Below are positions 1-64,000 of a DNA stretch of 64,000 nt, piece after piece. Origin of the DNA: Paramoeba atlantica. Its lineage: Eukaryota; Protista; Discosea. The notes under the pieces are model-generated. The model was not told the origin of the DNA, made no database searches, and worked only from the letters and a program-made list of their open reading frames with translations. A program made the position numbers and the translations under genes. How positions within the stretch are numbered: the stretch's first letter is position 1; each line of letters begins with the position of its first letter. The stretch spans positions 76,250 through 140,249 of the forward strand of contig CDRNVI010000062.1 in NCBI GenBank assembly GCA_977017575.1, read 5' to 3'.

Positions 1-725
1 ATGACCTCATAGGGGTCGAGACACGGGAGACGCATCTCACTTTTGGTCTCGAGTTTCCGAGGGGGAATGGATAGCGATCCCCGGTAATCGAGAGTCCCCG
101 GGAGGACCACCCGATTGGCCTCACAAAACGGGCTTGCGATTCGCCGTTGGTGGGTATGGATGGTAGTCTCGAGATCGAGAATAAGATATTTTTTATATTT
201 TTTGAGGGTATCCTTTTCCCGTTGCAGGCGGGAGGGATGGGACAGGATGGATTGAATTTGATTCAACACGTTTTGAGCCGCCGCGTCGTCGCGGATTTGA
301 CGAAAAGAGCGGAAAGGGGAGTTATTGTTTTTGGGGTTGTGCGTTGTAGGATTGTCCTTTGTAGGATAATCATCATTGTTTTGAGGGCTATCGCTTTCTT
401 TTTTCTTTTCATTATTATTAACATTCTTCTCTTCTTTGTTTTCTTTATTTTGGAATGAAAAAGCCGAGTTTGGGGTAGAAAAAGATAAAAATGATTTTTG
501 AGATGATGAGTTTTCTTGAGGAGAAGATTTTTGTGCTTCGAGCAAAGCAGGGGTGAGAGAAAAGGGTGAGAGGGAGCGTGAGGAGTAGAGCCGGCAGGAA
601 ACCAAAAAAGGGGCAGGTGGAGCTGGGAGAGAAGAGGTGAAGGTATTTGAGGATAAAGGAAGAGATGTGAGGACGCGAAAAATAGGACAAGGCAAGTGGC
701 AAGAGAGTGAGGTAAGCGGCGTCAT
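1..725 (-). CDS. Mitochondrial (kinetoplast) DNA polymerase I-like protein of the PolIB/IC/ID group, probably POLID; N-terminal part only, continues past the left edge
   Basis: Manual translation of the minus frame from ATG 725 is open to base 1. It starts with an S/L/R-rich presequence-like segment (MTPLTSLSCHL...CRLYSSRS) and an Asn/Lys-rich linker. Then comes KYLILDLETTIHTHQRRIASPFCEANRVVLPG (ExoI DxET) and RLPCLDPYEV, the lead-in to ExoII, as in phage-related family-A polymerase exonuclease domains. Confidence 0.85.
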   Translation of the reverse strand, partial: MTPLTSLSCHLPCPIFRVLTSLPLSSNTFTSSLPAPPAPFLVSCRLYSSRSLSPFSLTPALLEAQKSSPQENSSSQKSFLSFSTPNSAFSFQNKENKEEKNVNNNEKKKESDSPQNNDDYPTKDNPTTHNPKNNNSPFRSFRQIRDDAAAQNVLNQIQSILSHPSRLQREKDTLKKYKKYLILDLETTIHTHQRRIASPFCEANRVVLPGTLDYRGSLSIPPRKLETKSEMRLPCLDPYEV

Positions 726-840
726 GGGAAAGGTAGAAAAAAGAAAACAAAAAGGAAATTTTGAGGATTCAAAAAGATTGTGGACGAGATCATGTAAAAA
801 AAGAATAGGGAATAAAAAGAAAAGAAAAAAAATGAATATT
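726..840 (-). promoter_or_regulatory. Polypyrimidine tract (trans-splicing signal) upstream of the polymerase gene
   Basis: A/G-rich on the + strand (U/C-rich on the sense strand) directly upstream of ATG 725. Confidence 0.55.
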
Positions 841-980
841 GTGAAAACAATTCGATCTTTTCTTTCGACATTAGATTACAAAATTTACCTTACTCCATCC
901 GCCCTATCCCTTTTTCTTCACTCTTTTACCTCTTTTCTCCTTTTTCCTACACCTTTTTCTTTCTCCTTTGTTTGTTTTCC

Positions 981-1352
981 CTACGCATCCGCCACAAACA
1001 CCTCCACATCCACCCCCCGTGGGATGTTAATCGCGGTGATGTGCTTCACCATCTCCTGCACGCAGCGCAGGTCAATCACCCGCTTGTGGACGCGCATCTG
1101 GAAGTGATCCCAGGTATTCGTGCCCTCCCCACAGGGGCTCTTCCGGGTCGTGATGCGCAGCGTGCGGGTGGGCATGCGCACGGGGCCCCGGACCCGGATG
1201 TCGCGCTCGCGGGCCCCGTTGACGAGCTCCCCGCAGGTTTTCTCCAGCGCCGCGGGGTCCTTGGCGGTGAGCGTGACGCGAATTTTGTGCTCGTTCTCCC
1301 GACGAACGGGGTGGGAGGGGGCTGCGGGTTTCTTGGTCGCCAGCGTGTCCAT
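981..1352 (-). CDS. RPS20: 40S ribosomal protein S20 (uS10)
   Basis: KIRVTLT...[40 protein letters not shown] is the canonical eukaryotic uS10 signature; intronless, GC-rich codons. Confidence 0.98.
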
Positions 1353-1500
1353 GATTTTATGGGGGTAGAAGTGGAGAAGATAGGAAGAAAAATGTTTTGT
1401 TTTGATTTCGTTTTTTTTGTTAAAATCTTGTTTAAATGTGAAAGAGATGGTGGAAATAGGAAAAGAGAAAGAAAAATATAAATTAGAAACGAAAAGGAGA
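1353..1500 (-). promoter_or_regulatory. Polypyrimidine tract upstream of RPS20
   Basis: Purine-rich + strand (gtagaagtggagaagataggaagaaaaa...) immediately 5' of the ATG. Confidence 0.5.
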
Positions 1501-1639
1501 AAAATGGTGGGTATTTGAAGCTACAGAGGGGGGGGGCTCTCATTGTGTGACTTTGATTCGCGCTCACGTATTCTTCAAATGAAGTCGAAGTGGGAAATGC
1601 GGAAGAGGTGGCGTGCGTCTACGTAGCGTATCGAAGGCA

Positions 1640-3109
1640 TCACCGTTTCTGAATTCCAGTGGAGTCAATAAGAAATGTCCTTTTCATTTCATATGAAGAA
1701 GAAAACAAGTTTTTGCGACGTAGCCCTTTGGGCATCCTTGATGGATCATACGAGCCTTTCAATTGGGGATTCTGCGAGAGATCAAGTTTATTTAATTTCG
1801 CCGGCAAATCGTCGAGATGGACCACTCCGTCAAATAGATTCAGTGAAAAATTGAGCTGCAACAAAAATAAAGGCAAATGAATGAGATTGAGGGCCCCGGA
1901 CACCAGGTTGGAATTCGCATAGTGTTTGTAGGGAATTCGGGAGCCGATCTAACGCAATTGAACCCTCCAGCTGATTACAAGAGACGCTTGTTTTATCATG
2001 CACTTATAGTGCAGAGATTTACTCACCATGTCCTTATCCCGCATACGACGGGTGGATCATGTGAGGTTTCGTCCTCGCCGGAGGTGTGCGGGTGCAGAGA
2101 GCTGGCGTCCCAGGTGCAGAGAGCTCGGTTGTCATGTGCAGGTGCAGAGAGCCGGATGCGTAATCCCCATATTACAGTTTCGGGGGCAATCCGGGTGCAG
2201 AGAGCTGCGACAGAGCCGAGGTGCGGAGAGCTGGGCGACCGCCAGGTGCAGAGAACCGAGTCTCGTCGGCGGAGGACACGTCTAGTGGTCCTCAAGGGAG
2301 GCCACCGTGACGCATGTCCCTCTCGGAGAGGAAAAAGACAAGTCGAAAAAAGCCGAGAGGGGGAAGCACACTCACTCCAGGGGAGTGAGTCGGGGAGGGG
2401 TGAAAGCGCGTCCCCTGCTTCAGCGACAAGAGGGACAGTTCCGACCTTAGTGCCGGCCGGCAACGGGCATAAAAATACAGTAAGAGTATGCCCGTTGCCG
2501 GGGAAAGAAAGGATTAACTAAGGAAAAAGTACCAACAAGGTACAGAAACAAATGCGAAAGGGAGGAGGGCAGATCGATGAGAACCAAATTCCCGGTAAAA
2601 CGATTCGAATTGAGCCGTAAAATATGAAGGATTGTGGGTAAGTGGGTGAGATCCAAGCTCCCCTCCAACTGGTTATCGGACACGGACAATTCGATTAATA
2701 GTTCTGGGAGTGTATCCATAGATAGGTTCCCTGTAAATTGATTGATGCAGGCTTTTAAAGAAAGGGGTTTATGCGGTAAATGCTCCAAATGGAGATTTCC
2801 AGAGAGCTGGTGTCCCATCAAGTATAGCCGAGAAAGAGTAGGAGGGAGATTTTTCCAATGTAGGACGCCCCGCATGGCGTAGGCATTCCGGGAATCCCAA
2901 TATAAATCGGTGACGTATCCACTATCGGAACATTTCACGTTCATCCAGGAACACGCAGGAATGTGTACACTCCACGAGACATGGGGATTCTCGATCTCTT
3001 GGATAAATGCGGCAAGTTCGTACTCTTGGGGTAGGGAGGCTCTGAGTTTTCCAAGGCGTGCGGAAGTTTGATACGTATCTTCGAGGAAAACGAACGGAAA
3101 AGACATCAT
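1640..3109 (-). pseudogene. Leucine-rich-repeat protein gene, interrupted by an insertion of about 480 bp and frameshifted (or two adjacent broken copies)
   Basis: LPxxLxxLxLxxNxLxGxLxL repeats in ORF 2447-3109 resume at about 2010 (SVSCNQLEGSIALDRLPNSLQTL) and in ORF 1640-1903; N-terminal WxxVKCxD...W cap shared with the LRR at 12848. Confidence 0.75.
2025..2505. repeat. GC-rich insertion with six GGTGCAGAGAGC motifs and two hairpins
   Basis: Motif at about 2093, 2112, 2140, 2193, 2220 and 2245; stem ACTCACTCC/GGAGTGAGT at about 2370; 15-bp stem CCGGCAACGGGCATA...TATGCCCGTTGCCGG at about 2457-2501. Confidence 0.6.
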
Positions 3110-3701
3110 ACAAGTAAATAACTTCTAAAGAAATTTAATTGTCAAATAAAATGTACAATCGCATTCAATAATCCTTGATCACCTAAAAAATCAATGTTAA
3201 TTTTTTAGTACTTTTAGTATTTTTTAAATTTCTCTAAGATTGTTTCTTAAGAATGAATAAGGATTAATTCTCAAAAACTTAAAAATAAATCTATCAAAAA
3301 GAGTTAGAAAAATACATACATGTACGTAACATGACATACAAATACATGTGTATAAAAAAGGAATGCCAATGGTATATCCTTCTCTCTACATAAACATTCT
3401 CTCTACATAAACCAGCCGTCATACAGATATAGTCCAGTCGTCATTCACAGATGCGCAACGTTGAATCATTTTAAAGATGAAGAATGCACGATTAAGAACG
3501 CACACCTCGCAGTAGAAAAAATAAATTGTTTAACGGATGATTGGTTGGTATTCAGGAAATGTTTGCTTCACGAAATGAAGCAAACAACTTTGTATCAGAA
3601 CAATACGCAGTCTACTGTATCGTACAAACATACCACCCGAGAAATAATTTTTTCTTTCTTAGTCTTGCGCGTCCGAGTAAATGTCTCACATATTCCTTGA
3701 A

Positions 3702-4205
3702 TTAATGCCTTTCCTTCATCAATTCTTCAATGAATGCCCTGCCCTTCTGACGGCGGCGTTTTACCTCATCTGAAAGCTCCTGATATTGTTTGGCTGTAAG
3801 CAGCTTATATTTGGCAGATATTTTCTTTTGCACAGCTCGGAAACAAGCCCTCGGATTCTTGTGGTTTCCCTTCTCCGCTTTATATATCGCTGTCATGAAC
3901 ATTTTTACAAACAAAGAGTATGGAGTAATTCGCGCACAATTCACCCGAGCTTTAAGCGCTTTTTTTCGCTTCATATTCTCGGCAGCAGTCTTACTGAAGG
4001 ACTGGACTTGAGAAGGAGATAATTTTTTAAAAGCGGCATGTGCTCCGGCGAGATTTGGGTATCCCTTTTTACCTTTGCAAAACTTTGCTATAAATACACG
4101 CAGCGCACTTGTCGGGGCCGACTTCCCAGCCCACGGTTTCTTGATAACTTTAAGACGAAGCTTTGCGATGTTCTTGGCGAGCTTTGGAAATACACGAGCA
4201 AACAT
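3702..4205 (-). CDS. Basic tandem HMG-box-like protein, kinetoplast-associated protein (KAP)-like, copy 1 (167 aa)
   Basis: MFARVFP presequence-like start; two degenerate HMG-like repeats (PTSALRVF...AFKKLSP; PYSLFVK...KISAKYKLL); Lys/Arg/Ala-rich; the ATG that aligns with the paralogues is at 4205. Confidence 0.8.
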   Translation of the reverse strand: MFARVFPKLAKNIAKLRLKVIKKPWAGKSAPTSALRVFIAKFCKGKKGYPNLAGAHAAFKKLSPSQVQSFSKTAAENMKRKKALKARVNCARITPYSLFVKMFMTAIYKAEKGNHKNPRACFRAVQKKISAKYKLLTAKQYQELSDEVKRRRQKGRAFIEELMKERH

Positions 4206-4425
4206 TAGAGGTGGAAATACAATAAAAAGGAGAAATAGAACTGCGTTCAAGAAAGAAGACTTAACTTAGTGTAACATGAGACCTTCTTAAAAAGTACGAA
4301 CAGATTACAATGTACGATGTACTGAAGTTATGAGATTGCTGTGACATCTATGATTTCTTCTACTGGCGATCCTATCGATAATGAAGAGCTACCTTTCTTA
4401 GACTAGTGCGGTTCTAGTTACAAAA

Positions 4426-4719
4426 CATGTTCCAGGATTATTTCCAGGATTTATACCTAGTAGGTATACTAAGTAGGTACGGTATACTAAATTTTCTTTA
4501 AAAAGCAAAAAATTAAAATTTTTCGCGCCGCTTCGCGGAGCTTTCCTTCTCTGTAGTTGCTAGAAAAAAGGTGCCTTGGTCTTCAAATAAGATTTCTTAG
4601 CTGGGGCTTGCTAGAAAAGTTACTCTGTCGCTTCTAAAAATGTGACGTCTCTCGCTTCTGTTGTGTTGAGGGGGGCGTAGGTATTCTAAGTGGGCATGGG
4701 TATACTATCCTGGAACACG
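4426..4719. mobile_element. Small non-autonomous inverted-repeat element (TGTTCCAGGAT family)
   Basis: CATGTTCCAGGAT...ATCCTGGAACACG ends; the same terminal motif recurs at 17009-17116 and 22381-22420. Confidence 0.5.
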
Positions 4720-4754
4720 GCTTAAGAAACCTTAAGCCTGTACTCATACCTACA

Positions 4755-5580
4755 TAGTAAAAGTCACAATTCTGAGAATCACTAAAAATGAGAATTGGGC
4801 TGTCAACGTGCAACTAGGAAAAATGAGAATGTTATTAAAAAATGAGAATGCGTCTCTGCATGACCATGTTAACGTGCAACTCCATTTGAGAATCAAAAAT
4901 GAGAAAGGCCAAAAAAGTTTCATACAGCTTCTGCACTTCCTCTTTATACCTAATATATTACTCCCCCCATATCCTAGCGTTGCCTCGTTTGCCTTCAGTG
5001 GAAAGGCGTACCGTTGCTGAGACAGGAAAAGAATTTATACGACTTGCAGCGGCCACGGTTCTTGGAAAAGGGGGGCTTCGAATGATGTACTTGCTTATCG
5101 GCCTACGATTTTCCAGGGAATGTTCAAACACAGAGATAATAATTCGAAAATCGTAATTTAATGAGACTTATAGCTAAAGCGTATAACAACATGGGATTAA
5201 TAAATTGATGAAATCACTAAAAAAATCATGAAGATAAAATTCGGGAAAAAATGAATTTCACTGTCTCATATTCACTCTCTTTCCATAGAGTTCTTCTTGG
5301 GCTTCGCTAGGTTCATTAACAAAGTTGTCGACGTCAATGAGGACGTGCTGCTGCAGAGGGTTTTTATTTATATTCTTCCATGTACCTCCCTTTTTTGTGG
5401 CTACCATTTTTTTTTTAGAAAAAAGCAAATCAGTAAAAATGAGAATCCATTCAATTTCTACCAAAAAAGTGCTGACAACGTGCAACAGGTCAATTCTGAG
5501 AATTGTGACGAAAATTTGCAAAAGTGCTTTTTTACGCGGCAATGTGCAACTGACCATTCTCAGAATTGTGACTTTTACTG
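4755..5580. mobile_element. MITE, CAGTAAA family (diverged copy)
   Basis: TIRs (T)AGTAAAAGTCACAATTCTGAGAAT / ATTCTCAGAATTGTGACTTTTACTG; subterminal AAAATGAGAAT repeats shared with 8233 and 17932. Confidence 0.75.
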
Positions 5581-5762
5581 CAATTCATCGATGACTTTGG
5601 AAGGACGGAATTATCAAGCTGGCCACAAAGCTGGCCCCTTGTTGTCGTGCAGAAACAATGCTCGTAATCCTCCGCGGGGACAGTCGAAAATATCTCTGCC
5701 CGAAAAAAGGCAAAATTTTCGAAGAAAAAAGTGTTCGCTTATTCAAGCCCTTTTAGTCCATT

Positions 5763-7610
5763 TCATTCTTCCAACATACATGTATACAGCATCGTGTCGT
5801 GCCTTGTGCTTAACCCCGAAGCGCCCCGAAATGAAGTCACCGTAAGGTTTTGCCACACGATAGAACCGTAATTATCGGGTATCTCACCCTTTAAGAGCCG
5901 AGACACCTCAGGGCGAGAATGCAAGGGACCCCATATCGTTAACGGAACCCGTACATCCAAAACAGACACGTTTTGAAACTCCACCTCCTCTGTCCTATTC
6001 CCATCATGAGGGAGAGGGGAGGAGGTGCTGTTTTCATTGTTCTTTCCATTACTCCCCTTCTCGTTGTCTACGGGTGGGACCAGCCACACCCGGGAGAGCA
6101 GTACTTCCCGTCCATCCCGAGTACGTATGAGCTCCCCGACAACGGAGACACACGCGACGACGGCCTCCACACTCACCACAGTCCCCGAGGGGATCTGGGA
6201 GAGTTTGTACAGCGCCGTGAGCTCGTCCACGTTTTGTTCTTTTTCATTTTCGTTTTGTGTAAATTCATTTTGTATAAATATTTTATTTCGGTATTTTTCC
6301 CCCCGGGAGTGGGCGAGTCGTTTGTTGTGGGAAGCCTTTTTATTCTTTTCCCCCATAGGACTCCAAAACCGTTTTTCGGGAAAGAATTTATTCTTTTTAT
6401 TCTCAAGAACAAACCGTCCCGAGGAGGGGTCAACCTCCCAATGGTTGCCATGAGCATCCGTGAGAACTATATTGATTAAAGAAGTCGAAGTCGAAGACTC
6501 AGCGTCTTCTTCTTCTTCTCCTTTTTGTTGTGCAAACAAAAGAGAGTGAATGGAGGCGTTTTGTCGAAACCAATTCGCACAGGTAAAAGGTACGAATTCT
6601 GGTGTTTCATTTCTGGGATTTGCTCCTCCCAAAAGAGCCCAACAAGGGGCAGGGGTCGCTACCCCGGGTGTCATCCTCGAGGAGATCACCCAGTGGTTGT
6701 GGGACTCGAAAAGGCTGCGCTCGTCGAGGGCGAGTATCAAAAGTACGGGGTGATACTCACTTTTAGAAAACTCTTTTTTTTGTGACTCGAGGTCGTTTTC
6801 TATTCTTTTGTTGGTTTCGATATCGGGTTCGTTTTCGACCCCTTTGAATTGCTTCCCCCACGCGGTGTGCTCTGGAGAGCTGATCTCACGGTAGAGCAGC
6901 ACCGCGTGGGTGATGGTGAGAACAGTGCCAATGGCAATCACCTCACAGGCGGTGATGAATTTCGTGCTTAACGAGGCGCACAGAAGTGCGTCACAGCCGC
7001 AGCAGCCGTCCCACAGGGTGAGACGATACCGCAACTCGGGTTCTGTTTTTATTTTGATTTGTTTAATGTCTACAACTTGTAGCGTGATGGGGTGAATCGG
7101 GGAGGGGTAGAGGGCAAGGAGGTGAACCGTACCGCCTGCAGCCTCCGCTTCAGGCAGACATGCCTCGTGGTTGTCCGAAGTGACGGAGAGTTGCGGAGCG
7201 CGACACGATTTTCTCAGGTAGGTGGTTTCGCGCAAGCACAGGTTGTGATATTTCTCAACGAGGTCCATTACTTGACTTACAAATGCGTAACATGACGCGA
7301 GGTAATCTTTATAGATATCAAGGCTTCCTGATTTTCGGTGTTTCGTGGAATCCATATTCGAAATTTTACTTTTCGCCGAGTGGGCAGAATCTTTCTCGGT
7401 AGTGATTTTGCGTTCGAAGAAACTGGAAGTATGAAGTCGTTGGAGAACACCTTGCACAAGGTAAAGCACTGGTGCGATTGAGACGGATCGAGGTTCTGAC
7501 CAGATAAATGGATCGTCCGCATTTTCCGCAGCAACTGAATCTTCTGCTTTATCAGAGAGAGTGATGTGATGGTGTGTGACACAATGAGCAAGACAAGGAG
7601 TAAGGCTCAT
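5763..7610 (-). CDS. RPA1-like multi-OB-fold protein (615 aa)
   Basis: LQVVDIKQI...RYRLTLWDG...IGTVLTI resembles the RPA70N OB fold; the C-terminal VVACVSVVGELIRTRDGRE...VPLTIWG...VTSFRG resembles an ssDNA-binding OB fold; long intact ORF co-oriented with host genes. Confidence 0.6.
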   Translation of the reverse strand: MSLTPCLAHCVTHHHITLSDKAEDSVAAENADDPFIWSEPRSVSIAPVLYLVQGVLQRLHTSSFFERKITTEKDSAHSAKSKISNMDSTKHRKSGSLDIYKDYLASCYAFVSQVMDLVEKYHNLCLRETTYLRKSCRAPQLSVTSDNHEACLPEAEAAGGTVHLLALYPSPIHPITLQVVDIKQIKIKTEPELRYRLTLWDGCCGCDALLCASLSTKFITACEVIAIGTVLTITHAVLLYREISSPEHTAWGKQFKGVENEPDIETNKRIENDLESQKKEFSKSEYHPVLLILALDERSLFESHNHWVISSRMTPGVATPAPCWALLGGANPRNETPEFVPFTCANWFRQNASIHSLLFAQQKGEEEEDAESSTSTSLINIVLTDAHGNHWEVDPSSGRFVLENKKNKFFPEKRFWSPMGEKNKKASHNKRLAHSRGEKYRNKIFIQNEFTQNENEKEQNVDELTALYKLSQIPSGTVVSVEAVVACVSVVGELIRTRDGREVLLSRVWLVPPVDNEKGSNGKNNENSTSSPLPHDGNRTEEVEFQNVSVLDVRVPLTIWGPLHSRPEVSRLLKGEIPDNYGSIVWQNLTVTSFRGASGLSTRHDTMLYTCMLEE

Positions 7611-8232
7611 AACACAGTCATAATATACGATTTAGGTTGTATGCAAACGAAAAAAGGAAACAAATTTTACGCAAAAGAGTGTGAGAGTGTGAGGGAGAAA
7701 AAATATTTCAAAGTTGGCCACGTTATACAAATTTTGTGCGCCCTATATTTTCGTACCCACCCCCGTAAACGGGAGTACAACTAATGTACAGGACCTGTAC
7801 ATTACAGGGCCCTGTTACGTTACATGTATGAAATTCCGGTAATTCGTTTTTTGAGTACTCAACGAAGATACCCAACCCAAAAAATAATTTTCATTGCACT
7901 GTACTAAGTGTTCTGCCTTTTAAACTAAATACCTGTATAACAATTGACCTCTCTGACATTAATTTCTTTGTTGGCTGTATTTTCTGTTTTCTTAAGGTGT
8001 ATGTTCGACTACGACCTTACTCCGAGCAACGATGAATACGTGGATGACGATCCCGATTCTTCTGATTCCGAGAGGTACTTGACTTTGAGAAAGTGGGTGG
8101 CTTGCTCTATTCAAGAAGCGTTCCGCATGCCATTAAGGTCGGAAACTTCAGTGGAGTTTTTACGTACACATGAGTAACGCCGAAAAGAACGCAACCAAGT
8201 ACTCCCCTGAGCGACGGCCTCCACCGGTACTA

Positions 8233-9274
8233 CAGTAAACGTCACTATTCTGAGAGTCGCTAAAAATGAGAATTGGACTGTCAACGTACAACTGGCTAAA
8301 ATGAGAATGCACCTTGGAAAATGAGAATGGAGCTTCGGTCATGTGTCAACGTTCAATTCAATTTTACACTCAAAAGTGAGAATTGAAAAACAACGCTTTC
8401 GTTCTCTCACTGATTAACTCACTGCTTCATCTTCACTAACTGGAGAGTATGCGAGAGATCGGTGGAAATCACTGGGGATACCGTATACTCCCCCAGTAAT
8501 GGACCCCCCAGTAGCAGAGATTTCGCCATTTTTGGGCCGACACACAGTAACAAGGATTTGTCTCGGGAGGGTGGTTGGAGGGGGGGTGTCTGGACAGGAT
8601 GAGGGTGGTTGTGCAGTAGCGAATCGCGTGGTTTCTGGGTTGGCTGTACAGAAAATCAACGCACTCATGAACGAAAAAGGCCTTTGCCCACCGAAAAAGC
8701 ATACCCCACCCAGTAACAAGGATTTGGCCTTTATGGTCCAAAATCGATTCTATTACTGGGGGGGTATAGGTAGGTGGAGATAGATGGGGATCACAGGGGA
8801 TCACTGCAGATCATTTTTATCGTTGTCCCTTCTCTTCTTCCATTCATGAAAGGCACACAAATATCTTAGTGAGACCAAAAAAGAAAAGAAAACACTGATT
8901 TAGGTGACTACAAGTAATGAAACTTTGTTTTTCTGAAAACAAAACGCTAATACACAAAAGGAAAACTTGTGCTGTTTGACTGCGCGGTGTTCTTCTGATG
9001 AAGAAGAACTCCTTGGTTCTGCAAACCAAGGAGATAGTGGGAGATCTCTGGGGGTCATTTTTGTGCACCCAAAGCGGCCTGCTGCTCCGCTGCTAATATT
9101 TTTCTTGCAAAACGTTTTCTTTTTTAAAAATGAGAATTATGATTTGACCTCATAAAAAAGTGCCTGTCAACGTTCAACAGACCAATTCTGAGAATAGTGA
9201 CGAAAAACGACAAAAAAGCCGTTTTTTCTGTGTCAACGTACAACTGAGCATTCTGAGAATAGTGACGTTTACTG
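8233..9274. mobile_element. TA-flanked MITE, CAGTAAACGTCAC family (Tc1/mariner-type ends)
   Basis: TA-CAGTAAACGTCACTATTCT...AGAATAGTGACGTTTACTG-TA; near-identical reversed copy at 17932-18835. Confidence 0.85.
8481..8770. mobile_element. TA-flanked MITE (CCGTATACCCCCCAGTAAT family) nested in the 8233 MITE
   Basis: TA-CCGTATACTCCCCCAGTAAT...ATTACTGGGGGGGTATAGG-TA; further copies at about 18347-18620 (ends lost) and 48251-48564. Confidence 0.85.
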
Positions 9275-10530
9275 TAATCCAGCGAATGGAAGACAACATC
9301 GTTGCTTTGTGCGCTGGGTAGATGAGCCTGCGACTGCGCCAACTCTCTGATCCGGAAAGCAACGTTCTCAAATCCTTGTGCAACGTCCCCGTGGATGAGA
9401 ACATGTTGCTGCACGGTCTTGTGCTCTTGACAAAGTCCCGGGACACGGGTTTTCTCTTTTTCAAGGACGTGGAGTAAAGGTGGAAGAGGTGCCCGGGCAT
9501 GGGCGGTGGACGCAATCGACTCAGACATGGTCGCTGAGCTTCGCTGATGCTTCAACCGACGTCATCGCTGGTCACATGAAAAATTTCCTGAAGTAAAAAT
9601 ATGGAGGATTTTATAAGGACACGAATCAGGATCGCGAAGTTTTGGCCCATTGGTTCAAGACCATGTGGCTATAGTTGCGTGACAGCAATGTCCAAGATGG
9701 CAAAGTTCACTGGGACCGGAACAAGAAATTGAAGGAGGAAGTGGAAGAAAGTAGTACGCGCACTGAAAGCATCGTGTGTGCGCTGGTGGGTGGATCGCCC
9801 CCAATATTACAGGGACTCTATTGAAGAACTGAATCAAAGCGATCCCCGAGTTCTCAAGCGGAAGTCCCGTGGGACGCACTCCTGTAAATTTTACTAAGAA
9901 GATCATGAGGATCAAGAAGCCATTCAGCAATACCGAGTGCATGTTAAAACATCCATACACCCCCGTTCATGCCATATTGTTACAGTTTTCCTGGACGTAT
10001 GAGGTGCGCTAAAGGGGAAATAATGTCTGTTTTGAAGAGATCTCGGCAGGGGCTCCCGAGGAAAAATATTGCAAGCAACTGAAATATCGCATTGTGGAAT
10101 CTTGTGTCGACCTAAAAAGTTTATTTTGACTGAACTTGTGGAACCTTCTGTCGACCTAAAAAGTCAATTTTGACGGAAACTTTTGTTGGAGAAGACGGAA
10201 AGGATGAGTCAGAAGAGGAGCATATTTCTACAACTTCTACAATCTATTAAGATGAGACGGTCAGCGCCAGTACCACCTGAAAGATGACTGTTCCAGAGAA
10301 GGCCACAAGGAGCTCCCGACCATTCTTTCCCATGCTGAGTGTGTCCGGCATCAGTGAAATTTAAAAATTTGATTATAAAAATAAATAAATCTTTCTTAAA
10401 TACGGATCTTACTATCATACAAAGGTAGCTACTATAATCTATCTATTTATCTCACGAAGGAAATACCAAAAGGGATTGTATCCTTTTCCCCTCCCACATA
10501 ATGCCCATACACTGTGCTAATGTTAAAAAG

Positions 10531-12462
10531 TTAATAATTCACCCGATTTCCACCATTTGCTACACACTCTTGCAGCCTTCTTTCAAAGGAGTCAACTACT
10601 GTTTGAGCCAGCTCACGAGCTTTTGGACTCCTCAAAAATTCTTCAGATACCTGGATAATCTCGGATTGCGTATTCGGACACTTTTTATTCTTCTCCTGTA
10701 TTAAAAAAGACCAAAAATTTTCAAATAGGAGAAAGGTCAGGAGAATCCGCCGGCCATTTCGGGAGAATAGCTCCATCGGAACTTTTGTAGGTGCGCAAAC
10801 TTTGAGTACCTATTTCATCCCTCGTCCCCCACCACATCATTGTCTTCTTCGCCGTATGTGGCGGTGCTCCGTCATCCTGAAAAATCATGTTAAGGTGAGA
10901 TGCATGGTAAGGAATCCACTGTTTCATCAAGATTTCCTTTCGGTAGTAATAATTTCCTAATTTGCGACCAGGAGGGGGGATCTCACGACTTTCACCGCGA
11001 TACAAAGAGCGTGTGGCCTCGTGTGCGTAAAACTCTGTAAAGTTGTTACACCAATGCCAAAGGATATTACCTTGAATGTCTATGCCACCCCAGAGCATGA
11101 CTTTAGTGGGATGATGTACCCGCGATCGATAAACAACATCTTCATCACTTTGCCAAGCTTTTCGAGTACCGTCCCCGGCATGTACATACGTTTCATCAGT
11201 TATAAGGAGTTTCTTTAAAAAGAGTCCTCCTGTGAGTTGTTGCTCTTTCAACAAAGCCTGACAAAACAGCACCCGGGCTTCCTTCTTTGCAGGGGTCAGA
11301 TTCAGAGTGTTTTTCTTTCTTTTGTACTTATACTTAAATAATTCGACTGCATGTCATTCGATTTAATGTGAACATGTGGCACAGATCCGCCGGAGTGAAG
11401 TATCCCGTTAAGTACAAAACTCGTAGGGCCACGGTATGTGGTGTCTTCAAGCTGCCTTTCTGAGATAAAATCACCGGAAGCCCGCGTCTACGCCGAGTTG
11501 CAAGTTTAGCTGGTCGCCCTCGAGGCTTCTTCGCAGGAGTGATCTTGTCTACCTCACCAGTAGGACCCCTCGACCATTTGTTTTCTTAAATCACGCATGC
11601 TTCGAAGAATTCGCTGCTGCTCTTCAAAAAGTGTAAAATAAGAGTTTTTTAGGGTATCAAGTCTATGGGAATATTCAAGAACTTCGTGCCTAAGCGTCTG
11701 GCACCTTATTTTGCATTCGTCAGATTCGAGTACAGAAACGCGGACGTACTCTTTTGAACGAGCTTCTCGTTCCTCAGATGCATTTATTACCCTCCTGTGA
11801 ATCCGCAGGCTCTTCTTTAAACGTTTTATCGCATTTCTCTGTGCCTGCACAGTTCGATTTAGCGAACTAATTGTTTTTTTAAGAGTGGCTAAAGGTGTGG
11901 TTGAGTTAGAAGCCTCATTTTCGGAAGGGGGTTCCAACGAATCACCGGTAATCTCAATTCGCTCCATCACATGTACGTCCGGGGGTTCGTTGCAGTCTCT
12001 GAGAGCGAGACAAACCTCGGGAGACGTCTTCTGAACTTCTCCACTTTGCTGAATCTGCGGTTCTGGGGGTTCTAAGGCGGGGGATGCTAAAGTGGATGCT
12101 AAGTGATGTGATATACTCTGAGTGATTTCCAATAGATCTGCTTGAAAAGTATGGTCCGCTATGCATTTCGTTGAATGGTGCGTCTGTTGCGATTTTTGAA
12201 AAAAAAAGGGGAGAGTCATATCTTCGGAATCGCAACTTTCCGAACCGATACCTTCACCTACAACGAAAGCGATATCTGAACCACTTTCGTGGTAGGCAGA
12301 TTCGCATTCCTCAGAATCCCCCGAAGTCGAGCAAGAGGAATCATACTCCGTTTCAGAAGCTTCCGAAGGTTCCCAGTCGGTATCCGTTGCGGAAGACGCG
12401 GAAAGACTCTCTGCAGAGAGACTTGAGTCCGTTTGTGACATTGAAAAATAAGAACAAATCAC
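10531..12462 (-). mobile_element. Degenerate IS630-Tc1-mariner transposase gene with a coiled-coil/AT-hook N-terminus (DD49E)
   Basis: ITDET, KVMLWGGI, FQDDGAPPH, WPADSPDLSPI(E)NFW and RLQECVANGG motifs. A frameshift at about 11560 joins ORF 11554-12462 to ...KKPRGRPAK...ADLCHMFTL. About 85 codons are deleted relative to the 55679 copy, and there is a 1-nt insertion at about 10722. Confidence 0.85.
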
Positions 12463-12847
12463 TGAAAGTAGATAATTTTCAGATAAAATTTTGACATAAA
12501 AAATACTCTGGTCAAGTACTGCAAAATGATGAATTCTGACTATTTTTCCGTTGTTATCCTAACGTATCCGAGTAACTACGAAAAAAAACTAGCTAAAAAG
12601 CTCCTTCCATGCTCTCAAAACTTTTGTAACATTTTTTCTGAACGGGGGTGTATGTCTATCTGTTATTAGATTGGGAAAATGTCCTGCGCACGGAAAAAGA
12701 GACAGGGTTACTTACGAACGCTTAAAATGGGCAAAGTATAAAGGGGGCGTCACAAAAACTTTAAAATACTTTCTTTATAGATTTTTAGTCCCAAAGTTTT
12801 CATGAACCCCGAAAATAGGGAGAAAAAGGAAAAAAAAGGCCCAGCTG

Positions 12848-13489
12848 TTAAAATAAACCATCATTCGTATCTCTCAAACGGGTGAGTATACCGTTACTGA
12901 CGATAATTTCTGTTCCCTTCACATCGTAGTACAAGCCCTTCAACTTTCCTTCCACGTCCAAAGTTCCCTCCAAATTTTCGTTGCCATCGAGATGCATGTC
13001 ACACAGAGACGAGGGGAGCATTGAGAAATCAACCCACCCTGCAAAGTGGTTTAAAGAAATGCTCAAGCATTCTATCGAAGGAGGCAAAGACAGAAAATTC
13101 GGCGTTCCACTAAACTTATTGTCCGAAATGCCGAGATTTTCCAATGAAGAGGGGAGACTTTCAAATGGAACGCTTCCCTGTAGTTGATTACTCAACAAAC
13201 TTAACTCTTCTACAGTTCCGGGAAGATAATTCCAATCCAACTCACCACTAAGATAACTGCTCCACCAGTAAATGCCCACCACATTGGAGTCCGAATCACA
13301 TCCAATTCCACACCACTCGCATGCGGGGGTATCGGTACTCCACGTGTCTTGATCCTGTTCCACGTTTTTCACGAATCGTGCCAAGTCATACTCCAGGGGG
13401 AGGGGAACTCCAGCTACCTTTCCCGGGCGCTGACCATGTGGAGCTTCCGAATCCAACGTACGCAACAAAATGTTGTGGTAGATAGACAT
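12848..13489 (-). CDS. Leucine-rich-repeat protein (213 aa)
   Basis: CEWCGIGCDSDSNVVGIYW cap followed by LP..L..L.L.SN.L.G repeats; intact ORF. Confidence 0.8.
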   Translation of the reverse strand: MSIYHNILLRTLDSEAPHGQRPGKVAGVPLPLEYDLARFVKNVEQDQDTWSTDTPACEWCGIGCDSDSNVVGIYWWSSYLSGELDWNYLPGTVEELSLLSNQLQGSVPFESLPSSLENLGISDNKFSGTPNFLSLPPSIECLSISLNHFAGWVDFSMLPSSLCDMHLDGNENLEGTLDVEGKLKGLYYDVKGTEIIVSNGILTRLRDTNDGLF

Positions 13490-13659
13490 GTAGAATGCTT
13501 TTTAAGAGTTTCTAATAAGGAAGAGAAACAAAGGTCACCGTTTATCACTGTCATAAAAACAAATTGTTTTTTATAAGTCTTTGAATCGACAAGTTGTGCA
13601 GAGTCAGGTCGCGTGCTACTGTATTATTGCATTCTAGTGTCAACGTACAATATACAATG

Positions 13660-13762
13660 GTCCTCTGTTAAACGCGGAGGAAGTTTTCAACGCGAACCGC
13701 GCAGCAGCAGTGACCTCTACAAGCACTTGTACTTGAAAACAACCATCGCTTTTAACGAAGCG
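13660..13762. repeat. Degenerate copy of a hairpin mini-element of about 100 bp
   Basis: GTTAAACGCGG.G.AGTTTTCAAC...TTGAAAACAACCATCGC matches the better copies at 53207-53311 and 58000-58090. Confidence 0.5.
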
Positions 13763-13775
13763 ACCAAACATTCTA

Positions 13776-14397
13776 TTATCGCGGACGGGTCAGTATACCG
13801 TTACTGACGATAATTTCTGTTCCCTTCACATCGTAGTACAAGCCCTTCAACTTTCCTTCCACGTCCAAAGTTCCCTCCAAATTTTCGTTGCCATCGAGAT
13901 GCACGTCACACAGAGACAAGGGGAGCATTGAGAAATCAGCCCACCCTGCAAAGTGGTTTAAAGAAATGCTCAAGCATTCTATCGAAGGAGGCAAAGACAG
14001 AAAATTCGGCGTCCCAGTAAACTTATTGTCCGAAATGCTGAGATTTTCCAATGAAGAGGGGAGACTTTCAAATGGAACGCTTCCCTGTAGTTGATTACTC
14101 AACAAACTTAACTCTTCTACAGTTCCGGGAAGATAATTCCAATCCAACTCACCACTAAGATAATTGCTGCACCAGTAAATGCCCACCACATTGGAGTCCG
14201 AATCACATCCAATTCCACACCACTCGCATGCGAGGGGTATCGGTACTACACGTGGTTTCATACACTTCCACGTTTTTCACGAATCGTGCCAAGTCATACT
14301 CCAGGGGGAGGGGAACTCCAGCTACCTTTCCCGGGCGCTGACCATGTGGAGCTTCCGAATCCAACGTACGCAACAAAATGTTGTGGTAGATAGACAT
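13776..14397 (-). pseudogene. Tandem duplicate of the 12848 LRR gene with a 1-nt insertion
   Basis: Near-identical sequence at about 0.9 kb offset; GAGGGG versus GGGGG at about 14232-14237 breaks the frame; 3' end altered (ILTRPR*). Confidence 0.8.
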
Positions 14398-14901
14398 GCA
14401 GAATGCTTTTTAAGAGTTTCTAATAAGGAAGAAAAACGAAGGCCACTTTTATCTTTGCCATAAAAGCCGTTTTTGGAAGCATTGTTCTTGCGTACTTACT
14501 TTGTCAGTCCTTGAATAGGAAAGTTATGCAGAGTAGGGTCGAGTTCTACTAAAAGTTACAAGAATACAATTACCGTCGACACCATATATTTTACGTCTGG
14601 ATGTACGTTCCCAAAGAAGCGATCGTAAAAGTGAAATTCATACTTGACCCACTTGACCGTGTAGAGAGATCTGGCTAATAATCTACCGGTCACGAGTTAA
14701 AAAACAAAACGAAGAGGTTCTACTTTCAAGCTTTTGTCTGTTACTAAATTCTACTCCTTCATTTAAAACAAAAAAAGAACAGCACAACAAATCGTATGCA
14801 TCAATGTATAAAGTTTACCTTGTATCTACCCCCCTATTCCCCGTTTTTTCATCCATACTTGCCTATTCTCCCCTCCCCCCTTTTCCCCTCTTTCCCCTCC
14901 T

Positions 14902-15846
14902 TTACTTTCGCGGTTCCTGAAAATGAAACCTTTGCGCGCCACATAGCGCCATGGTACGGTCAAAAATCGCAAACTGCCCCGCCGTCAGGGCACCAATCAT
15001 CACACAACGCGCCCCGAGTCCCTGCACACACAATGTTCGAAACCCCGTCGCCTTTGCGAGCCGTACCAACCGCGTGGGAATACTCCCCTCCCCCCCGGCG
15101 TTCGGGGATTTATTAATCTTCGACAACAACGTATCGGCGGGATGCGAAATCACCGCAGCCGCAATCCCCGCCACCAACCCCGACCCCACCGCCACCGCCA
15201 TATGCTGCCCCCCCGTCACCCTCCCCGGGTCCACCCCCCCGACGCGGTACATCCCCTCCGCGACCCGTCCCTGCACCGCGAACTTCGCCATCGTGTACGG
15301 GACCTGTTTCAGCACGATCGGGCCCAGCCCACGGTAGAACCCCCGCACCACCCCCTCCGCGGCATAGATCCTCGGCACCGCCGCGACCATCCCGGGCGCG
15401 AACCCGGGGTCCGCCACGAGACGGATCCGGGTCGCCTCCAGGGGGCAGAGGAAGAGGTCCGCGACCGTCTCCGCGACCGCCGCGGAGGCGAGATCGATCG
15501 CGGTGCGGTGCCCCCACGCGGCCTCCCCCCCGAGCCGGGCCGCGGCGGTGGTCCTCAGCAGCTCCACCCCGCCGAACTTGAGCCCGCCCTGGAGGAAGTA
15601 CCCGAGGGCGGTGGGGCCGAGCCCGAGGGCCAGGGCCCCGGGGCCCTCGGCGCGGACGACCTGGGAGAGGGCCGCGAGGACCCCGGGGGGGTAGCGCCCG
15701 GGGTGGAGCTGCATGCGGGTCTTGACGACGTCGAGGGGGCAGACCGCGGCGTGGGTGAGGCTGCAGCAGAGGCCACCGGCAAGGCCGGCTTTGAGGTAGT
15801 AACGGGCGTCGTAGGGGGGGGTGGTGGTGGGGGGGGGGAGGGACAT
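14902..15846 (-). CDS. SLC25A3: Mitochondrial phosphate carrier (SLC25 family)
   Basis: CSLTHAAVCPLDVVKTRMQ, LGYFLQGGLKFGGVE, CPLEATRIRLV, KQVPYTMAKF and SHPADTLLSKIN are phosphate-carrier signatures; very GC-rich. Confidence 0.95.
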   Translation of the reverse strand: MSLPPPTTTPPYDARYYLKAGLAGGLCCSLTHAAVCPLDVVKTRMQLHPGRYPPGVLAALSQVVRAEGPGALALGLGPTALGYFLQGGLKFGGVELLRTTAAARLGGEAAWGHRTAIDLASAAVAETVADLFLCPLEATRIRLVADPGFAPGMVAAVPRIYAAEGVVRGFYRGLGPIVLKQVPYTMAKFAVQGRVAEGMYRVGGVDPGRVTGGQHMAVAVGSGLVAGIAAAVISHPADTLLSKINKSPNAGGEGSIPTRLVRLAKATGFRTLCVQGLGARCVMIGALTAGQFAIFDRTMALCGAQRFHFQEPRK

Positions 15847-16280
15847 GTTTGGAGGAAAGGGGAAGTGTGTAGGGAAGTGGAGGGGAGGGTTATGGTGGGG
15901 GGAAAAAGGGGTGTGTTTTTTATCAGGGGTCCCTAAAAATTTATAGATCTAGTTTATGGTATTTCAAAAAAAAGTATAGTACTATAAATGCCATTTATAG
16001 CACTATAAATACTTTAAAGTGTTTGAGAAAGTCTATTTTTAAGGGAGGCTAAAAGGGGTTCAAGAAGCCAAAAATTGTATTGGATGTTGTAAGGGGTGCT
16101 CATCTCGGGGGCCTGGCGTTCGGCTCGCAGTTCCGGGGTTGAAAACCCTTTTCTGAGATGGCAGTCTCAGGGAGACTCCATGTTGAGGGTGTCAAAAGCT
16201 TGCCGAGAACTAGTTGGTCGGCGTAGTGTAAGATAAACTCTATAACCTAAAATTCTTCTTACCTAAAATTCTTATTTTCT

Positions 16281-16483
16281 ATGAGGCCCACACCACGTTA
16301 CGTAAAGAAACAAATTGCAGAGCTCTACGACAGCGGTGTGTCTATGAGGTCCATCTCTGATACAGTAAATTTAAGTATCTCAACAATTTCTATGATATTA
16401 AAAAAAGAAAGGCCCAGGTGGACAGTATGCCTGCCCGTATGAAGGCAGTGCTGAAGGCTCGTGGGGGGAATACTAAATACTAA
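16281..16483 (+). mobile_element. Internally deleted Tc1-like transposase
   Basis: N-terminal HTH (KQIAELYDSGVSMRSISDTVNLSISTISMILKK) joined out of frame to the Tc1 C-terminus VDSMPARMKAVLKARGGNTKY*. Confidence 0.7.
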
Positions 16484-17008
16484 TTTTACGGGCATAATCT
16501 CTCTTGGGCGATTACGTTTCATCTATTTTTTGGGACAAGATTTTCTCTATAATAGGTAGCAAAAAAACCGTTCGAATGCTAAACTTTTTTATATTCATTC
16601 TTATTTCTTTGGTAGAACGAACTGAGGCGAACTATCTACGGGTACTATTAGGTGACACTCATGCCTACACCATTAGCACACATTACCAACGCAACGGTGA
16701 TATTTAATCAATAGCTCTATACAAAAGAAAAAAAACCGAAACATTCGAACGGTTTTTTTGCCGACTGTAGGTTCACCTTTTGTTGCCCTTTTTTCGATGT
16801 TGGCATTCACTTATGTCGATTTTTGCATGGTCTTATATCGATGTTTGCATGCCGATGTGCTAGTCGAGAGAGTTCATGCTAATCGAGCAGCTTCATGAAT
16901 TCTACTAAGAGTTAAAGTAATTGGGAAAGTCTCAGCTGAGCTGGTAAGTATAGAAGTAAGTGAGCTTCTGTTGCTTGCAAAAGATATAGTTTAGAATCTT
17001 TGCCAGTT

Positions 17009-17116
17009 TGTTCCAGGATAGTATACCCATGCCGACTTAGTATACCTACTAGGTATACTAAGTGGCCATGGGACAGGCTACGAGGTATGCTAAGTGGGTA
17101 TGGATATCCTGGAACA
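17009..17116. mobile_element. Hairpin mini-MITE (TGTTCCAGGAT family)
   Basis: TGTTCCAGGAT...ATCCTGGAACA ends with an internal CTTAGTATACC/GGTATACTAAG stem. Confidence 0.55.
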
Positions 17117-17801
17117 TGGTTTAGTAAAAATTTTAAGTAAAATTCCACTAAGATACATACTTTTTTTCCTGTATCGGAAAAAAAACAAAAAAACACCTTA
17201 AAATTTCACCCAAAAATATAGGTTCAAAAAACATCGGTTTAGAGTATTTTTCCGTGGTTACGCAGAGAGGTTCCCCTTTTATGCAAAAGAAATTAGTAGA
17301 AAAGCTTGCCCATAGCTTTCACGATGTTTGTCCCATTTTTCGATCATGGGTCTGTAGGTTGAAATCACAAGGGCCTTCAACCGGAATAAACCGCCCACAT
17401 TGTTGCTCAGTCGGTTAAAAAATGCTTTTTTGGAATTTGAGAGGAAAAAATACGAAAACACGAAAAATTTACATTTTAAAAAATGTTGCACAATAAAAAA
17501 TTCGGCGCTGTAGTAGTTTGGGTGAGTACCCATCGAAACGAATTTTTAGTTTTGCGAAAAAATGTACCCATCGAAACGACCTCTTCACATGGTAGTTCGG
17601 ATGAGTACTGTAAGTTTCTGTGAGTTGCTGTGAGTTATTAATAATATTTTGACCCTTTTTTGAATTCAATTTTAAATATTCCTATGCCTTGTAATATTCC
17701 TATATCCTCTTAACATTCCTACCAGGAATATTAACCCGAACAGGGGTTAAATTTGAAAACTTTGGATGTGTAAACCCAGGCTAAAGTGGACGAGGGAGAT
17801 G

Positions 17802-17929
17802 CCAATAGTGCAGGTGCGGAAGTTTCCCACAGGAAAACGGTATCTCCCTTATGACATGAGAACGTGCAGGGGCATGCAAAGGTGGAAATACCGTTTTCCT
17901 GTCGGAAATTGCCGCACCTGCACTGTTGG
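17802..17929. mobile_element. Foldback mini-element
   Basis: Imperfect arms of about 42 bp, CCAATAGTGCAGGTGCGG...GGAAAACGGTAT / ATACCGTTTTCC...CCGCACCTGCACTGTTGG; abuts the next MITE at a TA. Confidence 0.75.
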
Positions 17930-17931
17930 TA

Positions 17932-18835
17932 CAGTAAACGTCACTATTCTCAGAATGCTCAGTTGTACGTTGACACAGAAAAAACGGCTTTTTTGTCGTT
18001 TTTCGTCACTATTCTCAGAATTGGTCTGTTGAACGTTGACAGGCACTTTTTTATGAGGTCAAATCCCAATTCTCATTTTTAAAAAAGAAAACGTTTCGCA
18101 AGAAACACGTTAGCAGCGGAGCAACTGGCCGCTTTGGGTGCACAAAAATGACCCCCAGTGATCTCCAACTATCTCCTCGGTTTACGGAGTCGCCGCTCTA
18201 TCAGTAGAACACCGCGCAGTCAAACAGCGCCAGTTTTCCTTTTGTGTAATAGCGTTTTGTTTTCAGAAAAACAAAGTTTCATTACTCGTAGTCACTTAAA
18301 TCAATGTTGTCTTTTCTTTTTTTGGTCTCACTAAGACATTTGTGTGCCAGTAATAGACCCCCCCCGCAACAGAGATTGGACGATTTTTCGGCTGACCCTC
18401 AGTAACAGAGATTTGGTTCGGGAGGGTGGTTGGAGTGGGGGGGGGGGGTTTGGGCGGGTGGGGGTCGCTGGGCTGGGTGAGGGTGGTTGCGCGGGAGCGA
18501 ATGGCGTAGTTGCGGGGTTGTCAGGGCAGAAAATCAACGAACTCGTGAGTAAAAAAGGTTTTTTCCCACCAAAAAAGCATACCCCCCCAGTAACGGAGAT
18601 TTGGCCATTCGGGTCCAAACTCTCCAGTGAGTGAAGATGAAGCAGTGAGTTAATCATTGAGAAAACGAAAGCGCTTTTTTTTCAATTCTCATTTTTGAGT
18701 GTAAAATTGAATTGAACGTTGACACATGACAGAAGCTCCATTCTCATTTTTCAAGGTGCATTCTCATTTTAGCCAGTTGTACGTTGACAGCCCAATTCTC
18801 ATTTTTAGCGACTCTCAGAATAGTGACGTTTACTG
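17932..18835. mobile_element. TA-flanked MITE, reversed copy of 8233-9274, with a nested truncated CCGTATAC-family MITE
   Basis: TA-CAGTAAACGTCAC...GTGACGTTTACTG-TA; interior is the reverse complement of the 8233 copy. Confidence 0.85.
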
Positions 18836-19014
18836 TATCTCCCTAGTCCACTTCAGCCTGGGTATAAAATTTGTCCAATGGTCCAATGGGGCTTGGCGAT
18901 CCCAATCTCCCAAGCTAACACACGTAGTAAGTCAACGAAACAAGACGCTAAAGAACTAGGGTAAGTCATATCAGAGAGCAATAGAAAATCATGAGAAAAT
19001 GAGGAGAAGTGTGC

Positions 19015-21549
19015 TCATGAAGTGAGCTTAGTTAAGACACTTTTTAGCACATGGGCCATTCCTGCTCTAACGCTTTTTTCCACCATCAGTTGTAGATGCG
19101 AACGATACAGAATTCCACTTAACCATAGTGGGGACCCAGGCTCGGTCTTTGTACTTTCCGTAACAGAAGTTTCATCCTTTTCTCCCCAAGAGAATTCGCC
19201 TACCTCTCGAAATTTCTCAGGAAGAGCCTCGTGCGAGAGCTCCAATGAAATCCACACAGGACCGGGGGAACAGCAGGAATCAAAATCCTCTTCACCCGGT
19301 CCGCACAACAACCTTTCGTCCTGCAAAAGAGTGAGCATTTGCGCCGGTTTCTGCAAACGTACCACACGACGCTGGTCCGTGTGGGGGGCTACCCAACGAG
19401 CTGCCTCAAAGGTAGGACGCCAGGAAAAAGCTTCATAACCTTGGTGCACGTTTGATTTGTACAATATCCCCCCCTCTGTTTCCGAACGCTCCTTGATAGA
19501 GGTAGGTGGCAATTGTTTGTCTACTGTCGTTACCTCCCTTTCGCCAAGCTTCGTGTTTGTCCCCTCCACTTCTTTTTCTCGCCCTTCTTTTCTTTTTTCA
19601 TTGATTTGGAACGCACGAACCCCACACATGGTGATCACCTCCTTGGCCCCTTTATACACCCAGGCATGAAGCATCACATAGGTGCTAAGGGTAAGGCACA
19701 TCACCCTTTTGGGTTCCGAGGGAGTGTGGTCGGTGCCATGTACGACGAGACAAAGCCCCTGTTCGTGTCGTAGTCTCACGGCATCAAGGCCATAGAAATG
19801 TTGAAAATAGTGAATCTCGGATTCGGTGAGATCCCGGTACCGTCGGTACCCACCCCAGTGACCGTAAGGGGTGGTTTTAAAAACAGAAAGAGGAGTCACG
19901 GTGGAAGGAGAAACCGATGGAGTACTATCGGAGCCATTGGACAAACCAAATGGGGGACAAGGCTCTGTGTATCTTCTCCTTTTTTCGTTTCGCACTTCAG
20001 GAGAGGAAGGAGGGCAGGTTTCGCCCCCCTCCGAAACCTCCTGCGCGTTGCGCACAAAAAGGGCGAGAAAAAACCCGCCCGTGTTCTGGGTGTGCGGTAA
20101 CACCCGACCACACATTCTAACCACTTCGTGGTAGCTCGGCGCATTCTTTTCACAATCCTCCCATTTGGCGTTTTCATCCTCTTTATCCGCTATTCTATCC
20201 TTTCCAGCCTCCTTTGGCACCGCGAATTTCACATGCGGCAGCATTTCCCGCACATTGACCAGCCTCACCGATAAAAACGAGCGTTTCACCTCTTGCAACA
20301 CCTTCCACACCACCTCCTCGTTCTCTACCGGATTCATACTACACGTGCTGTACACCAGCACCCCCCTCTCCTGCAGTCTCTCCAGTCCCCTCCTCAAGAT
20401 CTCTTGCTGTGTTTTTTGTAAATTTTTTCCATACCCTTCCTCCCATCTCGGGAGCACCGTATTGTCCTTTCGTGTGGTCCCGTCTCCGGAACATGGCACG
20501 TCACACAGAATGCTCGAAAATTTGATAAAACATTTTAAAAGAGTAGAATATAAAAAAGGAAAACGACGAGCGTCCCCGCGGGTACAAAACACCCACGGGC
20601 TCTGGGCTCTTTTGAGTCGAGCCGGGAGAAGCTGTGTCGCCTTGGTGTGGTCTTTTTCGTTGCACACCAAAACACCCTTTTTTTGAATTCCCAAAAGAGA
20701 ATCTAAAAAATGAAGGGATTTGGATCCCGGAGAGGCGCAAAGGTCGAGGGAAAAGGAATAGAGAAAAGAAGCAGGAAGAGAGGGCGTTTTTGTGTTTGGA
20801 GAGGAAGGTAGAGGGAAAAGATCGTTTTTTTCGGAGAGCGGATGAAATGCAGATGTGCTGAAATTCGAATCCTCCCTTTTTACGTCTATCGAAGAAGACA
20901 CAGATAATGGATGGCTTTTTTCAAGAGGAGAGGAATGTCCGGAAATAAGATGATTCGAAGGACTTATTTTTGTACCCATTGGAGAAGGCACCGACGAAAC
21001 ATCCCCTTTTTCAGGGGAAGAATTATCTCCGGAAGTAGGACGCTCCGAATCATCTACTTTCGTCTCCATCGAAGTGGGCCCGGACAAACCATAAGTCGAT
21101 GGCAGCTCCGATAAGGAACGAGTAGCGGAGAGCAGTAAGTTCACTGGTAACATTGAGACGGCCTCCTGAAATGTCAACAGACCGGCACTGTGGAGTGTAG
21201 TCACCGTTTCATGGGTGTTGGGTTCGTCAAACTTTGTGTTGCTACAAGAAACGGCATGGGAAGGGAAGACACAACAAAGCGGCGTCAGATGGTGCGTCTG
21301 GACAAGGATGTGACACACGAGCCAGTGCCAGGGATGGGAGAGGGTCAGACGAGCGGTCATGGGGAGCGGCTCCGTGAGCATGTGGAGAAAGTTTTCCCAC
21401 TCGGCAGGAGAGTGGATAAAGTGGTCCAGAACGATTCGGTAGTACGACAGAAAAGACTCCGAGGGGGCGACCACAGCGATGTTGCGACGGCGTGAAAGAC
21501 GTTCGTCTCGCTGAGAGGCGTAGAGGGAAGGGGTGCTCTCGGAAGCCAT
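19015..21549 (-). CDS. NSUN2: RNA cytosine-C5 methyltransferase, NSUN2/Trm4 family (844 aa)
   Basis: LDLCASPGSKS (motif I), CDVPCSGDGT (motif IV), YSTCSMNPVENEEVV (motif VI) and RVLPHTQNTGGFFLA. Confidence 0.92.
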   Translation of the reverse strand: MASESTPSLYASQRDERLSRRRNIAVVAPSESFLSYYRIVLDHFIHSPAEWENFLHMLTEPLPMTARLTLSHPWHWLVCHILVQTHHLTPLCCVFPSHAVSCSNTKFDEPNTHETVTTLHSAGLLTFQEAVSMLPVNLLLSATRSLSELPSTYGLSGPTSMETKVDDSERPTSGDNSSPEKGDVSSVPSPMGTKISPSNHLISGHSSPLEKSHPLSVSSSIDVKREDSNFSTSAFHPLSEKNDLFPLPSSPNTKTPSLPASFLYSFSLDLCASPGSKSLHFLDSLLGIQKKGVLVCNEKDHTKATQLLPARLKRAQSPWVFCTRGDARRFPFLYSTLLKCFIKFSSILCDVPCSGDGTTRKDNTVLPRWEEGYGKNLQKTQQEILRRGLERLQERGVLVYSTCSMNPVENEEVVWKVLQEVKRSFLSVRLVNVREMLPHVKFAVPKEAGKDRIADKEDENAKWEDCEKNAPSYHEVVRMCGRVLPHTQNTGGFFLALFVRNAQEVSEGGETCPPSSPEVRNEKRRRYTEPCPPFGLSNGSDSTPSVSPSTVTPLSVFKTTPYGHWGGYRRYRDLTESEIHYFQHFYGLDAVRLRHEQGLCLVVHGTDHTPSEPKRVMCLTLSTYVMLHAWVYKGAKEVITMCGVRAFQINEKRKEGREKEVEGTNTKLGEREVTTVDKQLPPTSIKERSETEGGILYKSNVHQGYEAFSWRPTFEAARWVAPHTDQRRVVRLQKPAQMLTLLQDERLLCGPGEEDFDSCCSPGPVWISLELSHEALPEKFREVGEFSWGEKDETSVTESTKTEPGSPLWLSGILYRSHLQLMVEKSVRAGMAHVLKSVLTKLTS

Positions 21550-21921
21550 TTTATGGAGATCCCAGAAAGGTTTCTTACGGAGTGTAGTTTGAAACTATTT
21601 TTGTAGACTTCAATTTTTTTGAGTGACCCAAGAAATACGAAAATGTAGCTTTTGTTCTTATCCGCGAAATGATTCCTGCAAAAATATCCGGCAAAAAAGT
21701 ACCCTAAATTGACCCTTTTTTTGAGAAAAAAAATATTTTTTGTTTTGTTTTTTACAATTGTTTTTCTTATTTTTGAGTACATACAGGGGTGTCAACTTCC
21801 ATCTGGGGGGGTCTAAAATTTGTAAAACTTGGCCAAGTTCTTAACTTTTTACCAGAGCTTGATCTTTCGCCTTGACGTGGCGCTCTGAATTAACACCCCT
21901 TTCGAGCATAAGGCCGAAGGC

Positions 21922-22235
21922 ATGCAGGCCAAGGCCAAAAGTGTCCTTCAAGGCCCACCTCAAGACCAGTCGGCTAAAGATCCGCGACGCAACCTTTGCG
22001 AGGCGGCCCTAGGGAAAACTCCGCCCACCACGCAACTGGTCTGCATGCGGCAGATTCAGAACGTTCATTCCACAAAGTGGATGAATGCGTGGCCCAACCG
22101 GCCGGAATACTACATACGGGACCCGTAGTGCGAGACTGCGGCCCGTCTCCGGTACTTGGTCGCCCCTACCTCGTAGCCTGAGCTCCAGTGCGTGTGCGGT
22201 GCAATCCTCCGCAACGAGGAGTTTCGGGCCCAGAG
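21922..22235 (+). mobile_element. Fragment of a CRE-clade (SLACS/CZAR/CRE-like) non-LTR retrotransposon, post-RT region
   Basis: Reading through two stops: STKWMNAWPNRPEYYIRDP*CETAARLRYL...QCVCGAIL, matching the W..A.P.....RLRL...C.CG pattern that precedes REL endonucleases. Confidence 0.55.
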
Positions 22236-23710
22236 ATTTTTGGATAAGTCAGCCCTTTGAACAGTTTTTTCGATAAGTACGCCACTTATCCAAAAAATCC
22301 CGATTTTGGACCAAAAATGACAGATAACTAAGGGCGGGGTCACGGTATGTCCGCTCCTGTTGCTGGGAGGGGGGGGGGTAGGTATACTAAGTGGGCATGG
22401 GTATACGATCCTGGAACATGGTTTATTATTCACTGTTATATAGCGCTTCTTTCTGGGTACAAACGTGTTTTGGAGAAAGAGACTTTTGTCGAGAATTAAA
22501 CTTGAGTTGTTGAAAATTCCAAAGGCTTTGAGTCCAAAAAAGATTTTCGCATATTTTGGTCAAAGAGTGCAAATTTTGGGAGCCCATCACGGCTGCAATA
22601 AAGGGCATCTTGCGAAAAAACGTCGTAGAAGGCTAGTAGAGGTCCCAAACTCTCGAAATACTATAGGGGAAACGCTTTTGAAATTCACGGTATGCTAATT
22701 CTCAAATTAACTCAAACATTTGATTTATTTTACTGGAAACACGACATTTCGCGTTCCAACAGTCTGCCAAAGATACCGGCCTAAATTATTTGAAAGAAAC
22801 TAATCTAAGACCTCGAAGTAACTTTAGTGTCCGAAATACAAACGCGTTGCGCAGCTACGAATTTGGACTTGTCAATTACTATATAACTCTTCGTTCCCGC
22901 GCAGCGACAGTCGCAAGCCTCCTTTGAGTAAGCAGCTCGCAATTTAGCGGCTGCGCTGTAGCCTGGTTCAGCTCAGATGAAACAACTACGTGAAATGGTT
23001 TATTCATTCCCGTTCGCTCGAATTCCGAAGGAATTAGTTCGAAAGGTCTTACGCCACTCTCTGTGGCCTGATTAGATTATCGTGACCTGGACTATACAAG
23101 CAAAAAGGAATAGAAGTAAAAGGGTAAAAAATGATAATCGAGGATAAGTTTACAAGGTGCGCAAAGTTTATTTACTGAGATCTGCAAAATACCACAAGAT
23201 TTAGATCAAACTCACCATACTGATTTTAGTGGGGGTGTCTTATCGTGTCGAAGGGTTTATACAGTATATTATTACAATGACTGATATACGAAAAGGACTT
23301 TCCTGAAACCGCTCGTCTTCTAAAAGCGCATTCAAACCCCCCGAAAATCTAGGAAAAGGGAGAACGTGCAAATTCATAAATCTAACAAACCAATAAGTAA
23401 AACCATAAATGAAGACCATGTTATGTTTTAATCACTCTTACAGATGTACTTCGTACTTTCCATTATATATTATCGAGCCTAGACATATATTTTCCAAAAC
23501 GAAATGGAGAGGAATAATTATTACCATATCTTATCGTAGGTAAACTCATTTTTTGCCCATGATGTCCTTAATTCTCCTTCATATAACGATGTTTGTTTTA
23601 TTGCATAATGCTAAAGCTACAATGATATGCATTGTACTATTTTTCATAAGATTTCCATTTTATCAACTAGGTTGCGAAGAACTATTCGGCCCTCGAATAC
23701 ACCGACACGC

Positions 23711-24217
23711 TTAATTCTTCTTCTGCACCAGCTTTTCAATGAGTGCGTTACCCTTCTTACGGAATTGCGCTGCCTCAACTGAAAGTGCCTTGCGTTGAGC
23801 GGCTGACAACTTCTGGTATTTGGCAGATACTTTCTTTGCCGCCGCGCGGAAACAAGCCTTAGGTTTCGTGTGGTTTCCCTTCTCCGCCTTGTATATCGAT
23901 GGTAAGGTACGCTTTAAGAACAAGCCATAAGGACGGTAGCGTGCGCTTTTCACTTGTGAGACGAGCGCTTTCTTTTGTTTCATATTCTCAGCAGCAATCT
24001 TGCTGAGGGACTGAACTTGAGCAGGAGGCAACCTTTTAAAAGCGGCATGTGCTCCGGTGAGTTTTTTTGGGCCACCCTTTTTACCTTTGAAAAATTTTGA
24101 CATAAATACACGCAGCGCACTTGTCGGTGCTGATTTTCCAGCCCATGGCTTATTGATAACTTTACGACGAAGCTTTGCGATGTTATTCGCGAGGTTTGGA
24201 AGCGCACGAGAAAACAT
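23711..24217 (-). CDS. KAP-like tandem HMG-box protein, copy 2 (168 aa)
   Basis: MFSRALPNLANNIAKLRRKV...PTSALRVFMSK; intact and clearly paralogous to the other five. Confidence 0.85.
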   Translation of the reverse strand: MFSRALPNLANNIAKLRRKVINKPWAGKSAPTSALRVFMSKFFKGKKGGPKKLTGAHAAFKRLPPAQVQSLSKIAAENMKQKKALVSQVKSARYRPYGLFLKRTLPSIYKAEKGNHTKPKACFRAAAKKVSAKYQKLSAAQRKALSVEAAQFRKKGNALIEKLVQKKN

Positions 24218-24249
24218 TATAAGTAGAAAGACAGGGAAAAAGATAATCT

Positions 24250-25815
24250 GGGTAATATGCAGTCAAACTTTACCCTAAATTTCATTTTTTTTTACTTTTT
24301 TTTGTCAAAAAAATATGTGTGATTAATTATTTACTTGATAGTTTTGAGTCATTTTCACCCACTTTTAAGCTTTGTTTACGTCTTAAACCATTGAATGGAC
24401 TGCTCAGGGTGTAGAACTTTTGCATGCTTGACGCTAGTTACGTCAATTTTGCAAATAACGTCAGAGAATGTTGTTTCCTGGCTAGTAAATCACTCTTTCG
24501 GGGCTTATACACAGTGTCTTCGCTGCAAAGAGAAACCAAGAAGCGATCAATGCTTCAAAAAACTCGAAGACGGTTCGAAGTGCCGCCTAAAAATTCCGAA
24601 ATTTGGCCCCTTTTTTCCTTTAAACTGTCGAATTGTTGATAAATTTCGATGTTGGCTGCTTCTAGCGCAAGGTAACCTGCCCTTGAACGCAGCTTTGCAA
24701 GCGCTCAGGTCTCTTCGTTCAGTTCTTACAGACCTAAGTGAAATTGAACGCATATTCAGCATTCCCCGTTCCCCGCACATGCTCATGAAGTACGTTATGG
24801 TGGATGAGACATACATTGGGAAACGCCTGCACCATCGCGGGAGACAAGTCCGCAAACAAAAGTTCTGGTTTATGACGGCTACAGAGGTTGATCCAAACAC
24901 CGGGAAATCATTGCAAACATACTGGGAGGCAACGGTTCGCTGAATGAGAGAGGTTTGCCACAGGTTTGTCCGATCAGTCATAGAAAATCGAAATGCCATG
25001 GTAATTACTGATGAGTGGGCTGCATATCGTGGAATCGATGCCTTTTGCCGACATTACACTATTTGCCACGCTGATGCATTCTCGCGAGAGCACTCCCCGC
25101 ACGTCAACATTCATATCAACAACGCAGAGTCTGCCCATGCCAGTGTAAAGGGTTACTGCAAGCGTTTTTTTCACAAATGGGGCAGAAGTTTGGAAAGCTG
25201 TCAGGCACGAGCGCATTTAATTTGCACGGTCTTCTTCAAGGCGGAAGCTAAAAAGCGTTTTCAGAACCTTATGACTGTTATGGCGAGATACTCCTCTGAC
25301 AATAGCGCGGTATACGGAGATCAGTCAAATGAAGAAGATGCGGAAGTTTCCAGTGACTCTAGTGAGGACCTTCAGGAAGATTATGAAAGCCCAACCACGC
25401 GACTAGGTCGAGCGCTCACTGAACATATAAGACTCAAACGCAGATATGGAAGGTATGAAATGGGATTCCACAAGTATGTGATAAAAAGTGCCACTGACCG
25501 CCACTACACTATTTATGTTGGTCCTGGTGGTGCTCGACGCACTTGCCGTGACGGACGTCTGGGCAATCGATGTAAGCATATATATTTCATTTTGATGCGG
25601 GAACTTGGGGTGGATGAAAACCATTCAGTTCTATTAAAATCGGAATTTTCATCAGAAGACCTATCGAATTTGTTGTAGACGAGGCAGAAATTATCGGTAA
25701 ATCGTCTTATTTATATGCAAATTTGCGTAAAAACAAAAAAGGAACACATATGTGATGGAAATATACAGTTTTTAGAAAAAACAAATTTAGGGTACATTTT
25801 GACTGCAGTTGACCC
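24250..25815 (+). mobile_element. Complete Merlin (IS1595/ISXO2-like) DNA transposon; transposase 24395-25678 with one in-frame TGA and a C-terminal SWIM finger
   Basis: Imperfect TIRs of about 32 bp (GGGTAATATGCAGTCAAACTTTACCCTAAATTT and the reverse complement of AAATTTAGGGTACATTTTGACTGCAGTTGACCC); 8-bp TSD GATAATCT at 24242-24249 and 25816-25823; motifs VMVDETYIG, ITDEWAAY and HINNAES; TGA at 24941. Confidence 0.92.
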
Positions 25816-25841
25816 GATAATCTTGTAGGATATAAATTACG

Positions 25842-26205
25842 TTTACTTTCTTTTTGCTTTTATGTGGAAAAAAGAGCTCTTAGATGTAGTTTATCGGTAA
25901 CCCGGGGAACGGTATATTATTCAAATCGGAATTTGAATAATACTGTTACACTGCCGACTAATATTATTGAGTTTTTAATTATAGGCAAAGCTATGCAACT
26001 TTTAATTAAAAAATCAATAATTTTTGTGCCAATAATTTTTGTAGAAATTTGTACATATCGACAAACAATAGAAGTTGTTAGTAGAGGGGCGGAAAAACCC
26101 AAAATTAGGTCAAAAGTTATATTTGCTCTCAAAAAGATTCAAGAATTTTTACGGGGAAGAAAGTTGTTTTTCACCAAAAAATTATTATACCTAGGAGGTA
26201 CAATG
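25842..26205. repeat. Copy of the CCCGGGGAACGG element left end plus flank
   Basis: Near-identical direct repeat of about 28311-28675; diverged inverted copy at about 34400-34670. Confidence 0.7.
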
Positions 26206-26349
26206 GTGAGTATGTAGTTAGTATCTGTAGGCATGTGTGTGTTTCTGTAAATTTCTGTGAATCGCTGTGAGTCGCTGTGAGTATTTTTTTGCGACGATAA
26301 ATGGCGATCTAGAGACTCACCAATAGGTGTTCCTATAGTACGGGTAATA

Positions 26350-27330
26350 ATTTGCGTGTGCTGAAGGAGAGATGCGCTCTTCTTAAGGATGGTGAGTGGG
26401 GAAACTTGATTCCGAGTTCATCAACATGCTACAGGGGGGCGCAAGTAGGGAACGCCCTCGGCGGATTTAGAAAAACGTTCAGTTTTTTGTATGTTGGTGG
26501 ACATTTGGGTTCTCCATTTTCTCCGTGGTCTCCCGCAGGGGGTTGAGTACGTGTGCGTCGATAGCCTGTATCAAGCAGTCGTTGGGGATACTTTGATCCG
26601 CAACAGTCTTCGGCGTCGTGGTAGCAAGGATGACTTTTATGGGAGGTGTTTGTCACCACTGGGTTGTGATTTATTGGTGAGAAAAGTACAAACATGCATT
26701 GGTTCCCCTGAGAAAGTTTCTATGTATTGTATATTATTATGCTGTATATGTATCCCTTCCCTCATCTCCCACCACCCCGCTCGGAACAGGTTCCGAGTCC
26801 CCATGCGCTGCAGGACCCTACTACGGGACCACGCGGCGTGCCTTCACTATCCGGCGACACCGGTACTTCTGCGCGTAGGAGGCTTCCATATACCGGAAGT
26901 CTCCCACACGGCGAGCAAACACGTTGTATGCGTGTTCTAGAGGATGTTCTATGCACCTCTCTTGCTCACCAGACGTGGCGGATTCTGTGGGACCCCGATG
27001 CTCATGATGCATCATGAACCATGACTCCATTTGCCAGCATGCATCCATGGCCCTGACCATGTTGTATCATGAAGCATGGAAGTCATTTGTAGCATGTACG
27101 ATGGGAATACCATCCGCGTCCCACAAATCCGTATATCTTCCCTGGCAGGACTACGCTCTCCTCCCGTCTCGGGACCTCTTATCCCGATGAAGCCGTTCTT
27201 TTCGTTTCCCCAGGGGGGTATGCCGTGCTTTTCCCGGTGTCGTAGAGTGAGGCGACAGGTTCAGCAGGGAGCGCCCTTTGCGTCACCCCTGCTGATCCCA
27301 GTATCTCTACAGGTTTTCGCCCTGTATGAA
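26350..27330 (+). mobile_element. Heavily decayed reverse-transcriptase remnant, possibly DIRS order
   Basis: Frameshifted KDGEW..LDSEFINML, HFLRGLPQG and KDDF in RT motif order; GC-rich island. Confidence 0.35.
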
Positions 27331-27712
27331 TAAAACCAAATATCTGAATCCACGTTCAAGCACTATGTGCGCGGCAACAATACACGGGAGCGAGCAAATT
27401 TTGCGAAAAAAAACATGATAATTGTTCATGACTTAGCTGTATGAAGGTGACAGATATTGTCTTTGTAAAAAGAAAAAGGTGTAGAAAGAAGAAGGAAGAC
27501 ACGCGGAAAGATTTCCAAGAAAGAGAAATGTAAATGCGTAATAATGTTTATTCATTTCACGCAGACTGTATTCATGCTTCACAGCTCAGGGCTTAACATA
27601 GACTTCTTTGCTTCATTAAGCACAGGAGACTCCACTATACGGGGAAAAATCGCAAATGGTGATACTCCGCTAGCCATTCTAAGTAATGTGGTTCTAAGTA
27701 AGAGGAAAGTTC

Positions 27713-28125
27713 TTGCCCTGCCTTTCTATAGTACAAACGCCATATACGTCACTAATTATAAAACTACTGAACAGTGGTCCTCTTGGAGAAGTAGCACCTC
27801 CACCGATAGCAGAGGGCTCGACGGGAAAGCGTTGGGTGCAGTACTTGTCGTATCTGGTGTCTTGCGGGGCGTTGGAGGATTTCAAGGCCAACAATGCTAG
27901 CGAAACTATTCCGATCTTCGCTAATTACTTGGCAGTGTTTAACACCGAAGATAGCGCAAGAGCTATTCTGGATATGCGCGCTCTAAATGCTCTTACAACG
28001 TCAGATGGTGTACCCTTCTCTATATGTAGTGCGCCATACTTTATTGGCGTACTCCGCAGTCTGGATTTCACAAGGTTTAAATTGCGAACTGTCCACGCGG
28101 ACATATCCAATGCATAGTATCAAAA
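27713..28125 (+). mobile_element. DIRS-order (VIPER/TATE-like) reverse-transcriptase fragment
   Basis: YLAVFNTEDSARAILDMRALNAL...PFSI...HADISNA*YQ follows the R.I.D.R.LN / D...AY pattern of DIRS/LTR-type RTs. Confidence 0.6.
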
Positions 28126-28370
28126 ACCAATTGGTAAACCATTTCGAAAGCGTCGTTGTGTCCTCCGTGGCCAGCAAATTTTACAATGTACCGTGCTTCC
28201 TATGGGTTATAAATATTCATGTGGAATACAGGGGGGAAATTAAGTTGTGTCAACAAAAATCGTGTTATTTTCTGGGATAGGCAAACTCATTTTTTGCCCA
28301 CGATGTCACGTTTACTTTCTTTTTGCTTTTATGTGGAAAAAAGAGCTCTTAGCTGCAGTTTATCGGTAAC

Positions 28371-29522
28371 CCGGGGAACGGTATATTATTCAAATCGGAA
28401 TTTGAATAATACTGTTACACTGCCGACTAATATTATTGAGTTTTTAATTATAGGCAAAGCTATGCAACTTTTAATTAAAAAATCAATAATTTTTGTGCCA
28501 ATAATTTTTGTAGAAATTTGTACATATCGACAAACAATAGAAGTTGTTAGTAGAGGGGCGGAAAAACCCAAAAGTAGGTCAAAAGTTTTTGTTTGCTCTC
28601 AAAAAGATTCAAGAATTTTTATGGGGAAGAAAGTTGTTTTTCACCAAAAAATTATTATACCTAGGAGGTACAATAGGTGTTCCTAGGTAAAATAACCCGG
28701 ACGGTGGTTTGCATCTCTCTAATCTTGTCAAATGCGTTGCGAAGGGCAGGTTATTAAATGGTCATTAAGTGAGGGGATGCGGGTGTGATCTCGCATGATC
28801 TCACGACCGGGTGTTGACATAAAGCCAATCTCGATCCTCCTGCGTCAAATCTTCTCATAAAATTTGAGTTTTTGTGCAAAATCTATGCCACTCTTCTCTA
28901 AAAAGTGGTTGCCAAGATCAGACCTCATGAGAAATTCAAAAACTGACCACAAAGATAAAAAAATGTTTCTCGCCTAAAATTGACAACTTTTAAATAGAAA
29001 AACAATAAATTTTGTACCATGAAATTTAGCGATAAGAATTTTTGGCTTGGGTGTATTAGAATAATATAGTGTTATGCGGCTCTATTTGAATAATATAACG
29101 TTATTTGAATACTATAGTGTTAATTTGAATACTATAGTGTTAATTTGAATAAAATAGTTGTGAGTAGCGAAAAATGCGGTTTTGGTGGATGATAAAGCAA
29201 AGGTTTGTCTAAAATCCTGTCCATAATGCCAAAAATTGGCGATTTGAATATTATACGGTTATTTGAATTAAATATAATTCATACTATATAATATAATTTA
29301 ACTATAATTTATATAGTGTTAATTTGAATAAAATAGTTGTGAGTAGCGAAAAATGCGGTTTTGGTGTATGATAAAGCAAAGGTTTGTCTAAAATCCGGTC
29401 CATCATGCGAAAAATTGGCGATTTGAATATTATACCGTTATTTGAATAATATAGTGTTAATTTGAATAATATAGTGTAATTTGAATAATGTAGCGCTATT
29501 GAATAATATACCGTTCCCCGGG
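28371..29522. mobile_element. Composite MITE: CCCGGGGAACGGTATATTATTCAA TIRs with an internal TGAGGGG-type end at 28770
   Basis: Left CCCGGGGAACGGTATATTATTC, right AATAATATACCGTTCCCCGGG; ATTTGAATA(C/A)TATAGTG tandem repeats and an internal duplication of about 180 bp at 29140-29450. Confidence 0.65.
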
Positions 29523-29549
29523 CTACATGAAGTATCGGAACTCCAAGAT

Positions 29550-29890
29550 ACGGTACTCGCGTTGTCAGGTTGACGAGACTAATTTATGGATCCGGAAGTA
29601 CAACCACGTAGAACTCGTAAGAAACCAACGTGGGTATTGACTCTTACGGAAGTTGCAAGGAACGGTAAATCGGTAAGCACTGTATGGTTATACGTAAACG
29701 ATCGAAATAAAGAAATCATGGAGCGGGTGATCAGGGTGCATACATTGGACAACCAACGTACCATAGTAACTACAGACGGGTGGAAAAGATACTCGAATGT
29801 TATTTCATTTTGCGATCACTTTACTGTGAACCATTCCAGTAAAGGTCGAAGAGTCATGTCATTCAGCAGTAGAGCGGGCTATACGTAAAC
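29550..29890 (+). mobile_element. Merlin/IS1595-like transposase fragment
   Basis: QVDET (frameshifted), WVLTLTE...TIVTTDGWKRY...HFTVNHS. Confidence 0.8.
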
Positions 29891-30703
29891 AAGGTAGGCT
29901 ATCAATGCCGTTGAGAGAGTTTAAGCAGACCGAGGCGTTGTTTACCTTACTTTTTCTAGACTCTTCTTTCTAGACTTTCTAGTGAGTAGCTTGTTAATGA
30001 AAGCGAAGATGAAGATTGGAAGTTCATACAAAGGTTACATTTGTAAGTTACGACGAAATAACCTTCAAAATCGGCGTCAATTACATGCAGTACAAGAAAA
30101 GAAAAAAAGTGTATTTTTTTGAGACAAGGAATGGAAAATGTATTTAACCGCATTTAACATTTCGAAAACATGAGTATTAAGCTTTTTATGCACTATCGTA
30201 AATTTTCAAAAAATGACTACAATATAAGTCATCTGCAGCTAAACAATTGTTTTTCAACGAACATTCAACGAACATATCCCCAATCCCCAATTACATTCAC
30301 AAACAAAAAGGATGCTCCCCTTTTTCAGCAAAAAAAAATCGATGTATGTTCGTGTTTCCGTTCATCGAAAAGGACGTCCTGTTCGATGAATATTCATCGA
30401 ATGCCCCCCTCCCCAAATATTGTATAGAGTTGAGTCATTCTCATGGTAATCTGGTGCTCTATTGAATCAGGAAGGATGCAAATCTACTGGTCTATTAAAT
30501 AAATAAAAATTATTAAGTAGCAAACTAAAGCATGATCTTGATATAGTATCACCGTCGACGAAAATAAGGAACGTTCGCTGTGCATTCGATTATAAATATA
30601 TTTTTTTATAATTAATTATAATTCTACTTTTTTAACACATTCCTATTTGTAATAAATATTTCCAAACCTTTCGCTTCTTATGACTCCGAAAAAAGTGATA
30701 CAG

Positions 30704-31207
30704 CTACTTTCGTTGTTCCACCAGCTTTTCAATGAGTGCGTTACCCTTGTTACGGACCTGTGCTGCCTCAACTGAAAGTTCTTTGCGTTGAGCGGCTGAC
30801 AACTTCTGGTATTTGGCAGATACTTTCTTTGCCACCGCGCGGAAACAAGCTTTAGTATTCTTGTGGTTGCCCTTCTCTGCCTTGTATATCGCCGGCATGA
30901 CACGTCGCACGAACAAACTATAAGGGCGACATTTAGCACCTTGAACTTGCGCTTTCAGTGACTGTTTTCGCTTCATATTCTCGGCAGCAATCTTGCTGAA
31001 GGATTGCACTTGAACAGGAGATAACTTTTTAAAAGAGGCATGTACTCCGGCGAGATCTGGAGATCCTTTTTTACCTTTGAGAAACTTTGACATAAATACA
31101 CGCAGCGCACTTGTCGGGGCTGATTTTCCAGCCCACGGCTTATTGATAACTTTATGACGAAGCTTTGCGATGTTCTTGGTGAGGTTTGGAAGCGCACGAG
31201 AAAACAT
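30704..31207 (-). CDS. KAP-like tandem HMG-box protein, copy 3 (167 aa)
   Basis: Intact paralogue; shares about 45 nt of 3' flank and about 20 nt of 5' flank with copy 4. Confidence 0.85.
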   Translation of the reverse strand: MFSRALPNLTKNIAKLRHKVINKPWAGKSAPTSALRVFMSKFLKGKKGSPDLAGVHASFKKLSPVQVQSFSKIAAENMKRKQSLKAQVQGAKCRPYSLFVRRVMPAIYKAEKGNHKNTKACFRAVAKKVSAKYQKLSAAQRKELSVEAAQVRNKGNALIEKLVEQRK

Positions 31208-32050
31208 TAGAGATAGAAAGACAGAGAATTAGACAAAAAACCTAGTATGAGATAAAATAAGATAATTTATTAGCCTTAACCTTTTACCTGTAGATTTATT
31301 GAGGGAGATATGGTGAGCATCTAACTCGTCTTCTAAGATTAATTCCGCGAGCGTGGAATGGGCGTAAAGCGAGTAATCCGGCGAACGGTATATTATTTAA
31401 ATCGCCATTTAATTAATATAGTGTTAAAATTTCTATCAAAAGAATATAGCGCTATCTAATATTTAAATACCGTAGTAGTAGGTCCGCCATAGTGGGAAAA
31501 TGAGGTGAATTTTGCCATTTAAATAATAAATTTATAATAATTAATAAATAATTTTAATTCATGGCACAATTGTTTTTTAAATAAAAGTTCAATTTTTGGC
31601 TGGAAACATTTTTTTAATTTTTTGTCAATTTTTGAATTTCTCATGAGGTCTGATCTTGGCAACCACTTTCTAGAGAAGAGTGCCACAGATTTTTGTACAA
31701 AAACTTAAATATCATGACAGGATTTGACGAAGGGAGAGCAAGAGGCTTTTCTTCAACACCCGGTCGTGGGATCATGCGAGATGATCTTGCATCTCACATC
31801 ACACCCACAGCCCCTCACTTGAGGGGCTGCGGGTACTTCGACCGAGACCGCACCGAGACCGCGGTTCGTATTTTCGGTGGGGAGAGATAGAAAAACAGCC
31901 AAAAGTTTACATTTGTTTTTATTTTTAAGTGGAATTTCGAATTCGGTGTACGCTTCTAGCTATATTTTCCTTTGTTTCTTTCTCTGAATCATTTTCATCC
32001 TTTTTACTAACAACGGCGCGTTTTTCTTTTCCCGTAAACTTTTCTCCTAA

Positions 32051-32701
32051 ATGTTTATGAATATCGAGAGCAATGACGCATTGCAAGAACGATTGACTGC
32101 TCTTGAGCCTGAGACAAGTGCCGAACACAAACTCTTCGATGTCATCAAGGCTTCGACGATCCGGGTCTTTACGAAGAGGCCCGACGTTTTCTCCAAGCCA
32201 CGTTTGGAGATAAGCAATGCGGAGCTCAGTAGTAAAGTGGATGAAATCGCAGGGCGCGTGTCACGCACGATGGACAACTTCCTACCTGTTGCACGCTCTG
32301 TGTGTGGCATTGACTTGACCTCGTGCATCGTGACTCGCGCCCTGTTCCACTTGGTTGACCGCCGGGGCCATCTGCATCTGAGCGTCCGCCCCCGGAGCGC
32401 GTACTTCCTTGGAGAGGCAGCTGCCGACCTTGAAGAGTACCTTCAAGAAGACCCCCTCTTTTCCCCCCATCGCCAAGGTGAAGTGGGCGACTTTGTGGAC
32501 AGCGTGTGGCGCTCTGTTTCCGGGAAGCGGTCTCGCGTTTGCCAGCAGTGGCGTCAGCGCAAGCGGACCGCTTCTCGTCAAAATGAATCAAGCAGCGGGG
32601 CTGAAGTCTCGCCACCACCCCCAGAATACAATCCTCCCTCGTATACGGTGGCCAGCCCGATCGCTACTTCGGATCGTTCGGTTCGTTTCCCGGCCTTATA
32701 G
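32051..32701 (+). CDS. Accessory protein (ORF1) of the ISL2EU/Harbinger-like element, unknown family
   Basis: Intact 216 aa ORF; clear homologue at 40183-40857 (RVFTKR, SVCGID, VDRRGHL, EVGDFVDS.WRSVSG, TSDR). Confidence 0.8.
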   Translation: MFMNIESNDALQERLTALEPETSAEHKLFDVIKASTIRVFTKRPDVFSKPRLEISNAELSSKVDEIAGRVSRTMDNFLPVARSVCGIDLTSCIVTRALFHLVDRRGHLHLSVRPRSAYFLGEAAADLEEYLQEDPLFSPHRQGEVGDFVDSVWRSVSGKRSRVCQQWRQRKRTASRQNESSSGAEVSPPPPEYNPPSYTVASPIATSDRSVRFPAL

Positions 32702-32946
32702 GTGTGCTCCACATGAGACGAGAAAGTACGAAGGTAAGACGGTAATAAGGTCTTACGAAGGTAAGACGGTAATAAGATGGCAAAGAAGGTAATAAGGCAA
32801 GTTAAGGTAAGGCAATTTCGTTCCCACTACTGTTCTGTTCGATTTTCCCTAATTACTAGCTCATTCCACTAATTGTTATTTCATTCCACTAATTACAAGT
32901 ACATGCTAAAATATTTCCGCCCAATAATAATACAACCCTACTTATT

Positions 32947-33936
32947 TTGCTTTTAAATCGAAATTTCTTTCAATCGTTTCATTCTCTCTCTATGTTTGGC
33001 ATCTCGATAGCACAGGTGTGGGAGTTCTACAACGAGCTCCGACGTGTGCATGGATCCGATGTTACGGAGACTGATTACCGTCGTGTTCAGTCATCATTGT
33101 GCATCTGTTCTCTGAATTGCACATGGGAACAGTTGTACGATGTCCAAAGGGCGTGGCTCTCACCGGACGCCCCGTTGATTTCAATTCGGACTCTCCGGGA
33201 TGATTTTACTCGTGTGGCGCAGCTGTGCCGTTCACCCCTGCTCATGAACCCCGAGCTACGGTTTACCCAGGGAGTATCATGGTTATCTGACGTAACCTGC
33301 ATGCTGGACGTCACGACGATCCCATGTCGTGCAAGAAAACCGAGAGAAACACCTGATGAAACCACCCGAGATAGCACCTATTCGGGAAAGCACCGGCAGC
33401 ACTGCTTCAAGGTGGAAGTTTGGCTAACACTGGCCGGAGTTCCATTCTTCTTTCGCGGACCAGTTGTTGGCAGCATGCATGATGCCAAAATTTATAAGAG
33501 TACTAGTGTGCATCGTACTCCGCTGTTCACTCACCACAAAGATGAAATGTTCTTGGCCGATCTAGGGTACATAGGTTGTGCGCACTGCCTTGTACCCTAT
33601 AAGAAAACTGGCCGTGGTCTCACCGATGATGAAAAACGTGTGAATGAAAGGATTTCACTGATTCGCTCTCGAATTGAGCGACGTTTTGCACATTTCGACA
33701 AGTTTCGTTTTCTTCATGGTACTGATCATGATATACCATGGGTCAGAGACGCTTTTCAAAATGTTTCTGTAGTTACGTATGGACTGCTGGCTACTCAGCC
33801 GCAGCATGATTTCGATTCGATTATAAATTTAAGTTTGAAATCTACAAGTGATGAAGGTGAGTGTTTATGTAGTAAAGGGTGCGGTGTAGTTGATGGTATC
33901 GAAAGCCGCAGAGAGTGGCTTAAGGAAAAAGCCTAA
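32947..33936 (+). CDS. DDE_Tnp_4 (IS5/ISL2/Harbinger-type) transposase; first ATG at 32992
   Basis: MLDVTTIP, YSGKHRQHCFK, SMHD, FLADLGYIG and RSRIERRF follow the D-D-E layout of this family. Confidence 0.9.
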   Translation: MLLNRNFFQSFHSLSMFGISIAQVWEFYNELRRVHGSDVTETDYRRVQSSLCICSLNCTWEQLYDVQRAWLSPDAPLISIRTLRDDFTRVAQLCRSPLLMNPELRFTQGVSWLSDVTCMLDVTTIPCRARKPRETPDETTRDSTYSGKHRQHCFKVEVWLTLAGVPFFFRGPVVGSMHDAKIYKSTSVHRTPLFTHHKDEMFLADLGYIGCAHCLVPYKKTGRGLTDDEKRVNERISLIRSRIERRFAHFDKFRFLHGTDHDIPWVRDAFQNVSVVTYGLLATQPQHDFDSIINLSLKSTSDEGECLCSKGCGVVDGIESRREWLKEKA

Positions 33937-34671
33937 AAAATCAAATAAGTGTGCTAAGTAATTTTATTTACTTATGGGCGGGGGGAGGGGGTAGGCTTCC
34001 GGTGGGCCTAGGGGGTGTACACCAAAAAGTAAAATATTTACGTTCAAGGCTCGTGATAAATTTGTAGTTATAAATGAGTGTATCAGGGTTACCCCTTTCT
34101 TTGGTAAAATCACGCGTATATTCCTTTTAGTAGATTTGTTACTAACCGTACAGATTTGTTAATAACCGTAAATTTCATTGAGATTTCCTCTCCAACAATG
34201 TCCGGATTCATGTAGCCTCGCCTTCGCCTTCTACGCCCCTGCCCCCACCCCCCACCCATTCCACGCTTTCTGTTCTTGCACTCAGATAAGTGCGTACGCC
34301 GCACCGAGACCGCGCCGAGACCGCACCGAATCCCCACCCGCAGCCCCTCACTTAATGACCACTTATTGTCCTTCCCTTCGCAACGCATTTGACAAGATTA
34401 GAGAGATGTAATTTATTTTTCTTCTTGTCTACCACGATTTCAAATCTAATGTTTTGGTGAAAAGCTACTTTGCTCCCCGTAAAAAATCTTGAATCTTTTT
34501 GGGGGCAAAAAAACCCTTTTGACCTACTTTTTGGTTTCTTCCGCCTCTCTACCAAGAACTTCTATTAGTCGATATGTACAAATTTCTAGAAAATTTACTG
34601 TAACAAAAATTATTGATTGTTCAATTAAAAGTTGCAGAGCTTCGCCAATAATTAAAAGCTCAATAATATTA

Positions 34672-35417
34672 CTGTCCCTTTCATAAAATCTGTCCCCCCT
34701 ACTTAAGAGTCCGTGGGGTACCCCCCCTACTTAAGAGTCCTTTTTGACGGATCCTCGGGCTGCCTGCGGCGCGAAGTGCTGCCAGATTTGTTTTTTGATT
34801 TTTTTCTATTTTCTTTGATTTTTTTTGTTGTCTGCCCATTGCGTTTAGTTGCGTTTTTAATATTTCTAAGCTATTTATATTTGATGGTACTCCGAGGAAG
34901 GAGCAGACTACGGGAAGGCATGTTACACAACCATCCTCCTCAGCCCTCTTCAACTCTCTCACGAACTGATCGAAGTTCTTCTCCCCTCCGATCACCCTCC
35001 TCACACGAGAACGGCAAATTTGCCGACCAAACCCCTTCATCTATCTCCCCACCTAACCACGGTAACCTTCCGTTACCCCATTCCGGGAGCCAAGCTCGTT
35101 CTCTTCTATCCCAAGTGTGCGCGGTATTGTATTACGAGTATCATTATATTCTCCTGCATATCAAGGGTCATATTCTGAATATTTATGACAGTTTTTTTTT
35201 GAACATGCCTCAGTAGCACGTCGGGTACAGACGCCGACCTTCATTAGACAAAAATAGAAAAAAAATAGAGAAACACATGGACAAAAAAGGAACCGGCCAT
35301 ATTGAAATTTTATGAAAAAATGCTGACCCCCCCACTTAAGAGTCCGAAAAATTGTGACCCCCCCACTTAAGAGTCCAAATGCCCAAAATCGGCGGACTCT
35401 TAAGGAGGGGGGGACAG
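34672..35417. mobile_element. TA-flanked MITE (CTGTCCCCCC...CTTAAG family)
   Basis: TA-CTGTCCC...GGGGGGACAG-TA; repeated CTTAAGAGTCC; related to 45224-46348. Confidence 0.75.
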
Positions 35418-35477
35418 TAATTTTAATTATAAAATATAAAACTTTTAGATTTATAATTACCCCCCCTCTAATAACTA

Positions 35478-36458
35478 CCGTCACCCCCCCCTTTATACTT
35501 CCGCCGGTTTCGGTACTTTTGGAAGTATAAAGGCGGGGGTCTGACTTTCGGAAGTATAAAGGGGGGGTCTGATTTTTTGAAAAATCCGCGAAACAAATAT
35601 TTTTGAAAAAGGGGCAAAAAAAAAAAATGCGCCGCTTCGCGGCGCTGGTTTCCTATTATTCTATCTAAAAATCAATCATCTAATCTCCAAACATGCAGGG
35701 CACAATGTTTGCTTCCGTGTTTCACTTGCACACAATCAACATACGCTGTATATTACGCTGTAGTGAATACGTGTCGGGACGATCTACCATTAGAAGCTTC
35801 ATGGGACAGTCTTTGAAACGAGGTACATTCGCCTTTGCTGCAGCAGGCGCATGTCCGCGCTGGCTGTCATCCCGCCCAGTTCGCTAAGGAGGAGTTCGTC
35901 ATTTTTTTCGCATCTCGACATGTTTGTCCTCGTGCAAACCCCATCGCGCTTGCGATCACGATAGACTTTTTTCTAGAAAAGTCCGACACCATTTTTTCGG
36001 ATGGAGCGGATGGTTCGAGATCAGACGCCGTACTTCTCGCTGATTTGTGGAGCACTGCTACTCGAATGACACACATTCAACTTCTCCTACATTGTTGGGT
36101 TCTTTCCTCCCTGGGGTGAACCGACGGACACTGGTAATGTCGCAGGCTCCGCGCTTGAAACCATTATTTCGTTGGGAGGCCGAACGCGATGAAGAGGGGG
36201 ATAAAGCTTAACCCACTGTGAGTATTGACATGGGAAAAAATACGGCAAATAATTTAAATGTATATCTAGCAATATCTCTACACACATCTCTAACGTTTAA
36301 TAAAAAAAATGTAGAAAATTGTTATAAAAAATGCTTCGCGGCGTATTTTTTTTGGGACCGGAAGTATAAAGGTGGGGGGCTGATTTTTCATCTGGATGAA
36401 AACGGAAGTATAAAGGGGGGGGTTGACCCCCCTGAAGTATAAAGGAGGGGGGTGACAG
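35478..36458 (-). mobile_element. TA-flanked element carrying a decayed pogo/Tigger-like HTH
   Basis: TA-CCGTCACCCCCCC...GGGGGTGACAG-TA; GAAGTATAAAGG repeats; minus-strand QISEKYGV*SRTIRSIRKN...RKR...DELL resembles the pogo N-terminus. Confidence 0.6.
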
Positions 36459-36629
36459 TAATTATAAATAGAAAATATACAGTGTTATATTTAATTACGG
36501 TATTATTTAATTACGCTTTTAAGGTTATTTTTGGCTAAAATTAATCTTAATCAAATTAACCGTAATATAATCCACTCGTAAATTAATAATTTTTGAACAC
36601 ACTTTTTGAGTAACGTTTAAGCGCCCAAG

Positions 36630-39100
36630 CCATTGGATTCGTCTGAGATCATTTTATAAAGGTTTGTGTTTCGCGCTGACGTAGTTCCCTGGCCATTTGC
36701 TTCTGAGAGAGCTTCTCCCCCGGGAAGAACAGGAAGCGTTTTACCGAGAGAATGAGGTTCCAGGCGGTCACAATCTTCTCGTCAGGGGATTTAGATGGGA
36801 ACCTACGGCAAACATGTGCTAAGTGTTCTCTCCACGCGGGGGTCTGGACTGCATAAAGTTTGCGCAGAGCCCCTCCCCAACAGTTCCGCCAGGTTTTCGG
36901 ACGGGGCGTGGTCGGTTCCTTCTGTATACGCGCTCTGTGTGCATGGGGGCGTAACGGAAACAGGTTCGGACGGAATTACGGCCGTGTGTGCGGGCTCCGG
37001 CTGGAGGGGGCTGGCCGTAATGGCTGCCACCGCGATCCCTTCGAGTATCATCTCGCTGACGAGCGGGGTGGGCTCCGCCATAAGGACCGGCGCGAGGCTG
37101 CCTTCCTCAGAGTGTGGCTCACCGGCGTGCTGGTTGCCATCCCCCTGACGAGGGAAGTTCGGTTCAGAACCTTTCGGGAGGTTACCGGCCTTTGCGGGAA
37201 TGCTGCGGGTTGCGGTGGGGCCCTAGCCTTAGGGGGGGATGTTACGTAAGGGCCTGAAGGGAGGCTGCGCACGACAGACCGAGTATTGCGAGTCTTGCGG
37301 TGAGGTCCCGGGTTAGCCTCGATGCAGCCCCGTCTCAGGTTGCATCGCACCAGTTCCGCCGACCACCCCGAGTCGGCGATTAAACCCTCAGAAGGGAGGA
37401 AACACCAGTATACGGACCCGTCTTCCGCCTCGAAAGGGGTCCATGTACATGCGAAGTCGTGAGCTAGTGCCAACGTGTGGCAAAGGAAGAAGGGAATATT
37501 TTCTGCGGGGAGGGGGGATTTCGTGTTGATGCACGAGCCGTGTGTTGTTCCGTCGAACACCCTGACATGGTGTCCGTATGGCGAATCGTTGAAAGGTACG
37601 AGCAGGGTGGCCCAAATGCTGGGCGAGGCGCCCACGTCCTCGTCTGTCTCCAGGTAGGGGCCTCCATGGTCGCTGGTGAGACATACGCGGTCCGACGGGA
37701 CCCCTAGCGTGCGGCCGACTGTGTGAGCTAAGCCTTGGAGTGGGCATCCGGGTGGGACCGGAACCATGATGTGCCCCATAGCGTGGGGCCCTAGATGCAG
37801 GTTAACCTTGGTCCAGACCTCCTCATGGAGTTCCGGAGGGGGAGGGGGGGCGTCCCTGGTGGGCCGTGCGCTCCCCCCGACTGGTGGCGAAATCGAGGGG
37901 CGTCAGCCATAGGGGGCGGCGGAGAGTTTACTTCAATGTGCCCACTCGCCGGGGTTGTCGGGGCCCTGTTTACTAAGGCGATGCGCTGCAGTTCCCCGAG
38001 CCACACGTTGTGGAGTTCGGAGGCTGAGGCCCACTGGAGGTCTGAGATATCTGAAGCTCCCCACCGGTGTTCCTTGAGAAGGTGGGCGGCGGTCGCGCGG
38101 ACAGCGGCCTGTTCGTGGACGAGCTTATGTTCCGCCAACTTCCGCTGATCGAGGAAGACTCGCCCACAAGTATGACAAAGATGTGCTCGATCCTCGACCA
38201 GTTTGCGTTCCCTATGCTCCTGCCTCGCGTCCTGGCAGAGTAGGGCGAGCCACTCTGAGATGATGTCGTCCCGCGCCCTCGCGAAGTCGGCCTTCAGAGC
38301 TCGGGCAGCGCTCGCTAGACGATGCTCTTCGACTTCGTGTCCGAGTACACTAGGTCCGAGGACACTCCATCCTTGCGTCCCCTATTGAAGAGAGCCCCCA
38401 TAATTTCGGCATTCTTAGATGCTATGATCGCAAGTTGGTCCTAGAGAGGGGGTGCTTTGTCAGTTACGGTGCCGGAGGGGTTCTGTACCTTGGGTTGATA
38501 GGCGCGGAGGGATGGGTGAGAGCAATCTGGCCTTGTCCGCGTAAGAGTGGGTCAAATGGGTGGGCGTCGGCCGAGGGGCGAAGGAGACCTGGGAGGAGGA
38601 GCGGGTGCGGGGGCCTTCGGCTTGACGGAGGCTCGGCTTGCGGGGAGCCGACCGGCCCCTGGACGTGGCGCGCGTGGGGGTAGAGAAACGTGAACGAGAG
38701 CGTGTTCTACGGCCTGGGGATGTGTCCCGTCCCGGGGAGATTCTGGCGGGTGATGAGTGGCTACCAGCGCTCTGGCGTTCGGCGCGGAGTTCAACACACC
38801 CCGGGCATAGAAGGTTAAAAGGTCGCCTCGGGGAGAAGGGCTGCGCGCAGAAACCACACGGCCGGTTGTCGAGGGAGGAGGAGGCCCCCGCGTGACGACG
38901 GGGGGAGGTCTGCTTGGGTCCACCGTGGGCGGGCCCGAGAGAAGAGGAGTGGTCCCGCGGAGATCGGGACAATCGTCGAGATGAATCAGCGCACGGCTGG
39001 CACATCCGGTGGGAGGGGGAGAGTGGTTCATACTTCGAACCTCAAGTTGCGCAAAACAAGATTCCCTGGAGCGGGGGTTTTGCCATGGGGGTAAAATAAC
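36630..39100 (-). mobile_element. Decayed 5' half of a non-LTR retroelement-like polyprotein (zinc fingers, 2A-like motif); CRE-like by inference
   Basis: GC-rich; CxxC pairs (CQPC, CGFC...CPGC); perfect C2H2 finger CHTCGRVFLDQRKLAEHKLVH at 38115-38177; GCIEANPGP at 37303-37329; several frameshifts; no RT motif preserved. Confidence 0.45.
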
Positions 39101-39943
39101 GAAGAAAATTTAACAAGGTACAGAAACTGTATCTTATCGTTAAAGTTAAATCTTTATCGGTAAAATGATATCGCAGAACATAACCTATTGAACACCAATT
39201 TAAATTTTAGAATTACAAGACGCTGTGGAGCAAATTTATGATCAAAGCGATGATGAAACTGACATGGAAGAAAACCGTTCTGAATTAGAAATGGTTCAAC
39301 GAATCTAAGTCATTCCGGATTGCTCCGATTGGTCACTGGCAGGCCAGACCCTTCACATGTAGATTTGAAACTTTCGAGGCCGAAGTCCTCTACCTGTTTT
39401 CGTTAGTACAAGGCGGCAACAACGTGCTGCTACCAACCCGTTGCGTCGACGAACCCAAGACAATCTTCAAAAGTTATCATTCCTGCAGCTACGTAGCATT
39501 CCTGTAGCCGTTAACATTCTCCCCGGAACGGTAAACCGGACTACGGTTTAAAATCCCGGTATGACGGCGTCGTCTTCACCAAGAAAGTTGCACCAAGAAC
39601 CTTTGTGCATCGATCTTTGTGCGCCATCTGTGTCCCCCCCTTTGAAGACCACTGGGCGTGGCCCTGCCTCGCCTTATCCCGATGCAACAGTCGGTTGCAG
39701 TGCACCCCTCCGGCTGTGTAAAGAGGTGGTAAGTTGTCTGGAGAATCTGACACCCCCCTTACTTCACCACACGTCCAGTGACTAAATGTGGTGAAGTAAG
39801 GGGGGAGGCGAAGTAAGGGGGGGTAACGGTATGTGGAAGCCGGGTTCAGGCGGGGGGTGCAGGGGGTGTAGGAGAGTGCAGGGAGGCTCTGCAGCTGGCA
39901 ATGAAACATTCTAAGGATTCACACAGATTGGTGCCCATACATG

Positions 39944-41104
39944 TGAGGGGCTGCGGGTGACGTTAACCGCGGTCTCGCACGGTCTCGGCGCGGTCTCGCG
40001 CGGTCTCATATTTGTAAAATGGGCTAGAGGGTAAAAACACGACTTGCAGATTAGGTAAAATGGTATTTGAGGTGAACACTAAACATCCGCTTTGACACAC
40101 TTAAAACCATCACGAATAATAAGCAGAACTTAAAATATGATCTTCTCTCTTTCTCCTTCAACTTTTCCTGAACGCGTCCTTTTTAGTTCAGCCGCGGGAA
40201 CGAGACTACACGGTCTGATGTTCTTATTTCTTTCGCCGTATAATAGGACGGCGTGGGGACATTCTTCTCCTGATCTGCAGCCGTGGGACAAGCTTCTGGG
40301 GTCTGAGATGCTGGCTTCTGAGATGCTTCATCCGCCCCTCGTTTGAGCCGGCGACGATGCCGGTAGGTCACGCAGGCACGAGAACGCCTCCCGGATACAG
40401 AGCGCCACAAACTATCCACGAAGTCTCCTACTTCGTTGTCCCGTCGAGGTGCATACATCGGGCTGAGTTCCAGGAAGCTTTGGAGATCCTGGGCAGCTTC
40501 TCCAACAAAGTAAACGGCGTGCGACGGAACATCCATAAGCAGATGCCCGCGGCGATCTACGATGTGAAGAATGGCGCGCTCCAGTATCTGTGGCGTAATG
40601 TCTATGCCACAAACGGAACGGCCCCCGTGAAGGAAACTATCCATGGTGCGATGAATGCGTTCCAGGATTTCTTCGACTTTTGCTCCTAGCTCTTCTTCTG
40701 TGATAATCAGCTTCGGAGGGGTAAATACGTTAACACGTTTCGTGAAAACCCTCTTGGTTGAAGCTAAAACAACCTCATAGATCGCCTTTTCACTTTCAAC
40801 CTCCGAGGGGTTCGCAATTCGAGCTTTTAGGTCAGCATTACTCTCAATTCCAGTCATTGACAAGACAAAAAGATACGGAAAGCGAATTAACAAACTAAAG
40901 ATGTTCAAAAATAGTCTTACTTCTATCTTCATCAAGGCCTACAATATGAGTACTCCATACACATCGTATATACGAAGTGAAAATTCTTTTTTATTCAAAT
41001 TATGCTCTACTCTCCATCCAAAAACTAGTATTTTTTTGTCTCTCCAAGCCAAGAGCAAACCGCGGTCTCGCGCGGTATCGTGTGCCACGACCCGCAGCCC
41101 CTCA
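39944..41104 (-). mobile_element. Non-autonomous relative of the 31820 element carrying only the accessory ORF
   Basis: TGAGGGGCTGCGGGT...ACCCGCAGCCCCTCA; CGCGGTCTCG subterminal repeats; TG flanks both ends; another TGAGGGGCTG begins at 41105. Confidence 0.85.
40183..40857 (-). CDS. Accessory protein homologue of 32051-32701
   Basis: Intact ORF; MTGIESN aligns with MNIESN, so the aligned ATG is 40857. Confidence 0.75.
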   Translation of the reverse strand: MTGIESNADLKARIANPSEVESEKAIYEVVLASTKRVFTKRVNVFTPPKLIITEEELGAKVEEILERIHRTMDSFLHGGRSVCGIDITPQILERAILHIVDRRGHLLMDVPSHAVYFVGEAAQDLQSFLELSPMYAPRRDNEVGDFVDSLWRSVSGRRSRACVTYRHRRRLKRGADEASQKPASQTPEACPTAADQEKNVPTPSYYTAKEIRTSDRVVSFPRLN

Positions 41105-41488
41105 TGAGGGGCTGTATGTTGACCCGTAAAACAGCAAAAAAAAGAGCCTTGGAAAATATGAACCTTGGAAAAAACAGTAAAATAGAGGAAAAAGCGAATC
41201 TAAAAGTTGTATAGTACCCTGAGTGTCCTCCACCATTTGTAGTACTTTTTTGGGTCTTTTTGGAACTGAATAATTGAGTTCATAACTATTTTTATAACTT
41301 TTTGAGGACATCTTTTTAAGGCCTTAATGCTTTTTATATAGCCTCTATAAGGCATTTGTGGTTGTTATAATGTTTTTTATCTCAGGAGAGAACTAGAGAA
41401 CTAGGAAGAAAAAAGAAACAAAGATATTTGCTAGGGGAACGAGATCTATCAAACACAATGGAGAGTCTGTAATTAGTATCTGTAGATA

Positions 41489-42253
41489 CAGGGAGTGGCA
41501 CGAAAATATGGGGGAGGGTCAAAATTTTTATAACTTGTCCAATTTTGAAAAGTAGCACCGCATTCGAGAGCTCTCGCAGAGTTACGTGTCACCTGATAAT
41601 GCATTTCCCGTATCCAGGGGGGTAGGCCCCTATGCCAAAGGAGCTGAAAACACCAATTGCAAGTTTCAAAATTTGAAAAATATCTCATTTAATATCCACA
41701 ATATCCTCCATTTTTTGGTAATGTAATCTTAATACGAGTTGGAACTGTCCTCAAAGTGTCTAAAAATGATTTTTTCTGTTCTCCTTTCAACAATTCAATC
41801 CCAGATGCGATCGCCGATCGCAACTCTGACCGATTTGTGGGGCATAATGAGCTTTCGTGGGCATCAGTTATCCCACAAATATTTTCTTCATACTTCCTTA
41901 CTAAAAGTATGTGGTGGGTAACTTTAAGCTGTCCTCGAGGACTGTAACAATTCCGATCACGGTGCTGTGCACCCCTGCTATTGAAATAATCCTGTTTCTG
42001 TGGGATAACGAGGCGAAAAGGTAAAAAAATAGAAGGAAAATACCTAAAATATCGAAAAAATCGAAGAATCTGAAAAAAATTGCAAGTTCCAAAAATGTAT
42101 TTTTTTGTCCCGAATAAAAACAAATTAAAAACACGGGAAACGCAGTATCAGGTGACACGTATCTCTGCGAGAGCTCTCGAATGCGGTGCTACTTTCCAAA
42201 ATTGGACAATTTATACGAATTTTAACCCCCCCATATTTTCGTGCCACCCTCTG
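41489..42253 (-). mobile_element. Internally deleted Tc1-like element with long TIRs
   Basis: TA-CAGGGAGTGGCACGAAAATATGGGG...CCCCATATTTTCGTGCCACCCTCTG-TA (about 120-bp TIR); Tc1 C-terminus ENICGI...TVPTRIKITLPKNGGYCGY*. Confidence 0.8.
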
Positions 42254-43698
42254 TATGTGCGGGTTTCTGTGAGTCGCTGTGGGCTGCTGTGGTTCGCTGC
42301 GAGTACTTTTTTTCGTCGGAAGACCCCGAAAGACTGGAAGAGGGACTTCAAAAGATTGGTGATGCTCAATGGCCAAAAAAAAGAAAGCTGACCATATCTA
42401 GAAAAAGTGTCCAGCTGGCCACTTTTTCAAGGGCGAACTCGCCGTGAAAAATCATGCCTTTTTTTGTTTCATTTGCTATGCCGTCGGCTACTGAAATGCG
42501 TTTCAAAAAGATGGTTCTGGAAGTTAGTTTGGGACCTGAGAAATATTCCACAAGCCTTCAAAAAGCTGTGGTCTGTCAATTTGGGGAACATAATCAAGCA
42601 TCTTCTCGTTTTTTTTGGATTGTAAATGCCCGCATTCCGAGTCGTGTTTTTGGTAAAAGGGTTCTAAAAACTGCTGACTGCACTCGATTCTTTTCATGTT
42701 TGGGGAATTACAGAGACTGATTCATGATCAATATCTCTGTTTTCAAAATTTCGATAAAAATCGTTTTTATGCTCGCTTTATGCCCATTTTGGGCTCGCGG
42801 AATTTATCTTAGTACAGTCCCGTTCCGGCCATATTGCAGGAGTTCTCTGGAGAGTGCGCCATGAAGATTGATAAAATAAGTGGTGTAAAAGTGATATTTG
42901 GAGGAAGAGGTTTAGTAGAAAAATATTCTAAAGACGGCAGCTGTTGAAATATAAATGCATAAATGCAGTCAAAAATACCAAAATGGAATGGAAAAGAAAG
43001 AGACACCTTCTGATGAGGAACGAAAAAAAGCGCGTTAGATACTCATCGCATCTCCCCCAATAAAATACCGGTGAAACGGTTATTAAGGATAAAAGTAATT
43101 AAGGCAGAACGGATTTAAAAATTTATTATTGCCTTAATTAAAGTGGCGCTGATAAAAGCCCAAAACAGTTCTTATTTAAATATTGTCGTTTGTAGCATAA
43201 ATATCACATTTCTGCTAAAAGTGTTCAATTTCTGATCATTTTGCATGTTTTTCGAACTTTTCTAGACGAGCTTCGCATGTTTCGCCTACCTTTACGGTCT
43301 TCAACCAGTTCAACGTGTGAGAGAAAAGCTAAAACGATCATTGAAAGGAGAAGTCCGAGACGGAATCATGAAATTATTTTTTCCCCCAAAATGACAAAAA
43401 ATTAATTATTGCCTTAATTAAAGCTGCCTTTAATTAAAGTTGCCTTAATTTTAATTACCCTTAATTGAAGTTTCTACGGTAATTTTTCCGCTAATTAATA
43501 TTCCGTTAACTTTTATTCCCATGATTATTATTCGGTCAATAAGTACTTTGACGGCATTTTTGACAAATTTAGACAAATTGCCCTATTGGAAGGAGAATCG
43601 CGCATGAGCCTATTAAATAGGGGGGATAGTATTTGTAAAAGGGACAGTAGTTATTTCCAAACCTTTCGCTTCTTATGACTCCGAAAAAAGTGATACAG

Positions 43699-44202
43699 TT
43701 ACTTTCTTTGTTCCACCAGCTTTTCAATGAGTGCGTTACCCTTCTTACGGAATTGTGCTGCCTCAACTGAAAGTGCCTTGCGTTGAGCGGCTGACAACTT
43801 CTGGTATTTGGCAGATACTTTCTTTACCGCAACTCGGAATAGCACCTTTCGATCTTTGCAGTTTTTCTTTTCCGCATTGTATATCGCTGGCATGTTACGC
43901 TGCACGAACAAACTATAAGGATGACATTTAGCACTTTGAACTTGAGCTTTCAGTGAATGTTTTCGCTTCATATTCTCGGCAGCAATCTTACTGTAGGACT
44001 GGACCTGAGCTGGAGATAACTTTTTAAAAGCGGCATGTGCTCCGGCGAGATCTGAGAATCCCTTTTTACCTTTGAAAAACTTTGACATAAATACACGCAG
44101 TGCACTTGTCGGGGCTGATTTTCCAGCCCACGGCTTATTGATAACTTTACGACGAAGCTTTGCGATGTTCTTGGCGAGGTTTGGAAGCGCACGAGAAAAC
44201 AT
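43699..44202 (-). CDS. KAP-like tandem HMG-box protein, copy 4 (167 aa)
   Basis: Intact paralogue; aligned ATG at 44202. Confidence 0.85.
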   Translation of the reverse strand: MFSRALPNLAKNIAKLRRKVINKPWAGKSAPTSALRVFMSKFFKGKKGFSDLAGAHAAFKKLSPAQVQSYSKIAAENMKRKHSLKAQVQSAKCHPYSLFVQRNMPAIYNAEKKNCKDRKVLFRVAVKKVSAKYQKLSAAQRKALSVEAAQFRKKGNALIEKLVEQRK

Positions 44203-44926
44203 TAGAGATAGAAAGACAGGGAGCAAGCTAAATAACCCAGTATAGCGTAGAATACCATTATCCGGAGGGATTGAACGAATAATACACACTTTTTTTTTGT
44301 GATTTCTTGAGTGACTTGTATGAAATGTTAACATTATTTGTTCGTTTTTCTAGAAACAAATGACTAGCACTACCTTTTCTCTGGCTCTTGAATGAACTAC
44401 ACGGGTTGTCCCCATTTTGAATGCGCTTTGCTAATTAGCCTGAGATCATTAGATTCTGCCACAGAAGAGGATTGCATATTACGGTTAAGAAACTATAAAC
44501 TTGTTGTGCAGAAAGTTTCCTGTGAGCATAGGTATGAAAGAATGTCGTGTATTCTCAAGGGCGATAAGTTTCACTGCCCCGTACGCTCGTACCGCAAGTT
44601 AATGTCACAGAATGGCCCCTTCAAACATTTAAAGACCAAAGTTTCTGCCAAGCAAATTTTTATTGGGATTGTATCATTCTCATATAGCATGCTCCGCACT
44701 GAAGTAGCAAAGGAAGAAGAAGTTTCTCAAAGAACCGCAGTCTTCCAACGCCGGACCATCGAAAAGGCACTGCCAGAAATTCGTCAGACCCGCCAGCGGG
44801 ATGCCCAGAGCACAGTCTTCTTTATGCAAGTTGACGAAACATGGTTCTCAAAAGTTAACAGCTATCCAAACTGTTCAGACGCTGGTGGAGTGCTCTCGTG
44901 GCAACAAGCTGGAAGAGATTCATGTC

Positions 44927-46545
44927 CATAGTGGCAGTTAATAATTATTACAATAGAAATTATTAATAATTTTTGTTTTAAAAAAATCCTAATTATCAAT
45001 AATTATTAATAATTCTTCAATGGTACTTAAAAAGCTCAAATTTGAGGCAGTCTTTGGGAAAAAATGTATCTAAGGGGAGCAAATTTCACTTTCTTTCGGA
45101 CTGACACCATGTTTGGCAGCTGACCTAAGGAGGGTATGGTGAAAGACGGGGAATTGTCCGATTGTGTGCATCAAACAGGGGTCCTTAACACGTCCAAAAC
45201 TTTATTGTAATCCTTTTATGGTACTGTCCCCCCCCACTTAAGCGCAACCAGGTTTTGGCCTAAAATTGCGCATAAGTAGCCGGGTCAAAAAAAGGGGTGA
45301 AATTTTTTTTTGCTTCAATCATGAGTTATATACGCGGGGTGCCCTTGGGGACTGCTTTTTATATACTATCCTCCCTATCCTAGCGTCCCCTTGCTGGGAG
45401 GAAATGCAACGCTAGGAGGGGGGGGGCAAAAACTGGGGCCGAAGAATTGCTAAGCTGAAAATGTTGTGGGATTACTGAGGAAGATTTTCAAAAAAATCGC
45501 TGTTTAGAGTACATTTTTACCATAGCTTCGCAGCAAGAGACAGTCTAGAAAGCAACGCTAATGAGGGGGGCTACCGAGGCAACGATAGGATAGGGGGGAT
45601 AGTACTGTACCCCCCTAGTTATCTGTCACAACTTTTCGTGGAAAGGTGACAAATAAGTAGGGGGGTAAATTTCATTTTAAGATTTTTTTGGAAAACAATA
45701 GCTATGAAAGTGACAGATAACTAGGGGGAGTAATTGACGAAAAAAAATTGAAGGACCGAAAAGTGGCAGATAACTAGGGGGGTGACGTGTGAGAGATAAC
45801 TAGGGAGGAGGTACAGTACTTCACTTGTATGGTTACTTATGCCCGCGAATGACCACATCACGGGGTGAGTGGCTTTTTTGCGAGCACCCGATCAATTGTA
45901 GGAAAAGAACGGACTTTTAAGAGCATGGGTCCGAAATATAAATTAAAGTTTAGTTTTTCATGCACTTGTAGTGCAGTTACCCACGTTGTCTTTACCCGCC
46001 CCACATCTAGGCGGTGCCGCACGCTGGTGCGCTGATCATTTCAAAAGCGTACAGTACGTGGCAGGAGAGTTCCTCTGATGTACAGTACAGTATAGTATGC
46101 AACTAGCCGTACAGATCGGTGGAGGTCAGTGTGGATCAGAAGAGATCGCTGGAGATCGATGATCATTTTTGAACACCCAAAGGGACTACCTGCAGACTCT
46201 CCATTTCAACAGCGGCGAAAATTGGTACAAAAATTCGTACCACAAAAAAAATATCCCGCCGCTTTGCGGCGCTGTTCTTCTGAACGATGTGTCAAAGTTG
46301 CGCTTAAGTGGCCGGGTCAAACGGTTGCGCATAAGTAGGGGGGGACAGTACTGTAAACGTAGTATAAATGGTTGCACTGAAAGTGCATATCAAGCTCTCC
46401 TTGGTACCATATTGTCTGACTGAACCTTAATTTTTCACGCTCAGGGTATCGTTCAGAGCATCTTAATAATTATTAATAATCGCTAATAATTCTTTAATAA
46501 TTATTATTATTAAAGCCTAAAATTATTAATAATTCTGCCACTATG
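44927..46545. mobile_element. Non-autonomous element with an 8-bp TSD (hAT- or P-type ends)
   Basis: CATAGTGGCAG...CTGCCACTATG flanked by TTCATGTC at 44919-44926 and 46546-46553; AT-rich TAATAATT subterminal arrays. Confidence 0.85.
45224..46348. mobile_element. TA-flanked MITE containing two further TA-flanked MITEs (45366-45602 and 45605-45816)
   Basis: TA-CTGTCCCCCCCC...GGGGGGGACAG-TA; inner TA-CTATCC...GGATAG-TA and TA-CTGTACC...GGTACAG-TA, which share one TA. Confidence 0.8.
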
Positions 46546-46755
46546 TTCATGTCACGCCAGTATACCCCAAAAAAGTAAAGTATGCACCAAAAAAGCTAAG
46601 AATACTTAATCCTTCCCATCGAGACTATGTGTAACTCCTCGCGCAATCCAATCCAATCCAAAATACCGACAAAGTCGGCTAAAACACTTAGCACTTTCAC
46701 ATTAAACATTTCCATCTCTATCGCCTCCAAATTCAGAGTTTTTGTGCCTCCAAGA

Positions 46756-47610
46756 CTAGAGCACACAAACAGCATAAAGTAATGGAATATAAAACTTCCT
46801 CAAGGCATATTCCAGAACACGTACGGAGATACACAACAAGCACTCACACTTACTTTGGTGTCCCCCTTCCACCGTCAGTTCTCGTAGCTTTCTGGCGAAT
46901 TTAGGTTTGGGGAATGGAACGCTAGATTCTTCAATTAATTGTAGCTCTTTATAACTCTTGTTCTTGATAGCTGTGGCTTTCAATGTTTTCCATTTTTTTG
47001 TAGTAGCACGTTCGTAGTCAACCACTGGCTCAAGTGAAAGTTTTAGCTTTTCGGTGAGACGAAACCAATGTTCTCGATCTGTAGCATAAACCAATGTCTC
47101 TTCTAAAGTTATACCCAATACATGCTTCGCTTGGAGAAGGACGTCTCGAATTAGATTTATGTCTCCATTGCACCAGCTCTCGATAGTTCGGAGAATGTCT
47201 CAGCATGTGTCCGGTAAGTTTGGCTCTCTGAACTTTGTGAGTAGTGGAAAATCGTGATGTATTTACGTAGAGAGAGTCTGTAGGATAACAAAAACCATAC
47301 TCGTCCAATTTGTTGCACTGAGATGCAATTCTTCCCATCGTATTAATTTCGACATCAATCGAACGCAACATTTTTTGAGAAATGTACAATGCGCCCGAAC
47401 CAAAGTTCAGAATAGGGTATATAAGCACGTCGTATAGTCTGAGTTTAAGATGAGAGCTTAAGGATGAAATCCATATTCCTCGCATGCGGGCAAATGAGGA
47501 CCAGGCAAGTTTCAAACGATCTTTGATTGTAGATGATGTTTCATTGTCGTGAAGATGCCCTAGATGTCGATACGAATCTACTCTAGGTACCGTTTCCAGT
47601 TCTTTTGTCT
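46756..47610 (-). mobile_element. 5'-truncated RTE-like LINE, RT thumb/C-terminal region
   Basis: VDSYRHLG...IKDRLKLAWSSF..MRGIW...KLRLYDVLIYPILNFG...AKLTGHMLR is the typical RTE-type post-RT pattern. Confidence 0.7.
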
Positions 47611-48250
47611 GGAGATTCTTATTCTCCTCGCGCACGCGGATCTACACCGATGGGGCCAGGCACAACAACGCGCTTGAAGGACGTTATCCGTGGGATTCGG
47701 TGATACATCGCAATGAGTGGGTAAGTGCGTCCGGTGTGCACATGAACACCGTAGAAAGTGCCGGTGGCATGCTAAAGAAAACTTTGACCCGATGTGGTGG
47801 TTAACTTGGTAGAAACAGCGAAAGCCAGGAAGAGCGCTTATGCTTCCCTCTCGGAGTTACGATGCTCTAACACTGCTAAACCGGTCCAAAGACCGGGGCC
47901 ACATTTCATTAGTGATTGTGGAAATGGTGATGGAAGCAGCGACTGCTTTCCGAAGCTGTAGATCGGTATAACGAAATGGGAGGAGGGGTGTTTCGGAATG
48001 AAATGTGGTCCTGGGCAGTCCGGATAACAGGGTTAGAGCATCGTAACTACGAGAGGGAAGTTTTGCTTCCCGACCACTATCAAGGAGGAGGGAAGCCTAC
48101 TTCCCGGAAGTGGGTGAAGTATGCTCCATGGCAGTGAGTCTCAGTGGGGAGATAACTTTTTGAATTAGTGAAATGGTCTACACCTGGATTATATCAACAG
48201 TAGTTCGCGTTCAAGAAAATAGATTGAACTGCACGTTGGGGAGTACACTA

Positions 48251-48564
48251 CCGTATACCCCCCAGTAATAGCCCCCCCCAGTAACAGAGATTTGACCATT
48301 TTTAGACTGACTCCTAGTAACAGAGATTTGGTTCGGGAGGGTGGGTGGAGGGGGGAGGGGGTGTTTGAGCGGGTGGGGGTCGCTGGGCTGGGTGAAGGTG
48401 GCTGCATGGAAGCGAATGGCGTAGTTGCGGGGTTGTCTGGACAGAAAATCAATGCACCCATGAACAAAAAAGGTCTTTTCCCACCAAAAAAGCATACCCC
48501 CCAAGTAACAGAGATTTGGCCATTTGGGTCCAAAATCGATTCTATTACTGGGGGGGGTATACGG
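48251..48564. mobile_element. TA-flanked MITE (CCGTATACCCCCCAGTAAT family), complete copy
   Basis: TA-CCGTATACCCCCCAGTAAT...ATTACTGGGGGGGGTATACGG-TA. Confidence 0.85.
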
Positions 48565-48566
48565 TA

Positions 48567-48860
48567 GTATGGTTTGGTATGGCCACTGAGTAAGATTGGA
48601 TGAACTCCAGAGTAGCGAGTACACTAGCATGGTTTGGTATGGCCACTGAGTGAGGTTGAGTGAACGCCACAGTTGCGAGTATACTAGTATGGTTTGGCAT
48701 GGTCACTGAGTATGGTTTGGTGAACTCCACAGTAGGGGACACACTAGTATGGTTTGGTATGGCCACTAAGGTTGGGTGAACTCCACAGCAGCGAGTACAC
48801 TGTAGTATGGTTGCTGACTATGGTTACAATAGTCCAGTATTATTACTGTGGTATGGCTAC
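48567..48860. repeat. 60-bp tandem repeat, about 4.5 units
   Basis: G(T/C)ATGGTTTGG units start at 48567, 48627, 48687, 48747 and about 48805; the minus strand reads as 20-aa repeats (SVAIPNHTSVLATVEFTQPY-like). Confidence 0.85.
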
Positions 48861-49075
48861 TGAGGAAGGTTGAGTTAATTATAGTATGGTTTGTGTGGTC
48901 AGTCAGTAGGTGCCCATCCATTCAATTTTGTTTAACTTCAAGTTAGATTCGTGTGACTCTCACGTTTAGATACGGATCCTTAGATCCCCCAAAATACGAT
49001 GTATGAGAGCTGGCGAACTATCCTTTGTCTCATTTGTAACATTTTAATGAAGTAAAAGATGGTAATCGCAATTTT

Positions 49076-50224
49076 GTGGTGCCTTTCTATTCTCGTTCTA
49101 CTGTTTTAACGCACACGTCAACCACGTGTTTTGATTCTTTAAGTGAAACTTCTTCAACTAACGAACGTTACTCTCCCGAAGACGCGTACATGCAGCTTTG
49201 CTCTATGAAACGCGTGGGTGTAGAAGTGAGGAATAGGATTATCAGTGTTCTTCCTGCGGCCGTCTTTTTTGTGAAAGGAAAAATGATGCTCGAGCCTATA
49301 CTGGCTGGAAATGGTAAAACTGCAACCGGTGCACAAAAAATTGAAAAGGCTTTTCAGGCTCTTCGATGCGGTAATTTTGATGCGGGTGAAGTCCCCGACA
49401 CGGTGCTTGTTGCACTCCGAACGCATTATGTGATCATGAGTAGACTATCATCAAAAGACGAAAATGTTACCAAAAGAGGGGCTGAAGGACAAGCTGTCTC
49501 GAACGAGCGTGGGGGGAAAGGTATCAAGGGATCCATGAGTCCTCTAATTTGTAAGGCTGCAAAGCCAATTTGCGGGCCATTGATACATCAATGCCTGACA
49601 AATCAAGGATTTCAAACGGGGGGCTGGATGACTCCAGAACTAATAGCTGAAGTTCGGGCTGCAATAGGAAAAACCCCATACATGCGTTACTACGCGAATT
49701 TGATTGCTCAACTGCCTGCTGGGACAACGATTACGGGTACCGAAGACGAAGGTATTCGTCTTGTGGTATGGAACTTACTCTGTAAGCCCGCCTCAGTAAT
49801 GGTCTCGTGCAGGTTGGCAGCGCAAGGTACGCGCATTACCCCTGCCACATTCGAAGAAATTCTTTTGGATAGCGAGGCGACGAGCATTGACAAAAGTATC
49901 GTCAATGCTCTTGCCAGTAATGTTCGCGCCGTTACTCGAATCAATTCGGCCGATCGCGGGTATACCGGTAAATGTTTTCGGACGGAGCATATGGGATCAT
50001 TCGACGAACTAAAAATGGAAAAATCAGGAGGGGTCACGCAACGCACGTGGTACTTCCCGAACGCAGGCTATAGTCATTGGACACTATGCAGTTGTCCACT
50101 GCCATCCAGTGCCATCCAAAACAGAGATATTAGTGAGGACCGAAGACCTTTTTTTAGATTTGGAGGACCCAAGAACTTCCCATTTCCGCCGGATGTTGTA
50201 GGACAAGTGATGACCATGATATGA
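49076..50224 (+). CDS. Orphan ORF (382 codons; first ATG about 38 codons in), unknown product
   Basis: Long stop-free frame with normal globular-protein composition, in AT-rich debris and antisense to host genes; no motif recognised. Confidence 0.55.
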   Translation: MVPFYSRSTVLTHTSTTCFDSLSETSSTNERYSPEDAYMQLCSMKRVGVEVRNRIISVLPAAVFFVKGKMMLEPILAGNGKTATGAQKIEKAFQALRCGNFDAGEVPDTVLVALRTHYVIMSRLSSKDENVTKRGAEGQAVSNERGGKGIKGSMSPLICKAAKPICGPLIHQCLTNQGFQTGGWMTPELIAEVRAAIGKTPYMRYYANLIAQLPAGTTITGTEDEGIRLVVWNLLCKPASVMVSCRLAAQGTRITPATFEEILLDSEATSIDKSIVNALASNVRAVTRINSADRGYTGKCFRTEHMGSFDELKMEKSGGVTQRTWYFPNAGYSHWTLCSCPLPSSAIQNRDISEDRRPFFRFGGPKNFPFPPDVVGQVMTMI

Positions 50225-51084
50225 AAAAGCGGCTAATGTCGGATTCAATTGTACTCATTTTTCAAAAACACGTCTTTTCCTTGCCTTTTGCAAAATAAGA
50301 TATTTTCTCGGTCTCTTCTTGTGCGTGCTTTGTCATGTACATGTGCGGACCTGAGTTGAATTTTAAAGTGAAAGCATGATGGGGACACATCAAAAACTTT
50401 TGAAGATTTTTTGCTTTGTGACCGAAGAGAAATGTCCTCACGATCACGAGGGTGGGAAAATTCGTGACTCTGTTTCTAGTATTTGTTGGAGGTGATGTAA
50501 GCACGTAAATTTTAGAAAAAGATTGTCTCGATTACTTCCTTACTCAAGTCATTGCAGCAAAGATCATGGATCCATATCCTGCAAGAAAACGGATAGCGAA
50601 GTGTGGCGTTCCATGAATGAGGATCAACAAAGAAAGTTTACGGTTCAAAAATCGAGCCGGCGTCAGTCAATTTAACTATTAAACGAAGGAAGAATCTACA
50701 AAGACAATCAAAGAACAAAAACAAGCTACGTTGTATTTAATACAGTGTAAACGTTGTATTTATACAATACAAAAAACACATCTATATCTCATTAATATCA
50801 AAGAGTTTTATAGTTTTACACTATCTCGTTTTTACTTCCCTTGAGCTTAGTTTTTGCCTTGAAGCACATCACTTAGTCATGTTTTTCGGGTACAACGTTA
50901 CTCTTACATTGTAATTGATAGAGTAATGAGTGAGTATTGATTATAGTGCATGTTTAGTTTGGGCATTAATTCATCTCAGTTGTGCAAGTGGAGGCAGGTC
51001 ATACTGCTGCATATTGTATTACAAGGCTAGGTTGTTTGCCTTGAAGCACAAATGCATCGTATATGATGTTCTGGTGCAAGTTAA

Positions 51085-51431
51085 ACGGGGGTACGACTTA
51101 ATGTACAGGGGGGGTATAATAAAGTGTACCCTGTATATTAAGGGGGGGTATATTCGCTCACCGTTTATACCGGGTGGGGGGTATAATGTGTGGGGGTGAG
51201 GGATATATTAGCTCCAATGTTTTTTTGCGGTAACCAAAGAGGTTAAAAGGGGTAATACATGATGGCACCGTGGAAAACAAGGGGATGGGGGGTATAAACG
51301 CTCTATTGTTTTTGAGCGTTTATACCCCCCATCCCCTTGTTTTCCACGGTGCCGAGGGGGGGTATATTGGGTAGCGAATATACCCCCCCGGCATATAAAA
51401 GGGTACCCGGTACATTAGGTCGTACCCCCGT
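51085..51431. mobile_element. TTAA-bounded foldback element with a perfect internal 40-bp hairpin
   Basis: TTAA-ACGGGGGTACGACTTAATGTAC...GTACATTAGGTCGTACCCCCGT-TTAA; arms 51264-51303 and 51314-51353 are exact reverse complements. Confidence 0.85.
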
Positions 51432-51842
51432 TTAAAACACATGATACAAGTTAAAAATAAGGTAGTAATCTAGCATTCAACATAGGGACTAGGACTTTTG
51501 GTTTACTGCTCTTTTGTTTGATTTTCCGAAATTGACATTCGCAAAGCGTGATTCAGGCACATTCTGGTATGCTAAGTGAATGGGATTGGTACAGCGGTAG
51601 GCATGCACCTACTGCATGCTGGGATGCAAACAATACATTTATGAAAAAAGGTAGGGTTATATCAGTTTAATATATTGCGGTGGTTGTAAACCCCTCCGCA
51701 CCAATAAGGCACCCACCCTTAACTTTTCAGCCAAATGTCCGTTTGGGCTGATTTTTGTTGCATTTTGCAGATCTCAACATAAAGACTTTGCGCGTGAAGA
51801 AATGAAACAAAAAGAAACGAATACGTATATTTTAGAGAAAGA

Positions 51843-52440
51843 TTACCATTTTGTCACCTTTTCTCCGTTACTCGCCACACAAGCTTTGAGGCGAGCATCT
51901 AACCTCAAAACCCAATCATAAATATAATATTGAGACAATTTACGCCAAGCTTTACGTACGATTTTTATGAGATCTTCTTTATTTGCCGGATTGTATTCAT
52001 CTACAAGACTTTGTACCATGCTCCACACGCTTTCTATTGGTGAGAGATCGGGGGAGTTGGGCGGCTAATTTTTCAAAAATTTCATTTTGTTGTCATCAAG
52101 GTACGCTTTTGTTTCCTTCGCAGTGTGAGGTGCTGCCCCATCTTGCTGAAAAATACAGTTTGGGGTGAATGGTACTTTTTTTAATGTTTTAATGTACGAA
52201 ACACATGTAATTGAGTTGGATGGAAGAATAACAAAGTGTCTTTGGATTCTGTTTTTTACTTCAGGGCTCAGAGTGTAAAGAATTTCAGGCGAATTGTTTT
52301 TCAAATATTTTCCAATATGTTTCACATTGACATTAAACCCGCGGGCTAGTTACCTTATCGCAACCCCGTGGCCAAGCCTCATGCGCCATAACACTTTTCC
52401 ACTTTCTGTAAGACCACCCCTGGGGAGTCGATACGTATTT
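51843..52440 (-). mobile_element. Tc1-like transposase remnant (DD35E)
   Basis: IFQQDGAAPHTA...N*PPNSPDLSPIESVW...RLKACVASNGE; the conserved W has mutated to TAG. Confidence 0.85.
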
Positions 52441-52599
52441 TTTGGCATGAAAAGTGAATTTTTCTTAAAAAATACATTCAACTTTTTTATATTTTTCGAA
52501 ATGACCTAAAGACAACGGGAACGTACAGATCTCAAAATTTTGCACGATAAAGTGGTGCGATAACCCCCCTAGCCCCCCTTGTGCGAAAAATAAGGGTGG

Positions 52600-53750
52600 G
52601 TGCCTTTTTGATGCGGAGGAGTTTATAACTACCGCTCTGCCCTCGATTATTGAAAAAACAGTGAACAAAAACAGTGAAAATATAAAGAGGAACACAGTAA
52701 TATCATAGAAGAAAAAAATATTAAAGGGGGCCCCGGTGGTCCAAAACTGAAAAAACCAATTCAAAAAAATGGGGCGTCCATGGGGGGGTCGAGGGGGGGG
52801 GCATACGTCGCGAATTTTTTTTTCGAATTTTTTGCTTTTCAAAATCGAGCGCAGGGAAATGATAGAGTAGGCCGCGGCGATAATTTTCCACCCCCCCCCT
52901 GGGGGTACCCCCCCCGGTACGCGGAGGAGGGGTCCGACATGGCCAAAAATTACAAAATTTTTGGGGTGACCCAAAAAAAAGAAAAAATATTATTTTTCCA
53001 AAATCGACTTCTAAACCGTATTTAGAGAGTTTTGGACCTCAGCTAACATTCTGCGACGTTTGGTTCGACAGATTCACCTCCTGCCCCTACTGGTAAGGCA
53101 TCCAAAACGACCCAAATTCGGGTTACAAATTCGCAGTTTTCGCCGGAAAATCGAGCTTTTTTACCCGATAAAATAGATTATTCATCATCTTTTACCGATT
53201 GTTCTTTTTTAGGCTCTTCGTTAAACGCGGTGGTAGTTTTCAACGTGAAGCGCGCAGCATGAGTGACTTCTAAGTTGAAAACAACCACCGCGTTCAACGA
53301 AGAGCCTAAAAATTGTATTAACAATAATAATAATTAACGGAATATTTTTTTGGGAAGAAATTATTCCGTTAATTATTATTCCAATGATTTTTACTAAATT
53401 CCTAACAAACTTTAAGCGCCAAGATACAACTTGTATATTCTCAAAAACTCTTCAGAACGTTGCGGGTTCGGTGCGGGTATTACAACAATCTTCTCAAAGC
53501 AAGCGAACTCTTCAGGCATTCCAGGAACTGAAGTAGAAAATTAGAGAGAGAACACGACTCCAACCACACCATTCTTTCGACACAAAAAGGCCCCTTGGGG
53601 TCCGAAAAATAATTTTTCACATTTTTTTGGTCAAAAATGGGTCATTTTCGCGGGTTCTACCGCTTCTGAAGTTTATTTTCGAAAAATAATTTTTACAAAA
53701 AAAATTTCGTGCGGTATGCTCCCCCTAGACCCCTCATGTTTTTCATTTTT
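52600..53750. repeat. Diverged foldback-type repeat centred on the hairpin at 53207-53311
   Basis: 52600-53310 is an inverted homologue of 57995-58910; 53555-53670 is a direct homologue of 58280-58390. Confidence 0.6.
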
Positions 53751-53897
53751 TAATTTTTCACAAATTATTCTATTGGCTTTTATACTTACCGAATATTTTA
53801 TATGGCTTTTACATCTATTTATACTAACTATTCCGAAATTGTTTGTTTATAAAAAAAATGGTTTATTATACATGCACCTATGGATGAACTGATATCA

Positions 53898-54401
53898 TTA
53901 CTTTCGTTGTTCCACCAGTGTTTCAATGAATGCGTTGCCCTTCTTGCGAAGTTGTGCTGCCTCATCTGAAAGAGCTTTGCGTTCAGCGGGTGGTAGATTC
54001 CTGTATTTGGCAGATACTTTCTTTACCGCCGCGCGGAAACAATCCTTAGGATTCTTGTGATTTCCCCTCTCCGCTTTGTATGTCGCTGACATGGTACGCT
54101 TTAAGAACAAGTTATAAGGTCCGTAGTGTGCGCTTTTCATTTGTGCTTTCAGCGCTTTCTTCCGTTTCATATTCTCAGCAGCAATATTACTCAAGGACTG
54201 GACTTGAGCTGGAGTTAATTTTTTAAAAGCGGCATGAAGTCCGGCGAGATCTGGGTATCCCTTTGTACCTTTGCAAGATTTTGACATAAATACACGCAGC
54301 GCACTTGTCGGAGCTGATTTTCCAGCCCACGGATTATTGATAACTTTACGACGAAGCTTTGCGATGTTCTTGGCGAGGTTTGGAAGCACACGAGTAAACA
54401 T
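53898..54401 (-). CDS. KAP-like tandem HMG-box protein, copy 5 (167 aa)
   Basis: Intact paralogue; aligned ATG at 54401 (MFTRVLP). Confidence 0.85.
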   Translation of the reverse strand: MFTRVLPNLAKNIAKLRRKVINNPWAGKSAPTSALRVFMSKSCKGTKGYPDLAGLHAAFKKLTPAQVQSLSNIAAENMKRKKALKAQMKSAHYGPYNLFLKRTMSATYKAERGNHKNPKDCFRAAVKKVSAKYRNLPPAERKALSDEAAQLRKKGNAFIETLVEQRK

Positions 54402-55678
54402 TGGAGGTATAAAGGTAAACGCTGTATTCAACAAATAGGATTCTTTTGCCGTTAAACATAACGTTTCCTTTAGCGCTATTCCATTTGCTTATTCTTTTTA
54501 TTGTCTCAAAATTGTTTTAATTTCTTCGATTAAAGGGGCATAGTTTTGTACCAAATAATAGTTTTTCAATGAAATTTCTCCCCTACAAGTAGAAAAAAGC
54601 TCTCAAACTTACAAAAACATTTTGGCTAGGACCTTCGATGAATCTTCATCAAAAGTTGTACACTTTCGTTGAAGCACATTGAAAGTTGTACACTTTCGAT
54701 GAATCTTCATCGAAGGTGTTTTTGATTTTTTTTTGACATTTTAAAATTTTTGATTTCGACCGAATTCTTCAATTAGCTGTTGAAAACACGTTACGTGAAA
54801 CATGTAATTCTAATAGTCTACGTTTTGAAATTTAGCCGAGGGGCTGTTATGATTTGTGTTCTAAACCCTGTTCCGGGTTATTGTGCCCCCCCTGCACAAT
54901 AACTGGCTCTAGGCACAATAACTAAATATATGAAAAAGCCAAAAAAGGGTAACATAACAAACCAAATCTGCTTTTGGGCTTAATTAGGTTTGGGCGTAAT
55001 TAAGTTTAGACCGGTAATTAAAATGTACGTTTTTTAATTAACGTAGCAATAATTAACGTAATAATTGATTTATGTCAAAAAAAGGTGAAAAATAATTATT
55101 TTTTTTACACTATATTACAATTTTAAAACAAGCAATCAAGTTAGCAATTTCACTTTTTGTATCCCAAAACTAGCAATTCAACCTCCCTTGAGTTATTTGT
55201 GATTCTAATAATAATAACAATAATGATAAAAAGGAAGCAATCCAGGTCCAATCCATTCACGCGTTCCGGACCGGGTCTTTCGACCTCTCCACGGCCTGAC
55301 TTGGGAACCCTTCCCTTGTTATATGGGAAAGTTTATGTGGGAGGTTTTTTTTCCCTAAACCCCATCGCCCAGCTAGCCTCGTACAAGCCCGTTCCAGTGG
55401 TTTTGGGACTATCCCCACATTCATGTACATGAGAGAAATGGGTAAAGAATGACGCATTCGTGCAGATCTAGTTGAGGGCAACACGGGAAAAATACTTGTA
55501 AACAAAACGAATATAGAATAGAACACTGAAAAATACTTTGAAAAGTCAAATTTCCCATTAAAAAGTGAAATTTTCGGAGGAAAAATTTTAACAGCTGTCT
55601 GAAATATTCTTACCCGATGACCATTATTTAGATACCCCCATTATTTTTGGCGCTAGAGGGCATAAATAGTAAATCATA

Positions 55679-57408
55679 CTAATATCGAATCTTGTGCCCA
55701 TTGGCAGCAATACACACTTCTAGCCGTTTTTCGAACGTGCTGTGTAACTTCTTGGCCGTCACCCTGCCTTCAAGAGAGAGAAAATAACTTTGCGACACTC
55801 TTTTTATCTCCTCAGAAGTCCGAGGAAAGGTCTGGTTCTTTGCGTGTCGAATTCTTGCCCAAAAGTTCTCTATAGAATTCAAATCCGGGGAGTCTGCAGG
55901 CCATCTGAAAGGATTCTTGTCCCCTGAGTAGGGCATGTACCGCAAACATTGTGCGCAATGTCCGGAAGAGACATGCGCGTTCCACCACAGCTGAGTCTTC
56001 TCACTCGTGTGTGGAGAAGCCCCGTCATCCATGTAAACGGCGGTGGAGTTCAACTCACAGTATCGAGTCCACTCCGTATCGAGGATTTCGCGACGATAGT
56101 ATAGACTCCCCAATTTCAACTGATCAGGAAGCGTTTCGCGCTTTTCTCCAGGGCGCAGGGGGCGGCTTAGCTCGTTCGCATAGAAAGTAGAGAAATTGTC
56201 GCACCAGTGAAAGATAAAGGTTCCCTCTTTATCGATACCTCCCCATATCATGACCTTAATGGGATGGAAATCTCGGTTGCGCGCAACTCGATCATAATGA
56301 CTCTGCCAAGTAGACGTGGAAGAATCCCCTTCACAGATAAACGTTTCATCAGTAAAAACAAGGCTCTCAAAAAACTGTCCTTCCGTTCGTTCATTTTCCT
56401 GAAGCATCGCCTTACAAAAATTTACGCGGGCCTCCCGCTTCCGAGCACTGAGATGCAGTGTGCGTTTCTTTGACCCATATGAGTAATCATAGTAGTAATG
56501 CAACGCACGCATTCGATGACGTGAAACTTGGATGGATCCCTCGCTTAAGTTTACCATAGCCCTACGTAGGTAATTGAGGGATCGGTGTACCGGATGCTTT
56601 GCCATAACGCTGGCAAAAAGATCCTTGGCCTCTTCGGCGCTACTCCATCCCGATAGAGTTCGACGAACTTTCTCAACTTTTTGCACGCGCAGCGTAACAG
56701 TTATGGACTGGCCGTCAATTTTTCTAATCAAGCGACTACATGTTTGCTTGGGCAAAGTAAACATGTAGCAAAGATCCGCTTGACAGAACAAACCTGTTTG
56801 ATATAAACCTTTTAAAAGAAACAACCCAGACTCAGTTAAACTGCCAGGCTGTTTGAAAAGAACAGTTAAGTGGCGTTTTCGTTGATTTTTCTTTTTCGTC
56901 GGACGACCCCTTTTCTTTCCTACGTTTGGCTCTTTTTTCTCAAGCAGTGACGCGCTACGGACCTCAGTTAATAAATGAAGTGTTTTTTGCCTCTCGTTTG
57001 ATAAATTAGTGAAACGTGTTTTCAAATCCTGACACTCTGCGCGAGCTTTGCATTATCCTGCTTTAAAATTTGCACTTTTAGTTCCATTTCTGTTCTCCGC
57101 GTTTCGGCCTCCATGAAGTCCTCCGCACTCTTAGCTCCACGCTTCTCAAGAGTCCTAACCTTTCTTTTGGTCTTGCAGAGTTTATTACGCAGCCTCTTGA
57201 TAATTGCATCCTTGGCATTGATTTTTTTCTCCAAGGACTTCAATTGTTCGTCACTTGGATCTGAAATTAACTGTGTAACAGGTGCTTCCTTTTCAGGGGA
57301 CAAAGCGTCAAGGCTGGTGTCGTCATCAGCTCCGCGCGATACATCGGAGTGCAGACCCTTTATTTCCCCTACCGCTTCTAGAAGCTTTGCGTCTAACCCA
57401 GGCGACAA
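55679..57408 (-). mobile_element. IS630-Tc1-mariner transposase, DD51E, with coiled-coil/AT-hook N-terminus; one frameshift at about 57040
   Basis: 448 open codons with VFTDET, KVMIWGGI, YMDDGASPH and WPADSPDLNSIENFW; KKRGRPTKKK AT-hook; upstream ORF 57022-57408 is homologous to the coiled coil of 11554-12462. Confidence 0.9.
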
Positions 57409-57479
57409 TGGTCTATTTCCTTGGAATCGGCCTGGCGAAAAAGAAGGAACTGGCGAGCGGGCTGAACAGTGTACCCCGC

Positions 57480-57745
57480 GGCGGTACCAGTCTTATACTG
57501 CCGCCTGTACAATCTGGGCATTACCTTTCTGGATGGCCACCCCTATGGCCATCAGAAGGTGGGACATGCATCCGTTCTTGTGGATGTGTGGGCCCGGGCC
57601 ACCTTGGTTAGGAAGTTCAAGGTCTCTGGGCCCGGGATCCCGTACGTGGTGAAGGCCAAGGGGTAAAATTCCATCCCTCGGGCGGTCGCCATCTCATCGT
57701 GTGAGCGCCGCTTGTTGGCCTCGGCCATCCTCAGGGTTTCTTTTA
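57480..57745 (-). mobile_element. 3' end of a CRE-clade non-LTR retrotransposon (REL endonuclease C-terminus)
   Basis: AEANKRRSHDEMATARGMEFYPLAFTTYGIPGPETLNFLTKVARA, then after a frameshift LLMAIGVAIQKGNAQIV*; matches the E..K....F.P...T.G..G...QxGNA pattern. Confidence 0.75.
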
Positions 57746-57994
57746 AATTTCTATCAGATGCCTCAAAAATACGACCAGCTGCCCTTGGAAACTACACCCA
57801 TACGCAGTAGAGTGTCTCGCCCTAGGTGGAATTTTGGAAAAGTGTGCAAACTTCGTTCAATCTTGTGGGTTTAAAAATAATAAACCTCTATTTTTTGTGG
57901 AACTAAATTTTTTGCTCCCGCACCACAAAAACATAAATTAACGTAACTTTAATAAAAAAACTACGTACGAGCGCCAAGATCCGTCATAACTTTT

Positions 57995-58910
57995 TTATTC
58001 TCTTCGTTAAACGCGGTGGTTGTTTTCAACTTAGAAGTCACTCACGCTGCGCGCTTCGCGTTGAAAACTACCACCGCGTTTAACGAAGAGACTAAAAAAG
58101 AAAATTTAGCCTGGAAAGCTGAAGAAAACGGAAAGATTATAGCCAAAAATAGCCGATTTTCGGGTAAAAAAGGGGTCATTTTTGCGTATTTTTGCTCTCA
58201 GAGCACTAAATCCGATATTTGCGTGTGAGAAATCACTCTTAGGCGTGAATGAAAGCCTACTGAACGCATTGGGTAGAGAATGCGACTCAAACCACACCAT
58301 TCTTTGGCATAAAAAGACTCCTTGAGGTCCGAAAATTACATTTTCACCTTTTTTAGTCAAAAAAGGGTCTTTTTGAGGGGCGCACCACGGCTCGAAGAAT
58401 GGATATCTTGCGAAAACAACGGTGTGGACAGCTAGTATAGGGCACAAACTATAAAAATACAATAGGGCAAAGGATTTTGGAAAAATATTTTTTTTGCCAT
58501 TTTTTCCGCCAAGTTGAAATTTAAAAAAAAAAAATCCGAAAAAATCCGAACTTGGCGGACCCGTCCTGCGGATACGCGGGGGGGTCACCCCCGGGTAGGG
58601 GGGTGGAAAATGCGCGCCAAGACCCCGGTTACCCCTCTGCGGTTTTTGTTCGAAAAATATTTTTTACGAAAAAAATTGCTCGACCATGACCCCCCCTGGA
58701 CTCCCCATTTTTTTCAATTTTTTTTTCAGTTTTGGACCACCGGACCCCCTTTTATATTTTTTTCTTCTATTATAAATTCTTTTTTTTATGATAAATTCTT
58801 TTATTACTGTGTTCCTCTTTATACACTGTATACACTGTATTTCTTTATACACTGTATTTTCACTGTTTTTGTTCACTTTTTTTCAATAATCGAAGGTACA
58901 GGGGTAGTTG
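57995..58910. repeat. Inverted homologue of 52600-53310, including the hairpin at 58000-58090
   Basis: Shared CAGTTTTGGACCACCGG, CACTGTTTTTGTTCAC and hairpin sequences in opposite orientation. Confidence 0.65.
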
Positions 58911-59172
58911 TACCATTTCACCTGTACATGCAGGCGTGTTTCCTTTTTTCTGTGTTTGTGCGGGTGAATTAAATTTATATCTACGATATGTTTTGGTACA
59001 ATTTGAGAGTAAGATTGGATTATTCATACTTGTTTGTTATTTATACTTGTTTGTTTATTCATATATGTTTTCATGTATATGTTTCCAGGGAGCCCCTCGG
59101 CGTGAATTTCGATTTTGAATTTAATTTTTTTTTTGCCTGAATTCTGATTTTCCGCTTTCTTTCACATTTTTC

Positions 59173-60168
59173 ATGACAAACCAACAAGATCCCCTTAACG
59201 GAAACCCGGATGTCATGCTCCGTAGTTTTATTGCTCTTTTGGAGGCGACGACTTACCGAGAGCATAGGCGTGGCCCACTTGGGGACGCCCCAGCCACAGT
59301 TCAAGACCCCAGCCTTCTCAATCCTGCGCTCTGGCGTGACGTACCTTTACGTCCAGTTTGTACTCAGTGTCCTGCGTTCAACTGCGTGAAGCGTTGGAGT
59401 AGTGTCGCAGATATCCCCCTTGGTGCGGACGCCGAGGGTTGGATGCGGAATCACGGTTTTCTTTATCCCCCCTCTAGTCCGAAGCACGGTGTTGCGCGTA
59501 TGGTGGACGTTCCTGGAAAGTCCCATATGCAAATCTGCAACCACTGAGAGTCTGGCTCTCGAAATGCCTGCAGAATCAAGAAAGGCAAATTCGAATCATA
59601 CATTTCCATGCGCAGCCATCTCACTCCAAGTATTCTCTTACTCGTCTGGGACGACATCGCGAATCAGATGTGTACCATCCAGATTTGTCATAATAGAGGG
59701 GTGGGTCGCAGAACTGTGCAGGAGGTTCTGCACTCCGCGGCGGATGCAGCCCTTGCTCAAGAGCAGATGGAGCAATACGAATTTTCCCGAATTCAGGTTG
59801 ATGAAACCTGTATAGGGAAACGGAAATATCAGCGGGGGAGGCGACAGCGCAAACGGGGGTGGTGGTTTGCGACAGTGACCGAGATCCGAGGTCAAGAAAT
59901 GGGAAGAACCCATCGGAAGCTAGTGAAACGAAGAGATACGGAAACTCTTCACAACTTCATTCTTCCGCACTTGACAAGTGCGAGGGCTGTCGTGGTTAGC
60001 GACTGTTGGGGGATGTACACCACTTTGGGTGACTTTTGTCGCCACCACGCTGTGAATCACAGCGTGGAGTTTGTGAACTCCTAAGGGTACCACACGAACA
60101 CCGCTGAAGGGTCACATCGTATCATAAAGGACTGGGTGCGGAAACAGCACTACAATTTGAAGAAATAG
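59173..60168 (+). mobile_element. Merlin/IS1595-like transposase pseudogene, full length, two in-frame stops
   Basis: One frame from ATG 59173 to TAG 60166-60168 with TGA at 59545 and TAA at 60082; motifs IQVDETCIGKRKY, VVSDCWGMY, VNHS and HTNTAEG. Confidence 0.88.
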
Positions 60169-60857
60169 CACTACAATTGAAGAATAACTAACTTGAAGAC
60201 ACTTACATTCTTAGCCCTGAAATCAAAAAAAAGTCAAAAAATGAAAATGTATGGATAAATAGCTCTCTAGCCTTTGGACCAAGCAGGGGTTTCTATAGCA
60301 GGGGTTTCTATAGGTGGGTCGGTGGAGCGTCACATCAAGAAGCACTTAGGGCAGCTTCACAGATCGGAACAGGTTGCCAACACTCTATTTGTTGGGGCGC
60401 AAGCTTCGCCGTCTGTGGTTACTATTCCGCACGTTGGAGTTAAACTGTGCAAATCTCTTCGGATTCGTGGTCGGCGCCCTTAATGGCGGCAATCCAACCG
60501 CGGCCGATCAACGATCCCCAACAGAGTCCCCATCCGACTTCGCCCTCAGATAGTCAACAAGAGGCGTCGGTATGGGGATTAGGAAGCAGACCTCGTGGAA
60601 GGGCACTCTCACTCAGGTTACATTTTGACCTTGTGTGAGCGGAAGATCCGATTCCCCGTTCTGCGTATTCTACGATCGAAGCATGCCGAAGAAGTGACAA
60701 ATCAAATCATCAAGGGATTAAGAAAGAACATAATTTTTACTATCAGTTGTGACGATGAAACGGAAGTTTCAAAGCGCGAAAGAGCGAATGAAAATTGGGA
60801 TGTAAATCATTTTTCAGTGCTCCGTATCACTCGTGGAAAAAGGGGGCTGTGGAAAAT

Positions 60858-61327
60858 TCAAAAGTCAACAAGGTAAAGAAGAGGTACAGATGAGCTACGA
60901 AAGCCTCTCGAAGTGACGTGAGATTTTGAAGAAAGGCTTGGGGTAAGCAGAGCGTTTTTTGACGTAAGTTTACTTCGACTCCTAGAATAGTACTGCACCA
61001 AGAAGGCTAAGTGGTAACGACAAGGTCCGCACCTACACTGGCTGCGTTTGGTAAAAACATTGAAAATCTCGCTGCAATGTAACCTGATCTTTCGAAAATA
61101 AGTGTCCGTTGTCAATGAACGTCAGTAATCCGGCGTTACCACTGTATAAAACATTCGTTGCTGCGTGGGCAATTTTGACGGATGCATGTCAGCCCATTTG
61201 TAATGTGGTCCAACCGTGGGTGCGTCCTTTGATCCTGACTGTGAAATATGATTGCAATATCATCATACCCCATTTATAATTTCAAGACCGCACGGAGAGC
61301 GCGGTTAACGCCACCCGTATCCCCTCA
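60858..61327 (-). mobile_element. Relic of a TGAGGGG-family element: degenerate TIR plus a SWIM-like fragment
   Basis: AGACCGC...GCGGTTAACGCCACCCGTATCCCCTCA (61285-61327) matches the reverse complement of the 39944 end; CRCGPCRYHLAFL in ORF 60858-61115. Confidence 0.5.
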
Positions 61328-61968
61328 TTTTATTTGTTAAATGGTATGATTAGATTAAATTATATGATTAACCAAAGATGAACGGGCAAGGATGAGACCA
61401 ATTATTCTATGCGGGTTCAATGATTGAAACCAAAACATTGTTTTGGTAAATCAATGGGAAAATAAAACGATGATTCACTCTTCTACACTTTGATGTTATT
61501 CGAAAAATAGAAAAAAAGCACCAATTTAATAATTTTACCAGATACTAGTAAGCTTTTACTAGTAAGTCAGAGAACTACATTGTTGGAAAAATAGAGTACG
61601 ATTGTATTAATACTTTTTTTTCATTCATTATTCATGTAAATCTAGTGGCAGTTCATCGGTTCCCTATCACATGCGCATGTACATTGTATATCTAGATTTC
61701 TGCAATTGTTTTCGAAAAAAGCATAGGTACCGTATAAAAAACTAAAAATAATTGGAAAAATTAATTGCAGCTTACTCTTGAGCATACTTAGACTTCCAAT
61801 GTATTTACTTTAGAAAATCCACCTCCTCAATCTTGCACGATTATAAAAACCAAAAACAAAAAACGGATCCACAATTCATTTGTTCTCCAGCCTAATACGT
61901 TTGTATAATATCAGATGCATAGCCATTTCTAGAACAATTGGTTCTTATCGTCAAACAAATCGTAAAAA

Positions 61969-62472
61969 TTATTTCTTCTTCTCTACTAGCTTTTCAATGA
62001 ATGCCTTGCCCTTCTTACGGACCTGTGCTGCCTCAACTGAAAGTGCTTTGCGTTGAGCGGCTGACAACTTCTGGTATTTGGCAGATACTTTCTTTGCCGC
62101 CGCGCGGAAACAAGCTTTAGGATTCTTGTGGTTTCCCTTCTCCGCCTTGTATATCGCTGGCATGTTACGTTTCAGGAACAAGCTATAAGGAAGGTAGCGT
62201 GCGCTTTTCACTTGTGATACGAGCGCTTTCTTCTGTTTCAGATTCTCGGCAGCAATCTTATTCAAGGACTGGACTTGAGCTGGAGATAATTTTTTAAAAG
62301 CGGCATTTGCTCCAGCGAGATCTGGGGCTCCCTTTTTACCTTTGAGAAGCTTTGAGATAAATACATGCCGCGCACTTGTCGGGGCTGATTTTCCAGCCCA
62401 TGGCTTATTGATAACTTTACGACGAAGCTTTTCGATGTTCTTGGTGAGATTTGGAAGCGCACGAGAAAACAT
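61969..62472 (-). CDS. KAP-like tandem HMG-box protein, copy 6 (167 aa)
   Basis: Intact paralogue. Confidence 0.85.
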   Translation of the reverse strand: MFSRALPNLTKNIEKLRRKVINKPWAGKSAPTSARHVFISKLLKGKKGAPDLAGANAAFKKLSPAQVQSLNKIAAENLKQKKALVSQVKSARYLPYSLFLKRNMPAIYKAEKGNHKNPKACFRAAAKKVSAKYQKLSAAQRKALSVEAAQVRKKGKAFIEKLVEKKK

Positions 62473-62700
62473 TTTAGAGAAAACTATATATTTGAAGTAC
62501 TCTGAAATATTCTTTATGGCAATAGCTATTTTTTGACGATAAGAAACGTCGTTTTCTTACACGAGTGTTTTCTATGGTGCACGAGTGGCCGAAGGCCACA
62601 AGTGCGTGGTTAGGAAACACTCGCCACGTCGTTGAAATATTTTTTGATTTCAACAAATCTTATCCCCCAATTTTCTCTTTCCCCTCTTTGAAGATTTCCT

Positions 62701-63099
62701 TTATTTCTTCCCCTTCCCACCCTTCATCTCCTTTCGCGCCTTAATTTCGGCACGAATCGCCGCGGCGGCGGCGCCTCTTTCGGGCTTTTTCGGCACCGCC
62801 TGCTTCATGGTGCGCAGCGTCTCGACGTCGGCCCCGACGAAGCCGCGCTGGACGACCTTTTTAGACTTCCGAGCCCGGCGCCGCGCGGTCTCCTCGGTCA
62901 TCCCTTTGCGGTTAATCCGGCGGTACATGCGGGTCCAGGGCACGTAGCGCGCGTTCTTCTTTCGCCGGTACAGCGTGGTGCAGCGGTTGGACGCGAAAGG
63001 GAGAACGGGCTTGGTGGAGACAAAGTTGGTCGCGACGAAACGAATCCCGTGCCCGGGGTGGACGGGGAGCCCGGAGAAGGTGCACTCCTCTTTACGCAT
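62701..63099 (-). CDS. RPL24: 60S ribosomal protein L24 (eL24)
   Basis: CTFSGLPVHPGHGIRFV...RKKNARYVPWTRMYRRINRKG...VQRGFVGA. Confidence 0.97.
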   Translation of the reverse strand: MRKEECTFSGLPVHPGHGIRFVATNFVSTKPVLPFASNRCTTLYRRKKNARYVPWTRMYRRINRKGMTEETARRRARKSKKVVQRGFVGADVETLRTMKQAVPKKPERGAAAAAIRAEIKARKEMKGGKGKK

Positions 63100-63300
63100 G
63101 TGTGGGGTGTAAAAAAGAGGTAAAAAAGTAAGACGGGGATAGAAGGAAAAGAAGAAAATAGAGGGAAAGGTATAAAAGAGGAAAGGAAAAAGATTGTGAT
63201 CTCTGTCTGTGGACGGAGACGAAGGGGTGGATAAAGTTTGGATGAAATATGTCGAAAAAGAGGTAAGGAAGGAGGTAATGCAGATTAGGAAATGTTAATG
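63100..63300 (-). promoter_or_regulatory. Polypyrimidine tract upstream of RPL24
   Basis: Long A/G tract on the + strand directly 5' of the ATG. Confidence 0.55.
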
Positions 63301-63621
63301 AAAGAGTGGATGTGGTGGATGCAGGGATACCCAATCAAAAAATAAATTCCACTCTTTGAAAGTTAATCTCCAGCCCGCACAAAATGAGTACCAAGACATA
63401 TTTTTCTAAATAGGTAGTGACTTTTCGCTATTGGGCCTGAAATGCCAACTCACAAGTCAACGAACGCTTTAAAAATAGCGACCTGTGTAGTTGAATCCTT
63501 TTAAATTTGAACATAAGACGGCCCCTTTTACTTATGAATTTAAAAAAAACCTAATCTTAAATAAAACCATCTTAGCCACGTCCACACACGGGGATCCATG
63601 GTCCGGGCGGACCACCACCCG

Positions 63622-64000
63622 TCACCCCTCCCCCCCTCTCGCCACCTTCCCCGCCGCGAGCGAGGCAATCTGCTTCCCCCCCTTCCCCCCCCCCGCCGTG
63701 GTCGACACCGCCTTCCGCACCACCCCCTCCAACTGGGCATGGGTGTAGAACGCCAACGGCTTCCTACACCCCTGCAGCAACCCCGGCACCGCCCCCTCCA
63801 CCACCTCCCGCACCCTCTCCCCCACCGCCTTCACCCTCCCCCCCTCCACGGTGTTCGTCCACAGCTGTACCGTAAACTGCCGTGGCCGTACCTTCAGCAC
63901 CACCCCGTTCACCGTGCGCCGCCCCCCGTCCAGGCCCTCCCCCACCACCGCCAGCACCACCGCCTCCCAGAGCTGGTCCAGGGCGGGGGGGCTCCCCCCC
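63622..64000 (-). CDS. EIF4E3: Cap-binding protein eIF4E, kinetoplastid eIF4E3-like; C-terminal part only, 5' end beyond the right edge
   Basis: LDQLWEAVVLAVVGE...TVNGVVLKVRPRQFTVQLW...FYTHAQL follows the eIF4E C-terminal fold; TVNGVVLKVR matches my recollection of trypanosomatid eIF4E3. Confidence 0.8.
   Translation of the reverse strand, partial: GGSPPALDQLWEAVVLAVVGEGLDGGRRTVNGVVLKVRPRQFTVQLWTNTVEGGRVKAVGERVREVVEGAVPGLLQGCRKPLAFYTHAQLEGVVRKAVSTTAGGGKGGKQIASLAAGKVARGGEG

Follow-up and report, generated by a model that had tools for sequence, protein, structure and literature searches.

Proteins with two HMG boxes that package mitochondrial DNA are well known, TbKAP6 among them (PMC7463775). 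TbKAP6 is required in kDNA replication and maintenance (PMC7463775; PMC10374059), and KAP repertoires differ and expand across lineages (PMC5683618). Like the proteins described here, the trypanosomatid KAPs (TbKAP6, KAP3 and KAP4) are small and basic; they belong to the kDNA, and each type is encoded by one or a few copies. Human TFAM and yeast Abf2p are single-copy. In endosymbionts of the Perkinsela type the mitochondrion contains more DNA than the nucleus of either partner (PMC4669381). Perkinsela sp. CCAP 1560/4 encodes the related proteins KNH07949.1, KNH07353.1 and KNH06511.1 (171 aa), of which the first is annotated as a mitochondrial DNA packaging protein and the second as a high mobility group protein. 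These homologues are multi-copy too, with six members in one 90% cluster and genes on at least three contigs.

Six genes of this general kind are found in the window (the whole stretch of DNA analysed, 64,000 nucleotides from a Paramoeba atlantica assembly). All are uninterrupted minus-strand ORFs of 167-168 aa with an ATG start, and none of the six contains a stop or frameshift, as the preliminary description had reported. W1 (3702-4205, 167 aa), which has an allele on contig C50, is the outlier, with 64-69% protein identity to the other five. These are W2 (23711-24217, 168 aa), W3 (30704-31207, 167 aa), W4 (43699-44202, 167 aa), W5 (53898-54401, 167 aa) and W6 (61969-62472, 167 aa; the copy used for modelling). 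W2-W5 are 75-84% identical to W6 and the range among all six proteins is 64-84%, in agreement with the earlier statement that the copies differ at many positions. That they share only short flanks is correct inside the window, where nucleotide likeness ends approximately 5-40 bp 5' of the ATG and no more than 47 bp 3' of the stop, but W3 and a paralogue on another contig (C4:564453) have 1185 bp in common at 92%. The described contrast between AT-rich family members and GC-rich housekeeping genes is likewise true in part: the GC content of W1-W6 is 44-47%, far below that of a phosphate-carrier gene (70%) but only modestly below that of the RPA-like and NOP2/Sun genes (49-50%).

W2-W6 extend over 38.8 kb and form the transposon-stretched array of five genes that had been proposed, the spacers being filled with multi-copy transposons. 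Host genes on the same strand surround them. A ribosomal protein L24e gene (62701-63099, minus strand) lies just upstream of the array, a NOP2/Sun (RsmB/F) methyltransferase gene (19015-21549, minus strand) lies downstream of W2, and an ORF with an RPA1 N-terminal-like domain (5763-7610, minus strand; 24.1 bits against a Pfam cut-off of 26.7) is located between the array and W1. The phosphate-carrier gene (14902-15846, minus strand) encodes a mitochondrial carrier that is approximately 60% identical to homologues of many eukaryotes. Within the array, a DDE_Tnp_4 (PIF/Harbinger-type) transposase ORF of 329 aa lies between W3 and W4 (32947-33936, plus strand) and a DDE_3 transposase ORF of 448 aa between W5 and W6 (55679-57025, minus strand). 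Beside these two long ORFs, the claim that most adjacent transposon ORFs are broken is at most partly right. The W5/W6 spacer also contains a 785-bp high-copy element (57990-58774; 134 scored matches and 1461 first-look candidates genome-wide), which has an inverted partial copy at 52701-53312. Nine of ten other spacer ORFs searched against Pfam have no match; an IS1595/Merlin-type transposase fragment lies at 59608-60084 (plus strand).

The allelic contig C81 is 98-99% identical to the window and differs from it by at least ten indels of 0.26-4 kb, all of which are intergenic and none of which touches an ORF. A 4.06-kb block (24250-28307) that begins 32 bp 5' of the W2 ATG is missing from C81. 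This block starts with a Merlin/IS1595-type transposon (24250-25815, plus strand) that has 40-nt terminal inverted repeats and at least six more full copies, 99% identical, elsewhere in the genome. The array is an old tandem that transposons have pulled apart, with some insertions very recent. Set side by side, the haplotypes show that a gene array can grow to three times its length through active transposons while its genes remain undamaged.

In the genome as a whole, all 38 matches to the family are free of stops and correspond to approximately 20 loci per haplotype, so that the proposed expansion is a real one. Close tandems persist on contigs C4 (1051 bp) and C71 (1102-1401 bp). Other genes for HMG proteins and chromatin components are also present. 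A TDP1-like HMGB protein of 401 aa, single-copy per haplotype, is encoded on C39/C40 and has a DEK-C-like N-terminus and two strong Pfam boxes (75-83 bits). Further small twin-HMG genes on C23/C14 and C34/C69 pass Pfam, have very short presequence-like starts and, judged by eye, resemble classical KAPs more. The 133-aa gene on C23 was considered as a relative of the family and rejected at the level of profiles (family profile probability 2.4%). Histone genes form 2.77-kb units, near-identical clean repeats, on C21/C32/C33, unlinked to any member of the family.

The proteins are approximately 19 kDa and extremely basic, with 37-43 K+R against 4-9 D+E. Their C-termini are basic (KKK/QRK), and an acidic tail is absent. 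An AlphaFold2 model of W6 (mean pLDDT 84.9) shows helices in the HMG pattern, with a low-confidence, presequence-like helix at residues 6-22, box A at approximately 28-89 and box B at approximately 89-166. Each box fits HMG boxes of known structure at 1.7-2.5 A. For box B the match is TFAM, at 1.7-1.9 A across 69-71 residues (Z 8.1-8.4), and for box A it is the HMGB1 and UBF boxes (Z 6.4-6.9); the whole model aligns with Abf2p over 121 residues (Z 8.6). The first 23 entries of the structural ranking are all HMG proteins and the 24th is Gcf1p (Z 4.8), a mitochondrial HMG-box protein; the unrelated entries below have Z values of 4.3 or less. A Foldseek search with the entire W6 model gave no match at E<=0.001 because the boxes are flexibly joined, and re-alignment resolved the matches. 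A broad family profile (A4) matches TFAM best and through both boxes (E-value: 3.4e-13), followed by HMGB1 A-B (E-value: 2e-12). Two tandem HMG boxes, as in TFAM, Abf2 and TbKAP6, are therefore the architecture of this family, and the HMG fold first suggested for it is borne out. The homology is visible at the profile and structure level only. The best single-sequence scores against Pfam HMG_box and HMG_box_2 (PF00505 and PF09011) are 11-17 bits, under the cut-offs of 22.4-25.4, and a genome-wide PF00505 scan recovered no locus of the family. Because of these sub-cut-off scores, automatic annotation will label such proteins hypothetical.

Residues 1-30 contain 7-9 K/R and 0-1 D/E. In this composition, and in its likeness to the start of ATP synthase beta from the same genome (MLSRLRVLAPRV, compared with MFSRALPNLAKN in the family), the short basic N-terminus looks like a mitochondrial presequence.

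A profile search of 1.84 billion representatives produced 58 hits. The 30 that were looked up or named are from Perkinsela, the prokinetoplastids PhF-6 and PhM-4, diplonemids or unnamed sources, and none of these 30 is a trypanosomatid protein. A word-indexed search with profile A4 added only PhM-4 and returned no trypanosomatid KAP. The closest relative is Perkinsela KNH07949 (hhalign probability 96.5%, E-value: 9e-10), which aligns over 151 columns from residue 1, including the MFSR N-terminus. The Perkinsela proteins are thus homologous end to end through both boxes, are of equal size and basicity and come from the same organism group. They differ in having only approximately 28% identity to the family and in passing Pfam HMG_box, which W1-W6 do not, and the present genome has approximately 20 loci of its own subfamily. 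TFAM and Abf2p share with W1-W6 the presequence-like N-terminus, the two boxes, the high basicity and the best profile and structure matches (Z 8.1-8.6), but identity is just 10-16%, and the long inter-box linker and C-terminal tail of TFAM have no counterpart. In kinetoplastids, a TFAM-like protein would not by default be assigned a role in transcription. TDP1 and the nuclear HMGB proteins of kinetoplastids also have two HMG boxes, whereas W1-W6 lack both a DEK-C-like domain and an acidic tail. For this family the name KAP would be an analogy, no trypanosomatid KAP being among the relatives that were named. The family also has some 20 loci, as against the one or few copies of each trypanosomatid type. 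To speak of undescribed biology, as the preliminary description did, is an overstatement, with an end-to-end Perkinsela homologue already annotated as mitochondrial DNA packaging and twin-HMG packagers well known; the family is an unusually large set within a known kind of system, not a new kind.

The genes are maintained by selection. Values of dN/dS over all 15 pairs of W1-W6 are 0.28-0.57 (mean 0.38), with 95% bootstrap upper bounds of 0.90 or less throughout, and every pair is under purifying selection with no value near 1. Synonymous divergence is uneven: dS is approximately 0.06 over codons 1-23 and 0.5-0.6 beyond. Gene conversion is preferred to RNA-level constraint as an explanation of this low value at the 5' end; the latter was rejected since dS over the same codons is saturated (1.3) in comparison with the C71 clade.

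The family is probably transcribed. Contigs of run X1, taken as probably RNA by a guess, lie on W2 and on the 3' flank private to it, with pieces at 23240-23755 of which two are mismatch-free; they cover nothing else within 19001-25000. The covered sequence at 23240-23710 (minus strand), private to the W2 locus, is likely the W2 3' UTR. A loose end of X1 runs into W3's own 3' flank, and protein P0009 of MMETSP0151_2 is identical to a paralogue on C44. No spliced-leader junction was seen. A search of the window with a trypanosomatid-type spliced-leader 3' half gave no match and is uninformative, and nothing was found in the literature on MMETSP0151 or Perkinsela KAPs.

The organism to which these genes belong agrees with the Perkinsela-type kinetoplastid assumed at the outset: its genome contains the kinetoplastid editing protein MRP, gives no match to the paraflagellar rod and has a single, weak dynein-heavy-chain-like locus. 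The explanation that is probably correct is that a Perkinsela-like kinetoplastid without a flagellum takes these proteins up into its one mitochondrion, where they would package kDNA, and that their copy number may be tied to kDNA mass. The proposed course of events is as follows. The genes would have begun as a head-to-tail tandem with a period of approximately 1.05-1.4 kb in a minus-strand polycistronic unit. DNA transposons would later have filled the spacers in the window while the ORFs stayed intact. The nuclear-encoded proteins would be imported into the mitochondrion by means of the presequence-like N-terminus. There they would bind and bend kDNA irrespective of its sequence and would coat and compact the mitochondrial DNA, whose very large mass may be linked to the number of copies.

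Two alternatives place the proteins outside the mitochondrion or make the genes passengers of transposons. The proteins might instead be architectural components of nuclear chromatin (an HMGB or linker-histone substitute), their N-terminus serving as a DNA-binding basic arm. Tandem boxes are the architecture of HMGB1 as well, the HMGB1 A-B scores nearly equal those of TFAM, high basicity suits any chromatin protein, and in Perkinsela sp. CCAP 1560/4 one homologue comes right after four histone genes, directly adjoining that cluster. W1-W6, in contrast, sit in a transposon-filled array, and the histone array of this genome is unlinked to the family. The proteins have no acidic tail, their first 30 residues are nearly acid-free like the ATP synthase beta presequence, the top profile match is to a mitochondrial protein, and the nuclear role is already filled by a canonical TDP1-like HMGB; a nuclear function is accordingly regarded as decidedly unlikely. 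Multiplication of the genes by transposition, as cargo or accessory of Pack-type, foldback or Merlin-linked elements, is barely credible and was rejected. It would account for the inverted arms that flank W3 (28428-28785 and 34335-34671) and W5 (52701-53312 and 57990-58774) and for the Merlin element that abuts W2. However, the arms are generic high-copy elements spread genome-wide, the Merlin element is absent from the other haplotype while W2 stays there, and its 99% identical copies sit at none of the family's loci. The window copies have no common flanks or terminal repeats beyond approximately 40 bp, the longer flank shared by W3 and C4:564453 (approximately 1.2 kb) is near the size of a tandem unit, and the homologues in Perkinsela, free-living prokinetoplastids and diplonemids are ordinary genes. 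Transposons come and go here while the genes stay.

Other readings keep the proteins in the mitochondrion but divide their labour. The paralogues may be specialists rather than bulk packagers, each serving its own class of kDNA or its own task, be it replication, segregation, transcription or the binding of RNA, and the copies would then stay diverged and unhomogenised because they serve different tasks. Differences at 16-36% of residues, with each copy under purifying selection, are consistent with this, as are the uniform head and varying body seen in dS, the role of TbKAP6 in kDNA replication and maintenance beyond compaction (PMC7463775), and the unlikeness of the W1-W6 array to a true dosage array such as that of the histones. 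However, the mean dN/dS, with no sign of positive selection in the pairwise values, is equally what redundant copies under slightly relaxed constraint would give in a class of proteins that evolves fast, and specialisation is considered unlikely. An extended version is more doubtful still: the end of the 5' UTR, the presequence and the first strand in contact with DNA would be held alike across the copies by gene conversion while the HMG boxes diverge under selection. Some 20 distinct kDNA-binding proteins would divide a huge, heterogeneous kinetoplast genome into classes that differ in packaging or replication. If true, this set with a constant head and a variable body would represent a diversity of mitochondrial 'chromatin' without known parallel.

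Under the preferred reading, bulk packaging of kDNA, the approximately 20 selected and probably expressed TFAM-like proteins provide a concrete candidate set for packaging the mitochondrial DNA mass of the Perkinsela type, a set far larger than the single-copy TFAM or Abf2. The small twin-HMG genes on C23/C14 and C34/C69 could, alternatively, encode the main kDNA packagers, leaving the W1-W6 family another job.

Six genes encoding twin-HMG-box proteins, W1-W6, are found on the minus strand of the window: W1 (3702-4205), W2 (23711-24217), W3 (30704-31207), W4 (43699-44202), W5 (53898-54401) and W6 (61969-62472). Read from a conserved ATG, W2 encodes 168 aa and the others 167 aa each. All six frames are uninterrupted in the ORF list and translations, as the preliminary description had claimed. 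The N-terminus is MF(S/A/T)R in 6/6 proteins, their alignment has 77 invariant columns, and W2-W6 are 64-69% identical to W1. Because the neighbouring host genes, an RPA-like ORF (5763-7610), a phosphate carrier (14902-15846), NOP2/Sun (19015-21549) and L24e (62701-63099), are likewise on the minus strand, W1-W6 read in the sense direction of a single transcription unit. Copy-to-copy nucleotide similarity within the window starts 5-40 bp before the ATG and stops 0-47 bp past the stop codon, and the short shared flanks described earlier thus hold there. The genes were also called AT-rich beside GC-rich neighbours; at 44-47% GC they do lie below two neighbours (49-50%) and the phosphate carrier (70%), but the contrast is modest.

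The expected HMG fold is recovered at the structural level. Pfam searches with the W proteins alone reach HMG_box at 11-17 bits, all sub-threshold. An AlphaFold2 model computed from an alignment of 22 family members (mean pLDDT 84.9) has two three-helix units and a low-confidence N-terminal helix (residues 6-22). Foldseek with the whole model gives poor E-values, the top matches being the HMGB1 tandem boxes, Abf2p and TFAM. On VIA re-alignment, 69-71 residues of box B (~89-166) fit TFAM at 1.7-1.9 A (Z 8.1-8.4). Box A (~28-89) matches a box of HMGB1 at Z 6.9 and UBF box 3 at Z 6.4, and the whole protein matches Abf2p over 121 residues (Z 8.6). Rows 1-23 of this ranking are HMG proteins only and row 24 is Gcf1p, a mitochondrial HMG-box protein (Z 4.8); unrelated rows beneath score at most 4.3. 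A narrow family profile is marginal against PDB sequences, whereas a profile widened to distant relatives finds TFAM through both boxes (E=3.4e-13) and HMGB1 A-B (2e-12). Language-model neighbours of the family protein are exclusively HMG-box clusters. The model, superpositions and broad profile show the twin-HMG fold. The proteins are strongly basic (37-43 K+R, 4-9 D+E), with 7-9 K/R and 0-1 acidic residues in positions 1-30. The family N-terminus, MFSRALPNLAKN, is similar in style to the starts of two matrix proteins of the same genome, ATP synthase beta (MLSRLRVLAPRV) and HSP60 (MHITQRFLST or MHRLSRSPHPRRR), and may be a mitochondrial presequence.

Searched in six frames, the 45.7-Mb assembly yields 38 family matches with 0 internal stops, of which 33-35 are full-length; the few fragments are on contig C71. 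Matched by nearest-neighbour distance, the contigs fall into haplotype pairs (C62, which carries the window, with C81, and W1 with C50; C4/C9; C30/C3; C46/C71; C28/C37), leaving ~20 loci per haplotype. The window has six of these, C4 five and C71 six plus fragments, with a single locus on each of C30, C44 and C28. Closely spaced tandems persist on C4 (574177/575228, period 1051 bp) and C71 (periods 1102 and 1401 bp). In a tree, W2-W6 group with the C44 copy and C4:564453, and W1 pairs with C4:575228. A segment of 1185 bp, 92% identical between W3 and C4:564453, takes in the CDS with 262 bp before and 415 bp after it; its size, about one tandem unit, indicates copying at the DNA level. A truncated duplicate of the 5' half of a member, one of the few broken family remnants, lies a short way upstream of the intact copy at C71:129021 (4922-5401 of L032, the stretch C71:124500-131500).

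Selection on the copies, as proposed earlier, is supported by Nei-Gojobori dN/dS values of 0.28-0.57 (mean 0.38) in the 15 window pairs; the bootstrap 95% upper bound is at most 0.90 in 15/15. Paralogue dS (0.26-0.59) greatly exceeds allelic dS (0-0.05), and the duplications therefore long predate both the split of the haplotypes and the polymorphic insertions. Along the gene, dS rises from 0.06 in the first 23 codons through 0.26 in codons 24-50 to 0.5-0.6 in the remainder. This low-divergence zone runs from ~30 nt upstream of the ATG to codon 50 in all six genes (W6: 62323-62502), and synonymous divergence at the 5' end is ~8-10-fold below that of the rest of the gene. A deep RNA-level constraint would also keep 5' dS low, but against the diverged C71 clade it is saturated (1.3), which disfavours constraint; the uniform head is more likely the result of gene conversion among the core copies.

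The array has been stretched by transposons, as the preliminary description held: transposase ORFs (DDE_Tnp_4, DDE_3 and IS1595-type) occupy spacers, and the haplotypes differ by indels. From 16.6 to 64 kb, the window and its allelic contig C81 are 98-99% identical with at least 10 large indels, every one intergenic. Insertions of ~0.95 kb, 4.06 kb (24250-28307) and ~0.26 kb are found only in the window, and insertions of 3.4, 1.25, ~0.9, 2.26, 1.2 and 2.46 kb only in C81. Spacing consequently differs by haplotype, at 6990 bp in the window and 2673 bp in C81 for W2-W3, and at 10199 and 14648 bp for W4-W5. The 4.06-kb block begins with a Merlin/IS1595-type element (24250-25815) with 40-nt terminal repeats and at least six more copies elsewhere at 99% identity. 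In this haplotype only, it lies 32 bp before the W2 ATG, and its insertion may have separated W2 from an earlier trans-splice acceptor region. One stop splits the transposase of the element into two same-frame ORFs (24395-24943 and 24944-25678). A 785-bp spacer element has more than 1000 first-look candidates genome-wide. Inverted arms flank W3 and W5; transposon cargo was considered for the W genes and rejected, as the arms are copies of generic high-copy repeats and gene and arms give no sign of moving together.

Of the words in window 19001-25000, 9% occur in sequencing run X1 (2015, guessed to be RNA). The X1 contigs, whose coverage marks presence rather than expression level, are confined to 23240-24145, where they cover the W2 CDS and, downstream of it, ~470 bp that are private to this copy; two of the pieces are mismatch-free. 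Within 19001-25000, X1 covers neither the NOP2/Sun gene, the repeats nor the Merlin element, and three other, DNA-like runs span the whole stretch. One X1 contig continues into sequence like W3's own 3' flank. Together with an MMETSP transcript identical to the C44 copy, these contigs make transcription of several members likely. Neither a spliced-leader junction nor a poly(A) site is seen in the expression data. Contigs of the DNA runs X2, X3 and X5 bypass W2, connecting 21751/21753 with 24280/24285 through 5-13 letters of other sequence; the likely source is a further copy of the flanking repeats elsewhere in the genome rather than a deletion allele.

A word-indexed search finds only the family itself and one EukProt entry, P0009 (EP00008 Paramoeba atlantica, MMETSP0151_2), the transcript identical to the C44 copy, which traces the assembly to that culture of the amoeba. 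An exhaustive profile search gives 58 hits, 30 of which were looked up. Relatives include Perkinsela sp. CCAP 1560/4 KNH07353 ("high mobility group protein"), KNH07949 (already annotated "mitochondrial DNA packaging protein"), KNH06511 and Perkinsela KNH05114, the free-living prokinetoplastids Apiculatamorpha (PhF-6) and PhM-4, and the diplonemids Rhynchopus, Flectonema, Namystynia and Diplonema. The family aligns with KNH07949 over 151 columns starting at residue 1 (hhalign probability 96.5%, E=9e-10). KNH07949 directly follows four histone genes (LFNC01000091.1, 7848-10516 of the inspected stretch L044), a linkage absent for the family in the P. atlantica assembly. MRP, a kinetoplastid editing protein, is present in the genome at a score above the Pfam cut-off. 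Genome-wide searches give no paraflagellar-rod match and, for dynein heavy chain, a single weakly matching locus with an open frame of 4576 aa on C14/C23; both results are weak evidence. With the source, these features suggest that the host is a Perkinsela-like endosymbiont of P. atlantica, a flagellum-less kinetoplastid rather than a free-living flagellate. The haploid genome of this putative Perkinsela-type kinetoplastid is ~23 Mb; that of Perkinsela CCAP 1560/4, at 9.5 Mb, is much smaller.

Mitochondrial tandem-HMG packaging proteins such as TFAM, Abf2 and TbKAP6 (PMC7463775) are well known, and KAP repertoires differ and expand between kinetoplastids (PMC5683618). The W family is a strongly expanded member set of this known protein kind. 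New are its ~20 diverged intact loci, divergence below Pfam thresholds, patchy concerted evolution at the 5' end and the haplotype-resolved view of an array stretched by active transposons. Of the dosage or specificity expansion of a kDNA-packaging protein proposed earlier, the expansion stands; since the 30 looked-up hits include 0 trypanosomatid KAPs, "KAP-like" would apply by analogy. Perkinsela kDNA is huge (PMC4669381), and a role of the family there is plausible. That the W proteins are instead nuclear HMGBs is made less probable by separate genes elsewhere. The Pfam genome scan finds a TDP1-like nuclear HMGB on C39/C40 (401 aa, a DEK-C-like N-terminus and two strong boxes), and, on C23/C14 (151 aa, and 133 aa twice), C34/C69 (150 aa) and C53/C89, small twin-HMG genes whose presequence-like starts are very short. 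The latter (C23:270600-282900, stretches L057 and L060; C34:65400-67600, L056; C53:829347-829814) encode 133-191 aa, pass Pfam HMG_box and are duplicated in some cases; one, compared with the W family profile, is unrelated at that level. These genes are candidates for the organism's classical KAP-type set, and the W family is not necessarily the sole or main kDNA packager. In contrast to the diverged, transposon-filled HMG array, the core histone arrays (C21:421783-462325, C33:153066-176992 and C32:310232-317557) are clean dosage repeats of near-identical 2.77-kb tandem units with no transposon insertions.

About ten small contigs (C108, C113, C114, C116, C123, C124, C131, C133, C134 and C229) share a 463-aa ORF for an ATP synthase alpha/beta-family-like ATPase (91 bits to atpD). 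They may represent an extrachromosomal or organellar element present in many copies, or a partner genome that was co-assembled. An HMG-box ORF at C198:39600-41600 (L059) has long acidic EKEGEK/EEKKE low-complexity tails unlike the remaining genome and may come from another organism in the assembly.
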